A DNA stretch of 64,000 bases from the NCBI GenBank assembly GCA_965649765.1, contig OZ287748.1:92752001-92816000 (forward strand). Direction: 5' to 3'. The notes below the pieces were generated by a model that saw only the letters and a program-made list of their open reading frames with translations, was not told the origin of the DNA and ran no database searches. This document shows, one piece after another, positions 1 through 64,000 of the stretch. Made by a program: the position numbers and the translations under genes. Position 1 is the stretch's first letter. The number at the start of each line of letters is the position of its first letter. Source of the DNA: Bispira polyomma (taxonomy: Eukaryota).

Positions 1-545
1 GCATTTGGCGTTTAAGACTAATAGGAATAATGCATTATAAATGTTTTTAGTATATATTAAGGTGGCACCAAGAATACTGACCAAGTCTATACAAGCAATA
101 ACAGGAAGCTTAAATTTGTCAACTAAATGCCTTAACCGTGGAAGGAATTATCATTAAAAATTAATAAAACCAATTATACGTATGATCTTTAAGCAGTGTC
201 TGTCAAGAAATATGAGGAATCGATTAAGTTGATAAATTTTGGATTTTGGTAATGTGCAATTACAGTTGGGACCGAAAAGCTCAGTGGCATTTAGGAAAAA
301 TGTATGCATTTGTGCATTTGTTTGTAGCTTTTGTGAAATTATATTTTCAAAGAAACAGAAAACCCCACAAACACACGTATCTAATTTTGCAATTTTGGTG
401 AATCAACTTTGTGTAGTCTTTTACTCATCTTTGTTTTTGTATTTTAGCAAAAAAAATGTTCTTTTCCAAAAGGGAAATTTAAACTATGACATAAATTTTA
501 GTATTAGGTAAGACAGAAACATAGAGTATACAGCTAAGGTCTTGT

Positions 546-713
546 ATGGTATATTGATATGGTTTATTGATCTAATATATTGATATGGGATATTAATATG
601 GTATATTGATATGGTATATTAATATGGTATATTGATATGCTATATTGATATGGTATACTGATATGGTTTATTGATATAGTTTATTGATATAGTTTATTGA
701 TATGGTATATTGA
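546..713. repeat. 13-bp minisatellite (TATTGATATGGTA)n, ~13 copies
   Basis: visible tandem periodicity. Confidence 0.9.
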
Positions 714-1103
714 AATTGCGTGCTGGTCTGATGTAAATGTTTTACAACAATATTCAGCCCTGGTGGAGTTACTAAAAATAGAGTGACTGGAGAAATGTGC
801 CTGATTGATCAGGATTAAATATCGTTTATCGAGAAGATTGAATCTTAATAATGCTCATAGGAATAAAGACTATAAAAATAGTCCTGTATGTATTTGATAT
901 TTGTATTGTTTTCTGGTTTCATCATCAATATATGAGATCAACTAGCCTACTGAATCTGTAACCCGAATTTTCAATAAATTATACATATTGCTGGAAATTA
1001 GACATCCAATTTTGCTCAAGTAGTATATGCTCTCCAAAACTTTGAAATGATGATTTGTTGGATTATAGTTTTATTTTTTTTTTTTTTATGTGTCTAATTT
1101 TGA

Positions 1104-1387
1104 GAGCTTCAGGTTCGAATGTGCCATTATTGAGCCTCAGGTTTGAATGTACCATTATTGAGCCTCAGGTTCGAATCTACCATTATTGAGCCTCAGGTTC
1201 GAATGTGCCATTATTGAGCCTCAGGTTCGAATCTACCATTATTGAGCCTCAGGTTTGAATGTGCCATTATTGACCCTCAGGTTCGAATGTACCTTTATTG
1301 AGCCTCAGGTTCGAATGTGCCATTATTGAGCCTCAGGTTCAAATGTACCATTATTGAGCCTCATGTTTGAATCTGCCGTTATTGAGC
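1104..1387. repeat. 28-bp minisatellite (GAGCCTCAGGTTCGAATGTGCCATTATT)n, ~10 copies
   Basis: unit starts at 1104, 1132, 1160, etc. Confidence 0.92.
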
Positions 1388-1446
1388 TGCACTTGTTTAC
1401 TCACAGGAGTGAATTAAACTTTTTTAGCAAGCCAGAAGGCAAAGCA

Positions 1447-1857
1447 CAGTAAAACCTCTATTGTCTGAGCATACAGTCAAACCCCTTTAAGTAGAATTCT
1501 GATCAGTGGAATTACCTGTTAAGTAGAAGTTAAAGGTCCCATTGATCTATTTCGAATTAAAATTTATCCTGTTAAGTAGAATTCCGGTTAAGTAGATGAA
1601 ATTGTTATGGTCCGTTAAGATTCGACTTAACAGGTTTCCACTGTATATTATCTGAGCATGTGATCTTAATATCTTATCTATTCTTTTCCACTCTTCACAA
1701 GTATATACTATTGGATCCATATTGGTTTATACTAAAAGTTTTTTTTATAGATTCAGAATGGTTTATACTAAAATACTAAATTTTTATAAGCACTTTCTGT
1801 TATACGAACAAAGTCATGTTTTTCCCTCAAATGTTTGGATAATAGAGATTTTTACTT
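1447..1857. mobile_element. older degenerate MITE enclosing the 1474-1643 MITE
   Basis: left end CAGTAAAACCTCTATTGTCTGA is an imperfect inverted repeat of right end TTGGATAATAGAGATTTTTACTT. Confidence 0.5.
1474..1643. mobile_element. Tc1/mariner-type MITE, copy 1
   Basis: TA|CAGTCAAACCCCTTTAAGTAGAA...TTCGACTTAACAGGTTTCCACTG|TA: imperfect TIRs, TA target duplication, second copy nearby. Confidence 0.8.
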
Positions 1858-1979
1858 TAAGAATATGACTGTAGAGTGACAAAGCTGAACTTTTGTAGAA
1901 CTTATTGACTGATGATTACATACTCTCTTTGGTACAACTATGTTGTCACGACTACTGCATTGACATATTGTATTTCTAG

Positions 1980-2154
1980 GACCTTTCGTACAAAGACAAG
2001 CATTGGCACGAGAAGTGTTTCAAATGTTGTGACTGCCAGAACTCCCTAGTCGACCAACCCTTCGCCTCAAAGAACGAGAAACTCTACTGTGCCGATTGCC
2101 ATGACAACAACTTTGCAGCCAAATGTGACGGATGTGGGAATATATTTAGGGCAG
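1980..2154 (+). CDS. FHL2: FHL2/Limpet-like LIM protein, internal coding exon (5' exons lie upstream of the window)
   Basis: tttctag|GAC...GCAG|gtgagt; translates DLSYKDKHWHEKCFKCCDCQNSLVDQPFASKNEKLYCADCHDNNFAAKCDGCGNIFRA, a LIM zinc-finger pattern resembling FHL2. Confidence 0.92.
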
Positions 2155-2193
2155 GTGAGTACTGGCTGATTGAAAACCAGCAATATTCATTTA

Positions 2194-2367
2194 TAGTCAA
2201 ACCCCTTTAAGTAGAACTCTTGATAAGTGGAATTACCTGTTAAGTAGAACTTATTTTAAGGCCCCATTTCTATATTTCTAATTAAAATTTACCCTATTAA
2301 GTAGAAGTTCTGTTAAATAGAACCAATTTTTATGGTCTCTTCAGATTCGACTTACAGGGTTTCACTA
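2194..2367. mobile_element. Tc1/mariner-type MITE, copy 2 of the same family
   Basis: TA|TAGTCAAACCCCTTTAAGTAGAA...TTCGACTTACAGGGTTTCACTA|TA; aligns end to end with 1474-1643. Confidence 0.8.
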
Positions 2368-2527
2368 TATTTTTAAAAAGGTATTTCAGTATAATACACA
2401 AGGAAAACAAAAATTTGGGAGAGCAAACATGTTTATAAAATTGATTAATAAGTGCTATAGTCTTATTTGAATATTCAACTTGATGAAGTCTTGGTTGCTT
2501 TTCTAAAATTATTTTGTCATATAATAG

Positions 2528-2935
2528 TTATTACCTCTGCCTTGTGTGTTGGTCACCAGGATGACACACAAAACTATGATTTACATGATATTTGGTTAAT
2601 GTATGGTGCCTGGGCATAGGAAGAATCCATTAAATGTTTAGATTGGATCCAAGAAGAAAATCGTCAACGATTTTCTAATTTTGATGACCATCTTAAATTT
2701 CTGCGTCTTTTCAAAAACGTTTCTTATCTCCAAAGCGGTGTGAGATAGAGTGATTGCCGGCCTCATTTTCGACTCACAGGGTGTATTTTATTTTGTACGG
2801 CAATTTTTCATAAATTTTCCGATATTGCCGGCCATCTGGAATATCGTCGACAACCAAGGGATCAAAAGGCTTAAGCAAGAAAGTCTTCACCTTTGACGCC
2901 ATCCTTCCAATGGGTGTCACGATACCTGTGTAATT
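2528..2935 (+). mobile_element. possible Helentron-associated (HINE/DINE-like) non-autonomous element
   Basis: starts TTATTACCTCTGCC and contains CAGGATGACACACAAAACTA and GGAAGAATCCATTAAAT..GGATCC, motifs I recall from such repeats; not verified, boundaries approximate. Confidence 0.35.
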
Positions 2936-3089
2936 ACAAATTTGTTTGCTAAATGTCTGTGTCTTTTTGAAAACGTCTTGTTAACTCCAAAACTGTACCA
3001 AGTAGAGCAATTTTGATTTGTTTTCCGTTTCCTGGCAGTGGTTACGTGTGGTGTGTTAACATGTGCCTCTTCCTCCCTTGTGTGTTCAG

Positions 3090-3259
3090 GTATGAAGAAG
3101 TACGAGTACCGTGGCAAGCAGTGGCATGAGAACTGTTTCTGCTGCAAGGTGTGCCAGCAGCCCATCTGTACCAAGAGTTTCATCCCTCGTGAGCAGGAGG
3201 TCGTCTGTGTGCCCTGCTATGAGGAGAACTTTGCCCAGAGGTGTATGAAGTGTAACGGG
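3090..3259 (+). CDS. FHL2: FHL2-like LIM protein, internal coding exon
   Basis: ttcag|GT ATG AAG...AAC GGG|gtgagt; GMKKYEYRGKQWHENCFCCKVCQQPICTKSFIPREQEVVCVPCYEENFAQRCMKCNG; phase matches the previous exon. Confidence 0.93.
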
Positions 3260-3894
3260 GTGAGTAGGGACACAACTCGGGCACCATAATATTTTTTAAA
3301 AATCGGTCCTGCTATCTCATTGTGTATGCCTACACATACAATTGTAGCCATTCGGATACCGAAGTAGGTTGAATGTGGCATTTGAAATCATTAGAGGTGC
3401 ATGAAGTGTAATGGGGTGAGATGGCACACAACTCGGGCCATAGTAATTATCAAAGATCTGATATTTTTACTTGTAATATTTAAGGCTGCAAGCGAGCCAG
3501 AAAATGGGCCCCGGTTACTCGCTAAGTGAGACTCGATTTGGTACCGAGTACGCGCTAAATTTATTTTAACCCAAACCAAAACGAGGCTGTTTTTATTTAC
3601 TTCCTGCCAACTGTAAAAAATATAGATGTAAATACTAAAGAAAGGGGTGGTTGATGTCTAATTATATATAATTTTATGTACGGTTCAATGTGTGCCAGAA
3701 GTTAACTTAGCGAGTAATCGGCTTCTCGTTTCTGACCCAGGCCACAAGTCGAACCGCTTTGTCGGGATTTAACCGACTACTCGTTTTGCCCTTAGTAAGA
3801 TTCTCAAAATTGGTCCTATTGTGTCATTATGTATGCCAACACATACTATTGTAGCCGTTCAGATACCTCGGTGGTTAAATGTAGCATTTGAAAT
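3237..3894. repeat. 156-bp tandem duplication of exon 3' end + donor + intron start; second copy split by an insertion
   Basis: 3237-3390 matches 3393-3442 joined to 3806-3894. Confidence 0.75.
3481..3794. mobile_element. MITE-like insertion (possibly PIF/Harbinger type)
   Basis: ends TAAGGCTGCAAGCGAG / CTCGTTTTGCCCTTA; inverted pair CCGGTTACTCGCTAAGT (3511) / ACTTAGCGAGTAATCGG (3705); interrupts the 156-bp duplicate. Confidence 0.6.
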
Positions 3895-3963
3895 AATTGC
3901 ATTTGGTCAAAAATTATGTCATCTGAACTACATTGTATCTCCTTTTACCTGATTTTGCTCCTA

Positions 3964-4061
3964 GCTGGGATCAAAACCTAGCTCCTCTGCATTCTTAGCC
4001 AGTATGTGAACCCAATAGATGAGTATCTCAGACTGGGATTGAACCTAGGTCGTCTGCATTT
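3964..4061 (-). mobile_element. two short tRNA-derived SINE-like fragments
   Basis: minus strand reads ATGCAGACGACCTAGGTTCAATCCCAG, with a second degenerate copy (T-arm/B-box-like). Confidence 0.4.
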
Positions 4062-4074
4062 CTACGCGGTACCT

Positions 4075-4437
4075 CTTGGCACCATGACTGTTTATTGATG
4101 ACTGTGTCATATCTTATCTACAGGTGATTAACAAGGGAGGTATAACCTACAAAGGCACCACTTGGCACCATGACTGTTTATTGATGCCCATGTTATGTCT
4201 TATCTCCAGGTGATTAACAAGGGAGGTATCACCTACAAGGGCACCCCTTGGCACCATGACTGTTTATTGATGACTATGTTATGTCTTATCTCCAGGTGAT
4301 TAACAAGGGAGGTATCACCTACAAGGGCACCCCTTGGCACCATGACTGTTTATTGATGACTATGTTATGTCTTATCTCCAGGTGATTAACAAGGGAGGTA
4401 TCACCTACAAGGGCACCCCTTGGCACCGTGACTGTTT
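4075..4437 (+). repeat. 86-bp tandem repeat x ~4 made of the intron 3' end and the first ~55 nt of the exon
   Basis: CAG|GTGATTAACAAGGGAGG with exon-like starts at 4124, 4210, 4296 and 4382. Confidence 0.95.
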
Positions 4438-4568
4438 CACCTGTAACCACTGTCAGAAGATCCTAGCTGGAGAGAAGTTCACTTCCCGTGAAGACCAGCC
4501 CTACTGTGCCGACTGCTTTGGAGAGCTGTTTGCTAAGAAGTGCATCAAGTGTATCAAACCCATCACAG
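4382..4568 (+). CDS. FHL2: FHL2-like LIM protein, internal coding exon
   Basis: ctccag|GTG ATT...ACA G|gtaggt; VINKGGITYKGTPWHRDCFTCNHCQKILAGEKFTSREDQPYCADCFGELFAKKCIKCIKPIT. Confidence 0.92.
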
Positions 4569-6064
4569 GTAGGTCAGAGAATGGGTGACGTATTAGTAGT
4601 ATAAGGGACGATGTACCCAGTTGCTAAGAAATACCAGTCACAATTTGTATGAAAACCAAAGCAAGCCTAGCGATTGAGGGTCTCAAAAACGCAATTGAAT
4701 TCAATATTGTTTAATGAATTTGTTTAGCCTCTCACCAATGTTGATTTGATTCCTATTTATTCCTCCATGTGGGAAAATTTGTGAGGTACATTGTGATATG
4801 ACTTTAGATGTTGAAAGCTAAAACCCAAGTAAATCTAAATTCATATATTTTACATTATTTCTTCCAAAGATTTAGTAATAGTCAGCCACCGTTGCTAAAG
4901 CAGTTGTTGGTCCCTACTAAATGTATGATGAGAGTTGCTTAGTACCTTATGGTTACTGAAGCAGCATCAATTTTTGCATCACCCTATCATAACTGTTACT
5001 GTGAATGACGAATATGAGTCTTTGAAAATCATAGTAAAAAATCCTTATAAAGTCAGTATACCTACCCATGTTCACAACATTTTTTTCAGCCTATCAAATT
5101 GATTGAGACAAAAACTTCAAAAGAAGCATTTTTGTGTATACCAACTCAGGACTATAACAAGAATTTGTTCATACAATGATGGTACTTGAAATGTCAAATG
5201 AAAATTTGCACTGTTAAATAATAACATTACACAAATTTGCACAATGAAAATATCATTTTTTGGGAAAGTGGTACTACAGGTATACACACGTATTCTGATG
5301 TAATAGTTTTGCTCTCTTTCTCCAACCTGTTTGGAGAGCTACATTGGGTAAATAGAAGGTAAAAAGAAGAGATATTTTGGGCACAAAAGAATAGGGAAAA
5401 CATAAATGTGGGAGAGTTACAAATTAAAATATGAGTTCATAAAATTGATTAAAAAAAACCCCCAGATAATAGAATTTCGCACAAGTGTATGTTTCCATGT
5501 CCGTGACTTGCCGGGAGACATGATATGCCAAATATAGTAATGTATTCTTCTGAAGGCTATCACTTGCTTATTTTTTGTCAGATTTTTAAAATTCTTTCAC
5601 AATTTTAATCTTGACAATTAAGACAAACAAATTGATACTGAGCTTTTAAATATTAAAGCAAAGTGTGTGTGTTTTTGTGTGCTTGTGGATCAGGCAAAAT
5701 TCGCTCCCAAGATCAAATTTGTTAACGTAAACCGCAACTACTCGCCGATTACATGAAAATACTTGCTCTGTCAGAAAGGGACCTTAACAGTCATCAAGTA
5801 TGGCAAAGTTTCTACAGGACTTGCCTGTATTTAATGATATTCCGGTTCTCCAAAAATCACAAAAAAGTACCTCAAGGGCACTAAGTCTCATACTCAAACA
5901 TAACCTCTTATGAGACCATACAGTAAACAAAGGTTGAAATACAATTGGCATTAATTTAAAGTTTAAATTGTACAAGGCAGTGTGATCCATTATTAGCCTG
6001 ACTACCACACAGGAAGTGACCATATGTTAATGTTGTAAACATGAACTTATCTCTTCTGTTCCAG

Positions 6065-6213
6065 GTCTGGGTGGCACTAAGTTTATCTCTTTTGAGGAGA
6101 AGCACTGGCACAGCGACTGCTTCAACTGCTACAAGTGCAACACCTCCCTGGTAGGGCGTGGTTTCCTCACCGATGAGGACAGCATCCTCTGCCCTGAATG
6201 TGGCAGGGCGTAA
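6065..6213 (+). CDS. FHL2: FHL2-like LIM protein, terminal coding exon
   Basis: ttccag|GT CTG GGT...GCG TAA; GLGGTKFISFEEKHWHSDCFNCYKCNTSLVGRGFLTDEDSILCPECGRA*, typical FHL C-terminus. Confidence 0.93.
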
Positions 6214-7884
6214 ACAGCCAGAATACTTAAACTACAAAGAGCCAGAATCTACACTGCTACTACCACAACAACTACTCCCTATATACATGCAACTCCCTCC
6301 TCCTAAACCCCATAGGCTCCCTGAGGAAACGATGAGTACTTTGATGATCAAAATGTAGAGAACACTACACAAACACACAACTACACCATGTCTCCTAGAA
6401 CAAAAAGGGGTTCTTCTTCATATTTATTGATTTTTTCTGTGTCTCAGAAGTTATTGATTTTTTTTTTTCTTGTTTGAAGAAAGGTGTTTGATTGATCATT
6501 TGAGTTCTAGGGTATTTCTTTGGCTCTGGTATGAATAAGTCAAGTTAAGGGAGAAGTAGGATGAGCCATGGGGACCTTGATATCTATAGATACCATCATC
6601 TTAAATTAGTGGTTTTAATTAGGGCTTTTTGTGTTGTGGTATTGAAAATAGCAAAAAATGTTACTACATAAGCAAAATTTTTGTTGTCTTTTTAAATTCT
6701 AGTTTGTCTTTGTTTTACCTTTGTAGAATATGAGGTCTTTAGAGTAAAACTTATTAGTGGCAAAGTTATAGGAAATGTAAGAGTTTTTTCTCATGAAAAG
6801 AAATGAAGCTTTTAACAGACGGTTAGGCGCTAGAGTATTGTATAGAAAGATTGTGTACGGGTTTGAGTCATTGTAATCATAATAATAAACATAACAATTC
6901 GGGACCAGCAGATAGTTCAATTAAACGGTCTCTACCAAGCAATATAGTAAGTGGATATTTCTCAAAGCTAAGTCAGAATAGTAGATTGTTATTTTAAGTT
7001 GCTTCTAGATAGTTAGTAGATACTTTTATTTTGTTTATCAGTGTGTTTGTTTATATATAGCATTAAAGTCAGTATTCAAATTGCTTGAGTTTATTAAATT
7101 TTAGTGGCGTATTTAAAACTAGTGCCACATAGGAACTTTGGTTTGCTTCTAAAGGTTATTTTTGAAATGTGATTTTTTGTTGAATCTATACAACTAATGC
7201 GGAGGTTAATCTGGATCTAGTACAAACCTTTAAAGATAATAAGGTACAGGCAAGTATATACAAATATATTGTATAATTAAATATACTATCGCTGTGAATG
7301 ACGTGTGATAAAATTACAGTGTATTGTACATGTATGTGTCTATAGTCTTCTGCATGTGGTTTAATGACTTTTGTTCATGAAAGAAACATTTTCTGAAAGT
7401 TTCTCTTAAGCACTTGCAAAAGTAGACTTTCTTTAGTGTTAACACACGAGAAGCAGACAGACATTTTGATATCAATATATGTAAATTTTTTCATGTAAAG
7501 CTTGAGTTTTTCATATCAGTCCGTCTCTATCATTGGATATTATTTGGTGACATTGTTTATGTTCAATCTTAGTAAGTTAATTTGATCATTTGACTAGAGA
7601 ATGATTTTACAATAATATAAATGTACGTGAAAGTTTATAGTAACACAAGTTGAATTGTTAAAACACTTAGACAATGTCACACATTGTGGTTGAACTTTTG
7701 TGATGTTGCAAAATAGTTTTTATATTTTGCAATAATAGTTACCAAATTAGCAGCAGGAGGAGTGAAATAGATGTAATGTTCTAAATGTTCAAGGGATCTT
7801 TGTTCATAAAGTATTAGTGTTTGTAGAGTAATAACTAAATTGTTTATTATTGTTGATTATAAAAAAGTATGTATTTTGTTAACA

Positions 7885-8053
7885 GTGCAATATCTAAATG
7901 GTTACAGCTAGTGAAGCAATATCTAAATGGTTACAGGTAGTGACGCAATATAACTGGTTACAGTTAGTGATGCAATATAACTGGTTACAGTTAGTGACGT
8001 AATATAACTGGTTACAGCTTGTGACTCAATATAACTGTTTACAGTTTGTGACG
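7885..8053. repeat. 27-30-bp minisatellite (GTGACGCAATATAACTGGTTACAGTTA)n, ~6 copies
   Basis: visible tandem periodicity. Confidence 0.85.
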
Positions 8054-10174
8054 AGGTGTGAATCAATAGATGTTAGATTCTTTGTTTTTTAAACACCATG
8101 TTTTGTTTGTGTGTGTGAAATCAAAGTTTTTTAGGTTGTTAACATTTGTTTTGCTATATACGTAATAACTTGTTTGTTTTTGGTTTTTTTTTTTTTACCT
8201 ATCGCAGGTAAATAGACAGTATATAATGGGAGACTGTTGTGTTGTCGGGCGATCTCTGTACAGTCAATACATTGTGTAAATAAATAAAAACCATCCTATA
8301 TTGTTATCTAATTTTGAACGTACAGCTTAAATTAGAGAAAATACCAGGCTATTAACTAATGATGTATTACTGAAAAAATGTATTAAGAAATAAAGTGAGT
8401 ATGTATTTAAATTCCTCTTCTCACAGGTTTGAGTGGGGAGAAGTACAATCAAGATTACTTATTGCACTCAAAGTGAAACTTGCATGAGGCAAAGTGAAAC
8501 TACTATTAAGAGCAAAAAGAAAGTGAAAGCAGTAAATGTGGATTTGAAATAAATAGCAAAAGTAATTTAATGTGGAGTAATATGACACTGAACATACATG
8601 TAATTGATATAACCTGTCTAAAGGAAAATAGTAAAAGCAAGAGATGTACTTTGAAGTAAGAAAGTATTGGTGAACTTATACATGAGATATGATTAATCAT
8701 ATTTGAATTTAGAGTCTTTTACAATGTTGCTTTTAAGTGGATTCATTATACATGCCATGGTAGTCAGATTATGGGAATCTGATGTGCAAGTATATATGAT
8801 TGAAAAAAAAAGATTGCAGTTCAATGAATATATATGTATACATATAATTTTTTTATAGTCCATGTTACAGATTTTAATGTTGAGACTATGGTGCTACACT
8901 GTTAACTGTCTAATGATGAGCATGGTTTTAATTGGATTGATACTGCAAAAAGAAGCTACTGTATAAATTAGGTGTTGCTTTAGTACATAGGTCAGAGAAC
9001 TTTCACATTTTGTTTGATTTTTAATAGAGTCCGTTAAATGGCAGATTTTTTGTGTAAAAGTTAGAAGTAAGTGTCAAGAAAACTAGACGGCTTGTATATA
9101 TAATGTAAAGTTTTTACAGATTGTACATGTTTTGGCTTTGATTAGAATTTTGTTTTATCAGTGTTGTTAGCCTGTTAATGATAAACACGTAGAAAGGAAT
9201 CACACAAGTGTTGTGAATTATATAAAGGGTGTGCAATAAGTAACCTAGTGTTGATATGTTACAGTTGTTTTTCGAAATTCATATGAACATCATGGCAAGG
9301 AACAATTCATTCTTTGCAGTTTAGACAATAAAGAGATGGTGCATAATATTGAAATAAACATATTGAAACAGGGTGAATTATTGCCATCACATCTTGGACA
9401 CACTATTTCTTAAGGACAACTCCAACCCACTAAGGTTTAAACGAGGTGGGAAATAAAGGAACATAAGATATTAAAGCCTTTATACAATGTAAGTATGCCT
9501 ATGCTTAAAGTCATGCTCAACTGAAGTATCAACATTAAATGCCCAGATGACATGTTTCAATTCAGCATTAAAAAATGTGTGGAAAGTAATGGCCACAAGT
9601 AAAGGTAATCTCCATATAAATGAGAATTTGCACAAAAGTTTCATTTGAGTTGGGCAAGACTTTTTAAGCAGGAGTTCATTTCAGATATATGCATCCATCC
9701 AGGAACTGTAGTTTTGAGATTGATCATCTTAAAAGGGAAAACCAAATTTTATGTCATAAAAAAATAATATTTTTTATTAGCAACCAATCCTAATATAGAG
9801 ATACTCCAGTCTCCTACTAGGATCCAGTTATTCCCCGACTAAAGAACTAGTGTAAATGAATTTACAGGTGCAGACAAAATGTGTGATGTACTGCTGTTTT
9901 ACTGTAAAGGCTGCAGTCTACTATTGTACCAGCAGGAACAACCAGCACTTCATTTCAGGATATACTATTGTTTTCTTTTCTATATGTGGTCAAATACGAT
10001 TCTGTCCAACCGTCCACACTATTACATTTGATTTTAATTGTGTTTTTTATTTTTATGATGTCTTATCAACCGTGTAGAGATATGTATACATGTGACATGA
10101 ACAAATTGCAGAAGGTCCTAGACTTATATTGAGTTGTTTTGATGTAGAGCAGAGGTCTGTGTGTTATATGTGTA

Positions 10175-10387
10175 CACGGGCGGTCACAATAGTGTCCAGG
10201 TCACATTAGTATTCGACGCACATTTCAAAGTATAAAACGTAGATTTCTCAAAAATAAAATATAGTATTCTGTAATTTGATTCATAGGCATAAAGTAGCAT
10301 GTGTTTTCAATATTAACTTCCATCAGTAAGTCCTTTAAAAATGCATCGGACACTATTATGATCCGGACACTATTGTGACCGCCCATG
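10175..10387. mobile_element. Tc1/mariner-type MITE
   Basis: TA|CACGGGCGGTCACAATAGTGTCC...GGACACTATTGTGACCGCCCATG|TA: 23-bp TIR with one mismatch, TA target duplication. Confidence 0.88.
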
Positions 10388-11046
10388 TAGTATACATATG
10401 TCACTTTTAAACAGTGCTCTGTTTTGCAGTATTTATCAACTTTTGTGAAGCAAAATTGCATTTTGAAGATGTGTTATAGCATTTCTTTCACTGCTACATA
10501 AGAGTTGTTTTCTGAAACAAAATTTTTTATGCAAAGATTTACAGCTCAGTTGGATTAAAGGAAGTCTAAATCTCAAGAAAAAAGATCACCCTCAAAATTA
10601 CTAATCCATTTTTTTCCATGCAGTAGTGTCTTATAAGCAGTTTATTTCTTTACATAAATGGATTTGCAAATGGACTTGCAATATCATGTGGTATCGTTAA
10701 AACATTTTACAACACTAATCTGCAAATTAATGGACAGAAACTACAAAGTTCCGTTAATTAGTAAAATAGAGAGTATGAGGACAAAATTAATATTTATTTC
10801 ATTAATAGGTGGCGGAATGACAAAGGTTGGATAATTGAAAACAATTGATTGCTAAAGAGCTACTGTTGCAGAATATGGGTTTGATGGTGAAGAAGCAGAG
10901 TGTAAAAGCAATTTGTATGGAAGAATATATATCAAGTGTATTGACATCTCTTTTGTGAACAAAAAGTTTGGTTAGTTATTTTATTTCAGTGAAATTATAA
11001 TAACAAACAGAATTTTGTAAAACAGTAGATATCCTGCATGTTTGTA

Positions 11047-11071
11047 AATAAAACAAGTGTTACCAAATAAA
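11047..11071 (+). promoter_or_regulatory. candidate distal polyadenylation signals of the LIM gene
   Basis: two AATAAA hexamers followed by a T/GT-rich tract; other AATAAA at ~8283 and ~8389 are equally possible. Confidence 0.25.
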
Positions 11072-11434
11072 AAAAAGTTTGTTCAATATTTTTGGTTCTT
11101 ATTTCTTGTTATGCCTGACTTCTCCTTTTCATACAAAGTCAATAATCTCCATTGCAATCTGTTATTTGCTGCATCACAATACATCTCCAGAACAAATGGA
11201 TGAAAGAGGTTCCAAGTTTACACTGTTATTGTGTTCTGGTCTTAGATGTACAATATCAGTGCCTGACCTTGTTTTGGGTTTTGTATTATTACATTGACCT
11301 TCAATCTCTGGGTTCTATTCTGGAAGCCAATATAGTTGTCGAATGTCTAAAGTCGTGCGTAAAACTCAAACATCACGCCTATAGATCTGCTTTTTTATGG
11401 AGATGACCTACACGCATCACCATTGTCATCTGCT

Positions 11435-11620
11435 ACTGTGACCTAGTTGGTAACATACTTTGGAACACAGAGGGCCTGGGTTCAATCCCAGCATTGAACT
11501 TCCGGATTCTGTCGTAACCGAACTAGGGGGTAGCAGAGAGCATGGGCTTGTGAGAGTCCTAAATGAAACAATATGATTACGTTTCTAATTCCTTTATTTC
11601 ACTCCCAACACACACACATA
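11435..11620 (+). mobile_element. tRNA-derived SINE-like element
   Basis: A-box-like TGACCTAGTTGG and B-box GGTTCAATCCC at tRNA-like spacing, no complete cloverleaf, (CA)n-like tail near 11610. Confidence 0.55.
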
Positions 11621-12199
11621 TGTATATATACATTTGTTTCCCCTGCCTCTGGAAAGTCCTATTCCAGGATAATGAGGAGGGAGACCGGCTCTTACTCCTC
11701 CCTGGGTGGCTTGATATAGAGGTAGTCAAATTGATCAATAATATGATAGCTTATATGTAGCTTATCCGTAGCTTGGTTATCCAATGAGCTTTTGCTTACG
11801 TTCATAAAGAGAGCTGCTGAGTTGTGTGTATTTGAAGAAGAGAAATATCTCTTAGTCTTATTACAGAGAAAGGTAGTGTTTAGATTATTCCTATGTTTTG
11901 ATTAGGGTGTACATAATACTTTGTCAACCCGATAATATGGACACTTCAGACAGATACTTTGGCTTTGATGACCACTTAAAATAATTCAATGTAATTGGGT
12001 CCAATCCCCAGTGGCAGGCTGAAGAACCTTCTGGATATTAATAAATGGTCATCTTCCAGCTTTACTCTTCAGTTTGAGGTATGACAGTTCTTGGTGCTGG
12101 TTGGTTCTACTTGGGCAGTCCAGAAAAACTTTCATTAATGCTTAGTATTCTGGATAAAGGTAGAGTATTTGAATGCAATGTAACAATTGACAATGCCTA

Positions 12200-13099
12200 A
12201 TGACGGATTATTTTGCTGTAAAAAACGCCGCATTTCGAAAGAGAAAAAACTCTAAAATGTCCAAATATAGAAAGAAAAAAAACCTGTAAAATTTTTTTGC
12301 TTTCAAGCCTGCAGTGATATCGGGTAACTTAATAGCCAGAATATAGGTGTTTCAGACCAAAATATAGGAACTTTTGAAAAAAAGTCACCACATATCAGTG
12401 TGATTATCTGTGATTTTCGCGTCCGGAGCGTCGAAACACACGGTTCCCCCCAAAAAAAATGTCTAAAATATCTTTGCTTGCATGCCTACATTGATATGGG
12501 GGGACTTAATAGCCAGAATATAGGTGTTTCAGACCAAAATGAAGAAATTTTTGCCCAAAAAAGTCACCTTATATTAGTGTTTTTCTGTGTTTTTTTGCAT
12601 GCGGAGCATCGAAACGCCGCTGTTCGGAAGAGAAAAAACTCTAAAATGTCTTGGTTTTCAAGCCTACAGTGATATGAGGGAACTAAATAGCCAGAATTTA
12701 GGTGTTTCAGACCAAAATGAAGGAATTTTTGCAAAAAAGTCATCTCATATCTGTTTTTCACGTGCGGAACACCACCGTACGAAAGAAAACAAAAATAGAT
12801 CTACAGTGCTATTGGGGGATTTAATAGCCAAAATATAGGCGTTTTAGACTAAAATGAAGGAATTTTTGCCGGAGCGTCATTTTTTGTGCGGAGCGTCAAA
12901 ATGCCGCCATTTAAAAAAAAACCTCTAAAATTTCTTTCTTTTCAAGTCTGCAGTGATATGGAAGGGGGGGGGGGGGGGGGGGGGGACTTATTAGCCAGAA
13001 TATAGGCGTTTGAGACCAAAATATAGGAATTTTTGCAAAAAAAGTCACCTCATATCAGTATGATTATCTTTGTTTTTACTGTGCGGAACTTCGACATAC
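12200..13099. repeat. degenerate ~135-180-bp satellite, ~5 copies, abutting the tRNA array
   Basis: core AATAGCCAGAATATAGGTGTTTCAGACCAAAAT recurs at ~12331, 12508, 12687, 12823 and 12991. Confidence 0.85.
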
Positions 13100-13524
13100 C
13101 AAAGTCATAATTAATATTTAGATCTAAACTTTCATTTCAGTAAATGTCCTGTCTCTACAAGCATTGCAAAGGCTAATAGGTAGTAAAGTGTAAAGCACAC
13201 AGGCATCTATAATAGCCTAAAAATGCACTATTCAGAACCAGATTGACCAGATCTATAATCTAATCTATAATCCGTATTTGTTGGAACTCCAAAATGTGAT
13301 AATGTGGCAAATATTTTTTTAGTAGAAGACATGTGTATTGATCATTGGCTGACTAGTATATCAACACAGAAAAACGATTGATAGACCACTGTAAGTAAGT
13401 GCTTGTTTCAACTTTCTATGTCATGGTATTTTACAGTTTGAATTCGAAAACACTTTCTATTTAGAATCTATTAATACAATGTTATGTTCCTCAATTATTT
13501 TCATGAGGATTTGTTGATGCATCA

Positions 13525-13840
13525 GTATTGGTATAGTTCACTGACTGAAGAAGTTAATGAAATCGACAAACATTTTATGAAGGATGAAATTTCACAAGAT
13601 GTATCTATTTCTCAAGCCAAGATCAACATTATAGTCAAATTGTATGTTAAATATGTTCAGTTGACAATATATAACGATGCAGCCAGATTGTACAGTACAC
13701 TGACTGAAAAAGTTAATGAAATCGACAAACATTTTATGAAGGAAGAAATTTCCTAGGACATATCTATTTCTTATGCAAAGACCAACCTTATAATCAAATT
13801 GTACGTTAAATGTAATCAGTGGACAATATATAATGATGAA
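13525..13840. repeat. 159-bp internal direct repeat (2 copies) in the spacer of every array unit; unit 1 shown
   Basis: CTGACTGAAGAAGTTAATGAAATCGACAAACATTTTATG at 13541 and again, near-identical, at 13700. Confidence 0.9.
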
Positions 13841-13963
13841 CTTTTGCAAGAGATGCAATTTTTGCATCAATATCTTTATAATAAGCAAGGACATCTTATT
13901 CATGGATGAAATTCAAGTATCTTTCCTAAATTCATGTAACTGATTGATTTATGATTAAAGGCA

Positions 13964-14035
13964 CGGGGTATAGCTCAGTGGCAGGGCATTTGAGTGCAGA
14001 TCAGTAGGTCTCTGGTTCAACTCCGGATGCCCCCT
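13964..14035 (+). pseudogene. degenerate tRNA-Cys(GCA), unit 1
   Basis: C1:C72 mismatch, G32, broken anticodon stem (TTTGA/TCAGT). Confidence 0.75.
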
Positions 14036-14096
14036 TTTTTACCATTACCTGAAATATGTATGCAGGAAAATCATAATAAAACAATCCACATTGAAA

Positions 14097-14170
14097 AGGC
14101 TCTGCTGAGATTCGAACTCAGGATCTCCTGTTTACTAGACAGGCACTTTAACCAACTAAGCATCAGAGAC
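14097..14170 (-). pseudogene. degenerate tRNA-Thr(AGT), unit 1
   Basis: 5' end GTCTCTGATGC: acceptor mismatch and loss of U8. Confidence 0.75.
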
Positions 14171-15111
14171 AGATATTTCTCCACTTAAATATTGGATCCC
14201 ACAATTCCCTACTTGACAGTCCTATTAAATATTTGCTCACTATTTCTTAGAGTCATAGTTAATATTTAGATCTAAACTTTCATTTCAATAAATGTTCTGT
14301 CTCTACAAGAATTGCAAAGGCTAATAGGTAGTAAAGTGTAAAGCACACAGGCATCTATAATGGCCTAAAAATGCACTATTCAGAACCAGATTGACCAGAT
14401 CTATAATCTAATCTATAATCCATATTAGTTGGAACTCCAAAATGTGACAATGTAGCAAATAATTTTTAGTAGAAGACATGTGTATTGATCATTGGCTGAC
14501 TAGTATATGAACACAGAAAAACGATTTGATAGACCACTGTAGATAAGTGTTTGTTTCATCTTTCTATGTCATGGTATTTTATAGTTTGAATTCGAAAACA
14601 CTTTCTATTTAGAACCTTTTAATACAATGTTATGCTGCTCAACTATTTTCCTGAGGATTTGTTGATGCATCAGTATTGGTATAGTTCACTGACTGAATAA
14701 GTTAATGAAATCGACAAACATTTTATGAAGGATGAAATTTCACAAGATGTATCTATTTCTTATGCCAGGATCAACATTATAGTCAAATTGTACGTTAAAT
14801 ATGTTCAGTTGACAATATATAATGATGCAGCCAGATTGTACAGTACACTGACTGAAGAAGTTATTGAAATGGACAAACATTTTATATAGGATGAAATTTT
14901 CCAGGACATATCTATTTCTTATGCAAAGACCAACCTTATAATCAAATTGTACATTAAATGAAATCAGTTGACAATATATAATGATGAACTTTTGCAAGGG
15001 ATGCTATTTCTGCATCAATATCTTTACAATAAGCAAGGACATCTTATTCATGGATGAAATTCAAGTATCTTTCCTAAATTGATGTAACTGATTGATGGAC
15101 GATTAAAAGCA

Positions 15112-15183
15112 GGGGGTATAGCTCAGTGGCAGAGCATTTGACTGCAGATCAAGAGGTCTCTGCTTCAACTCCAGATGCCCCCT
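15112..15183 (+). tRNA. tRNA-Cys(GCA), unit 2, G53C B-box lesion (probably inactive)
   Basis: cloverleaf, but T arm reads TCTGC TTCAACT. Confidence 0.55.
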
Positions 15184-15244
15184 TTTGTACCATTACGTGA
15201 AATATGTAAGCATGAAAATCATAATAAAACAACCCACACTGAAT

Positions 15245-15318
15245 AGGCTCTGCTGAGACTCGAACTCAGGATCTCCTGTTTACTAGACAGGCACTTTAAC
15301 CAACTAAGCCACAGAGCC
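15245..15318 (-). tRNA. tRNA-Thr(AGT), unit 2
   Basis: full cloverleaf, T loop TTCGAGT. Confidence 0.88.
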
Positions 15319-16261
15319 AGGTACCACTACACTTAAATATTTGATCCCACAATTCCTACTTGACAGTTCCTATTAAATATCTGCTCACTATTTCTCAAAG
15401 TCATAATTAATATTTAGATCTAAACTTTCACTTCAATAAATGTCCTGTCTCTACAAGCATTGCAAAGGCTAATAGGCAGTAAAGTGTAAAGCACACAGGC
15501 ATCTATAATAGCCTAAAAATGCACTATTCATGAACCAGATTGACCGGATCTAAAATCTAATCTATAATCCGTATTAGTTGGAACTCCAAAATGTGACAAT
15601 GTGGCAAATATTTTTTTAGTAGAAGACATGTGTATTGATCATTGGCTGACTAGTATATGAACACAGAAAAACAATTTCATACACCACTGTAGATAGGTGT
15701 TTGCTTCAACTTTCTATGTCATTGTATTTTACAATTTTAATTCGAAAACACTTTCTATTTAGAACCTATTAATACAATGTTATGTTCCTCAATTATTTTC
15801 ATGAGGATTTGTTGATGCATCTGTATTGGTATAGTTCACTAACTGAAGAAGTTAATGAAACCGGTAAACATTTTATGAAGGATGAAATTTCACAAGATGT
15901 ATCTATTTCTCATGCCAAGATCAACATTATAGTCAAATTGTACGTTAAATATGTTCAGTTGACAATATATAATGATGCAGCCAGATTGGACAATACACTG
16001 ACTGAAGAAGTTATTGAAATGGACAAACATTTTATGTAGGATGAAATTTTCCAGGACATATCTATTTCTTATGCAAAGACCAACCTTATAATCAAATTGT
16101 ACATTAAATGAAATCATTTGACAATATATAATGATAAACTTTTGCAAGGGATGCTATTTCCGCATCAATATCTTTACAATAAGCAAGGACATCTTATTCA
16201 TGGATGAAATTCAAGTATCTTTCCTAAATTGATGTAACTGATTGATGGACGATTAAAAGCA

Positions 16262-16333
16262 GGGGGTATAGCTCAGTGGCAGAGCATTTGACTGCAGATC
16301 AAGAGGTCTCTGGTTCAACTCCAGATGCCCCCT
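16262..16333 (+). tRNA. tRNA-Cys(GCA), unit 3 (major type)
   Basis: GGGGGTA TA GCTC AGTGGCA GAGC A TTTGA CT-GCA-GA TCAAG AGGTC TCTGG TTCAACT CCAGA TGCCCCC T; all stems pair; ends in a TTTT run. Confidence 0.92.
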
Positions 16334-16394
16334 TTTGTACCATTACGTGAAATATGTAAGCATGAAAATCATAATAAAACAACCCACACTGAAC

Positions 16395-16468
16395 AGGCTC
16401 TGCTGAGATTCGAACTCAGGATCTCCTGTTTACTAGACAGGCACTTTAACCAACTAAGCCACAGAGCC
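16395..16468 (-). tRNA. tRNA-Thr(AGT), unit 3 (major type)
   Basis: reverse complement GGCTCTG TG GCTT AGTTGGTTA AAGT G CCTGT CT-AGT-AA ACAGG AGATC CTGAG TTCGAAT CTCAG CAGAGCC T. Confidence 0.92.
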
Positions 16469-17411
16469 AGGTATCACTACACTTAAATATTTGATCCCGC
16501 AATTCCTACTTGATAGTTCCTATTAAATATCTGCTCACTATTTCTCAAAGTCATAATTAATATTTAGATCTAAACTTTCACTTCAATAAATGTCCTGTCT
16601 CTACAAGCATTGCAAAGGCTAATAGGCAGTAAAGTGTAAAGCACACAGGCATCTATAATAGCCTAAAAATGCACTATTCATGAACCAGATTGACCGGATC
16701 TAAAATCTAATCTATAATCCGTATTAGTTGGAACTCCAAAATGTGACAATGTGGCAAATATTTTTTTAGTAGAAGACATGTGTATTGATCATTGGCTGAC
16801 TAGTATATGAACACAGAAAAACAATTTCATACACCACTGTAGATAGGTGTTTGCTACAACTTTCTATGTCATTGTATTTTACAATTTTAATTCGAAAACA
16901 CTTTCTATTTAGAACCTATTAATACAATGTTATGTTCCTCAATTATTTTCATGAGGATTTGTTGATGCATCAGTATTGGTATAGTTCACTAACTGAAGAA
17001 GTTAATGAAACCGGTAAACATTTTATGAAGGATGAAATTTCACAAGATGTATGTATTTCTCATGCCAAGATCAACATTATAGTCAAATTGTACGTTAAAT
17101 ATGTTCAGTTGACAATATATAATGATGCAGCCAGATTGGACAATACACTGACTGAAGAAGTTATTGAAATGGCCAAACATTTTATGTAGGATGAAATTTT
17201 CCAGGACATATCTATTTCTTATGCAAAGACCAACCTTATAATCAAATTGTACATTAAATGAAATCATTTGACAATATATAATGATGAACTTTTGCAAGGG
17301 ATGCTATTTCCGCATCAATATCTTTACAATAAGCAAGGACATCTTATTCATGGATGAAATTCAAGTATCTTTCCTAAATTGATGTAACTGATTGATGGAC
17401 GATTAAAAGCA

Positions 17412-17483
17412 GGGGGTATAGCTCAGTGGCAGAGCATTTGACTGCAGATCAAGAGGTCTCTGGTTCAACTCCAAATGCCCCCT
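17412..17483 (+). tRNA. tRNA-Cys(GCA), unit 4, T-stem C:A mismatch type
   Basis: CCAAA instead of CCAGA. Confidence 0.8.
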
Positions 17484-17544
17484 TTTGTACCATTACGTGA
17501 AATATGTAAGCATGAAAATCATAATAAAACAACCCACACTGAAT

Positions 17545-17618
17545 AGGCTCTGCTGAGATTCGAACTCAGGATCTCCTGTTTACTAGACAGGCACTTTAAC
17601 CAACTAAGCCACAGAGCC
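17545..17618 (-). tRNA. tRNA-Thr(AGT), unit 4
   Basis: major type. Confidence 0.9.
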
Positions 17619-18561
17619 AGGTATCACTACACTTAAATATTTGATCCCACAATTCCTACTTGACAGTTCCTATTAAATATCTGCTCACTATTTCTCAAAG
17701 TCATAATTAATATTTAGATCTAAACTTTCACTTCAATAAATGTCCTGTCTCTACAAGCATTGCAAAGGCTAATAGGCAGTAAAGTGTAAAGCACACAGGC
17801 ATCTATAATAGCCTAAAAATGCACTATTCATGAACCAGATTGACCGGATCTAAAATCTAATCTATAATCCGTATTAGTTGGAACTCCAAAATGTGACAAT
17901 GTGGCAAATATTTTTTTAGTAGAAGACATGTGTATTGATCATTGGCTGACTAGTATATGAACACAGAAAAACAATTTCATACACCACTGTAGATAGGTGT
18001 TTGCTTCAACTTTCTATGTCATTGTATTTTACAATTTTAATTCGAAAACACTTTCTATTTAGAACCTATTAATACAATGTTATGTTCCTCAATTATTTTC
18101 ATGAGGATTTGTTGATGCATCAGTATTGGTATAGTTCACTAACTGAAGAAGTTAATGAAACCGGTAAACATTTTATGAAGGATGAAATTTCACAAGATGT
18201 ATCTATTTCTCATGCCAAGATCAACATTATAGTCAAATTGTACGTTAAATATGTTCAGTTGACAATATATAATGATGCAGCCAGATTGGACAATACACTG
18301 ACTGAAGAAGTTATTGAAATGGACAAACATTTTATGTAGGATGAAATTTTCCAGGACATATCTATTTCTTATGCAAAGACCAACCTTATAATCAAATTGT
18401 ACATTAAATGAAATCATTTGACAATATATAATGATGAACTTTTGCAAGGGATGCTATTTCCGCATCAATATCTTTACAATAAGCAAGGACATCTTATTCA
18501 TGGATGAAATTCAAGTATCTTTCCTAAATTGATGTAACTGATTGATGGACGATTAAAAGCA

Positions 18562-18633
18562 GGGGGTATAGCTCAGTGGCAGAGCATTTGACTGCAGATC
18601 AAGAGGTCTCTGGTTCAACTCCAGATGCCCCCT
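18562..18633 (+). tRNA. tRNA-Cys(GCA), unit 5
   Basis: major type. Confidence 0.9.
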
Positions 18634-18694
18634 TTTGTACCATTACGTGAAATATGTAAGCATGAAAATCATAATAAAACAACCCACACTGAAT

Positions 18695-18768
18695 AGGCTC
18701 TGCTGAGATTCGAACTCAGGATCTCCTGTTTACTAGACAGGCACTTTAACCAACTAAGCCACAGAGCC
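18695..18768 (-). tRNA. tRNA-Thr(AGT), unit 5
   Basis: major type. Confidence 0.9.
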
Positions 18769-19711
18769 AGGTATCACTACACTTAAATATTTGATCCCAC
18801 AATTCCTACTTGATAGTTCCTATTAAATATCTGCTCACTATTTCTCAAAGTCATAATTAATATTTAGATCTAAACTTTCACTTCAATAAATGTCCTGTCT
18901 CTACAAGCATTGCAAAGGCTAATAGGCAGTAAAGTGTAAAGCACACAGGCATCTATAATAGCCTAAAAATGCACTATTCATGAACCAGATTGACCGGATC
19001 TAAAATCTAATCTATAATCCGTATTAGTTGGAACTCCAAAATGTGACAATGTGGCAAATATTTTTTTAGTAGAAGACATGTGTATTGATCATTGGCTGAC
19101 TAGTATATGAACACAGAAAAACAATTTCATACACCACTGTAGATAGGTGTTTGCTACAACTTTTTATGTCATTGTATTTTACAATTTTAATTCGAAAACA
19201 CTTTCTATTTAGAACCTATTAATACAATGTTATGTTCCTCAATTATTTTCATGAGGATTTGTTGATGCATCTGTATTGGTATAGTTCACTAACTGAAGAA
19301 GTTAATGAAACCGGTAAACATTTTATGAAGGATGAAATTTCACAAGATGTATCTATTTCTCATGCCAAGATCAACATTATAGTCAAATTGTACGTTAAAT
19401 ATGTTCAGTTGACAATATATAATGATGCAGCCAGATTGGACAATACACTGACTGAAGAAGTTATTGAAATGGACAAACATTTTATGTAGGATGAAATTTT
19501 CCAGGACATATCTATTTCTTATGCAAAGACCAACCTTATAATCAAATTGTACATTAAATGAAATCAGTTGACAATATATAATGATAAACTTTTGCAAGGG
19601 ATGCTATTTCCGCATCAATATCTTTACAATAAGCAAGGACATCTTATTCATGGATGAAATTCAAGTATCTTTCCTAAATTGATGTAACTGATTGATGGAC
19701 GATTAAAAGCA

Positions 19712-19783
19712 GGGGGTATAGCTCAGTGGCAGAGCATTTGACTGCAGATCAAGAGGTCTCTGGTTCAACTCCAGATGCCCCCT
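19712..19783 (+). tRNA. tRNA-Cys(GCA), unit 6
   Basis: major type. Confidence 0.9.
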
Positions 19784-19844
19784 TTTGTACCATTACGTGA
19801 AATATGTAAGCATGAAAATCATAATAAAACAACCCACACTGAAT

Positions 19845-19918
19845 AGGCTCTGCTGAGATTCGAACTCAGGATCTCCTGTTTACTAGACAGGCACTTTAAC
19901 CAACTAAGCCACAGAGCC
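19845..19918 (-). tRNA. tRNA-Thr(AGT), unit 6
   Basis: major type. Confidence 0.9.
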
Positions 19919-20861
19919 AGGTACCACTACACTTAAATATTTGATCCCACAATTCCTACTTGACAGTTCCTATTAAATATCTGCTCACTATTTCTCAAAG
20001 TCATAATTAATATTTAGATCTAAACTTTCACTTCAATAAATGTCCTGTCTCTACAAGCATTGCAAAGGCTAATAGGCAGTAAAGTGTAAAGCACACAGGC
20101 ATCTATAATAGCCTAAAAATGCACTATTCATGAACCAGATTGACCGGATCTAAAATCTAATCTATAATCCGTATTAGTTGGAACTCCAAAATGTGACAAT
20201 GTGGCAAATATTTTTTTAGTAGAAGACATGTGTATTGATCATTGGCTGACTAGTATATGAACACAGAAAAACAATTTCATACACCACTGTAGATAGGTGT
20301 TTGCTTCAACTTTCTATGTCATTGTATTTTACAATTTTAATTCGAAAACACTTTCTATTTAGAACCTATTAATACAATGTTATGTTCCTCAATTATTTTC
20401 ATGAGGATTTGTTGATGCATCTGTATTGGTATAGTTCACTAACTGAAGAAGTTAATGAAACCGGTAAACATTTTATGAAGGATGAAATTTCACAAGATGT
20501 ATCTATTTCTCATGCCAAGATCAACATTATAGTCAAATTGTACGTTAAATATGTTCAGTTGACAATATATAATGATGCAGCCAGATTGGACAATACACTG
20601 ACTGAAGAAGTTATTGAAATGGACAAACATTTTATGTAGGATGAAATTTTCCAGGACATATCTATTTCTTATGCAAAGACCAACCTTATAATCAAATTGT
20701 ACATTAAATGAAATCATTTGACAATATATAATGATAAACTTTTGCAAGGGATGCTATTTCCGCATCAATATCTTTACAATAAGCAAGGACATCTTATTCA
20801 TGGATGAAATTCAAGTATCTTTCCTAAATTGATGTAACTGATTGATGGACGATTAAAAGCA

Positions 20862-20933
20862 GGGGGTATAGCTCAGTGGCAGAGCATTTGACTGCAGATC
20901 AAGAGGTCTCTGGTTCAACTCCAGATGCCCCCT
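20862..20933 (+). tRNA. tRNA-Cys(GCA), unit 7
   Basis: major type. Confidence 0.9.
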
Positions 20934-20994
20934 TTTGTACCATTACGTGAAATATGTAAGCATGAAAATCATAATAAAACAACCCACACTGAAT

Positions 20995-21068
20995 AGGCTC
21001 TGCTGAGATTCGAACTCAGGATCTCCTGTTTACTAGACAGGCACTTTAACCAACTAAGCCACAGAGCC
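20995..21068 (-). tRNA. tRNA-Thr(AGT), unit 7
   Basis: major type. Confidence 0.9.
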
Positions 21069-22011
21069 AGGTATCACTACACTTAAATATTTGATCCCGC
21101 AATTCCTACTTGATAGTTCCTATTAAATATCTGCTCACTATTTCTCAAAGTCATAATTAATATTTAGATCTAAACTTTCACTTCAATAAATGTCCTGTCT
21201 CTACAAGCATTGCAAAGGCTAATAGGCAGTAAAGTGTAAAGCACACAGGCATCTATAATAGCCTAAAAATGCACTATTCATGAACCAGATTGACCGGATC
21301 TAAAATCTAATCTATAATCCGTATTAGTTGGAACTCCAAAATGTGACAATGTGGCAAATATTTTTTTAGTAGAAGACATGTGTATTGATCATTGGCTGAC
21401 TAGTATATGAACACAGAAAAACAATTTCATACACCACTGTAGATAGGTGTTTGCTACAACTTTCTATGTCATTGTATTTTACAATTTTAATTCGAAAACA
21501 CTTTCTATTTAGAACCTATTAATACAATGTTATGTTCCTCAATTATTTTCATGAGGATTTGTTGATGCATCAGTATTGGTATAGTTCACTAACTGAAGAA
21601 GTTAATGAAACCGGTAAACATTTTATGAAGGATGAAATTTCACAAGATGTATGTATTTCTCATGCCAAGATCAACATTATAGTCAAATTGTACGTTAAAT
21701 ATGTTCAGTTGACAATATATAATGATGCAGCCAGATTGGACAATACACTGACTGAAGAAGTTATTGAAATGGCCAAACATTTTATGTAGGATGAAATTTT
21801 CCAGGACATATCTATTTCTTATGCAAAGACCAACCTTATAATCAAATTGTACATTAAATGAAATCATTTGACAATATATAATGATGAACTTTTGCAAGGG
21901 ATGCTATTTCCGCATCAATATCTTTACAATAAGCAAGGACATCTTATTCATGGATGAAATTCAAGTATCTTTCCTAAATTGATGTAACTGATTGATGGAC
22001 GATTAAAAGCA

Positions 22012-22083
22012 GGGGGTATAGCTCAGTGGCAGAGCATTTGACTGCAGATCAAGAGGTCTCTGGTTCAACTCCAAATGCCCCCT
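22012..22083 (+). tRNA. tRNA-Cys(GCA), unit 8, T-stem mismatch type
   Basis: CCAAA variant. Confidence 0.8.
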
Positions 22084-22144
22084 TTTGTACCATTACGTGA
22101 AATATGTAAGCATGAAAATCATAATAAAACAACCCACACTGAAT

Positions 22145-22218
22145 AGGCTCTGCTGAGATTCGAACTCAGGATCTCCTGTTTACTAGACAGGCACTTTAAC
22201 CAACTAAGCCACAGAGCC
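22145..22218 (-). tRNA. tRNA-Thr(AGT), unit 8
   Basis: major type. Confidence 0.9.
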
Positions 22219-23161
22219 AGGTATCACTACACTTAAATATTTGATCCCACAATTCCTACTTGACAGTTCCTATTAAATATCTGCTCACTATTTCTCAAAG
22301 TCATAATTAATATTTAGATCTAAACTTTCACTTCAATAAATGTCCTGTCTCTACAAGCATTGCAAAGGCTAATAGGCAGTAAAGTGTAAAGCACACAGGC
22401 ATCTATAATAGCCTAAAAATGCACTATTCATGAACCAGATTGACCGGATCTAAAATCTAATCTATAATCCGTATTAGTTGGAACTCCAAAATGTGACAAT
22501 GTGGCAAATATTTTTTTAGTAGAAGACATGTGTATTGATCATTGGCTGACTAGTATATGAACACAGAAAAACAATTTCATACACCACTGTAGATAGATGT
22601 TTGCTACAACTTTCTATGTCATTGTATTTTACAATTTTAATTCGAAAACACTTTCTATTTAGAACCTATTAATACAATGTTATGTTCCTCAATTATTTTC
22701 ATGAGGATTTGTTGATGCATCAGTATTGGTATAGTTCACTAACTGAAGAAGTTAATGAAACCGGTAAACATTTTATGAAGGATGAAATTTCACAAGATGT
22801 ATCTATTTCTCATGCCAAGATCAACATTATAGTCAAATTGTACGTTAAATATGTTCAGTTGACAATATATAATGATGCAGCCAGATTGGACAATACACTG
22901 ACTGAAGAAGTTATTGAAATGGACAAACATTTTATGTAGGATGAAATTTTCCAGGACATATCTATTTCTTATGCAAAGACCAACCTTATAATCAAATTGT
23001 ACATTAAATGAAATCATTTGACAATATATAATGATAAACTTTTGCAAGGGATGCTATTTCCGCATCAATATCTTTACAATAAGCAAGGACATCTTATTCA
23101 TGGATGAAATTCAAGTATCTTTCCTAAATTGATGTAACTGATTGATGGACGATTAAAAGCA

Positions 23162-23233
23162 GGGGGTATAGCTCAGTGGCAGAGCATTTGACTGCAGATC
23201 AAGAGGTCTCTGGTTCAACTCCAAATGCCCCCT
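23162..23233 (+). tRNA. tRNA-Cys(GCA), unit 9, T-stem mismatch type
   Basis: CCAAA variant. Confidence 0.8.
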
Positions 23234-23294
23234 TTTGTACCATTACGTGAAATATGTAAGCATGAAAATCATAATAAAACAACCCACACTGAAT

Positions 23295-23368
23295 AGGCTC
23301 TGCTGAGATTCGAACTCAGGATCTCCTGTTTACTAGACAGGCACTTTAACCAACTAAGCCACAGAGCC
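23295..23368 (-). tRNA. tRNA-Thr(AGT), unit 9
   Basis: major type. Confidence 0.9.
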
Positions 23369-24311
23369 AGGTATCACTACACTTAAATATTTGATCCCAC
23401 AATTCCTACTTGACAGTTCCTATTAACTATCTGCTCACTATTTCTCAAAGTCATAATTAATATTTAGATCTAAACTTTCACTTCAATAAATGTCCTGTCT
23501 CTACAAGCATTGCAAAGGCTAATAGGCAGTAAAGTGTAAAGCACACAGGCATCTATAATAGCCTAAAAATGCACTATTCATGAACCAGATTGACCGGATC
23601 TAAAATCTAATCTATAATCCGTATTAGTTGGAACTCCAAAATGTGACAATGTGGCAAATATTTTTTTAGTAGAAGACATGTGTATTGATCATTGGCTGAC
23701 TAGTATATGAACACAGAAAAACAATTTCATACACCACTGTAGATAGGTGTTTGCTTCAACTTTCTATGTCATTGTATTTTACAATTTTAATTCGAAAACA
23801 CTTTCTATTTAGAACCTATTAATACAATGTTATGTTCCTCAATTATTTTCATGAGGATTTGTTGATGCATCTGTATTGGTATAGTTCACTAACTGAAGAA
23901 GTTAATGAAACCGGTAAACATTTTATGAAGGATGAAATTTCACAAGATGTATCTATTTCTCATGCCAAGATCAACATTATAGTCAAATTGTACGTTAAAT
24001 ATGTTCAGTTGACAATATATAATGATGCAGCCAGATTGGACAATACACTGACTGAAGAAGTTATTGAAATGGACAAACATTTTATGTAGGATGAAATTTT
24101 CCAGGACATATCTATTTCTTATGCAAAGACCAACCTTATAATCAAATTGTACATTAAATGAAATCATTTGACAATATATAATGATGAACTTTTGCAAGGG
24201 ATGCTATTTCCGCATCAATATCTTTACAATAAGCAAGGACATCTTATTCATGGATGAAATTCAAGTATCTTTCCTAAATTGATGTAACTGATTGATGGAC
24301 GATTAAAAGCA

Positions 24312-24383
24312 GGGGGTATAGCTCAGTGGCAGAGCATTTGACTGCAGATCAAGAGGTCTCTGGTTCAACTCCAGATGCCCCCT
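24312..24383 (+). tRNA. tRNA-Cys(GCA), unit 10
   Basis: major type. Confidence 0.9.
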
Positions 24384-24444
24384 TTTGTACCATTACGTGA
24401 AATATGTAAGCATGAAAATCATAATAAAACAACCCACACTGAAT

Positions 24445-24518
24445 AGGCTCTGCTGAGATTCGAACTCAGGATCTCCTGTTTACTAGACAGGCACTTTAAC
24501 CAACTAAGCCACAGAGCC
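24445..24518 (-). tRNA. tRNA-Thr(AGT), unit 10
   Basis: major type. Confidence 0.9.
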
Positions 24519-25461
24519 AGGTATCACTACACTTAAATATTTGATCCCACAATTCCTACTTGATAGTTCCTATTAAATATCTGCTCACTATTTCTCAAAG
24601 TCATAATTAATATTTAGATCTAAACTTTCACTTCAATAAATGTCCTGTCTCTACAAGCATTGCAAAGGCTAATAGGCAGTAAAGTGTAAAGCACACAGGC
24701 ATCTATAATAGCCTAAAAATGCACTATTCATGAACCAGATTGACCGGATCTAAAATCTAATCTATAATCCGTATTAGTTGGAACTCCAAAATGTGACAAT
24801 GTGGCAAATATTTTTTTAGTAGAAGACATGTGTATTGATCATTGGCTGACTAGTATATGAACACAGAAAAACAATTTCATACACCACTGTAGATAGGTGT
24901 TTGCTACAACTTTCTATGTCATTGTATTTTACAATTTTAATTCGAAAACACTTTCTATTTAGAACCTATTAATACAATGTTATGTTCCTCAATTATTTTC
25001 ATGAGGATTTGTTGATGCATCTGTATTGGTATAGTTCACTAACTGAAGAAGTTAATGAAACCGGTAAACATTTTATGAAGGATGAAATTTCACAAGATGT
25101 ATCTATTTCTCATGCCAAGATCAACATTATAGTCAAATTGTACGTTAAATATGTTCAGTTGACAATATATAATGATGCAGCCAGATTGGACAATACACTG
25201 ACTGAAGAAGTTATTGAAATGGACAAACATTTTATGTAGGATGAAATTTTCCAGGACATATCTATTTCTTATGCAAAGACCAACCTTATAATCAAATTGT
25301 ACATTAAATGAAATCATTTGACAATATATAATGATAAACTTTTGCAAGGGATGCTATTTCCGCATCAATATCTTTACAATAAGCAAGGACATCTTATTCA
25401 TGGATGAAATTCAAGTATCTTTCCTAAATTGATGTAACTGATTGATGGACGATTAAAAGCA

Positions 25462-25533
25462 GGGGGTATAGCTCAGTGGCAGAGCATTTGACTGCAGATC
25501 AAGAGGTCTCTGGTTCAACTCCAGATGCCCCCT
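25462..25533 (+). tRNA. tRNA-Cys(GCA), unit 11
   Basis: major type. Confidence 0.9.
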
Positions 25534-25594
25534 TTTGTACCATTACGTGAAATATGTAAGCATGAAAATCATAATAAAACAACCCACACTGAAT

Positions 25595-25668
25595 AGGCTC
25601 TGCTGAGATTCGAACTCAGGATCTCCTGTTTACTAGACAGGCACTTTAACCAACTAAGCCACAGAGCC
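25595..25668 (-). tRNA. tRNA-Thr(AGT), unit 11
   Basis: major type. Confidence 0.9.
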
Positions 25669-26611
25669 AGGTATCACTACACTTAAATATTTGATCCCAC
25701 AATTCCTACTTGATAGTTCCTATTAAATATCTGCTCACTATTTCTCAAAGTCATAATTAATATTTAGATCTAAACTTTCACTTCAATAAATGTCCTGTCT
25801 CTACAAGCATTGCAAAGGCTAATAGGCAGTAAAGTGTAAAGCACACAGGCATCTATAATAGCCTAAAAATGCACTATTCATGAACCAGATTGACCGGATC
25901 TAAAATCTAATCTATAATCCGTATTAGTTGGAACTCCAAAATGTGACAATGTGGCAAATATTTTTTTAGTAGAAGACATGTGTATTGATCATTGGCTGAC
26001 TAGTATATGAACACAGAAAAACAATTTCATACACCACTGTAGATAGGTGTTTGCTACAACTTTCTATGTCATTGTATTTTACAATTTTAATTCGAAAACA
26101 CTTTCTATTTAGAACCTATTAATACAATGTTATGTTCCTCAATTATTTTCATGAGGATTTGTTGATGCATCTGTATTGGTATAGTTCACTAACTGAAGAA
26201 GTTAATGAAACCGGTAAACATTTTATGAAGGATGAAATTTCACAAGATGTATCTATTTCTCATGCCAAGATCAACATTATAGTCAAATTGTACGTTAAAT
26301 ATGTTCAGTTGACAATATATAATGATGCAGCCAGATTGGACAATACACTGACTGAAGAAGTTATTGAAATGGACAAACATTTTATGTAGGATGAAATTTT
26401 CCAGGACATATCTATTTCTTATGCAAAGACCAACCTTATAATCAAATTGTACATTAAATGAAATCATTTGACAATATATAATGATGAACTTTTGCAAGGG
26501 ATGCTATTTCCGCATCAATATCTTTACAATAAGCAAGGACATCTTATTCATGGATGAAATTCAAGTATCTTTCCTAAATTGATGTAACTGATTGATGGAC
26601 GATTAAAAGCA

Positions 26612-26683
26612 GGGGGTATAGCTCAGTGGCAGAGCATTTGACTGCAGATCAAGAGGTCTCTGGTTCAACTCCAAATGCCCCCT
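26612..26683 (+). tRNA. tRNA-Cys(GCA), unit 12, T-stem mismatch type
   Basis: CCAAA variant. Confidence 0.8.
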
Positions 26684-26744
26684 TTTGTACCATTACGTGA
26701 AATATGTAAGCATGAAAATCATAATAAAACAACCCACACTGAAT

Positions 26745-26782
26745 AGGCTCTGCTGAGATTCGACTAACTAAGCCACAGAGCC
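26745..26782 (-). pseudogene. tRNA-Thr pseudogene, net 36-bp internal deletion, unit 12
   Basis: GAGATTCGA-CT-AACTAAGCC junction; anticodon arm lost. Confidence 0.93.
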
Positions 26783-27725
26783 AGGTATCACTACACTTAA
26801 ATATTTGATCCCACAATTCCTACTTGACAGTTCCTATTAAATATCTGCTCACTATTTCTCAAAGTCATAATTAATATTTAGATCTAAACTTTCACTTCAA
26901 TAAATGTCCTGTCTCTACAAGCATTGCAAAGGCTAATAGGCAGTAAAGTGTAAAGCACACAGGCATCTATAATAGCCTAAAAATGCACTATTCATGAACC
27001 AGATTGACCGGATCTAAAATCTAATCTATAATCCGTATTAGTTGGAACTCCAAAATGTGACAATGTGGCAAATATTTTTTTAGTAGAAGACATGTGTATT
27101 GATCATTGGCTGACTAGTATATGAACACAGAAAAACAATTTCATACACCACTGTAGATAGGTGTTTGCTTCAACTTTCTATGTCATTGTATTTTACAATT
27201 TTAATTCGAAAACACTTTCTATTTAGAACCTATTAATACAATGTTATGTTCCTCAATTATTTTCATGAGGATTTGTTGATGCATCAGTATTGGTATAGTT
27301 CACTAACTGAAGAAGTTAATGAAACCGGTAAACATTTTATGAAGGATGAAATTTCACAAGATGTATCTATTTCTCATGCCAAGATCAACATTATAGTCAA
27401 ATTGTACGTTAAATATGTTCAGTTGACAATATATAATGATGCAGCCAGATTGGACAATACACTGACTGAAGAAGTTATTGAAATGGACAAACATTTTATG
27501 TAGGATGAAATTTTCCAGGACATATCTATTTCTTATGCAAAGACCAACCTTATAATCAAATTGTACATTAAATGAAATCATTTGACAATATATAATGATG
27601 AACTTTTGCAAGGGATGCTATTTCCGCATCAATATCTTTACAATAAGCAAGGACATCTTATTCATGGATGAAATTCAAGTATCTTTCCTAAATTGATGTA
27701 ACTGATTGATGGACGATTAAAAGCA

Positions 27726-27797
27726 GGGGGTATAGCTCAGTGGCAGAGCATTTGACTGCAGATCAAGAGGTCTCTGGTTCAACTCCAGATGCCCCCT
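27726..27797 (+). tRNA. tRNA-Cys(GCA), unit 13
   Basis: major type. Confidence 0.9.
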
Positions 27798-27858
27798 TTT
27801 GTACCATTACGTGAAATATGTAAGCATGAAAATCATAATAAAACAACCCACACTGAAT

Positions 27859-27932
27859 AGGCTCTGCTGAGATTCGAACTCAGGATCTCCTGTTTACTAG
27901 ACAGGCACTTTAACCAACTAAGCCACAGAGCC
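27859..27932 (-). tRNA. tRNA-Thr(AGT), unit 13
   Basis: major type. Confidence 0.9.
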
Positions 27933-28875
27933 AGGTATCACTACACTTAAATATTTGATCCCACAATTCCTACTTGATAGTTCCTATTAAATATCTGCTC
28001 ACTATTTCTCAAAGTCATAATTAATATTTAGATCTAAACTTTCACTTCAATAAATGTCCTGTCTCTACAAGCATTGCAAAGGCTAATAGGCAGTAAAGTG
28101 TAAAGCACACAGGCATCTATAATAGCCTAAAAATGCACTATTCATGAACCAGATTGACCGGATCTAAAATCTAATCTATAATCCGTATTAGTTGGAACTC
28201 CAAAATGTGACAATGTGGCAAATATTTTTTTAGTAGAAGACATGTGTATTGATCATTGGCTGACTAGTATATGAACACAGAAAAACAATTTCATACACCA
28301 CTGTAGATAGGTGTTTGCTACAACTTTCTATGTCATTGTATTTTACAATTTTAATTCGAAAACACTTTCTATTTAGAACCTATTAATACAATGTTATGTT
28401 CCTCAATTATTTTCATGAGGATTTGTTGATGCATCTGTATTGGTATAGTTCACTAACTGAAGAAGTTAATGAAACCGGTAAACATTTTATGAAGGATGAA
28501 ATTTCACAAGATGTATCTATTTCTCATGCCAAGATCAACATTATAGTCAAATTGTACGTTAAATATGTTCAGTTGACAATATATAATGATGCAGCCAGAT
28601 TGGACAATACACTGACTGAAGAAGTTATTGAAATGGACAAACATTTTATGTAGGATGAAATTTTCCAGGACATATCTATTTCTTATGCAAAGACCAACCT
28701 TATAATCAAATTGTACATTAAATGAAATCATTTGACAATATATAATGATGAACTTTTGCAAGGGATGCTATTTCCGCATCAATATCTTTACAATAAGCAA
28801 GGACATCTTATTCATGGATGAAATTCAAGTATCTTTCCTAAATTGATGTAACTGATTGATGGACGATTAAAAGCA

Positions 28876-28947
28876 GGGGGTATAGCTCAGTGGCAGAGCA
28901 TTTGACTGCAGATCAAGAGGTCTCTGGTTCAACTCCAGATGCCCCCT
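28876..28947 (+). tRNA. tRNA-Cys(GCA), unit 14
   Basis: major type. Confidence 0.9.
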
Positions 28948-29007
28948 TTTGTACCATTACGTGAAATATGTAAGCATGAAAATCATAATAAACAACCCAC
29001 ACTGAAT

Positions 29008-29081
29008 AGGCTCTGCTGAGATTCGAACTCAGGATCTCCTGTTTACTAGACAGGCACTTTAACCAACTAAGCCACAGAGCC
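29008..29081 (-). tRNA. tRNA-Thr(AGT), unit 14
   Basis: major type. Confidence 0.9.
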
Positions 29082-30024
29082 AGGTATCACTACACTTAAA
29101 TATTTGATCCCACAATTCCTACTTGATAGTTCCTATTAAATATCTGCTCACTATTTCTCAAAGTCATAATTAATATTTAGATCTAAACTTTCACTTCAAT
29201 AAATGTCCTGTCTCTACAAGCATTGCAAAGGCTAATAGGCAGTAAAGTGTAAAGCACACAGGCATCTATAATAGCCTAAAAATGCACTATTCATGAACCA
29301 GATTGACCGGATCTAAAATCTAATCTATAATCCGTATTAGTTGGAACTCCAAAATGTGACAATGTGGCAAATATTTTTTTAGTAGAAGACATGTGTATTG
29401 ATCATTGGCTGACTAGTATATGAACACAGAAAAACAATTTCATACACCACTGTAGATAGGTGTTTGCTACAACTTTCTATGTCATTGTATTTTACAATTT
29501 TAATTCGAAAACACTTTCTATTTAGAACCTATTAATACAATGTTATGTTCCTCAATTATTTTCATGAGGATTTGTTGATGCATCTGTATTGGTATAGTTC
29601 ACTAACTGAAGAAGTTAATGAAACCGGTAAACATTTTATGAAGGATGAAATTTCACAAGATGTATCTATTTCTCATGCCAAGATCAACATTATAGTCAAA
29701 TTGTACGTTAAATATGTTCAGTTGACAATATATAATGATGCAGCCAGATTGGACAATACACTGACTGAAGAAGTTATTGAAATGGACAAACATTTTATGT
29801 AGGATGAAATTTTCCAGGACATATCTATTTCTTATGCAAAGACCAACCTTATAATCAAATTGTACATTAAATGAAATCATTTGACAATATATAATGATGA
29901 ACTTTTGCAAGGGATGCTATTTCCGCATCAATATCTTTACAATAAGCAAGGACATCTTATTCATGGATGAAATTCAAGTATCTTTCCTAAATTGATGTAA
30001 CTGATTGATGGACGATTAAAAGCA

Positions 30025-30096
30025 GGGGGTATAGCTCAGTGGCAGAGCATTTGACTGCAGATCAAGAGGTCTCTGGTTCAACTCCAAATGCCCCCT
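30025..30096 (+). tRNA. tRNA-Cys(GCA), unit 15, T-stem mismatch type
   Basis: CCAAA variant. Confidence 0.8.
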
Positions 30097-30157
30097 TTTG
30101 TACCATTACGTGAAATATGTAAGCATGAAAATCATAATAAAACAACCCACACTGAAT

Positions 30158-30231
30158 AGGCTCTGCTGAGATTCGAACTCAGGATCTCCTGTTTACTAGA
30201 CAGGCACTTTAACCAACTAAGCCACAGAGCC
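30158..30231 (-). tRNA. tRNA-Thr(AGT), unit 15
   Basis: major type. Confidence 0.9.
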
Positions 30232-31174
30232 AGGTATCACTACACTTAAATATTTGATCCCACAATTCCTACTTGACAGTTCCTATTAAATATCTGCTCA
30301 CTATTTCTCAAAGTCATAATTAATATTTAGATCTAAACTTTCACTTCAATAAATGTCCTGTCTCTACAAGCATTGCAAAGGCTAATAGGCAGTAAAGTGT
30401 AAAGCACACAGGCATCTATAATAGCCTAAAAATGCACTATTCATGAACCAGATTGACCGGATCTAAAATCTAATCTATAATCCGTATTAGTTGGAACTCC
30501 AAAATGTGACAATGTGGCAAATATTTTTTTAGTAGAAGACATGTGTATTGATCATTGGCTGACTAGTATATGAACACAGAAAAACAATTTCATACACCAC
30601 TGTAGATAGGTGTTTGCTTCAACTTTCTATGTCATTGTATTTTACAATTTTAATTCGAAAACACTTTCTATTTAGAACCTATTAATACAATGTTATGTTC
30701 CTCAATTATTTTCATGAGGATTTGTTGATGCATCTGTATTGGTATAGTTCACTAACTGAAGAAGTTAATGAAACCGGTAAACATTTTATGAAGGATGAAA
30801 TTTCACAAGATGTATCTATTTCTCATGCCAAGATCAACATTATAGTCAAATTGTACGTTAAATATGTTCAGTTGACAATATATAATGATGCAGCCAGATT
30901 GGACAATACACTGACTGAAGAAGTTATTGAAATGGACAAACATTTTATGTAGGATGAAATTTTCCAGGACATATCTATTTCTTATGCAAAGACCAACCTT
31001 ATAATCAAATTGTACATTAAATGAAATCATTTGACAATATATAATGATGAACTTTTGCAAGGGATGCTATTTCCGCATCAATATCTTTACAATAAGCAAG
31101 GACATCTTATTCATGGATGAAATTCAAGTATCTTTCCTAAATTGATGTAACTGATTGATGGACGATTAAAAGCA

Positions 31175-31246
31175 GGGGGTATAGCTCAGTGGCAGAGCAT
31201 TTGACTGCAGATCAAGAGGTCTCTGGTTCAACTCCAGATGCCCCCT
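31175..31246 (+). tRNA. tRNA-Cys(GCA), unit 16
   Basis: major type. Confidence 0.9.
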
Positions 31247-31307
31247 TTTGTACCATTACGTGAAATATGTAAGCATGAAAATCATAATAAAACAACCCAC
31301 ACTGAAT

Positions 31308-31381
31308 AGGCTCTGCCGAGATTCGAACTCAGGATCTCCTGTTTACTAGACAGGCACTTTAACCAACTAAGCCAAAGAGCC
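31308..31381 (-). tRNA. tRNA-Thr(AGT), unit 16, G7T acceptor mismatch plus T-stem wobble
   Basis: plus strand reads GCCGAGA and GCCAAAGAGCC. Confidence 0.75.
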
Positions 31382-32324
31382 AGGTATCACTACACTTAAA
31401 TATTTGATCCCACAATTCCTACTTGACAGTTCCTATTAAATATCTGCTCACTATTTCTCAAAGTCATAATTAATATTTAGATCTAAACTTTCACTTCAAT
31501 AAATGTCCTGTCTCTACAAGCATTGCAAAGGCTAATAGGCAGTAAAGTGTAAAGCACACAGGCATCTATAATAGCCTAAAAATGCACTATTCATGAACCA
31601 GATTGACCGGATCTAAAATCTAATCTATAATCCGTATTAGTTGGAACTCCAAAATGTGACAATGTGGCAAATATTTTTTTAGTAGAAGACATGTGTATTG
31701 ATCATTGGCTGACTAGTATATGAACACAGAAAAACAATTTCATACACCACTGTAGATAGGTGTTTGCTTCAACTTTCTATGTCATTGTATTTTACAATTT
31801 TAATTCGAAAACACTTTCTATTTAGAACCTATTAATACAATGTTATGTTCCTCAATTATTTTCATGAGGATTTGTTGATGCATCTGTATTGGTATAGTTC
31901 ACTAACTGAAGAAGTTAATGAAACCGGTAAACATTTTATGAAGGATGAAATTTCACAAGATGTATCAATTTCTCATGCCAAGATCAACATTATAGTCAAA
32001 TTGTACGTTAAATATGTTCAGTTGACAATATATAATGATGCAGCCAGATTGGACAATACACTGACTGAAGAAGTTATTGAAATGGACAAACATTTTATGT
32101 AGGATGAAATTTTCCAGGACATATCTATTTCTTATGCAAAGACCAACCTTATAATCAAATTGTACATTAAATGAAATCATTTGACAATATATAATGATGA
32201 ACTTTTGCAAGGGATGCTATTTCCGCATCAATATCTTTACAATAAGCAAGGACATCTTATTCATGGATGAAATTCAAGTATCTTTCCTAAATTGATGTAA
32301 CTGATTGATGGACGATTAAAAGCA

Positions 32325-32396
32325 GGGGGTATAGCTCAGTGGCAGAGCATTTGACTGCAGATCAAGAGGTCTCTGGTTCAACTCCAGATGCCCCCT
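32325..32396 (+). tRNA. tRNA-Cys(GCA), unit 17
   Basis: major type. Confidence 0.9.
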
Positions 32397-32457
32397 TTTG
32401 TACCATTACGTGAAATATGTAAGCATGAAAATCATAATAAAACAACCCACACTGAAT

Positions 32458-32531
32458 AGGCTCTGCCGAGATTCGAACTCAGGATCTCCTGTTTACTAGA
32501 CAGGCACTTTAACCAACTAAGCCACAGAGCC
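32458..32531 (-). tRNA. tRNA-Thr(AGT), unit 17, T-stem U:G wobble
   Basis: CTGAG/CTCGG. Confidence 0.87.
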
Positions 32532-33475
32532 AGGTATCACTACACTTAAATATTTGATCCCACAATTCCTACTTGACAGTTCCTATTAAATATCTGCTCA
32601 CTATTTCTCAAAGTCATAATTAATATTTAGATCTAAACTTTCACTTCAATAAATGTCCTGTCTCTACAAGCATTGCAAAGGCTAATAGGCAGTAAAGTGT
32701 AAAGCACACAGGCATCTATAATAGCCTAAAAATGCACTATTCATGAACCAGATTGACCGGATCTAAAATCTAATCTATAATCCGTATTAGTTGGAACTCC
32801 AAAATGTGACAATGTGGCAAATATTTTTTTAGTAGAAGACATGTGTATTGATCATTGGCTGACTAGTATATGAACACAGAAAAACAATTTCATACACCAC
32901 TGTAGATAGGTGTTTGCTTCAACTTTCTATGTCATTGTATTTTACAATTTTAATTCGAAAACACTTTCTATTTAGAACCTATTAATACAATGTTATGTTC
33001 CTCAATTATTGTCATGAGGATTTGTTGATGCATCTGTATTGGTATAGTTCACTAACTGAAGAAGTTAATGAAACCGGTAAACATTTTATGAAGGATGAAA
33101 TTTCACAAGATGTATCTATTTCTCATGCCAAGATCAACATTATAGTCAAATTGTACGTTAAATATGTTCAGTTGACAATATATAATGATGCAGCCAGATT
33201 GGACAATACACTGACTGAAGAAGTTATTGAAATGGACAAACATTTTATGTAGGATGAAATTTTCCAGGACATATCTATTTCTTATGCAAAGACCAACCTT
33301 ATAATCAAATTGTACATTAAATGAAATCATTTGACAATATATAATGATGAACTTTTGCAAGGGATGCTATTTCCGCATCAATATCTTTACAATAAGCAAG
33401 GACATCTTATTCATGGATGAAATTCAAGTATCTTTTCTAAATTGATGTAACTGATTGATGGACGATTAAAAGCAT

Positions 33476-33547
33476 GGGGGTATAGCTCAGTGGCAGAGCA
33501 TTTCACTGCAGGTGAAGAGGTCTCTGGTTCAACTCCGGATGCCCTTT
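33476..33547 (+). tRNA. tRNA-Cys(GCA), unit 18, anticodon-stem swap type
   Basis: TTTCA CTGCAGG TGAAG; acceptor 3' side TGCCCTT. Confidence 0.7.
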
Positions 33548-33607
33548 TTGTACCATTACGTGAAATATGTAAGCAGGAAAATCATAATAAAACAACCCAG
33601 ACTTAAT

Positions 33608-33681
33608 AGGCTCTGCTGAGATTCGAACTCAGGATCTCCTGTTTACTAGACAGGCACTTTAACCAACTAAGCCACAGAGCC
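33608..33681 (-). tRNA. tRNA-Thr(AGT), unit 18
   Basis: major type. Confidence 0.9.
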
Positions 33682-34623
33682 AGGTATCACTACACTTAAA
33701 TATTTGATCCCACAATTCCTACTTGATAGTTCCTATTAAATATCTGCTCACTTTCTCAAAGTCATAATTAATATTTAGATCTAAACTTTCATTTCAATAA
33801 ATGTCCTGTCTCTACAAGCATTGCAAAGGCTAATAGGCAGTAAAGTGTAAAGCACACAGGCATCTATAATAGCCTAAAAATGCACTATTCATGAACCAGA
33901 TTGACCGGATCTAAAATCTAATCTATAATCCGTATTAGTTGGAACTCTAAAATGTGACAATGTGGCAAATAATTTTTTGGTAGAAGACATGTGTATTGAT
34001 CATTGGCTGACTAGTATATGAACACAGAAAAACAATTTCATAGACCACTGTAGATAGGTGTTTGCTTCAACTTTCTATGTCATGGTATTTTACAATTTCA
34101 ATTCGAAAACACTTTCTATTTAGAACCTATTAATACAATGTTATGTTCCTCAATTATTTTCATGAGGATTTGTTGATGCATCTGTATTGGTATAGTTCAC
34201 TGACTGAAGAAGTTATTGAAAACGGTAAACATTTTATGAAGGATGAAATTTCACAAGATGTATCTATTTCTCAAGCCAAGATCAACATTATAGTCAAATT
34301 GTACGTTAAATATGTTTAATTGACAATATATAATGATGCAGCCAGATTGTACAGTACACTGACTGAAGAAGTTATTGAAATGGACAAACATTTTATGTAG
34401 GATGAAATTTTCCAAGACATATCTATTTCTTATGCAAAGACCAACCTTATAATCAAATTGTACATTAAATGAAATCAGTTGACAATATATAATGATGAAC
34501 TTTTGCAAGGGATGCTATTTCTGCATCAATATCTTTACAATAAGCAAGGACATCTTATTCATGGATGAAATTCAAGTATCTTTCCTAAATTGATGTAACT
34601 GATTGATGGACGATTAAAAGCAG

Positions 34624-34695
34624 GGGGGTATAGCTCAGTGGCAGAGCATTTCACTGCAGGTGAAGAGGTCTCTGGTTCAACTCCGGATGCCCCTT
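34624..34695 (+). tRNA. tRNA-Cys(GCA), unit 19, anticodon-stem swap type
   Basis: TTTCA/TGAAG; acceptor 3' side TGCCCCT. Confidence 0.75.
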
Positions 34696-34755
34696 TTATA
34701 CCATTACGTGAAATATGTAAGCAGGAAAATCATAATAAAACAACCCACACTGAAT

Positions 34756-34829
34756 AGGCTCTGCTGAGATTCGAACTCAGGATCTCCTGTTTACTAGACA
34801 GGCACTTTAACCAACTAAGCCACAGAGCC
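34756..34829 (-). tRNA. tRNA-Thr(AGT), unit 19
   Basis: major type. Confidence 0.9.
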
Positions 34830-35768
34830 AGGTATCGCTACAATTAATATTTGATCCCACAATTCCTACTTGATAATTCCTATTAAATATCTGCTCACTT
34901 TCTCAAAGTCATAATTAATATTTAGATCTAAACTTTCATTTCAATAAATGTCCTGTCTCTACAAGCATTGCAAAGGCTAATAGGCAGTAAAGTGTAAAGC
35001 ACACAGGCATCTATCATAGCCTTTAAATGCGCTATTTAGAACAAGATTGACCAGATCTATAATCTAATCTATAATCCGTATTAGTTGGAACTCCAAAATG
35101 TGACAATGTGGCAAATATTGTTTTAGTAGAAGACATGTGTATTGATCATTGGCTGACTAGTATATGAACACAGAAAAACGATTTCATAGACCACTGTAGA
35201 TAGGTGTTTGCTTCAACTATCTATGTCATTGTATTTTACAATTTTAATTCGAAAACACTTTCTATTTAGAACCTATTAATACAATGTTATGTTCCTCAGT
35301 TATTTTCATCAGGATTTGTTGATGCATCTGTATTGGTATAGTTCACTGACTGAAGAAGTTAATGAAACCGGTAAACATTTTATGAAGGATGAAATTTCAC
35401 AAGATGTATGTATTTCTCATGCCAAGATCAACATTATAGTCAAATTGTACGTTAAATATGTTCAGTTGACAATATATAATGATGCAGCCAGATTGTACAA
35501 TACACTGACTGAAGAAGTTATTGAAATGGACAAACATTTTATGTAGGATGAAATTTTCCAGGACATATCTATTTCTTATGCAAAGACCAACCTTATAATC
35601 AAATTGTACATTAAATGAAATCATTTGACAATATATAATGATAAACTTTTGCAAGGGATGCTATTTCCGCATCAATATCTTTACAATAAGCAAGGACATC
35701 TTATTCATGGATGAAATTCAAGTATCTTTCCTAAATTGATGTAACTGATTGATGGACGATTAAAAGCA

Positions 35769-35840
35769 GGGGGTATAGCTCAGTGGCAGAGCATTTGACT
35801 GCAGATCAAGAGGTCTCTGGTTCAACTCCAGATGCCCCCT
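35769..35840 (+). tRNA. tRNA-Cys(GCA), unit 20
   Basis: major type. Confidence 0.9.
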
Positions 35841-35901
35841 TTTGTACCATTACGTGAAATATGTAAGCATGAAAATCATAATAAAACAACCCACACTGAA
35901 T

Positions 35902-35975
35902 AGGCTCTGCTGAGATTCGAACTCAGGATCTCCTGTTTACTAGACAGGCACTTTAACCAACTAAGCCACAGAGCC
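35902..35975 (-). tRNA. tRNA-Thr(AGT), unit 20
   Basis: major type. Confidence 0.9.
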
Positions 35976-36918
35976 AGGTATCACTACACTTAAATATTTG
36001 ATCCCGCAATTCCTACTTGATAGTTCCTATTAAATATCTGCTCACTATTTCTCAAAGTCATAATTAATATTTAGATCTAAACTTTCACTTCAATAAATGT
36101 CCTGTCTCTACAAGCATTGCAAAGGCTAATAGGCAGTAAAGTGTAAAGCACACAGGCATCTATAATAGCCTAAAAATGCACTATTCATGAACCAGATTGA
36201 CCGGATCTAAAATCTAATCTATAATCCGTATTAGTTGGAACTCCAAAATGTGACAATGTGGCAAATATTTTTTTAGTAGAAGACATGTGTATTGATCATT
36301 GGCTGACTAGTATATGAACACAGAAAAACAATTTCATACACCACTGTAGATAGGTGTTTGCTACAACTTTCTATGTCATTGTATTTTACAATTTTAATTC
36401 GAAAACACTTTCTATTTAGAACCTATTAATACAATGTTATGTTCCTCAATTATTTTCATGAGGATTTGTTGATGCATCAGTATTGGTATAGTTCACTAAC
36501 TGAAGAAGTTAATGAAACCGGTAAACATTTTATGAAGGATGAAATTTCACAAGATGTATGTATTTCTCATGCCAAGATCAACATTATAGTCAAATTGTAC
36601 GTTAAATATGTTCAGTTGACAATATATAATGATGCAGCCAGATTGGACAATACACTGACTGAAGAAGTTATTGAAATGGCCAAACATTTTATGTAGGATG
36701 AAATTTTCCAGGACATATCTATTTCTTATGCAAAGACCAACCTTATAATCAAATTGTACATTAAATGAAATCATTTGACAATATATAATGATGAACTTTT
36801 GCAAGGGATGCTATTTCCGCATCAATATCTTTACAATAAGCAAGGACATCTTATTCATGGATGAAATTCAAGTATCTTTCCTAAATTGATGTAACTGATT
36901 GATGGACGATTAAAAGCA

Positions 36919-36990
36919 GGGGGTATAGCTCAGTGGCAGAGCATTTGACTGCAGATCAAGAGGTCTCTGGTTCAACTCCAAATGCCCCCT
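36919..36990 (+). tRNA. tRNA-Cys(GCA), unit 21, T-stem mismatch type
   Basis: CCAAA variant. Confidence 0.8.
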
Positions 36991-37051
36991 TTTGTACCAT
37001 TACGTGAAATATGTAAGCATGAAAATCATAATAAAACAACCCACACTGAAT

Positions 37052-37125
37052 AGGCTCTGCTGAGATTCGAACTCAGGATCTCCTGTTTACTAGACAGGCA
37101 CTTTAACCAACTAAGCCACAGAGCC
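37052..37125 (-). tRNA. tRNA-Thr(AGT), unit 21
   Basis: major type. Confidence 0.9.
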
Positions 37126-38068
37126 AGGTATCACTACACTTAAATATTTGATCCCACAATTCCTACTTGACAGTTCCTATTAAATATCTGCTCACTATTT
37201 CTCAAAGTCATAATTAATATTTAGATCTAAACTTTCACTTCAATAAATGTCCTGTCTCTACAAGCATTGCAAAGGCTAATAGGCAGTAAAGTGTAAAGCA
37301 CACAGGCATCTATAATAGCCTAAAAATGCACTATTCATGAACCAGATTGACCGGATCTAAAATCTAATCTATAATCCGTATTAGTTGGAACTCCAAAATG
37401 TGACAATGTGGCAAATATTTTTTTAGTAGAAGACATGTGTATTGATCATTGGCTGACTAGTATATGAACACAGAAAAACAATTTCATACACCACTGTAGA
37501 TAGATGTTTGCTACAACTTTCTATGTCATTGTATTTTACAATTTTAATTCGAAAACACTTTCTATTTAGAACCTATTAATACAATGTTATGTTCCTCAAT
37601 TATTTTCATGAGGATTTGTTGATGCATCAGTATTGGTATAGTTCACTAACTGAAGAAGTTAATGAAACCGGTAAACATTTTATGAAGGATGAAATTTCAC
37701 AAGATGTATCTATTTCTCATGCCAAGATCAACATTATAGTCAAATTGTACGTTAAATATGTTCAGTTGACAATATATAATGATGCAGCCAGATTGGACAA
37801 TACACTGACTGAAGAAGTTATTGAAATGGACAAACATTTTATGTAGGATGAAATTTTCCAGGACATATCTATTTCTTATGCAAAGACCAACCTTATAATC
37901 AAATTGTACATTAAATGAAATCATTTGACAATATATAATGATAAACTTTTGCAAGGGATGCTATTTCCGCATCAATATCTTTACAATAAGCAAGGACATC
38001 TTATTCATGGATGAAATTCAAGTATCTTTCCTAAATTGATGTAACTGATTGATGGACGATTAAAAGCA

Positions 38069-38140
38069 GGGGGTATAGCTCAGTGGCAGAGCATTTGACT
38101 GCAGATCAAGAGGTCTCTGGTTCAACTCCAAATGCCCCCT
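38069..38140 (+). tRNA. tRNA-Cys(GCA), unit 22, T-stem mismatch type
   Basis: CCAAA variant. Confidence 0.8.
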
Positions 38141-38201
38141 TTTGTACCATTACGTGAAATATGTAAGCATGAAAATCATAATAAAACAACCCACACTGAA
38201 T

Positions 38202-38275
38202 AGGCTCTGCTGAGATTCGAACTCAGGATCTCCTGTTTACTAGACAGGCACTTTAACCAACTAAGCCACAGAGCC
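38202..38275 (-). tRNA. tRNA-Thr(AGT), unit 22
   Basis: major type. Confidence 0.9.
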
Positions 38276-39218
38276 AGGTATCACTACACTTAAATATTTG
38301 ATCCCACAATTCCTACTTGACAGTTCCTATTAACTATCTGCTCACTATTTCTCAAAGTCATAATTAATATTTAGATCTAAACTTTCACTTCAATAAATGT
38401 CCTGTCTCTACAAGCATTGCAAAGGCTAATAGGCAGTAAAGTGTAAAGCACACAGGCATCTATAATAGCCTAAAAATGCACTATTCATGAACCAGATTGA
38501 CCGGATCTAAAATCTAATCTATAATCCGTATTAGTTGGAACTCCAAAATGTGACAATGTGGCAAATATTTTTTTAGTAGAAGACATGTGTATTGATCATT
38601 GGCTGACTAGTATATGAACACAGAAAAACAATTTCATACACCACTGTAGATAGGTGTTTGCTTCAACTTTCTATGTCATTGTATTTTACAATTTTAATTC
38701 GAAAACACTTTCTATTTAGAACCTATTAATACAATGTTATGTTCCTCAATTATTTTCATGAGGATTTGTTGATGCATCTGTATTGGTATAGTTCACTAAC
38801 TGAAGAAGTTAATGAAACCGGTAAACATTTTATGAAGGATGAAATTTCACAAGATGTATCTATTTCTCATGCCAAGATCAACATTATAGTCAAATTGTAC
38901 GTTAAATATGTTCAGTTGACAATATATAATGATGCAGCCAGATTGGACAATACACTGACTGAAGAAGTTATTGAAATGGACAAACATTTTATGTAGGATG
39001 AAATTTTCCAGGACATATCTATTTCTTATGCAAAGACCAACCTTATAATCAAATTGTACATTAAATGAAATCATTTGACAATATATAATGATGAACTTTT
39101 GCAAGGGATGCTATTTCCGCATCAATATCTTTACAATAAGCAAGGACATCTTATTCATGGATGAAATTCAAGTATCTTTCCTAAATTGATGTAACTGATT
39201 GATGGACGATTAAAAGCA

Positions 39219-39290
39219 GGGGGTATAGCTCAGTGGCAGAGCATTTGACTGCAGATCAAGAGGTCTCTGGTTCAACTCCAGATGCCCCCT
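39219..39290 (+). tRNA. tRNA-Cys(GCA), unit 23
   Basis: major type. Confidence 0.9.
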
Positions 39291-39351
39291 TTTGTACCAT
39301 TACGTGAAATATGTAAGCATGAAAATCATAATAAAACAACCCACACTGAAT

Positions 39352-39425
39352 AGGCTCTGCTGAGATTCGAACTCAGGATCTCCTGTTTACTAGACAGGCA
39401 CTTTAACCAACTAAGCCACAGAGCC
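39352..39425 (-). tRNA. tRNA-Thr(AGT), unit 23
   Basis: major type. Confidence 0.9.
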
Positions 39426-40368
39426 AGGTATCACTACACTTAAATATTTGATCCCACAATTCCTACTTGATAGTTCCTATTAAATATCTGCTCACTATTT
39501 CTCAAAGTCATAATTAATATTTAGATCTAAACTTTCACTTCAATAAATGTCCTGTCTCTACAAGCATTGCAAAGGCTAATAGGCAGTAAAGTGTAAAGCA
39601 CACAGGCATCTATAATAGCCTAAAAATGCACTATTCATGAACCAGATTGACCGGATCTAAAATCTAATCTATAATCCGTATTAGTTGGAACTCCAAAATG
39701 TGACAATGTGGCAAATATTTTTTTAGTAGAAGACATGTGTATTGATCATTGGCTGACTAGTATATGAACACAGAAAAACAATTTCATACACCACTGTAGA
39801 TAGGTGTTTGCTACAACTTTCTATGTCATTGTATTTTACAATTTTAATTCGAAAACACTTTCTATTTAGAACCTATTAATACAATGTTATGTTCCTCAAT
39901 TATTTTCATGAGGATTTGTTGATGCATCTGTATTGGTATAGTTCACTAACTGAAGAAGTTAATGAAACCGGTAAACATTTTATGAAGGATGAAATTTCAC
40001 AAGATGTATCTATTTCTCATGCCAAGATCAACATTATAGTCAAATTGTACGTTAAATATGTTCAGTTGACAATATATAATGATGCAGCCAGATTGGACAA
40101 TACACTGACTGAAGAAGTTATTGAAATGGACAAACATTTTATGTAGGATGAAATTTTCCAGGACATATCTATTTCTTATGCAAAGACCAACCTTATAATC
40201 AAATTGTACATTAAATGAAATCATTTGACAATATATAATGATAAACTTTTGCAAGGGATGCTATTTCCGCATCAATATCTTTACAATAAGCAAGGACATC
40301 TTATTCATGGATGAAATTCAAGTATCTTTCCTAAATTGATGTAACTGATTGATGGACGATTAAAAGCA

Positions 40369-40440
40369 GGGGGTATAGCTCAGTGGCAGAGCATTTGACT
40401 GCAGATCAAGAGGTCTCTGGTTCAACTCCAGATGCCCCCT
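40369..40440 (+). tRNA. tRNA-Cys(GCA), unit 24
   Basis: major type. Confidence 0.9.
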
Positions 40441-40501
40441 TTTGTACCATTACGTGAAATATGTAAGCATGAAAATCATAATAAAACAACCCACACTGAA
40501 T

Positions 40502-40575
40502 AGGCTCTGCTGAGATTCGAACTCAGGATCTCCTGTTTACTAGACAGGCACTTTAACCAACTAAGCCACAGAGCC
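40502..40575 (-). tRNA. tRNA-Thr(AGT), unit 24
   Basis: major type. Confidence 0.9.
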
Positions 40576-41518
40576 AGGTATCACTACACTTAAATATTTG
40601 ATCCCACAATTCCTACTTGATAGTTCCTATTAAATATCTGCTCACTATTTCTCAAAGTCATAATTAATATTTAGATCTAAACTTTCACTTCAATAAATGT
40701 CCTGTCTCTACAAGCATTGCAAAGGCTAATAGGCAGTAAAGTGTAAAGCACACAGGCATCTATAATAGCCTAAAAATGCACTATTCATGAACCAGATTGA
40801 CCGGATCTAAAATCTAATCTATAATCCGTATTAGTTGGAACTCCAAAATGTGACAATGTGGCAAATATTTTTTTAGTAGAAGACATGTGTATTGATCATT
40901 GGCTGACTAGTATATGAACACAGAAAAACAATTTCATACACCACTGTAGATAGGTGTTTGCTACAACTTTCTATGTCATTGTATTTTACAATTTTAATTC
41001 GAAAACACTTTCTATTTAGAACCTATTAATACAATGTTATGTTCCTCAATTATTTTCATGAGGATTTGTTGATGCATCTGTATTGGTATAGTTCACTAAC
41101 TGAAGAAGTTAATGAAACCGGTAAACATTTTATGAAGGATGAAATTTCACAAGATGTATCTATTTCTCATGCCAAGATCAACATTATAGTCAAATTGTAC
41201 GTTAAATATGTTCAGTTGACAATATATAATGATGCAGCCAGATTGGACAATACACTGACTGAAGAAGTTATTGAAATGGACAAACATTTTATGTAGGATG
41301 AAATTTTCCAGGACATATCTATTTCTTATGCAAAGACCAACCTTATAATCAAATTGTACATTAAATGAAATCATTTGACAATATATAATGATGAACTTTT
41401 GCAAGGGATGCTATTTCCGCATCAATATCTTTACAATAAGCAAGGACATCTTATTCATGGATGAAATTCAAGTATCTTTCCTAAATTGATGTAACTGATT
41501 GATGGACGATTAAAAGCA

Positions 41519-41590
41519 GGGGGTATAGCTCAGTGGCAGAGCATTTGACTGCAGATCAAGAGGTCTCTGGTTCAACTCCAAATGCCCCCT
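41519..41590 (+). tRNA. tRNA-Cys(GCA), unit 25, T-stem mismatch type
   Basis: CCAAA variant. Confidence 0.8.
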
Positions 41591-41651
41591 TTTGTACCAT
41601 TACGTGAAATATGTAAGCATGAAAATCATAATAAAACAACCCACACTGAAT

Positions 41652-41689
41652 AGGCTCTGCTGAGATTCGACTAACTAAGCCACAGAGCC
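41652..41689 (-). pseudogene. tRNA-Thr pseudogene, net 36-bp deletion, unit 25
   Basis: same junction as unit 12. Confidence 0.93.
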
Positions 41690-42632
41690 AGGTATCACTA
41701 CACTTAAATATTTGATCCCACAATTCCTACTTGACAGTTCCTATTAAATATCTGCTCACTATTTCTCAAAGTCATAATTAATATTTAGATCTAAACTTTC
41801 ACTTCAATAAATGTCCTGTCTCTACAAGCATTGCAAAGGCTAATAGGCAGTAAAGTGTAAAGCACACAGGCATCTATAATAGCCTAAAAATGCACTATTC
41901 ATGAACCAGATTGACCGGATCTAAAATCTAATCTATAATCCGTATTAGTTGGAACTCCAAAATGTGACAATGTGGCAAATATTTTTTTAGTAGAAGACAT
42001 GTGTATTGATCATTGGCTGACTAGTATATGAACACAGAAAAACAATTTCATACACCACTGTAGATAGGTGTTTGCTTCAACTTTCTATGTCATTGTATTT
42101 TACAATTTTAATTCGAAAACACTTTCTATTTAGAACCTATTAATACAATGTTATGTTCCTCAATTATTTTCATGAGGATTTGTTGATGCATCAGTATTGG
42201 TATAGTTCACTAACTGAAGAAGTTAATGAAACCGGTAAACATTTTATGAAGGATGAAATTTCACAAGATGTATCTATTTCTCATGCCAAGATCAACATTA
42301 TAGTCAAATTGTACGTTAAATATGTTCAGTTGACAATATATAATGATGCAGCCAGATTGGACAATACACTGACTGAAGAAGTTATTGAAATGGACAAACA
42401 TTTTATGTAGGATGAAATTTTCCAGGACATATCTATTTCTTATGCAAAGACCAACCTTATAATCAAATTGTACATTAAATGAAATCATTTGACAATATAT
42501 AATGATGAACTTTTGCAAGGGATGCTATTTCCGCATCAATATCTTTACAATAAGCAAGGACATCTTATTCATGGATGAAATTCAAGTATCTTTCCTAAAT
42601 TGATGTAACTGATTGATGGACGATTAAAAGCA

Positions 42633-42704
42633 GGGGGTATAGCTCAGTGGCAGAGCATTTGACTGCAGATCAAGAGGTCTCTGGTTCAACTCCAGATGCC
42701 CCCT
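42633..42704 (+). tRNA. tRNA-Cys(GCA), unit 26
   Basis: major type. Confidence 0.9.
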
Positions 42705-42765
42705 TTTGTACCATTACGTGAAATATGTAAGCATGAAAATCATAATAAAACAACCCACACTGAAT

Positions 42766-42839
42766 AGGCTCTGCTGAGATTCGAACTCAGGATCTCCTGT
42801 TTACTAGACAGGCACTTTAACCAACTAAGCCACAGAGCC
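42766..42839 (-). tRNA. tRNA-Thr(AGT), unit 26
   Basis: major type. Confidence 0.9.
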
Positions 42840-43782
42840 AGGTATCACTACACTTAAATATTTGATCCCACAATTCCTACTTGATAGTTCCTATTAAATA
42901 TCTGCTCACTATTTCTCAAAGTCATAATTAATATTTAGATCTAAACTTTCACTTCAATAAATGTCCTGTCTCTACAAGCATTGCAAAGGCTAATAGGCAG
43001 TAAAGTGTAAAGCACACAGGCATCTATAATAGCCTAAAAATGCACTATTCATGAACCAGATTGACCGGATCTAAAATCTAATCTATAATCCGTATTAGTT
43101 GGAACTCCAAAATGTGACAATGTGGCAAATATTTTTTTAGTAGAAGACATGTGTATTGATCATTGGCTGACTAGTATATGAACACAGAAAAACAATTTCA
43201 TACACCACTGTAGATAGGTGTTTGCTACAACTTTCTATGTCATTGTATTTTACAATTTTAATTCGAAAACACTTTCTATTTAGAACCTATTAATACAATG
43301 TTATGTTCCTCAATTATTTTCATGAGGATTTGTTGATGCATCTGTATTGGTATAGTTCACTAACTGAAGAAGTTAATGAAACCGGTAAACATTTTATGAA
43401 GGATGAAATTTCACAAGATGTATCTATTTCTCATGCCAAGATCAACATTATAGTCAAATTGTACGTTAAATATGTTCAGTTGACAATATATAATGATGCA
43501 GCCAGATTGGACAATACACTGACTGAAGAAGTTATTGAAATGGACAAACATTTTATGTAGGATGAAATTTTCCAGGACATATCTATTTCTTATGCAAAGA
43601 CCAACCTTATAATCAAATTGTACATTAAATGAAATCATTTGACAATATATAATGATGAACTTTTGCAAGGGATGCTATTTCCGCATCAATATCTTTACAA
43701 TAAGCAAGGACATCTTATTCATGGATGAAATTCAAGTATCTTTCCTAAATTGATGTAACTGATTGATGGACGATTAAAAGCA

Positions 43783-43854
43783 GGGGGTATAGCTCAGTGG
43801 CAGAGCATTTGACTGCAGATCAAGAGGTCTCTGGTTCAACTCCAGATGCCCCCT
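43783..43854 (+). tRNA. tRNA-Cys(GCA), unit 27
   Basis: major type. Confidence 0.9.
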
Positions 43855-43914
43855 TTTGTACCATTACGTGAAATATGTAAGCATGAAAATCATAATAAAC
43901 AACCCACACTGAAT

Positions 43915-43988
43915 AGGCTCTGCTGAGATTCGAACTCAGGATCTCCTGTTTACTAGACAGGCACTTTAACCAACTAAGCCACAGAGCC
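43915..43988 (-). tRNA. tRNA-Thr(AGT), unit 27
   Basis: major type. Confidence 0.9.
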
Positions 43989-44931
43989 AGGTATCACTAC
44001 ACTTAAATATTTGATCCCACAATTCCTACTTGATAGTTCCTATTAAATATCTGCTCACTATTTCTCAAAGTCATAATTAATATTTAGATCTAAACTTTCA
44101 CTTCAATAAATGTCCTGTCTCTACAAGCATTGCAAAGGCTAATAGGCAGTAAAGTGTAAAGCACACAGGCATCTATAATAGCCTAAAAATGCACTATTCA
44201 TGAACCAGATTGACCGGATCTAAAATCTAATCTATAATCCGTATTAGTTGGAACTCCAAAATGTGACAATGTGGCAAATATTTTTTTAGTAGAAGACATG
44301 TGTATTGATCATTGGCTGACTAGTATATGAACACAGAAAAACAATTTCATACACCACTGTAGATAGGTGTTTGCTACAACTTTCTATGTCATTGTATTTT
44401 ACAATTTTAATTCGAAAACACTTTCTATTTAGAACCTATTAATACAATGTTATGTTCCTCAATTATTTTCATGAGGATTTGTTGATGCATCTGTATTGGT
44501 ATAGTTCACTAACTGAAGAAGTTAATGAAACCGGTAAACATTTTATGAAGGATGAAATTTCACAAGATGTATCTATTTCTCATGCCAAGATCAACATTAT
44601 AGTCAAATTGTACGTTAAATATGTTCAGTTGACAATATATAATGATGCAGCCAGATTGGACAATACACTGACTGAAGAAGTTATTGAAATGGACAAACAT
44701 TTTATGTAGGATGAAATTTTCCAGGACATATCTATTTCTTATGCAAAGACCAACCTTATAATCAAATTGTACATTAAATGAAATCATTTGACAATATATA
44801 ATGATGAACTTTTGCAAGGGATGCTATTTCCGCATCAATATCTTTACAATAAGCAAGGACATCTTATTCATGGATGAAATTCAAGTATCTTTCCTAAATT
44901 GATGTAACTGATTGATGGACGATTAAAAGCA

Positions 44932-45003
44932 GGGGGTATAGCTCAGTGGCAGAGCATTTGACTGCAGATCAAGAGGTCTCTGGTTCAACTCCAAATGCCC
45001 CCT
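44932..45003 (+). tRNA. tRNA-Cys(GCA), unit 28, T-stem mismatch type
   Basis: CCAAA variant. Confidence 0.8.
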
Positions 45004-45064
45004 TTTGTACCATTACGTGAAATATGTAAGCATGAAAATCATAATAAAACAACCCACACTGAAT

Positions 45065-45138
45065 AGGCTCTGCTGAGATTCGAACTCAGGATCTCCTGTT
45101 TACTAGACAGGCACTTTAACCAACTAAGCCACAGAGCC
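45065..45138 (-). tRNA. tRNA-Thr(AGT), unit 28
   Basis: major type. Confidence 0.9.
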
Positions 45139-46081
45139 AGGTATCACTACACTTAAATATTTGATCCCACAATTCCTACTTGACAGTTCCTATTAAATAT
45201 CTGCTCACTATTTCTCAAAGTCATAATTAATATTTAGATCTAAACTTTCACTTCAATAAATGTCCTGTCTCTACAAGCATTGCAAAGGCTAATAGGCAGT
45301 AAAGTGTAAAGCACACAGGCATCTATAATAGCCTAAAAATGCACTATTCATGAACCAGATTGACCGGATCTAAAATCTAATCTATAATCCGTATTAGTTG
45401 GAACTCCAAAATGTGACAATGTGGCAAATATTTTTTTAGTAGAAGACATGTGTATTGATCATTGGCTGACTAGTATATGAACACAGAAAAACAATTTCAT
45501 ACACCACTGTAGATAGGTGTTTGCTTCAACTTTCTATGTCATTGTATTTTACAATTTTAATTCGAAAACACTTTCTATTTAGAACCTATTAATACAATGT
45601 TATGTTCCTCAATTATTTTCATGAGGATTTGTTGATGCATCTGTATTGGTATAGTTCACTAACTGAAGAAGTTAATGAAACCGGTAAACATTTTATGAAG
45701 GATGAAATTTCACAAGATGTATCTATTTCTCATGCCAAGATCAACATTATAGTCAAATTGTACGTTAAATATGTTCAGTTGACAATATATAATGATGCAG
45801 CCAGATTGGACAATACACTGACTGAAGAAGTTATTGAAATGGACAAACATTTTATGTAGGATGAAATTTTCCAGGACATATCTATTTCTTATGCAAAGAC
45901 CAACCTTATAATCAAATTGTACATTAAATGAAATCATTTGACAATATATAATGATGAACTTTTGCAAGGGATGCTATTTCCGCATCAATATCTTTACAAT
46001 AAGCAAGGACATCTTATTCATGGATGAAATTCAAGTATCTTTCCTAAATTGATGTAACTGATTGATGGACGATTAAAAGCA

Positions 46082-46153
46082 GGGGGTATAGCTCAGTGGC
46101 AGAGCATTTGACTGCAGATCAAGAGGTCTCTGGTTCAACTCCAGATGCCCCCT
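46082..46153 (+). tRNA. tRNA-Cys(GCA), unit 29
   Basis: major type. Confidence 0.9.
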
Positions 46154-46214
46154 TTTGTACCATTACGTGAAATATGTAAGCATGAAAATCATAATAAAAC
46201 AACCCACACTGAAT

Positions 46215-46288
46215 AGGCTCTGCCGAGATTCGAACTCAGGATCTCCTGTTTACTAGACAGGCACTTTAACCAACTAAGCCAAAGAGCC
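46215..46288 (-). tRNA. tRNA-Thr(AGT), unit 29, G7T acceptor mismatch
   Basis: same variant as unit 16. Confidence 0.75.
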
Positions 46289-47231
46289 AGGTATCACTAC
46301 ACTTAAATATTTGATCCCACAATTCCTACTTGACAGTTCCTATTAAATATCTGCTCACTATTTCTCAAAGTCATAATTAATATTTAGATCTAAACTTTCA
46401 CTTCAATAAATGTCCTGTCTCTACAAGCATTGCAAAGGCTAATAGGCAGTAAAGTGTAAAGCACACAGGCATCTATAATAGCCTAAAAATGCACTATTCA
46501 TGAACCAGATTGACCGGATCTAAAATCTAATCTATAATCCGTATTAGTTGGAACTCCAAAATGTGACAATGTGGCAAATATTTTTTTAGTAGAAGACATG
46601 TGTATTGATCATTGGCTGACTAGTATATGAACACAGAAAAACAATTTCATACACCACTGTAGATAGGTGTTTGCTTCAACTTTCTATGTCATTGTATTTT
46701 ACAATTTTAATTCGAAAACACTTTCTATTTAGAACCTATTAATACAATGTTATGTTCCTCAATTATTTTCATGAGGATTTGTTGATGCATCTGTATTGGT
46801 ATAGTTCACTAACTGAAGAAGTTAATGAAACCGGTAAACATTTTATGAAGGATGAAATTTCACAAGATGTATCAATTTCTCATGCCAAGATCAACATTAT
46901 AGTCAAATTGTACGTTAAATATGTTCAGTTGACAATATATAATGATGCAGCCAGATTGGACAATACACTGACTGAAGAAGTTATTGAAATGGACAAACAT
47001 TTTATGTAGGATGAAATTTTCCAGGACATATCTATTTCTTATGCAAAGACCAACCTTATAATCAAATTGTACATTAAATGAAATCATTTGACAATATATA
47101 ATGATGAACTTTTGCAAGGGATGCTATTTCCGCATCAATATCTTTACAATAAGCAAGGACATCTTATTCATGGATGAAATTCAAGTATCTTTCCTAAATT
47201 GATGTAACTGATTGATGGACGATTAAAAGCA

Positions 47232-47303
47232 GGGGGTATAGCTCAGTGGCAGAGCATTTGACTGCAGATCAAGAGGTCTCTGGTTCAACTCCAGATGCCC
47301 CCT
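47232..47303 (+). tRNA. tRNA-Cys(GCA), unit 30
   Basis: major type. Confidence 0.9.
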
Positions 47304-47364
47304 TTTGTACCATTACGTGAAATATGTAAGCATGAAAATCATAATAAAACAACCCACACTGAAT

Positions 47365-47438
47365 AGGCTCTGCCGAGATTCGAACTCAGGATCTCCTGTT
47401 TACTAGACAGGCACTTTAACCAACTAAGCCACAGAGCC
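47365..47438 (-). tRNA. tRNA-Thr(AGT), unit 30, T-stem wobble
   Basis: same variant as unit 17. Confidence 0.87.
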
Positions 47439-48382
47439 AGGTATCACTACACTTAAATATTTGATCCCACAATTCCTACTTGACAGTTCCTATTAAATAT
47501 CTGCTCACTATTTCTCAAAGTCATAATTAATATTTAGATCTAAACTTTCACTTCAATAAATGTCCTGTCTCTACAAGCATTGCAAAGGCTAATAGGCAGT
47601 AAAGTGTAAAGCACACAGGCATCTATAATAGCCTAAAAATGCACTATTCATGAACCAGATTGACCGGATCTAAAATCTAATCTATAATCCGTATTAGTTG
47701 GAACTCCAAAATGTGACAATGTGGCAAATATTTTTTTAGTAGAAGACATGTGTATTGATCATTGGCTGACTAGTATATGAACACAGAAAAACAATTTCAT
47801 ACACCACTGTAGATAGGTGTTTGCTTCAACTTTCTATGTCATTGTATTTTACAATTTTAATTCGAAAACACTTTCTATTTAGAACCTATTAATACAATGT
47901 TATGTTCCTCAATTATTGTCATGAGGATTTGTTGATGCATCTGTATTGGTATAGTTCACTAACTGAAGAAGTTAATGAAACCGGTAAACATTTTATGAAG
48001 GATGAAATTTCACAAGATGTATCTATTTCTCATGCCAAGATCAACATTATAGTCAAATTGTACGTTAAATATGTTCAGTTGACAATATATAATGATGCAG
48101 CCAGATTGGACAATACACTGACTGAAGAAGTTATTGAAATGGACAAACATTTTATGTAGGATGAAATTTTCCAGGACATATCTATTTCTTATGCAAAGAC
48201 CAACCTTATAATCAAATTGTACATTAAATGAAATCATTTGACAATATATAATGATGAACTTTTGCAAGGGATGCTATTTCCGCATCAATATCTTTACAAT
48301 AAGCAAGGACATCTTATTCATGGATGAAATTCAAGTATCTTTTCTAAATTGATGTAACTGATTGATGGACGATTAAAAGCAT

Positions 48383-48454
48383 GGGGGTATAGCTCAGTGG
48401 CAGAGCATTTCACTGCAGGTGAAGAGGTCTCTGGTTCAACTCCGGATGCCCTTT
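48383..48454 (+). tRNA. tRNA-Cys(GCA), unit 31, anticodon-stem swap type
   Basis: same variant as unit 18. Confidence 0.7.
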
Positions 48455-48514
48455 TTGTACCATTACGTGAAATATGTAAGCAGGAAAATCATAATAAAAC
48501 AACCCAGACTTAAT

Positions 48515-48588
48515 AGGCTCTGCTGAGATTCGAACTCAGGATCTCCTGTTTACTAGACAGGCACTTTAACCAACTAAGCCACAGAGCC
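48515..48588 (-). tRNA. tRNA-Thr(AGT), unit 31
   Basis: major type. Confidence 0.9.
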
Positions 48589-49529
48589 AGGTATCACTAC
48601 ACTTAAATATTTGATCCCACAATTCCTACTTGATAGTTCCTATTAAATATCTGCTCACTTTCTCAAAGTCATAATTAATATTTAGATCTAAACTTTCATT
48701 TCAATAAATGTCCTGTCTCTACAAGCATTGCAAAGGCTAATAGGCAGTAAAGTGTAAAGCACACAGGCATCTATAATAGCCTAAAAATGCACTATTCATG
48801 AACCAGATTGACCGGATCTAAAATCTAATCTATAATCCGTATTAGTTGGAACTCTAAAATGTGACAATGTGGCAAATAATTTTTTGGTAGAAGACATGTG
48901 TATTGATCATTGGCTGACTAGTATATGAACACAGAAAAACAATTTCATAGACCACTGTAGATAGGTGTTTGCTTCAACTTTCTATGTCATGGTATTTTAC
49001 AATTTCAATTCGAAAACACTTTCTATTTAGAACCTATTAATACAATGTTATGTTCCTCAATTATTTTCATGAGGATTTGTTGATGCATCTGTATTGGTAT
49101 AGTTCACTAACTGAAGAAGTTAATGAAACCGGTAAACATTTTATGAAGGATGAAATTTCACAAGATGTATCTATTTCTCATGCCAAGATCAACATTATAG
49201 TCAAATTGTACGTTAAATATGTTCAGTTGACAATATATAATGATGCAGCCAGATTGGACAATACACTGACTGAAGAAGTTATTGAAATGGACAAACATTT
49301 TATGTAGGATGAAATTTTCCAGGACATATCTATTTCTTATGCAAAGACCAACCTTATAATCAAATTGTACATTAAATGAAATCATTTGACAATATATAAT
49401 GATGAACTTTTGCAAGGGATGCTATTTCCGCATCAATATCTTTACAATAAGCAAGGACATCTTATTCATGGATGAAATTCAAGTATCTTTCCTAAATTGA
49501 TGTAACTGATTGATGGACGATTAAAAGCA

Positions 49530-49601
49530 GGGGGTATAGCTCAGTGGCAGAGCATTTGACTGCAGATCAAGAGGTCTCTGGTTCAACTCCAAATGCCCCC
49601 T
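49530..49601 (+). tRNA. tRNA-Cys(GCA), unit 32, T-stem mismatch type
   Basis: CCAAA variant. Confidence 0.8.
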
Positions 49602-49662
49602 TTTGTACCATTACGTGAAATATGTAAGCATGAAAATCATAATAAAACAACCCACACTGAAT

Positions 49663-49700
49663 AGGCTCTGCTGAGATTCGACTAACTAAGCCACAGAGCC
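49663..49700 (-). pseudogene. tRNA-Thr pseudogene, net 36-bp deletion, unit 32
   Basis: same junction as unit 12. Confidence 0.93.
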
Positions 49701-50643
49701 AGGTATCACTACACTTAAATATTTGATCCCACAATTCCTACTTGACAGTTCCTATTAAATATCTGCTCACTATTTCTCAAAGTCATAATTAATATTTAGA
49801 TCTAAACTTTCACTTCAATAAATGTCCTGTCTCTACAAGCATTGCAAAGGCTAATAGGCAGTAAAGTGTAAAGCACACAGGCATCTATAATAGCCTAAAA
49901 ATGCACTATTCATGAACCAGATTGACCGGATCTAAAATCTAATCTATAATCCGTATTAGTTGGAACTCCAAAATGTGACAATGTGGCAAATATTTTTTTA
50001 GTAGAAGACATGTGTATTGATCATTGGCTGACTAGTATATGAACACAGAAAAACAATTTCATACACCACTGTAGATAGGTGTTTGCTTCAACTTTCTATG
50101 TCATTGTATTTTACAATTTTAATTCGAAAACACTTTCTATTTAGAACCTATTAATACAATGTTATGTTCCTCAATTATTTTCATGAGGATTTGTTGATGC
50201 ATCAGTATTGGTATAGTTCACTAACTGAAGAAGTTAATGAAACCGGTAAACATTTTATGAAGGATGAAATTTCACAAGATGTATCTATTTCTCATGCCAA
50301 GATCAACATTATAGTCAAATTGTACGTTAAATATGTTCAGTTGACAATATATAATGATGCAGCCAGATTGGACAATACACTGACTGAAGAAGTTATTGAA
50401 ATGGACAAACATTTTATGTAGGATGAAATTTTCCAGGACATATCTATTTCTTATGCAAAGACCAACCTTATAATCAAATTGTACATTAAATGAAATCATT
50501 TGACAATATATAATGATGAACTTTTGCAAGGGATGCTATTTCCGCATCAATATCTTTACAATAAGCAAGGACATCTTATTCATGGATGAAATTCAAGTAT
50601 CTTTCCTAAATTGATGTAACTGATTGATGGACGATTAAAAGCA

Positions 50644-50715
50644 GGGGGTATAGCTCAGTGGCAGAGCATTTGACTGCAGATCAAGAGGTCTCTGGTTCAA
50701 CTCCAGATGCCCCCT
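50644..50715 (+). tRNA. tRNA-Cys(GCA), unit 33
   Basis: major type. Confidence 0.9.
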
Positions 50716-50776
50716 TTTGTACCATTACGTGAAATATGTAAGCATGAAAATCATAATAAAACAACCCACACTGAAT

Positions 50777-50850
50777 AGGCTCTGCTGAGATTCGAACTCA
50801 GGATCTCCTGTTTACTAGACAGGCACTTTAACCAACTAAGCCACAGAGCC
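50777..50850 (-). tRNA. tRNA-Thr(AGT), unit 33
   Basis: major type. Confidence 0.9.
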
Positions 50851-51793
50851 AGGTATCACTACACTTAAATATTTGATCCCACAATTCCTACTTGATAGTT
50901 CCTATTAAATATCTGCTCACTATTTCTCAAAGTCATAATTAATATTTAGATCTAAACTTTCACTTCAATAAATGTCCTGTCTCTACAAGCATTGCAAAGG
51001 CTAATAGGCAGTAAAGTGTAAAGCACACAGGCATCTATAATAGCCTAAAAATGCACTATTCATGAACCAGATTGACCGGATCTAAAATCTAATCTATAAT
51101 CCGTATTAGTTGGAACTCCAAAATGTGACAATGTGGCAAATATTTTTTTAGTAGAAGACATGTGTATTGATCATTGGCTGACTAGTATATGAACACAGAA
51201 AAACAATTTCATACACCACTGTAGATAGGTGTTTGCTACAACTTTCTATGTCATTGTATTTTACAATTTTAATTCGAAAACACTTTCTATTTAGAACCTA
51301 TTAATACAATGTTATGTTCCTCAATTATTTTCATGAGGATTTGTTGATGCATCTGTATTGGTATAGTTCACTAACTGAAGAAGTTAATGAAACCGGTAAA
51401 CATTTTATGAAGGATGAAATTTCACAAGATGTATCTATTTCTCATGCCAAGATCAACATTATAGTCAAATTGTACGTTAAATATGTTCAGTTGACAATAT
51501 ATAATGATGCAGCCAGATTGGACAATACACTGACTGAAGAAGTTATTGAAATGGACAAACATTTTATGTAGGATGAAATTTTCCAGGACATATCTATTTC
51601 TTATGCAAAGACCAACCTTATAATCAAATTGTACATTAAATGAAATCATTTGACAATATATAATGATGAACTTTTGCAAGGGATGCTATTTCCGCATCAA
51701 TATCTTTACAATAAGCAAGGACATCTTATTCATGGATGAAATTCAAGTATCTTTCCTAAATTGATGTAACTGATTGATGGACGATTAAAAGCA

Positions 51794-51865
51794 GGGGGTA
51801 TAGCTCAGTGGCAGAGCATTTGACTGCAGATCAAGAGGTCTCTGGTTCAACTCCAGATGCCCCCT
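51794..51865 (+). tRNA. tRNA-Cys(GCA), unit 34
   Basis: major type. Confidence 0.9.
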
Positions 51866-51925
51866 TTTGTACCATTACGTGAAATATGTAAGCATGAAAA
51901 TCATAATAAACAACCCACACTGAAT

Positions 51926-51999
51926 AGGCTCTGCTGAGATTCGAACTCAGGATCTCCTGTTTACTAGACAGGCACTTTAACCAACTAAGCCACAGAGCC
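51926..51999 (-). tRNA. tRNA-Thr(AGT), unit 34
   Basis: major type. Confidence 0.9.
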
Positions 52000-52942
52000 A
52001 GGTATCACTACACTTAAATATTTGATCCCACAATTCCTACTTGATAGTTCCTATTAAATATCTGCTCACTATTTCTCAAAGTCATAATTAATATTTAGAT
52101 CTAAACTTTCACTTCAATAAATGTCCTGTCTCTACAAGCATTGCAAAGGCTAATAGGCAGTAAAGTGTAAAGCACACAGGCATCTATAATAGCCTAAAAA
52201 TGCACTATTCATGAACCAGATTGACCGGATCTAAAATCTAATCTATAATCCGTATTAGTTGGAACTCCAAAATGTGACAATGTGGCAAATATTTTTTTAG
52301 TAGAAGACATGTGTATTGATCATTGGCTGACTAGTATATGAACACAGAAAAACAATTTCATACACCACTGTAGATAGGTGTTTGCTACAACTTTCTATGT
52401 CATTGTATTTTACAATTTTAATTCGAAAACACTTTCTATTTAGAACCTATTAATACAATGTTATGTTCCTCAATTATTTTCATGAGGATTTGTTGATGCA
52501 TCTGTATTGGTATAGTTCACTAACTGAAGAAGTTAATGAAACCGGTAAACATTTTATGAAGGATGAAATTTCACAAGATGTATCTATTTCTCATGCCAAG
52601 ATCAACATTATAGTCAAATTGTACGTTAAATATGTTCAGTTGACAATATATAATGATGCAGCCAGATTGGACAATACACTGACTGAAGAAGTTATTGAAA
52701 TGGACAAACATTTTATGTAGGATGAAATTTTCCAGGACATATCTATTTCTTATGCAAAGACCAACCTTATAATCAAATTGTACATTAAATGAAATCATTT
52801 GACAATATATAATGATGAACTTTTGCAAGGGATGCTATTTCCGCATCAATATCTTTACAATAAGCAAGGACATCTTATTCATGGATGAAATTCAAGTATC
52901 TTTCCTAAATTGATGTAACTGATTGATGGACGATTAAAAGCA

Positions 52943-53014
52943 GGGGGTATAGCTCAGTGGCAGAGCATTTGACTGCAGATCAAGAGGTCTCTGGTTCAAC
53001 TCCAAATGCCCCCT
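52943..53014 (+). tRNA. tRNA-Cys(GCA), unit 35, T-stem mismatch type
   Basis: CCAAA variant. Confidence 0.8.
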
Positions 53015-53075
53015 TTTGTACCATTACGTGAAATATGTAAGCATGAAAATCATAATAAAACAACCCACACTGAAT

Positions 53076-53149
53076 AGGCTCTGCTGAGATTCGAACTCAG
53101 GATCTCCTGTTTACTAGACAGGCACTTTAACCAACTAAGCCACAGAGCC
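53076..53149 (-). tRNA. tRNA-Thr(AGT), unit 35
   Basis: major type. Confidence 0.9.
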
Positions 53150-54092
53150 AGGTATCACTACACTTAAATATTTGATCCCACAATTCCTACTTGACAGTTC
53201 CTATTAAATATCTGCTCACTATTTCTCAAAGTCATAATTAATATTTAGATCTAAACTTTCACTTCAATAAATGTCCTGTCTCTACAAGCATTGCAAAGGC
53301 TAATAGGCAGTAAAGTGTAAAGCACACAGGCATCTATAATAGCCTAAAAATGCACTATTCATGAACCAGATTGACCGGATCTAAAATCTAATCTATAATC
53401 CGTATTAGTTGGAACTCCAAAATGTGACAATGTGGCAAATATTTTTTTAGTAGAAGACATGTGTATTGATCATTGGCTGACTAGTATATGAACACAGAAA
53501 AACAATTTCATACACCACTGTAGATAGGTGTTTGCTTCAACTTTCTATGTCATTGTATTTTACAATTTTAATTCGAAAACACTTTCTATTTAGAACCTAT
53601 TAATACAATGTTATGTTCCTCAATTATTTTCATGAGGATTTGTTGATGCATCTGTATTGGTATAGTTCACTAACTGAAGAAGTTAATGAAACCGGTAAAC
53701 ATTTTATGAAGGATGAAATTTCACAAGATGTATCTATTTCTCATGCCAAGATCAACATTATAGTCAAATTGTACGTTAAATATGTTCAGTTGACAATATA
53801 TAATGATGCAGCCAGATTGGACAATACACTGACTGAAGAAGTTATTGAAATGGACAAACATTTTATGTAGGATGAAATTTTCCAGGACATATCTATTTCT
53901 TATGCAAAGACCAACCTTATAATCAAATTGTACATTAAATGAAATCATTTGACAATATATAATGATGAACTTTTGCAAGGGATGCTATTTCCGCATCAAT
54001 ATCTTTACAATAAGCAAGGACATCTTATTCATGGATGAAATTCAAGTATCTTTCCTAAATTGATGTAACTGATTGATGGACGATTAAAAGCA

Positions 54093-54164
54093 GGGGGTAT
54101 AGCTCAGTGGCAGAGCATTTGACTGCAGATCAAGAGGTCTCTGGTTCAACTCCAGATGCCCCCT
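54093..54164 (+). tRNA. tRNA-Cys(GCA), unit 36
   Basis: major type. Confidence 0.9.
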
Positions 54165-54225
54165 TTTGTACCATTACGTGAAATATGTAAGCATGAAAAT
54201 CATAATAAAACAACCCACACTGAAT

Positions 54226-54299
54226 AGGCTCTGCCGAGATTCGAACTCAGGATCTCCTGTTTACTAGACAGGCACTTTAACCAACTAAGCCAAAGAGCC
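54226..54299 (-). tRNA. tRNA-Thr(AGT), unit 36, G7T acceptor mismatch
   Basis: same variant as unit 16. Confidence 0.75.
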
Positions 54300-55242
54300 A
54301 GGTATCACTACACTTAAATATTTGATCCCACAATTCCTACTTGACAGTTCCTATTAAATATCTGCTCACTATTTCTCAAAGTCATAATTAATATTTAGAT
54401 CTAAACTTTCACTTCAATAAATGTCCTGTCTCTACAAGCATTGCAAAGGCTAATAGGCAGTAAAGTGTAAAGCACACAGGCATCTATAATAGCCTAAAAA
54501 TGCACTATTCATGAACCAGATTGACCGGATCTAAAATCTAATCTATAATCCGTATTAGTTGGAACTCCAAAATGTGACAATGTGGCAAATATTTTTTTAG
54601 TAGAAGACATGTGTATTGATCATTGGCTGACTAGTATATGAACACAGAAAAACAATTTCATACACCACTGTAGATAGGTGTTTGCTTCAACTTTCTATGT
54701 CATTGTATTTTACAATTTTAATTCGAAAACACTTTCTATTTAGAACCTATTAATACAATGTTATGTTCCTCAATTATTTTCATGAGGATTTGTTGATGCA
54801 TCTGTATTGGTATAGTTCACTAACTGAAGAAGTTAATGAAACCGGTAAACATTTTATGAAGGATGAAATTTCACAAGATGTATCAATTTCTCATGCCAAG
54901 ATCAACATTATAGTCAAATTGTACGTTAAATATGTTCAGTTGACAATATATAATGATGCAGCCAGATTGGACAATACACTGACTGAAGAAGTTATTGAAA
55001 TGGACAAACATTTTATGTAGGATGAAATTTTCCAGGACATATCTATTTCTTATGCAAAGACCAACCTTATAATCAAATTGTACATTAAATGAAATCATTT
55101 GACAATATATAATGATGAACTTTTGCAAGGGATGCTATTTCCGCATCAATATCTTTACAATAAGCAAGGACATCTTATTCATGGATGAAATTCAAGTATC
55201 TTTCCTAAATTGATGTAACTGATTGATGGACGATTAAAAGCA

Positions 55243-55314
55243 GGGGGTATAGCTCAGTGGCAGAGCATTTGACTGCAGATCAAGAGGTCTCTGGTTCAAC
55301 TCCAGATGCCCCCT
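55243..55314 (+). tRNA. tRNA-Cys(GCA), unit 37
   Basis: major type. Confidence 0.9.
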
Positions 55315-55375
55315 TTTGTACCATTACGTGAAATATGTAAGCATGAAAATCATAATAAAACAACCCACACTGAAT

Positions 55376-55449
55376 AGGCTCTGCCGAGATTCGAACTCAG
55401 GATCTCCTGTTTACTAGACAGGCACTTTAACCAACTAAGCCACAGAGCC
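55376..55449 (-). tRNA. tRNA-Thr(AGT), unit 37, T-stem wobble
   Basis: same variant as unit 17. Confidence 0.87.
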
Positions 55450-56393
55450 AGGTATCACTACACTTAAATATTTGATCCCACAATTCCTACTTGACAGTTC
55501 CTATTAAATATCTGCTCACTATTTCTCAAAGTCATAATTAATATTTAGATCTAAACTTTCACTTCAATAAATGTCCTGTCTCTACAAGCATTGCAAAGGC
55601 TAATAGGCAGTAAAGTGTAAAGCACACAGGCATCTATAATAGCCTAAAAATGCACTATTCATGAACCAGATTGACCGGATCTAAAATCTAATCTATAATC
55701 CGTATTAGTTGGAACTCCAAAATGTGACAATGTGGCAAATATTTTTTTAGTAGAAGACATGTGTATTGATCATTGGCTGACTAGTATATGAACACAGAAA
55801 AACAATTTCATACACCACTGTAGATAGGTGTTTGCTTCAACTTTCTATGTCATTGTATTTTACAATTTTAATTCGAAAACACTTTCTATTTAGAACCTAT
55901 TAATACAATGTTATGTTCCTCAATTATTGTCATGAGGATTTGTTGATGCATCTGTATTGGTATAGTTCACTAACTGAAGAAGTTAATGAAACCGGTAAAC
56001 ATTTTATGAAGGATGAAATTTCACAAGATGTATCTATTTCTCATGCCAAGATCAACATTATAGTCAAATTGTACGTTAAATATGTTCAGTTGACAATATA
56101 TAATGATGCAGCCAGATTGGACAATACACTGACTGAAGAAGTTATTGAAATGGACAAACATTTTATGTAGGATGAAATTTTCCAGGACATATCTATTTCT
56201 TATGCAAAGACCAACCTTATAATCAAATTGTACATTAAATGAAATCATTTGACAATATATAATGATGAACTTTTGCAAGGGATGCTATTTCCGCATCAAT
56301 ATCTTTACAATAAGCAAGGACATCTTATTCATGGATGAAATTCAAGTATCTTTTCTAAATTGATGTAACTGATTGATGGACGATTAAAAGCAT

Positions 56394-56465
56394 GGGGGTA
56401 TAGCTCAGTGGCAGAGCATTTCACTGCAGGTGAAGAGGTCTCTGGTTCAACTCCGGATGCCCTTT
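56394..56465 (+). tRNA. tRNA-Cys(GCA), unit 38, anticodon-stem swap type
   Basis: same variant as unit 18. Confidence 0.7.
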
Positions 56466-56525
56466 TTGTACCATTACGTGAAATATGTAAGCAGGAAAAT
56501 CATAATAAAACAACCCAGACTTAAT

Positions 56526-56599
56526 AGGCTCTGCTGAGATTCGAACTCAGGATCTCCTGTTTACTAGACAGGCACTTTAACCAACTAAGCCACAGAGCC
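56526..56599 (-). tRNA. tRNA-Thr(AGT), unit 38
   Basis: major type. Confidence 0.9.
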
Positions 56600-57541
56600 A
56601 GGTATCACTACACTTAAATATTTGATCCCACAATTCCTACTTGATAGTTCCTATTAAATATCTGCTCACTTTCTCAAAGTCATAATTAATATTTAGATCT
56701 AAACTTTCATTTCAATAAATGTCCTGTCTCTACAAGCATTGCAAAGGCTAATAGGCAGTAAAGTGTAAAGCACACAGGCATCTATAATAGCCTAAAAATG
56801 CACTATTCATGAACCAGATTGACCGGATCTAAAATCTAATCTATAATCCGTATTAGTTGGAACTCTAAAATGTGACAATGTGGCAAATAATTTTTTGGTA
56901 GAAGACATGTGTATTGATCATTGGCTGACTAGTATATGAACACAGAAAAACAATTTCATAGACCACTGTAGATAGGTGTTTGCTTCAACTTTCTATGTCA
57001 TGGTATTTTACAATTTCAATTCGAAAACACTTTCTATTTAGAACCTATTAATACAATGTTATGTTCCTCAATTATTTTCATGAGGATTTGTTGATGCATC
57101 TGTATTGGTATAGTTCACTGACTGAAGAAGTTATTGAAAACGGTAAACATTTTATGAAGGATGAAATTTCACAAGATGTATCTATTTCTCAAGCCAAGAT
57201 CAACATTATAGTCAAATTGTACGTTAAATATGTTTAATTGACAATATATAATGATGCAGCCAGATTGTACAGTACACTGACTGAAGAAGTTATTGAAATG
57301 GACAAACATTTTATGTAGGATGAAATTTTCCAAGACATATCTATTTCTTATGCAAAGACCAACCTTATAATCAAATTGTACATTAAATGAAATCAGTTGA
57401 CAATATATAATGATGAACTTTTGCAAGGGATGCTATTTCTGCATCAATATCTTTACAATAAGCAAGGACATCTTATTCATGGATGAAATTCAAGTATCTT
57501 TCCTAAATTGATGTAACTGATTGATGGACGATTAAAAGCAG

Positions 57542-57613
57542 GGGGGTATAGCTCAGTGGCAGAGCATTTCACTGCAGGTGAAGAGGTCTCTGGTTCAACT
57601 CCGGATGCCCCTT
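57542..57613 (+). tRNA. tRNA-Cys(GCA), unit 39, anticodon-stem swap type
   Basis: same variant as unit 19. Confidence 0.75.
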
Positions 57614-57673
57614 TTATACCATTACGTGAAATATGTAAGCAGGAAAATCATAATAAAACAACCCACACTGAAT

Positions 57674-57747
57674 AGGCTCTGCTGAGATTCGAACTCAGGA
57701 TCTCCTGTTTACTAGACAGGCACTTTAACCAACTAAGCCACAGAGCC
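57674..57747 (-). tRNA. tRNA-Thr(AGT), unit 39
   Basis: major type. Confidence 0.9.
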
Positions 57748-58687
57748 AGGTATCGCTACAATTAATATTTGATCCCACAATTCCTACTTGATAATTCCTA
57801 TTAAATATCTGCTCACTTTCTCAAAGTCATAATTAATATTTAGATCTAAACTTTCATTTCAATAAATGTCCTGTCTCTACAAGCATTGCAAAGGCTAATA
57901 GGCAGTAAAGTGTAAAGCACACAGGCATCTATCATAGCCTTTAAATGCGCTATTTAGAACAAGATTGACCAGATCTATAATCTAATCTATAATCCGTATT
58001 AGTTGGAACTCCAAAATGTGACAATGTGGCAAATATTGTTTTAGTAGAAGACATGTGTATTGATCATTGGCTGACTAGTATATGAACACAGAAAAACGAT
58101 TTCATAGACCACTGTAGATAGGTGTTTGCTTCAACTATCTATGTCATTGTATTTTACAATTTTAATTCGAAAACACTTTCTATTTAGAACCTATTAATAC
58201 AATGTTATGTTCCTCAGTTATTTTCATCAGGATTTGTTGATGCATCTGTATTGGTATAGTTCACTGACTGAAGAAGTTAATGAAACCGGTAAACATTTTA
58301 TGAAGGATGAAATTTCACAAGATGTATGTATTTCTCATGCCAAGATCAACATTATAGTCAAATTGTACGTTAAATATGTTCAGTTGACAATATATAATGA
58401 TGCAGCCAGATTGTACAATACACTGACTGAAGAAGTTATTGAAATGGACAAACATTTTATGTAGGATGAAATTTTCCAGGACATATCTATTTTTTATGCA
58501 AAGACCAACCTTATAATCAAATTGTACATTAAATGAAATCAATTGACAATATATAATGATGAATTTTTGCAAGGGATGCTATTTCCGCATCAATATCTTT
58601 ACAATAAGCAAGGACATCTTATTCATGGATGAAATTCAAGTATCTTTTCTAAATTGATGTAACTGATTGATGGACGATTAAAAGCAT

Positions 58688-58759
58688 GTGGGTATAGCTC
58701 AGTGGCAGAGCATTTCACTGCAGGTGAAGAGGTCTCTGGTTCAACTCCGGATGCCCTTT
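58688..58759 (+). tRNA. tRNA-Cys(GCA), unit 40, swap type with damaged acceptor
   Basis: GTGGGTA/TGCCCTT. Confidence 0.55.
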
Positions 58760-58819
58760 TTGTACCATTACGTGAAATATGTAAGCAGGAAAATCATAAT
58801 AAAACAACCCACACTTAAT

Positions 58820-58893
58820 AGGCTCTGCTGAGATTCGAACTCAGGATCTCCTGTTTACTAGACAGGCACTTTAACCAACTAAGCCACAGAGCC
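58820..58893 (-). tRNA. tRNA-Thr(AGT), unit 40
   Basis: major type. Confidence 0.9.
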
Positions 58894-59834
58894 AGGTATC
58901 ACTACACTTAAATATTTGATCCCACAATTCCTACTTGATAGTTCCTATTAAATATCTGCTCACTTTCTCAAAGTCATAATTAATATTTAGATCTAAACTT
59001 TCATTTCAATAAATGTCCTGTCTCTACAAGCATTGCAAAGGCTAATAGGCAGTAAAGTGTAAAGCACACAGGCATCTATAATAGCCTAAAAATGCACTAT
59101 TCATGAACCAGATTGACCGGATCTAAAATCTAATCTATAATCCGTATTAGTTGGAACTCTAAAATGTGACAATGTGGCAAATAATTTTTTGGTAGAAGAC
59201 ATGTGTATTGATCATTGGCTGACTAGTATATGAACACAGAAAAACAATTTCATAGACCACTGTAGATAGGTGTTTGCTTCAACTTTCTATGTCATGGTAT
59301 TTTACAATTTCAATTCGAAAACACTTTCTATTTAGAACCTATTAATACAATGTTATGTTCCTCAATTATTTTCATGAGGATTTGTTGATGCATCTGTATT
59401 GGTATAGTTCACTGACTGAAGAAGTTATTGAAACCGGTAAACATTTTATGAAGGATGAAATTTCACAAGATGTATCTATTTCTCAAGCCAAGATCAACAT
59501 TATAGTCAAATTGTACGTTAAATATGTTTAATTGACAATATATAATGATGCAGCCAGATTGCACAGTACACTGACTGAAGAAGTTATTGAAATGGACAAA
59601 CATTTTATGTAGGATGAAATTTTCCAGGACATATCTATTTCTTATGCAAAGACCAACCTTATAATCAAATTGTACATTAAATGAAATCAATTGACAATAT
59701 ATAATGATGAACTTTTGCAAGGGATGCTATTTCCGCATCAATATCTTTACAATAAGCAAGGACATCTTATTCATGGATGAAATTCAAGTATCTCCCTAAA
59801 TTGATGTAACTGATTGATGGAAGATTAAAAGCAT

Positions 59835-59906
59835 GTGGGTATAGCTCAGTGGCAGAGCATTTGACTGCAGATCAAGAGGTCTCTGGTTCAACTCCGGATG
59901 CCCTTT
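59835..59906 (+). tRNA. tRNA-Cys(GCA), unit 41, damaged acceptor, standard anticodon arm
   Basis: GTGGGTA/TGCCCTT with TTTGA/TCAAG. Confidence 0.55.
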
Positions 59907-59966
59907 TTGTACCATTACGTGAAATATGTAAGCAGGAAAATCATAATAAAACAACCCACACTGAAT

Positions 59967-60040
59967 AGGCTCTGCTGAGATTCGAACTCAGGATCTCCTG
60001 TTTACTAGACAGGCACTTTAACCAACTAAGCCACAGAGCC
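59967..60040 (-). tRNA. tRNA-Thr(AGT), unit 41
   Basis: major type. Confidence 0.9.
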
Positions 60041-60984
60041 AGGTATCACTACACTTAAATATTTGATCCCACAATTCCTACTTGATAGTTCCTATTAAAT
60101 ATCTGCTCACTATTTCTCAAAGTCATAATTAATATTTAGATCTAAACTTTCATTTCAATAAATGTCCTGTCTCTACAAGCATTGCAAAGGCTAATAGGCA
60201 GTAAAGTGTAAAGCACACAGGCATCTATAATAGCCTAAAAATGCACTATTCATGAACCAGATTGACCGGATCTAAAATCTAATCTATAATCCGTATTAGT
60301 TGGAACTCTAAAATGTGACAATGTGGCAAATAATTTTTTGGTAGAAGACATGTGTATTGATCATTGGCTGACTAGTATATGAACACAGAAAAACAATTTC
60401 ATACACCACTGTAGATAGGTGTTTGCTTCAACTTTCTATGTCATGGTATTTTACAATTTCAATTCGAAAACACTTTCTATTTAGAACCTATTAATACAAT
60501 GTTATGTTCCTCAATTATTTTCATGAGGATTTGTTGATGCATCTGTATTGGTATAGTTCACTGACTGAAGAAGTTATTGAAACCGGTAAACATTTTATGA
60601 AGGATGAAATTTCATAAGATGTATCTATTTCTCAAGCCAAGATCAACATTATAGTCAAATTGTACGTTAAATATGTTTAATTGACAATATATAATGATGC
60701 AGCCAGATTGTACAGTACACTGACTGAAGAAGTTATTGAAATGGACAAACATTTTATATAGGATGAAATTTTCCAGGACATATCTATTTCTTATGCAAAG
60801 ACCAACCTTATAATCAAATTGTACATTAAATGAAATCAGTTGACAATATATAATGATGAACTTTTGCAAGGGATGCTATTTCTGCATCAATATCTTTACA
60901 ATAAGCAAGGACATCTTATTCATGGATGAAATTCAAGTATCTTTCCTAAATTGATGTAACTGATTGATGGACGATTAAAAGCAG

Positions 60985-61056
60985 GGGGGTATAGCTCAGT
61001 GGCAGAGCATTTCACTGCAGGTGAAGAGGTCTCTGGTTCAACTCCGGATGCCCCTT
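60985..61056 (+). tRNA. tRNA-Cys(GCA), unit 42, anticodon-stem swap type
   Basis: same variant as unit 19. Confidence 0.75.
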
Positions 61057-61116
61057 TTATACCATTACGTGAAATATGTAAGCAGGAAAATCATAATAAA
61101 ACAACCCACACTGAAT

Positions 61117-61190
61117 AGGCTCTGCTGAGATTCGAACTCAGGATCTCCTGTTTACTAGACAGGCACTTTAACCAACTAAGCCACAGAGCC
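61117..61190 (-). tRNA. tRNA-Thr(AGT), unit 42
   Basis: major type. Confidence 0.9.
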
Positions 61191-62129
61191 AGGTATCGCT
61201 ACAATTAATATTTGATCCCACAATTCCTACTTGATAATTCCTATTAAATATCTGCTCACTTTCTCAAAGTCATAATTAATATTTAGATCTAAACTTTCAT
61301 TTCAATAAATGTCCTGTCTCTACAAGCATTGCAAAGGCTAATAGGCAGTAAAGTGTAAAGCACACAGGCATCTATCATAGCCTTTAAATGCGCTATTTAG
61401 AACAAGATTGACCGGATCTATAATCTAATCTATAATCCGTATTAGTTGGAACTCCAAAATGTGACAATGTGGCAAATATTGTTTTAGTAGAAGACATGTG
61501 TATTGATCATTGGCTGACTAGTATATGAACACAGAAAAACGATTTCATAGACCACTGTAGATAGGTGTTTGCTTCAACTATCTATGTCATTGTATTTTAC
61601 AATTTTAATTCGAAAACACTTTCTATTTAGAACCTATTAATACAATGTTATGTTCCTCAGTTATTTTCATCAGGATTTGTTGATGCATCTGTATTGGTAT
61701 AGTTCACTGACTGAAGAAGTTAATGAAACCGGTAAACATTTTATGAAGGATGAAATTTCACAAGATGTATGTATTTCTCATGCCAAGATCAACATTATAG
61801 TCAAATTGTACGTTAAATATGTTCAGTTGACAATATATAATGATGCAGCCAGATTGTACAACACACTGACTGAAGAAGTTATTGAAATGGACAAACATTT
61901 TATGTAGGATGAAATTTTCCAGGACATATCTATTTTTTATGCAAAGACCAACCTTATAATCAAATTGTACATTAAATGAAATCAATTGACAATATATAAT
62001 GATGAACTTTTGCAAGGGATGCTATTTCCGCATCAATATCTTTACAATAAGCAAGGACATCTTATTCATGGATGAAATTCAAGTATCTTTCCTAAATTGA
62101 TGTAACTGATTGATGGACGATTAAAAGCA

Positions 62130-62201
62130 GGGGGTATAGCTCAGTGGCAGAGCATTTCACTGCAGGTGAAGAGGTCTCTGGTTCAACTCCAGATGCCCTT
62201 T
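62130..62201 (+). tRNA. tRNA-Cys(GCA), unit 43, anticodon-stem swap type
   Basis: TTTCA/TGAAG with CCAGA TGCCCTT. Confidence 0.7.
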
Positions 62202-62261
62202 TTGTACCATTACGTGAAATATGTAAGCAGGAAAATCATAATAAAACAACCCACACTGAAT

Positions 62262-62335
62262 AGGCTCTGCTGAGATTCGAACTCAGGATCTCCTGTTTAC
62301 TAGACAGGTACTTTAACCAACTAAGCCACAGAGCC
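62262..62335 (-). tRNA. tRNA-Thr(AGT), unit 43, G26A variant
   Basis: plus strand reads ACAGGTACTTT. Confidence 0.85.
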
Positions 62336-63279
62336 AGGTAGCACTACACTTAAATATTTGATCCCACAATTCCTACTTGATAGTTCCTATTAAATATCTG
62401 CTCACTATTTCTCAAAGTCATAATTAATATTTAGATCTAAACTTTCATTTCAATAAATGTCCTGTCTCTACAAGCATTGCAAAGGCTAATAGGCAGTAAA
62501 GTGTAAAGCACACAGGCATCAAAAAAAACCTAAAAATGCACTATTCATGAACCAGATTGACCGGATCTAAAATCTAATCTATAATCCGTATTAGTTGGAA
62601 GTCTAAAATGTGACAATGTGGCAAATAATTTTTTGGTAGAAGACATGTGTATTGATCATTGGCTGACTAGTATATGAACACAGAAAAACGATTTGATAGA
62701 CCACTGTAGATAAGTGTTTCTTTCAACTTTCTATGTTTTAGTATTATACAGTTTTAATTCGAAAACACTTTCTATTTAGAACCTATTAATACAATGTTAT
62801 GTTCCTCAATTATTTTCATGAGGATTGGTTGATGCATCTGTATTGGTATAGTTCACTGACTGAAGAAGTTAATGAAATCGACAAACATTTTATGAAGGAT
62901 GAAATTTCACAGGATGTATCTATTTCTTATGCCAAGATCAACATTATAATCAAATTGTATGTTAAATATGTTCAGTTGACAATCTATAATGATGCAGCCA
63001 GATTGTACAGTACACTGACTGAAGAAGTTATTGAAATGGACAAACATTTTATATAGGATGAAATTTTCCAGGACATATCTATTTCTTATGCAAAGACCAA
63101 CCTTATAATCAAATTGTACATTAAATGAAATCAGTTGACAATATATAATGATAAACTTTTGCAAGGGATGCTATTTCTGCATCAATATCTTTACAATAAG
63201 CAAGGACATCTTATTCATGGATGAAATTCAAGTATCTTTCCTAAATTGATGTAACTGATTGATGGACGATTAAAAGCAG

Positions 63280-63351
63280 GGGGGTATAGCTCAGTGGCAG
63301 AGCATTTCACTGCAGGTGAAGAGGTCTCTGGTTCAACTCCGGATGCCCCTT
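63280..63351 (+). tRNA. tRNA-Cys(GCA), unit 44, anticodon-stem swap type
   Basis: same variant as unit 19. Confidence 0.75.
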
Positions 63352-63411
63352 TTATACCATTACGTGAAATATGTAAGCAGGAAAATCATAATAAAACAAC
63401 CCACACTGAAT

Positions 63412-63485
63412 AGGCTCTGCTGAGATTCGAACTCAGGATCTCCTGTTTACTAGACAGGCACTTTAACCAACTAAGCCACAGAGCC
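63412..63485 (-). tRNA. tRNA-Thr(AGT), unit 44
   Basis: major type. Confidence 0.9.
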
Positions 63486-64000
63486 AGGTATCGCTACAAT
63501 TAATATTTGATCCCACAATTCCTACTTGATAATTCCTATTAAATATCTGCTCACTTTCTCAAAGTCATAATTAATATTTAGATCTAAACTTTCATTTCAA
63601 TAAATGTCCTGTCTCTACAAGCATTGCAAAGGCTAATAGGCAGTAAAGTGTAAAGCACACAGGCATCTATCATAGCCTTTAAATGCGCTATTTAGAACAA
63701 GATTGACCAGATCTATAATCTAATCTATAATCCGTATTAGTTGGAACTCCAAAATGTGACAATGTGGCAAATATTGTTTTAGTAGAAGACATGTGTATTG
63801 ATCATTGGCTGACTAGTATATGAACACAGAAAAACGATTTCATAGACCACTGTAGATAGGTGTTTGCTTCAACTATCTATGTCATTGTATTTTACAATTT
63901 TAATTCGAAAACACTTTCTATTTAGAACCTATTAATACAATGTTATGTTCCTCAGTTATTTTCATCAGGATTTGTTGATGCATCTGTATTGGTATAGTTC

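Follow-up and report, generated by a model that had tools for sequence, protein, structure and literature searches.

Duplicated splice sites in other systems

The repeats most like the one described here are the mirage minisatellites of amphioxus. These have been reported in the globin genes BflGb6 and BflGb9 and in Adh3, troponin C and PGBD5, and RT-PCR was reported to give normal splicing although many of the repeats keep their AG or GT (PMC3087553, PMC3902484). For Adh and troponin C, PMC3902484 gives the same account as PMC3087553. In humans, the CBS insertion c.844_845ins68 is described as a duplicated intron/exon junction with two close acceptors, of which the distal one is strongly favoured and yields normal mRNA; there is one extra copy of 68 bp, linked to c.833C (PMC2630376). 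At the present locus, by comparison, there are three extra copies of 86 bp. Work by Romano et al. in 2002 reportedly found that c.833C influences acceptor choice in CBS.

The 37-bp VNTR in IVS7 of human F7 also has its end unit across a splice site, and its identical pseudo-sites are described as functional yet silent, the exon-proximal site being the one that wins (PMC1557585). That repeat is on the donor side and was explained by 5'-to-3' scanning (PMC1557585); its counterparts here are the donor decoy at 3416 and the 34 duplicated donors reported below, not the acceptor array.

Two further processes involve the sequence AG/GT, in which the slash marks the splice junction. At recursive-splicing ratchet points, as at the present array, AG/GT could act as an acceptor and then as a donor (PMC8797253, PMC7355637). 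In intron gain by AGGT duplication (the Rogers model; ATP2A1), a GT...AG segment could be removed without a change in the protein, a feature also shared with the array; there the AGGT is inside coding sequence and the new intron splits an exon, whereas here it belongs to an existing acceptor (PMC3265369).

The anatomy of the array described here, in Bispira polyomma, agrees with the printed description of the amphioxus mirages (PMC3087553, PMC3902484). It differs in that the host is a non-chordate invertebrate and that splicing is predicted from sequence alone.

The host gene and its intron

The window analysed is a stretch of 64,000 nucleotides, and coordinates refer to it unless a contig is named. 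All four exons of the host gene inside the window matched Pfam LIM, and two further exons are located upstream of it. Relatives of the 187-nt exon were named Limpet, FHL2 or prickle-like (93 hits), the named hits coming from a mollusc and insects. The host is taken to be a Limpet/FHL-type PET-LIM gene, an assignment that rests on the tandem LIM domains, as the PET-coding exons were not located. The features of the gene are as follows.

1980..2154, + strand: LIM exon of the host gene (Pfam LIM)
3090..3259, + strand: upstream LIM exon (Pfam LIM), with donor GGG/GTGAGT at 3260
3260..4381, + strand: host intron, 1122 nt, position kept in genomic orthologs
3393..3458, + strand: older duplicate of the host intron's donor and the adjoining exon end, with decoy GGG/GTGAGA at 3416, 156 nt downstream, 7.6 bits
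3480..3792, unstranded: high-copy dispersed repeat inserted in the host intron, summed contig depth to about 10,000 versus 16 in run X1
4382..4568, + strand: LIM-domain exon, 187 nt, phase-0 start (Val-Ile), followed by the strong donor CAG/GTAGGT at 4569
6065..6213, + strand: last coding exon (LIM), with stop

The first-pass annotation had given the donor as 3259. The junction is the same one, 3259 being the last base of the exon and the intron beginning at 3260. At 1122 nt, the intron is close to the sample median of 1043 nt. The duplication at 3393-3458 continues at approximately 3801-3898, beyond the high-copy insertion.

Related loci were fetched (77), and 64 full-length matches were examined. 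Among these 64 loci, genomic orthologs have the intron at the same place, mostly with CAG/GT. The closer orthologs read CAG/GTGATC, GTGATT or GTTATC at a single-copy acceptor, and no upstream copy of the acceptor was found in any genomic ortholog tested among the 64 loci, which are distant relatives. GTGATY is thus the Val-Ile codon pair behind a phase-0 intron in single-copy orthologs, and the donor-like hexamer is older than the array.

A second acceptor mirage was found in the same gene, at an upstream LIM exon (L006:2158) that starts with AC, not GT. It has at least 11 upstream copies of the acceptor spanning approximately 1.4 kb, 9 of them with the AG intact. In this region (L006:700-2157, upstream of the window), units of 44-56 bp copy TTTCAG/ACCTGC and are broken by an unrelated insertion. 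Many of these units have an internal CAG/GTATAG or CAG/GTACAG 18 nt into the exon copy.

Other repeats were seen in the window. Minisatellites with units of 13, 28 and 27 bp are located at 545-713, 1104-1387 and 7895-8053, in an intron and downstream of the stop codon. Two similar AT-rich elements, at 1476-1646 and 2197-2369 in successive introns, start with CAGTCAAACCCCTTTAAGTAGAA or a close variant and probably represent a small family of transposons. Downstream of the gene, some 50 kb of sequence (approximately 13500-64000) is occupied by a large tandem array whose step is approximately 1150 bp, with an internal 159-bp subrepeat.

Anatomy of the acceptor array

An 86-bp tandem array of 4.3 copies with 95% matches was detected by TRF at 4071-4437. 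Its unit consists of the last 30 nt of the intron and the first 56 nt of the exon, which confirms the initial reading of an intron end and exon start copied in 86-bp steps. In the genome search (1.04 Gb, 75 contigs) the array matched once. Its parts are as follows.

4071..4437, + strand: 86-bp minisatellite ('mirage'), defined by TRF and register alignment, with copy number from the depth of DNA runs
4071..4093, + strand: remnant of a truncated fifth unit, exon-derived, 23 nt, in register with exon nt 34-56
4094..4123, + strand: decoy acceptor 1 (its use would start the exon at 4124), 7.3 bits, ending in TACAG and the most divergent of the copies
4180..4209, + strand: decoy acceptor 2 (4210), 9.1 bits, with variants 4187 and 4189 apparently missing in sample S2
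4266..4295, + strand: decoy acceptor 3 (4296), 8.8 bits, with no difference from the authentic acceptor in the 106 nt before it and the 46 nt after it
4352..4381, + strand: authentic acceptor (exon start 4382), sole frame yielding the conserved LIM exon, 8.8 bits
4027..4064, unstranded: short piece of a dispersed repeat, directly next to the array on its 5' side

The dispersed repeat beside the array was considered as a seed of the duplication by homology and was rejected; its two other copies cease to match at approximately 4064, before the exon-like remnant.

AG/GTGATTAAC is present at 4124, 4210, 4296 and 4382, so the four acceptors called on first inspection are all there. They are near-identical as described, apart from acceptor 1, which reads TCTTATCTACAG and not ...CCAG. 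Relative to the unit at 4243, unit 1 has 7 differences, unit 2 has 3 and unit 4 has none. Within each unit there are a pyrimidine tract, a CAG and, near -26, a TTGAT resembling a branch site. The AG is kept in 3/3 decoys, which are intact and score on a par with real acceptors (7.3, 9.1 and 8.8 bits, the true site having 8.8). The matrix behind these scores is crude, its training set of 136 acceptors and 145 donors having itself been predicted.

The first-pass annotation was also correct that only the last acceptor, 4382, continues into the full LIM exon (4382-4568) and that a premature stop follows each of the others. Reading on from an upstream acceptor gives VINKGGITYKGT(T/P)WHHDCLLM(P/T)MLCLISR, a read-through of 29 residues, and then TGA at 4211, 4297 or 4383, which is 355, 269 or 183 nt before the next junction. 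The repeat is thus arranged head to tail across an intron-exon boundary and its terminal unit alone enters the true exon, as in the mirage description. The array is a young mirage minisatellite and is probably polymorphic.

Copy number and alleles

Three sequencing runs of one study cover the region, none of them recorded as RNA; since their contigs cover the intron, the runs behave as DNA. X1 and X2 are from one sample, possibly the source of the assembly, and X3 is from a second sample (S2). Over 4403-4707 none of the three runs had any depth, possibly through a filter, and this part was left out of the depth comparison.

In X1 and X2, one contig spans 3707-4219 with no differences. The bin depths were 39.6, 56.2 and 13.0 in X1, versus 40.8, 59.0 and 13.5 expected for the assembled copy number, and 45.9, 65.7 and 15.3 in X2, versus 47.5, 68.6 and 15.7. 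In the collapsed part, the depth agrees with the three and two word copies of the assembly; one unit more or one unit fewer would not fit.

These data bear on whether the extra copies arose by an error of assembly. In favour of such an error, units 3 and 4 are identical and none of the listed contigs spans the array from end to end. Against it, the differences private to copy 1 (7) and copy 2 (3) are read in one unbroken contig, the word depth in X1 and X2 agrees with the number of copies assembled, and a collapsed multi-copy unit is seen in the second sample too. Such an error is extremely improbable, and the array is not an assembly artefact.

In X3, the match of the contig ends at 4186, leaving 4 letters unmatched, and the collapsed contig has a length of 95 letters. 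To judge from the contigs, not from reads, this pattern appears as expected if the variants at 4187 and 4189 are absent. Depths of 253 and 202, versus 60-105 in the single-copy flanks, allow 3-5 copies as compared with the 3 assembled. From these contigs, the second sample appears to carry a different allele.

Exon boundaries elsewhere in the genome

Duplicated boundaries were surveyed in approximately 1.2 Mb around myosin, kinase and SLC6 genes, with boundaries predicted from homology and simple site scores. A copy was counted when the 30 nt around a boundary were matched within 1.5 kb on the intron side. For myosin and kinase genes, 153 candidates gave 142 acceptors and 145 donors after score floors and region-end exclusions; for SLC6 genes, 257 candidates gave 193 acceptors and 216 donors, and 4 decoy-like candidates were excluded. 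Array members mis-called as exons (3 + 1) were removed from the counts. Among consecutive SLC6 exon pairs, 89/104 gave an open frame with the predicted boundaries.

The Pkinase search gave mostly single-exon matches, and only 11 regions around partial matches entered the survey. Many intronless kinase ORFs of approximately 411-418 aa with near-equal scores were observed over many contigs (e.g. L013-L033), and these are possibly carried by a mobile element. Three myosin loci (C11:4.17-4.19 Mb, C8:1.22-1.24 Mb and C13:27.29-27.31 Mb) have near-identical scores and spans, and their presence on different contigs suggests a recently copied gene; one of the three entered the survey.

Boundary-spanning copies were found at 46/335 acceptors (myosin/kinase 17/142, SLC6 29/193) and at 34/361 donors (myosin/kinase 29/145, SLC6 5/216). 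The acceptor cases were spread over 14/30 and 18/40 regions, and control probes from other exons found a match in 2/675 trials. Donor copies thus differ by family, whereas acceptors are duplicated at similar rates (12% and 15%). Base composition gave no account of the donor difference between myosin/kinase and SLC6 genes, and base composition at exon ends did not separate duplicated from unduplicated sites. The duplications take the exon edge only, with a median of 27.5 nt, or 18% of the exon, and a maximum of 92 nt.

With a symmetric threshold, 42/323 acceptors were in the end unit of a repeat, versus 114/4638 deep-intron points (about 2.5%). This enrichment of array edges at acceptors, approximately 6-fold (OR 5.9, the points not being independent), indicates that something beyond random placement is at work. 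A true exon frozen by selection may explain part of the acceptor excess. The SLC6 donors, at background level (1.9%), suggest that a frozen exon is not the whole cause. Taken alone, a real bias of duplications towards splice sites is a tentative proposal, rather less probable than its absence, and a mutational bias that places array edges on splice sites is itself unexplained.

Decoy AGs had not been purged, being intact in 194/209 acceptor copies of the genome sample. Its conservation in the decoys was not significant (mismatch 0.043 versus 0.071 at codon positions 1+2, p=0.13, 40/46 cases), and likewise not significant when the comparison was made among copies only. Relative to intronic positions the decoy AG looked strongly conserved (0.041 versus 0.173), but this was discounted as artefactual, the true site itself being frozen. 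For decoy donors, the GT mismatch was 0.035 versus 0.067 at codon positions 1+2 (p=0.006 uncorrected, 28/34 cases), a conservation that is unexplained by pure neutrality.

These results also bear on poison splicing. The decoys might be regulated acceptors that tune the dosage of Limpet through nonsense-mediated decay (NMD), with copy number as a dial, and a use as NMD poison acceptors had been suggested at first. All three stops precede the next junction by more than 50 nt (183-355 nt), the decoys keep their signals and the S2 allele appears to differ, all of which would suit such a role. On the other hand, the array, with 95-100% identity, is young, genomic orthologs lack it at the corresponding acceptor, the same architecture occurs at 46/335 unrelated acceptors, and the copies show no significant AG conservation. 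A regulatory dial is accordingly a remote prospect, and the explanation of tolerance by poison splicing is not upheld.

No genome-wide frequency of mirages was found in print in a limited search of the open-access literature. The frequency given here covers hundreds of exons (12-15% of acceptors), and no such published count was found in that search.

The GT at the start of each unit

Each unit was said at first to begin with GTGATT, a 5/6 match to GTGAGT. The match holds, but the mismatch is at +5, which is strongly weighted in the genome's donors. The description of the upstream copies as donor-like stands: unspliced CAG/GTGATT scores 9.4 bits (58th percentile), the highest among the duplicated acceptors that start with GT (next 9.3). 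The rebuilt donor GGG/GTGATT scores 5.6 bits, the 8th percentile of 216 predicted donors by the crude matrix, as compared with 9.7 bits for the true donor and 10.7 bits for the downstream donor.

If AG/GT made decoys tolerable, duplicated acceptors should start with GT. A GT start was found at 18/46 duplicated versus 75/289 unduplicated acceptors (Mantel-Haenszel OR 1.76, p=0.14); the odds ratio was above 1 in both gene sets, in what is a small test. The 28/46 duplicated acceptors with other starts include arrays of 27, 17, 13 and 12 copies starting with TA, CT, GA and GC. Of the features of ratchet points, AG/GT and an upstream pyrimidine tract were found at the array; a strong rebuilt 5' site, a long intron and conservation across species were not. 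The present locus differs from ratchet points in its short intron, its weak rebuilt donor, a GT that belongs to a Val codon and extra sites that are not conserved (PMC8797253, PMC7355637). Recursive splicing, which had been offered as the reason that the decoys are tolerated, is unnecessary to explain this: the rebuilt donor is weak and 28/46 duplicated acceptors have no GT.

The same sequences permit a different route to a normal mRNA, in which the 86-nt units are cut out as mini-introns from a CAG/GT donor or are re-spliced stepwise from 3259. At 9.4 bits for CAG/GTGATTA, excision of a unit is conceivable, each unit having the branch-like TTGAT, pyrimidine tract and CAG of an intron. Introns of 58 and 84 nt exist among 180 predicted SLC6 introns, and a duplicated segment containing AGGT is reported to be spliced out in cells (Hellsten et al., PMC3265369). 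Against excision, the rebuilt donor is weak, most duplicated acceptors in the genome are without GT and only 2/180 predicted introns are under 100 nt; in human cells, the EJC (exon junction complex) has been described as suppressing 5' sites at exon starts (PMC7355637). Stepwise re-splicing faces the difficulty that the same rebuilt site also forms at the true acceptor and that the exon would be skipped if it were used there, and recursive splicing is described for long introns and as rare in mouse brain (PMC8797253), whereas the intron here is 1.1 kb. Removal by either route is unlikely, although these routes, and the decoys as poison acceptors, may see some low-level use. The same low standing is given to the broader proposal that each 86-nt unit is excised as a GT-AG mini-intron between exons of zero length and that the array is one case of a genome-wide, preferential copying of exon edges (approximately 6-fold, about 1/7 of acceptors); the excision at the RNA level is the less certain part of it.

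Intron birth by duplication, also suggested initially, fails on other grounds. Removal of a unit leaves an exon of zero length, and the duplicated AG/GT is an old acceptor at an intron position common to the orthologs, which leaves the set of intron positions as it was.

Predicted choice of the exon-proximal acceptor

The three upstream acceptors are probably silent decoys under exon definition, with 3259 predicted to be joined directly to 4382. A local duplication across the acceptor would have been expanded by unequal exchange or slippage. The spliceosome would pair the strong 4569 donor, across the exon, with whichever acceptor is closest to it. From 4382 this would give the normal 187-nt exon with all exonic sequence, and from the decoys exons of 273, 359 and 445 nt. 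Exons of at least 273 nt made up 1.6% of 193 sampled SLC6 exons; this rarity, together with copying limited to the exon edge, favours choice of the exon-proximal acceptor. In globin constructs with duplicated 3' sites, Reed and Maniatis reportedly found in 1986 that the outer site was used when the inner one had a short piece of exon.

NMD clears transcripts with premature stops. Rare use of a decoy would lead to such a stop and the product would be cleared, and the array may persist as nearly neutral and not for any job. The splicing outcome at 4382 is borrowed from other species and is to be read as an analogy.

Acceptors 4296 and 4382 share 152 nt without a single difference, a longer perfect match than in any of the 46 surveyed cases (next 98 nt). 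Discrimination between them must therefore come from further away, and it may leak.

Significance

The array is a known kind of repeat, a mirage, common in this genome, and as a single locus it is ordinary. Local sequence cannot distinguish 4296 from 4382 over their 152 nt, which makes the pair a clean natural test, and exon definition could be set against scanning or re-splicing in an invertebrate. The genome-wide copying of exon edges, if true, would provide sequence from which recursive sites and new introns could form. To go by the survey, such copies are present at 12-15% of acceptors and, varying with the gene family, at 2-20% of donors. If these rates hold genome-wide, the genome would contain thousands of natural decoy arrays in which splice-site choice could be measured.

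What the first reader, a model, noticed from the sequence alone, without database searches (positions are those of the whole stretch)
13100..64000. >50-kb macrosatellite built from a convergent tRNA-Cys(GCA)/tRNA-Thr(AGT) gene pair (44 pairs, open-ended)
Seen: a ~1150-bp unit repeated head-to-tail at least 44 times. Each unit has a foldable Cys-GCA gene on + and a Thr-AGT gene on -. By my count 21 Cys copies are the fully paired major type and 41 Thr copies are full length. Known: tandem tDNA arrays occur in Xenopus, zebrafish, Entamoeba and human 1q23. I do not know of a described Cys/Thr two-gene array, but I cannot exclude one. Inference: it could be a dosage amplifier (oocyte stockpiling, or demand from Thr- and Cys-rich secreted proteins such as mucins), a TFIIIC-dense boundary domain next to the LIM gene, or a tRNA-containing satellite amplified without selection.
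Basis: partly seen in the sequence, partly recalled or inferred. Interest (0 to 1): 0.8.

Follow-up and report, generated by a model that had tools for sequence, protein, structure and literature searches.

The report
Tandem Cys/Thr tRNA gene-pair array
Two ordinary tRNA genes that face each other were copied head-to-tail about 47 times in an invertebrate (probably annelid) genome; the array is real, but every one of nine tRNA types I probed in this genome has such an array, and this arrangement is already known from cnidarians, frogs, fish, plants and human.

Summary
Confirmed, with corrections. The window holds 44 units of about 1150 bp, each with tRNA-Cys(GCA) on + and tRNA-Thr(AGT) on -; 21 Cys copies are the fully paired type and 41 Thr copies are full length. 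The array is not open-ended: it stops 4.9 kb past the window (55.8 kb, 47 units plus a ragged tail). Only 26 of 46 aligned units are distinct: two very recent exact duplications (13 and 7 units) have chimeric junctions inside 100 bp or less of identity, which points to unequal crossing over, not mis-assembly. Edges are decayed. Per-copy variation does not avoid the genes; the homogenised core lineage shows only weak constraint (1/34 versus 16/96 changes, p=0.03). All nine tRNA types probed show a few dispersed genes plus arrays of 10 to about 128 copies, two of them also convergent pairs, so a Cys/Thr- or LIM-specific purpose is unsupported. The scan noted sister arrays on other DNA of this genome. 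Closest known: Hydractinia tRNA arrays. New member of a known kind; interest 0.25.

The parts
13104..64000 (.). Tandem array of ~1150-bp units, 44 in the window; continues 4.9 kb past the window end and stops at extended coordinate 68,871
13104..14250 (.). Decayed left-edge unit: 85 substitutions from the core unit, both tRNA genes with broken pairs (Rfam 43.6 and 54.4 bits)
17700..18849 (.). Example core unit (unit 5): ~860 bp AT-rich spacer, Cys gene, 61-bp intergenic stretch, Thr gene, Thr leader
18137..18436 (.). Internal 159-bp duplication of the spacer (1.9 copies, ~83% alike); non-coding by my tests
18562..18633 (+). tRNA-Cys(GCA), major type, 72 nt, intact A and B boxes, U73; folds as a cloverleaf
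   Evidence: same sequence folded
18633..18636 (+). Single T4 run after Cys, which includes the discriminator base; likely Pol III terminator (inferred)
18665..18679 (-). Two T4 runs on the minus strand downstream of Thr; likely Pol III terminators (inferred)
18695..18768 (-). tRNA-Thr(AGT), major type, 74 nt, intact A and B boxes; folds as a cloverleaf
   Evidence: same sequence folded
20590..49108 (.). Exact 13-unit block duplication: 20590-34201 equals 35497-49108 (13,612 bp without a difference, offset 14,907)
35497..35575 (.). Crossover interval of the 13-unit duplication: chimeric unit 20, left part like unit 40, right part like unit 7
40996..57119 (.). Exact 7-unit tandem duplication: 40996-49108 equals 49007-57119 (8,113 bp, offset 8,011)
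49007..49108 (.). Crossover interval of the 7-unit duplication: chimeric unit 32, left part like unit 19, right part like unit 12
26745..26782 (-). Thr pseudogene with a 36-bp internal deletion (anticodon arm lost); one event, copied to 41652-41689 and 49663-49700
34624..34695 (+). Cys variant with G30C, A38G, C40G in the anticodon arm and a G1-U acceptor pair; 9 such copies, at 33476 and beyond; predicted fold closes the anticodon loop
12272..13094 (.). Left flank: unrelated 178-bp tandem repeat abutting the array
1981..6212 (+). Neighbour, not part of the array: last four coding exons of an FHL2/limpet-type LIM gene; AATAAA at 11047 and 11066 suggests it ends ~2 kb before the array

Best explanation
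An ordinary tandem tDNA array kept by recombination, one of many in this genome. A convergent Cys/Thr gene pair with about 940 bp of flank was duplicated head-to-tail (inferred). Unequal crossing over and gene conversion between misaligned units expand, contract and homogenise the middle, while the edges escape and decay (shown). The array has existed long enough for edges to diverge about 7% from the core, and gained 20 units very recently (shown). The majority copies keep A box, B box, cloverleaf and T4 terminator, so they can be transcribed by TFIIIC/Pol III as two independent, converging units (inferred). I commit to: the array adds bulk tRNA-Cys and tRNA-Thr(IGU) in some cells, selection acts weakly on the array as a whole and not on single copies, and copy number and the Cys/Thr pairing are accidents of which stretch got amplified.
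For: Unit order reduces to 27 ancestral units plus two block duplications with chimeric junction units. 1029 of 3741 site pairs fail the four-gamete test. Edge units differ from the core at 67-85 sites, most core units at 0-7. On the core lineage 1 of 34 derived changes falls in a gene (expected 4.4, p=0.057), and that one turns a U-G wobble into U-A; edge-private changes fall in genes 16 of 96 times; Fisher p=0.031. Same architecture for all seven other types probed and three more arrays in the Rfam scan. The Gly/Asp pair shows the likely origin: one convergent pair on C5 and the same pair arrayed on C9. The array holds 43 of 49 genome hits for the Thr(AGT) probe and 38 of 39 for this Cys type.
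Against: No expression or chromatin data. Variation among copies does not avoid the genes (11 of 101 changes in units 3-45, expected 12.8), and 23 of 44 Cys copies carry structural defects. The relative-rate signal rests on small counts and on one of several comparisons I made. Dispersed Thr and Cys genes exist and could supply all tRNA.
Confidence: 0.55

Rival explanations
1. Silent tRNA-containing satellite: same origin and turnover, but the copies are methylated and never contribute; the dispersed genes supply all Cys and Thr tRNA.
For: Per-copy changes hit genes as often as spacer. A T-stem mismatch (11 copies), a dead Thr (3 copies) and a loop-closing Cys variant (9 copies) were all re-amplified. 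Sister arrays carry many CpG transitions, and CpG o/e here is 0.30 against 0.35-0.67 in the flanks.
Against: The core lineage gathered 33 spacer changes and only one harmless gene change. After about 7% edge divergence the majority Thr and Cys are still intact at 68-70 Rfam bits. CpG number is the same in the reconstructed ancestor and the core, 9 and 9.
Confidence: 0.24
2. Stage-specific (oocyte-type) tier: arrays encode slightly different isodecoders that are switched on together in oocytes or other high-output cells, with dispersed genes as the somatic set, as in Xenopus.
For: Every type probed has dispersed genes plus an array, and array copies often differ from dispersed ones (Phe, His, Asp on C9; Thr and Cys 95-97% alike). 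The largest array found is initiator Met. Precedent: PMC1635290.
Against: No expression data. Array-specific variants also arise by homogenisation alone. Asn, Trp and initiator Met arrays match the dispersed genes over the probe.
Confidence: 0.1
3. Demand-tuned amplifier for Thr- and Cys-rich secreted proteins such as mucins, like the Arabidopsis SYY cluster.
For: Precedent PMC12308677. The array holds most Thr(AGT) genes. Earlier unchecked notes report giant Pro/Thr- and Cys-rich mucins in this genome.
Against: His/Asn, Gly/Asp, Phe, Trp and initiator Met are amplified alike. Twenty of the 47 units are a very recent gain. Half of the Cys copies are impaired.
Confidence: 0.05
4. TFIIIC-dense chromatin boundary that shields the LIM gene from the transposon-rich region on the other side.
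For: A gene lies to the left; to the right I found Harbinger, LTR and LINE remnants among the long ORFs scanned. About 95 B boxes in 56 kb. Precedent suggested for human 1q23.3 (PMC4041453).
Against: No CTCF-like core motif in the unit by a crude scan. Many sister arrays lie elsewhere. One or two tDNAs suffice as barriers in yeast (own knowledge), so 47 units are not explained.
Confidence: 0.04
5. Assembly inflation: the exact 13- and 7-unit duplications are artefacts and the true array has about 27 units.
For: 13.6 kb and 8.1 kb without a single difference, close to long-read length.
Against: Both junctions are new chimeric units that switch template within at most 78 and 102 bp of identity; overlap-based assemblers do not join on so little (own knowledge). 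Even 27 units would leave the array real.
Confidence: 0.05

Closest known systems
Hydractinia and Nematostella tRNA tandem arrays (PMC11067881)
   Same: [quoted passage not shown]
   Different: Different phylum. Here dispersed genes coexist with the arrays. The passage read does not describe convergent two-gene units.
Heterogeneous tDNA clusters of zebrafish, Xenopus and Nematostella (PMC2888827)
   Same: Clusters of 50 or more genes with alternating isotypes; an Arg(TCT)/Thr(AGT or TGT) cluster is figured.
   Different: In Danio and Xenopus nearly all neighbouring pairs are parallel; here the pair is convergent (tail-to-tail).
Human 1q23.3 tDNA VNTR (PMC4041453)
   Same: Multi-gene unit, tens of copies (9-43 per allele), recombination-driven instability.
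   Different: Human unit is 7.3 kb, GC-rich and binds CTCF; this one is 1.15 kb, 33% GC, with no CTCF-like core found.
Xenopus laevis 3.18-kb oocyte-type tRNA repeat (cited in PMC1635290)
   Same: Tandem multi-tRNA unit alongside dispersed genes.
   Different: Eight genes per unit and shown oocyte-specific expression; here two genes and no expression data.
Arabidopsis SYY tRNA-Ser/Tyr cluster (PMC12308677)
   Same: Two-isotype tandem tDNA with an expanded core.
   Different: Shown silent in most tissues and active in root cap, with a deletion phenotype; it is a special cluster, whereas here every type probed is arrayed.
Entamoeba tRNA-STR arrays (cited in PMC11067881 and PMC2888827)
   Same: tRNA genes in long tandem arrays, some with several isotypes per unit (own knowledge).
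   Different: Entamoeba spacers are short tandem repeats and the arrays hold essentially all tRNA genes (own knowledge); here the spacer is complex AT-rich DNA and dispersed genes remain.

Membership tests
Eukaryotic cytosolic tRNA-Cys(GCA) and tRNA-Thr(AGT) genes (Rfam RF00005) | Cloverleaf with correct anticodon, above the Rfam cut-off | tested here: met
   67.9 and 69.8 bits vs 29; folds; met by 21 of 44 Cys copies without defect and by most Thr copies
Eukaryotic cytosolic tRNA-Cys(GCA) and tRNA-Thr(AGT) genes (Rfam RF00005) | Internal A and B boxes and a downstream run of at least four T | tested here: met
   Sequence; T4 runs
Eukaryotic cytosolic tRNA-Cys(GCA) and tRNA-Thr(AGT) genes (Rfam RF00005) | Transcribed by Pol III and matured | not testable with these tools
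Tandem tDNA array (Hydractinia type) | Tens of evenly spaced, near-identical gene copies | tested here: met
   47 units, period 1114-1152 bp
Tandem tDNA array (Hydractinia type) | Spacers of hundreds to thousands of bases, homogenised with the genes | tested here: met
   Most core units within 0-7 substitutions of the consensus over 1150 bp
Tandem tDNA array (Hydractinia type) | Arrays for all 20 amino acids in the genome | tested here: inconclusive
   9 of 9 types probed are arrayed; the rest were not probed
Concerted evolution by unequal crossing over and conversion | Homogeneous core, diverged edges, block duplications, mosaic units | tested here: met
VNTR macrosatellite (1q23.3 type) | Copy number varies between alleles and individuals | not testable with these tools
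   One assembly only; very recent duplications make it likely
VNTR macrosatellite (1q23.3 type) | Conserved CTCF site in the unit | tested here: inconclusive
   No hit with two crude core-motif patterns; no proper matrix scan
Oocyte-type tDNA (Xenopus) | Expression restricted to oocytes | not testable with these tools
   No expression data
Entamoeba tRNA-STR arrays | Spacers made of short tandem repeats | tested here: not met
   TRF finds only a 159-bp duplication in the spacer
tRNA-derived SINE | tRNA-like head plus unrelated body, dispersed in many copies | tested here: not met
   Complete genes with intact 3' ends, in tandem; only one dispersed copy that carries a long piece of spacer with a gene, on C4

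The most novel reading that the evidence does not exclude
This probable annelid has a genome-wide two-tier tRNA gene system: a few dispersed housekeeping genes for each type, plus one or more tandem arrays with their own sequence variants that are switched on together in oocytes or other high-output cells. It would extend the Xenopus oocyte/somatic split to a lophotrochozoan and to most tRNA types, and the array-specific variants would make it testable by tRNA-seq.
Probability: 0.12. Interest if true: 0.55.

Novelty: new member of a known kind. Interest (0 to 1): 0.25.

Why it matters
On its own the array is ordinary. Two things have some value. [quoted passage not shown] Second, it is a caution: about 90% of Thr(AGT) gene copies here sit in one unstable block that gained 20 units recently, so tRNA gene copy number is a poor proxy for tRNA supply or codon demand in such genomes. 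The array is also a clean, fully assembled record of unequal crossing over with mappable junctions.

Tried and rejected
So expression, read depth, the organism's name and the origin of the spacer are untested. Probes for the other tRNA types were typed from my knowledge of conserved anticodon arms; counts are lower bounds. Coding spacer: an 88-codon stop-free stretch is matched by 11-18% of simulations; an apparent synonymous excess in a minus-strand frame (16 of 40) also appears in frames with stops and has no third-position bias; rejected. Compensatory G30C/C40G as proof of selection: rejected, because the 3' arm is the exact reverse complement of the 5' arm, as template switching gives (PMC8794818), and the fold closes the loop. 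CpG loss on the core lineage: 3 losses, 3 gains; no signal. Microhomology at the Thr deletion: not clean. The LIM gene was scanned exon by exon; the joined protein was not searched, and the costly protein searches were not used. Paper searches for a Cys/Thr array or annelid tRNA arrays found none.
Full report
Observation. The array is there as described. ARAGORN tRNA-Cys(GCA) genes on + and 41 tRNA-Thr(AGT) genes on -, about 1150 bp apart. The two genes face each other across 61 bp. The first unit begins at 13104. The major types score 67.9 and 69.8 Rfam bits and fold as cloverleaves. Cys is followed by one T4 run that includes its discriminator base, Thr by two T4 runs.

Extent. The window is G000:C1:92,752,001-92,816,000 in a 1.035-Gb assembly. 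The array ends 4.9 kb past the window, at extended coordinate 68,871: three more whole units, then four short rearranged ones. A broken Harbinger-type transposase piece follows, and no tRNA gene occurs in the next 195 kb. So the array is 55.8 kb with 47 whole units, about 49 full-length Cys and 46 full-length Thr genes. On the left lie a 178-bp tandem repeat and the last exons of an FHL2/limpet-type LIM gene, scanned exon by exon without joining. Earlier unchecked notes call the animal a marine annelid; I did not test this.

History inside the array. Only 26 of 46 aligned units are distinct. The order of unit types shows an exact 13-unit duplication (13,612 bp without a difference) and an exact 7-unit duplication (8,113 bp). 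Each has a chimeric junction unit: unit 20 switches from a unit-40-like to a unit-7-like sequence within 78 bp, unit 32 from unit-19-like to unit-12-like within 102 bp. That is the mark of unequal crossing over; an assembler would need far longer overlaps (inference). Removing both leaves 27 units. With an assumed rate of 1e-8 per site per generation the larger duplication is younger than about 11,000 generations. Units are mosaics: 1029 of 3741 site pairs fail the four-gamete test. Edge units differ from the core at 67-85 sites, most core units at 0-7. This is concerted evolution with decaying edges.

Selection. Variation among copies does not avoid the genes: 11 of 101 changes in units 3-45, 12.8 expected. 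Defective copies were re-amplified: 11 Cys with a T-stem mismatch, 9 with an altered anticodon arm and weaker acceptor stem, 3 Thr with a 36-bp deletion. Over the longer term there is a weak signal. Using both edges as outgroups, the core lineage gained 34 changes, 1 in a gene (4.4 expected, p=0.057), and that one improves a stem pair; edge-private changes hit genes 16 times in 96 (Fisher p=0.031). Counts are small and I made several comparisons, so this is suggestive only.

Genome context, the decisive evidence. The array holds 43 of 49 hits for the Thr(AGT) probe and 38 of 39 for this Cys type; at least 14 other Cys-like loci and 6 dispersed Thr(AGT) genes exist. But every other type I probed has the same layout of a few dispersed genes plus arrays: Asn 23 and His 24 interleaved on C3, Asp 109 hits mostly in three arrays on C7 and C9, Gly(GCC) 17 on C9, Phe 34 on C7, Trp 10 on C2, initiator Met about 128 on C4, and further arrays in the Rfam scan. 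These are lower bounds from probes typed from my own knowledge. His/Asn and Gly/Asp are also convergent pairs, and the Gly/Asp pair survives as a single pair on C5 with nearly the same spacing, which shows how such arrays start. Array sizes do not follow amino-acid demand. Earlier notes list Asp, His/Asn, Lys, Val and Phe/Arg arrays on other DNA of this genome.

How it most likely works. Shown: tandem amplification, unequal crossing over, conversion, edge decay, intact promoters and terminators in the majority copies. Inferred: the two genes are separate Pol III units; the array adds tRNA-Cys and tRNA-Thr(IGU) in at least some cells; selection acts on the block, not on each copy; the pairing and the number are accidental (0.55). 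Rivals: silent satellite (0.24), oocyte-type tier (0.10), demand-tuned amplifier (0.05), assembly inflation (0.05), boundary (0.04).

Comparison with what is known. Hydractinia has evenly spaced tandem arrays of tRNA genes for all 20 amino acids with homogenised spacers, and Nematostella has such arrays too (PMC11067881). Large clusters of alternating isotypes are described for zebrafish, Xenopus and Nematostella (PMC2888827). Human 1q23.3 (PMC4041453), the Xenopus 3.18-kb repeat (PMC1635290) and the Arabidopsis SYY cluster (PMC12308677) are further cases. It works like these and meets the structural tests for a tandem tDNA array; expression and allelic variation could not be tested. I found no paper on a Cys/Thr array or on annelid tRNA arrays in the held library, which lacks most subscription journals.

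Limits. I left the reads tools unused and sent no array letters to any search tool after that; the earlier searches preceded it.

Verdict. Real, ordinary in kind, and not special within its genome. New member of a known kind; interest 0.25. The genome-wide pattern is worth more than this single locus.

Noticed in passing
G000:C4:54,387,118-54,489,048: Initiator tRNA-Met array of about 128 copies, 479-bp period with a 5.9-kb period at one end; many CpG transitions in the D arm. Largest tRNA array seen.
   Followed up: no
G000:C9:8.19-8.29 Mb and G000:C5:32,137,648-32,137,799: Convergent Gly(GCC)/Asp(GTC) pair arrayed on C9 and single-copy on C5; the arrayed Asp has a paired G-C to A-T change in the anticodon stem at a CpG.
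   Followed up: partly
G000:C3:12.295-12.43 Mb: Convergent His/Asn array (935-bp period) followed within 40 kb by an array of 82-nt Leu/Ser-type tRNA genes.
   Followed up: partly
G000:C4:90,870,535-90,870,886: Dispersed copy of about 350 bp of the unit (260 bp of spacer plus the Cys gene), 91% alike: an orphon or the source locus. Could not be fetched.
   Followed up: no
G000:C1:61.45-61.47 Mb and G000:C2:27,076,493-27,077,276: Two small clusters of other Cys-like genes (7 and 4 hits, 85-96% alike), with at least two differences in the anticodon arm region.
   Followed up: no
window:33476-33547, 34624-34695 and seven more Cys copies: Three linked changes make the 3' anticodon arm the exact reverse complement of the 5' arm, as a template-switch mutation would; an apparent compensatory change that probably harms the tRNA.
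   Followed up: partly
L001:2858-2931: Right-edge Thr copy with its anticodon mutated to GGT.
   Followed up: no
window:4071-4437: 86-bp tandem copies of a splice acceptor and exon start of the LIM gene; earlier notes call such repeats 'mirages' and report them as common in this genome.
   Followed up: no
window:1104-1387: 28-bp minisatellite, 10 copies, in an intron of the LIM gene; the unit holds a B-box-like word, two copies matching the full consensus.
   Followed up: no
window:11440-11500: Short tRNA-like stretch with A-box-like and B-box-like words, probably a SINE head, seen by eye; not called by Rfam or ARAGORN.
   Followed up: no
L001:4870-5860; L011, L012, L018: Right flank: broken Harbinger-type transposase directly after the array, then LINE and LTR-retrotransposon remnants and minisatellites.
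   Followed up: partly
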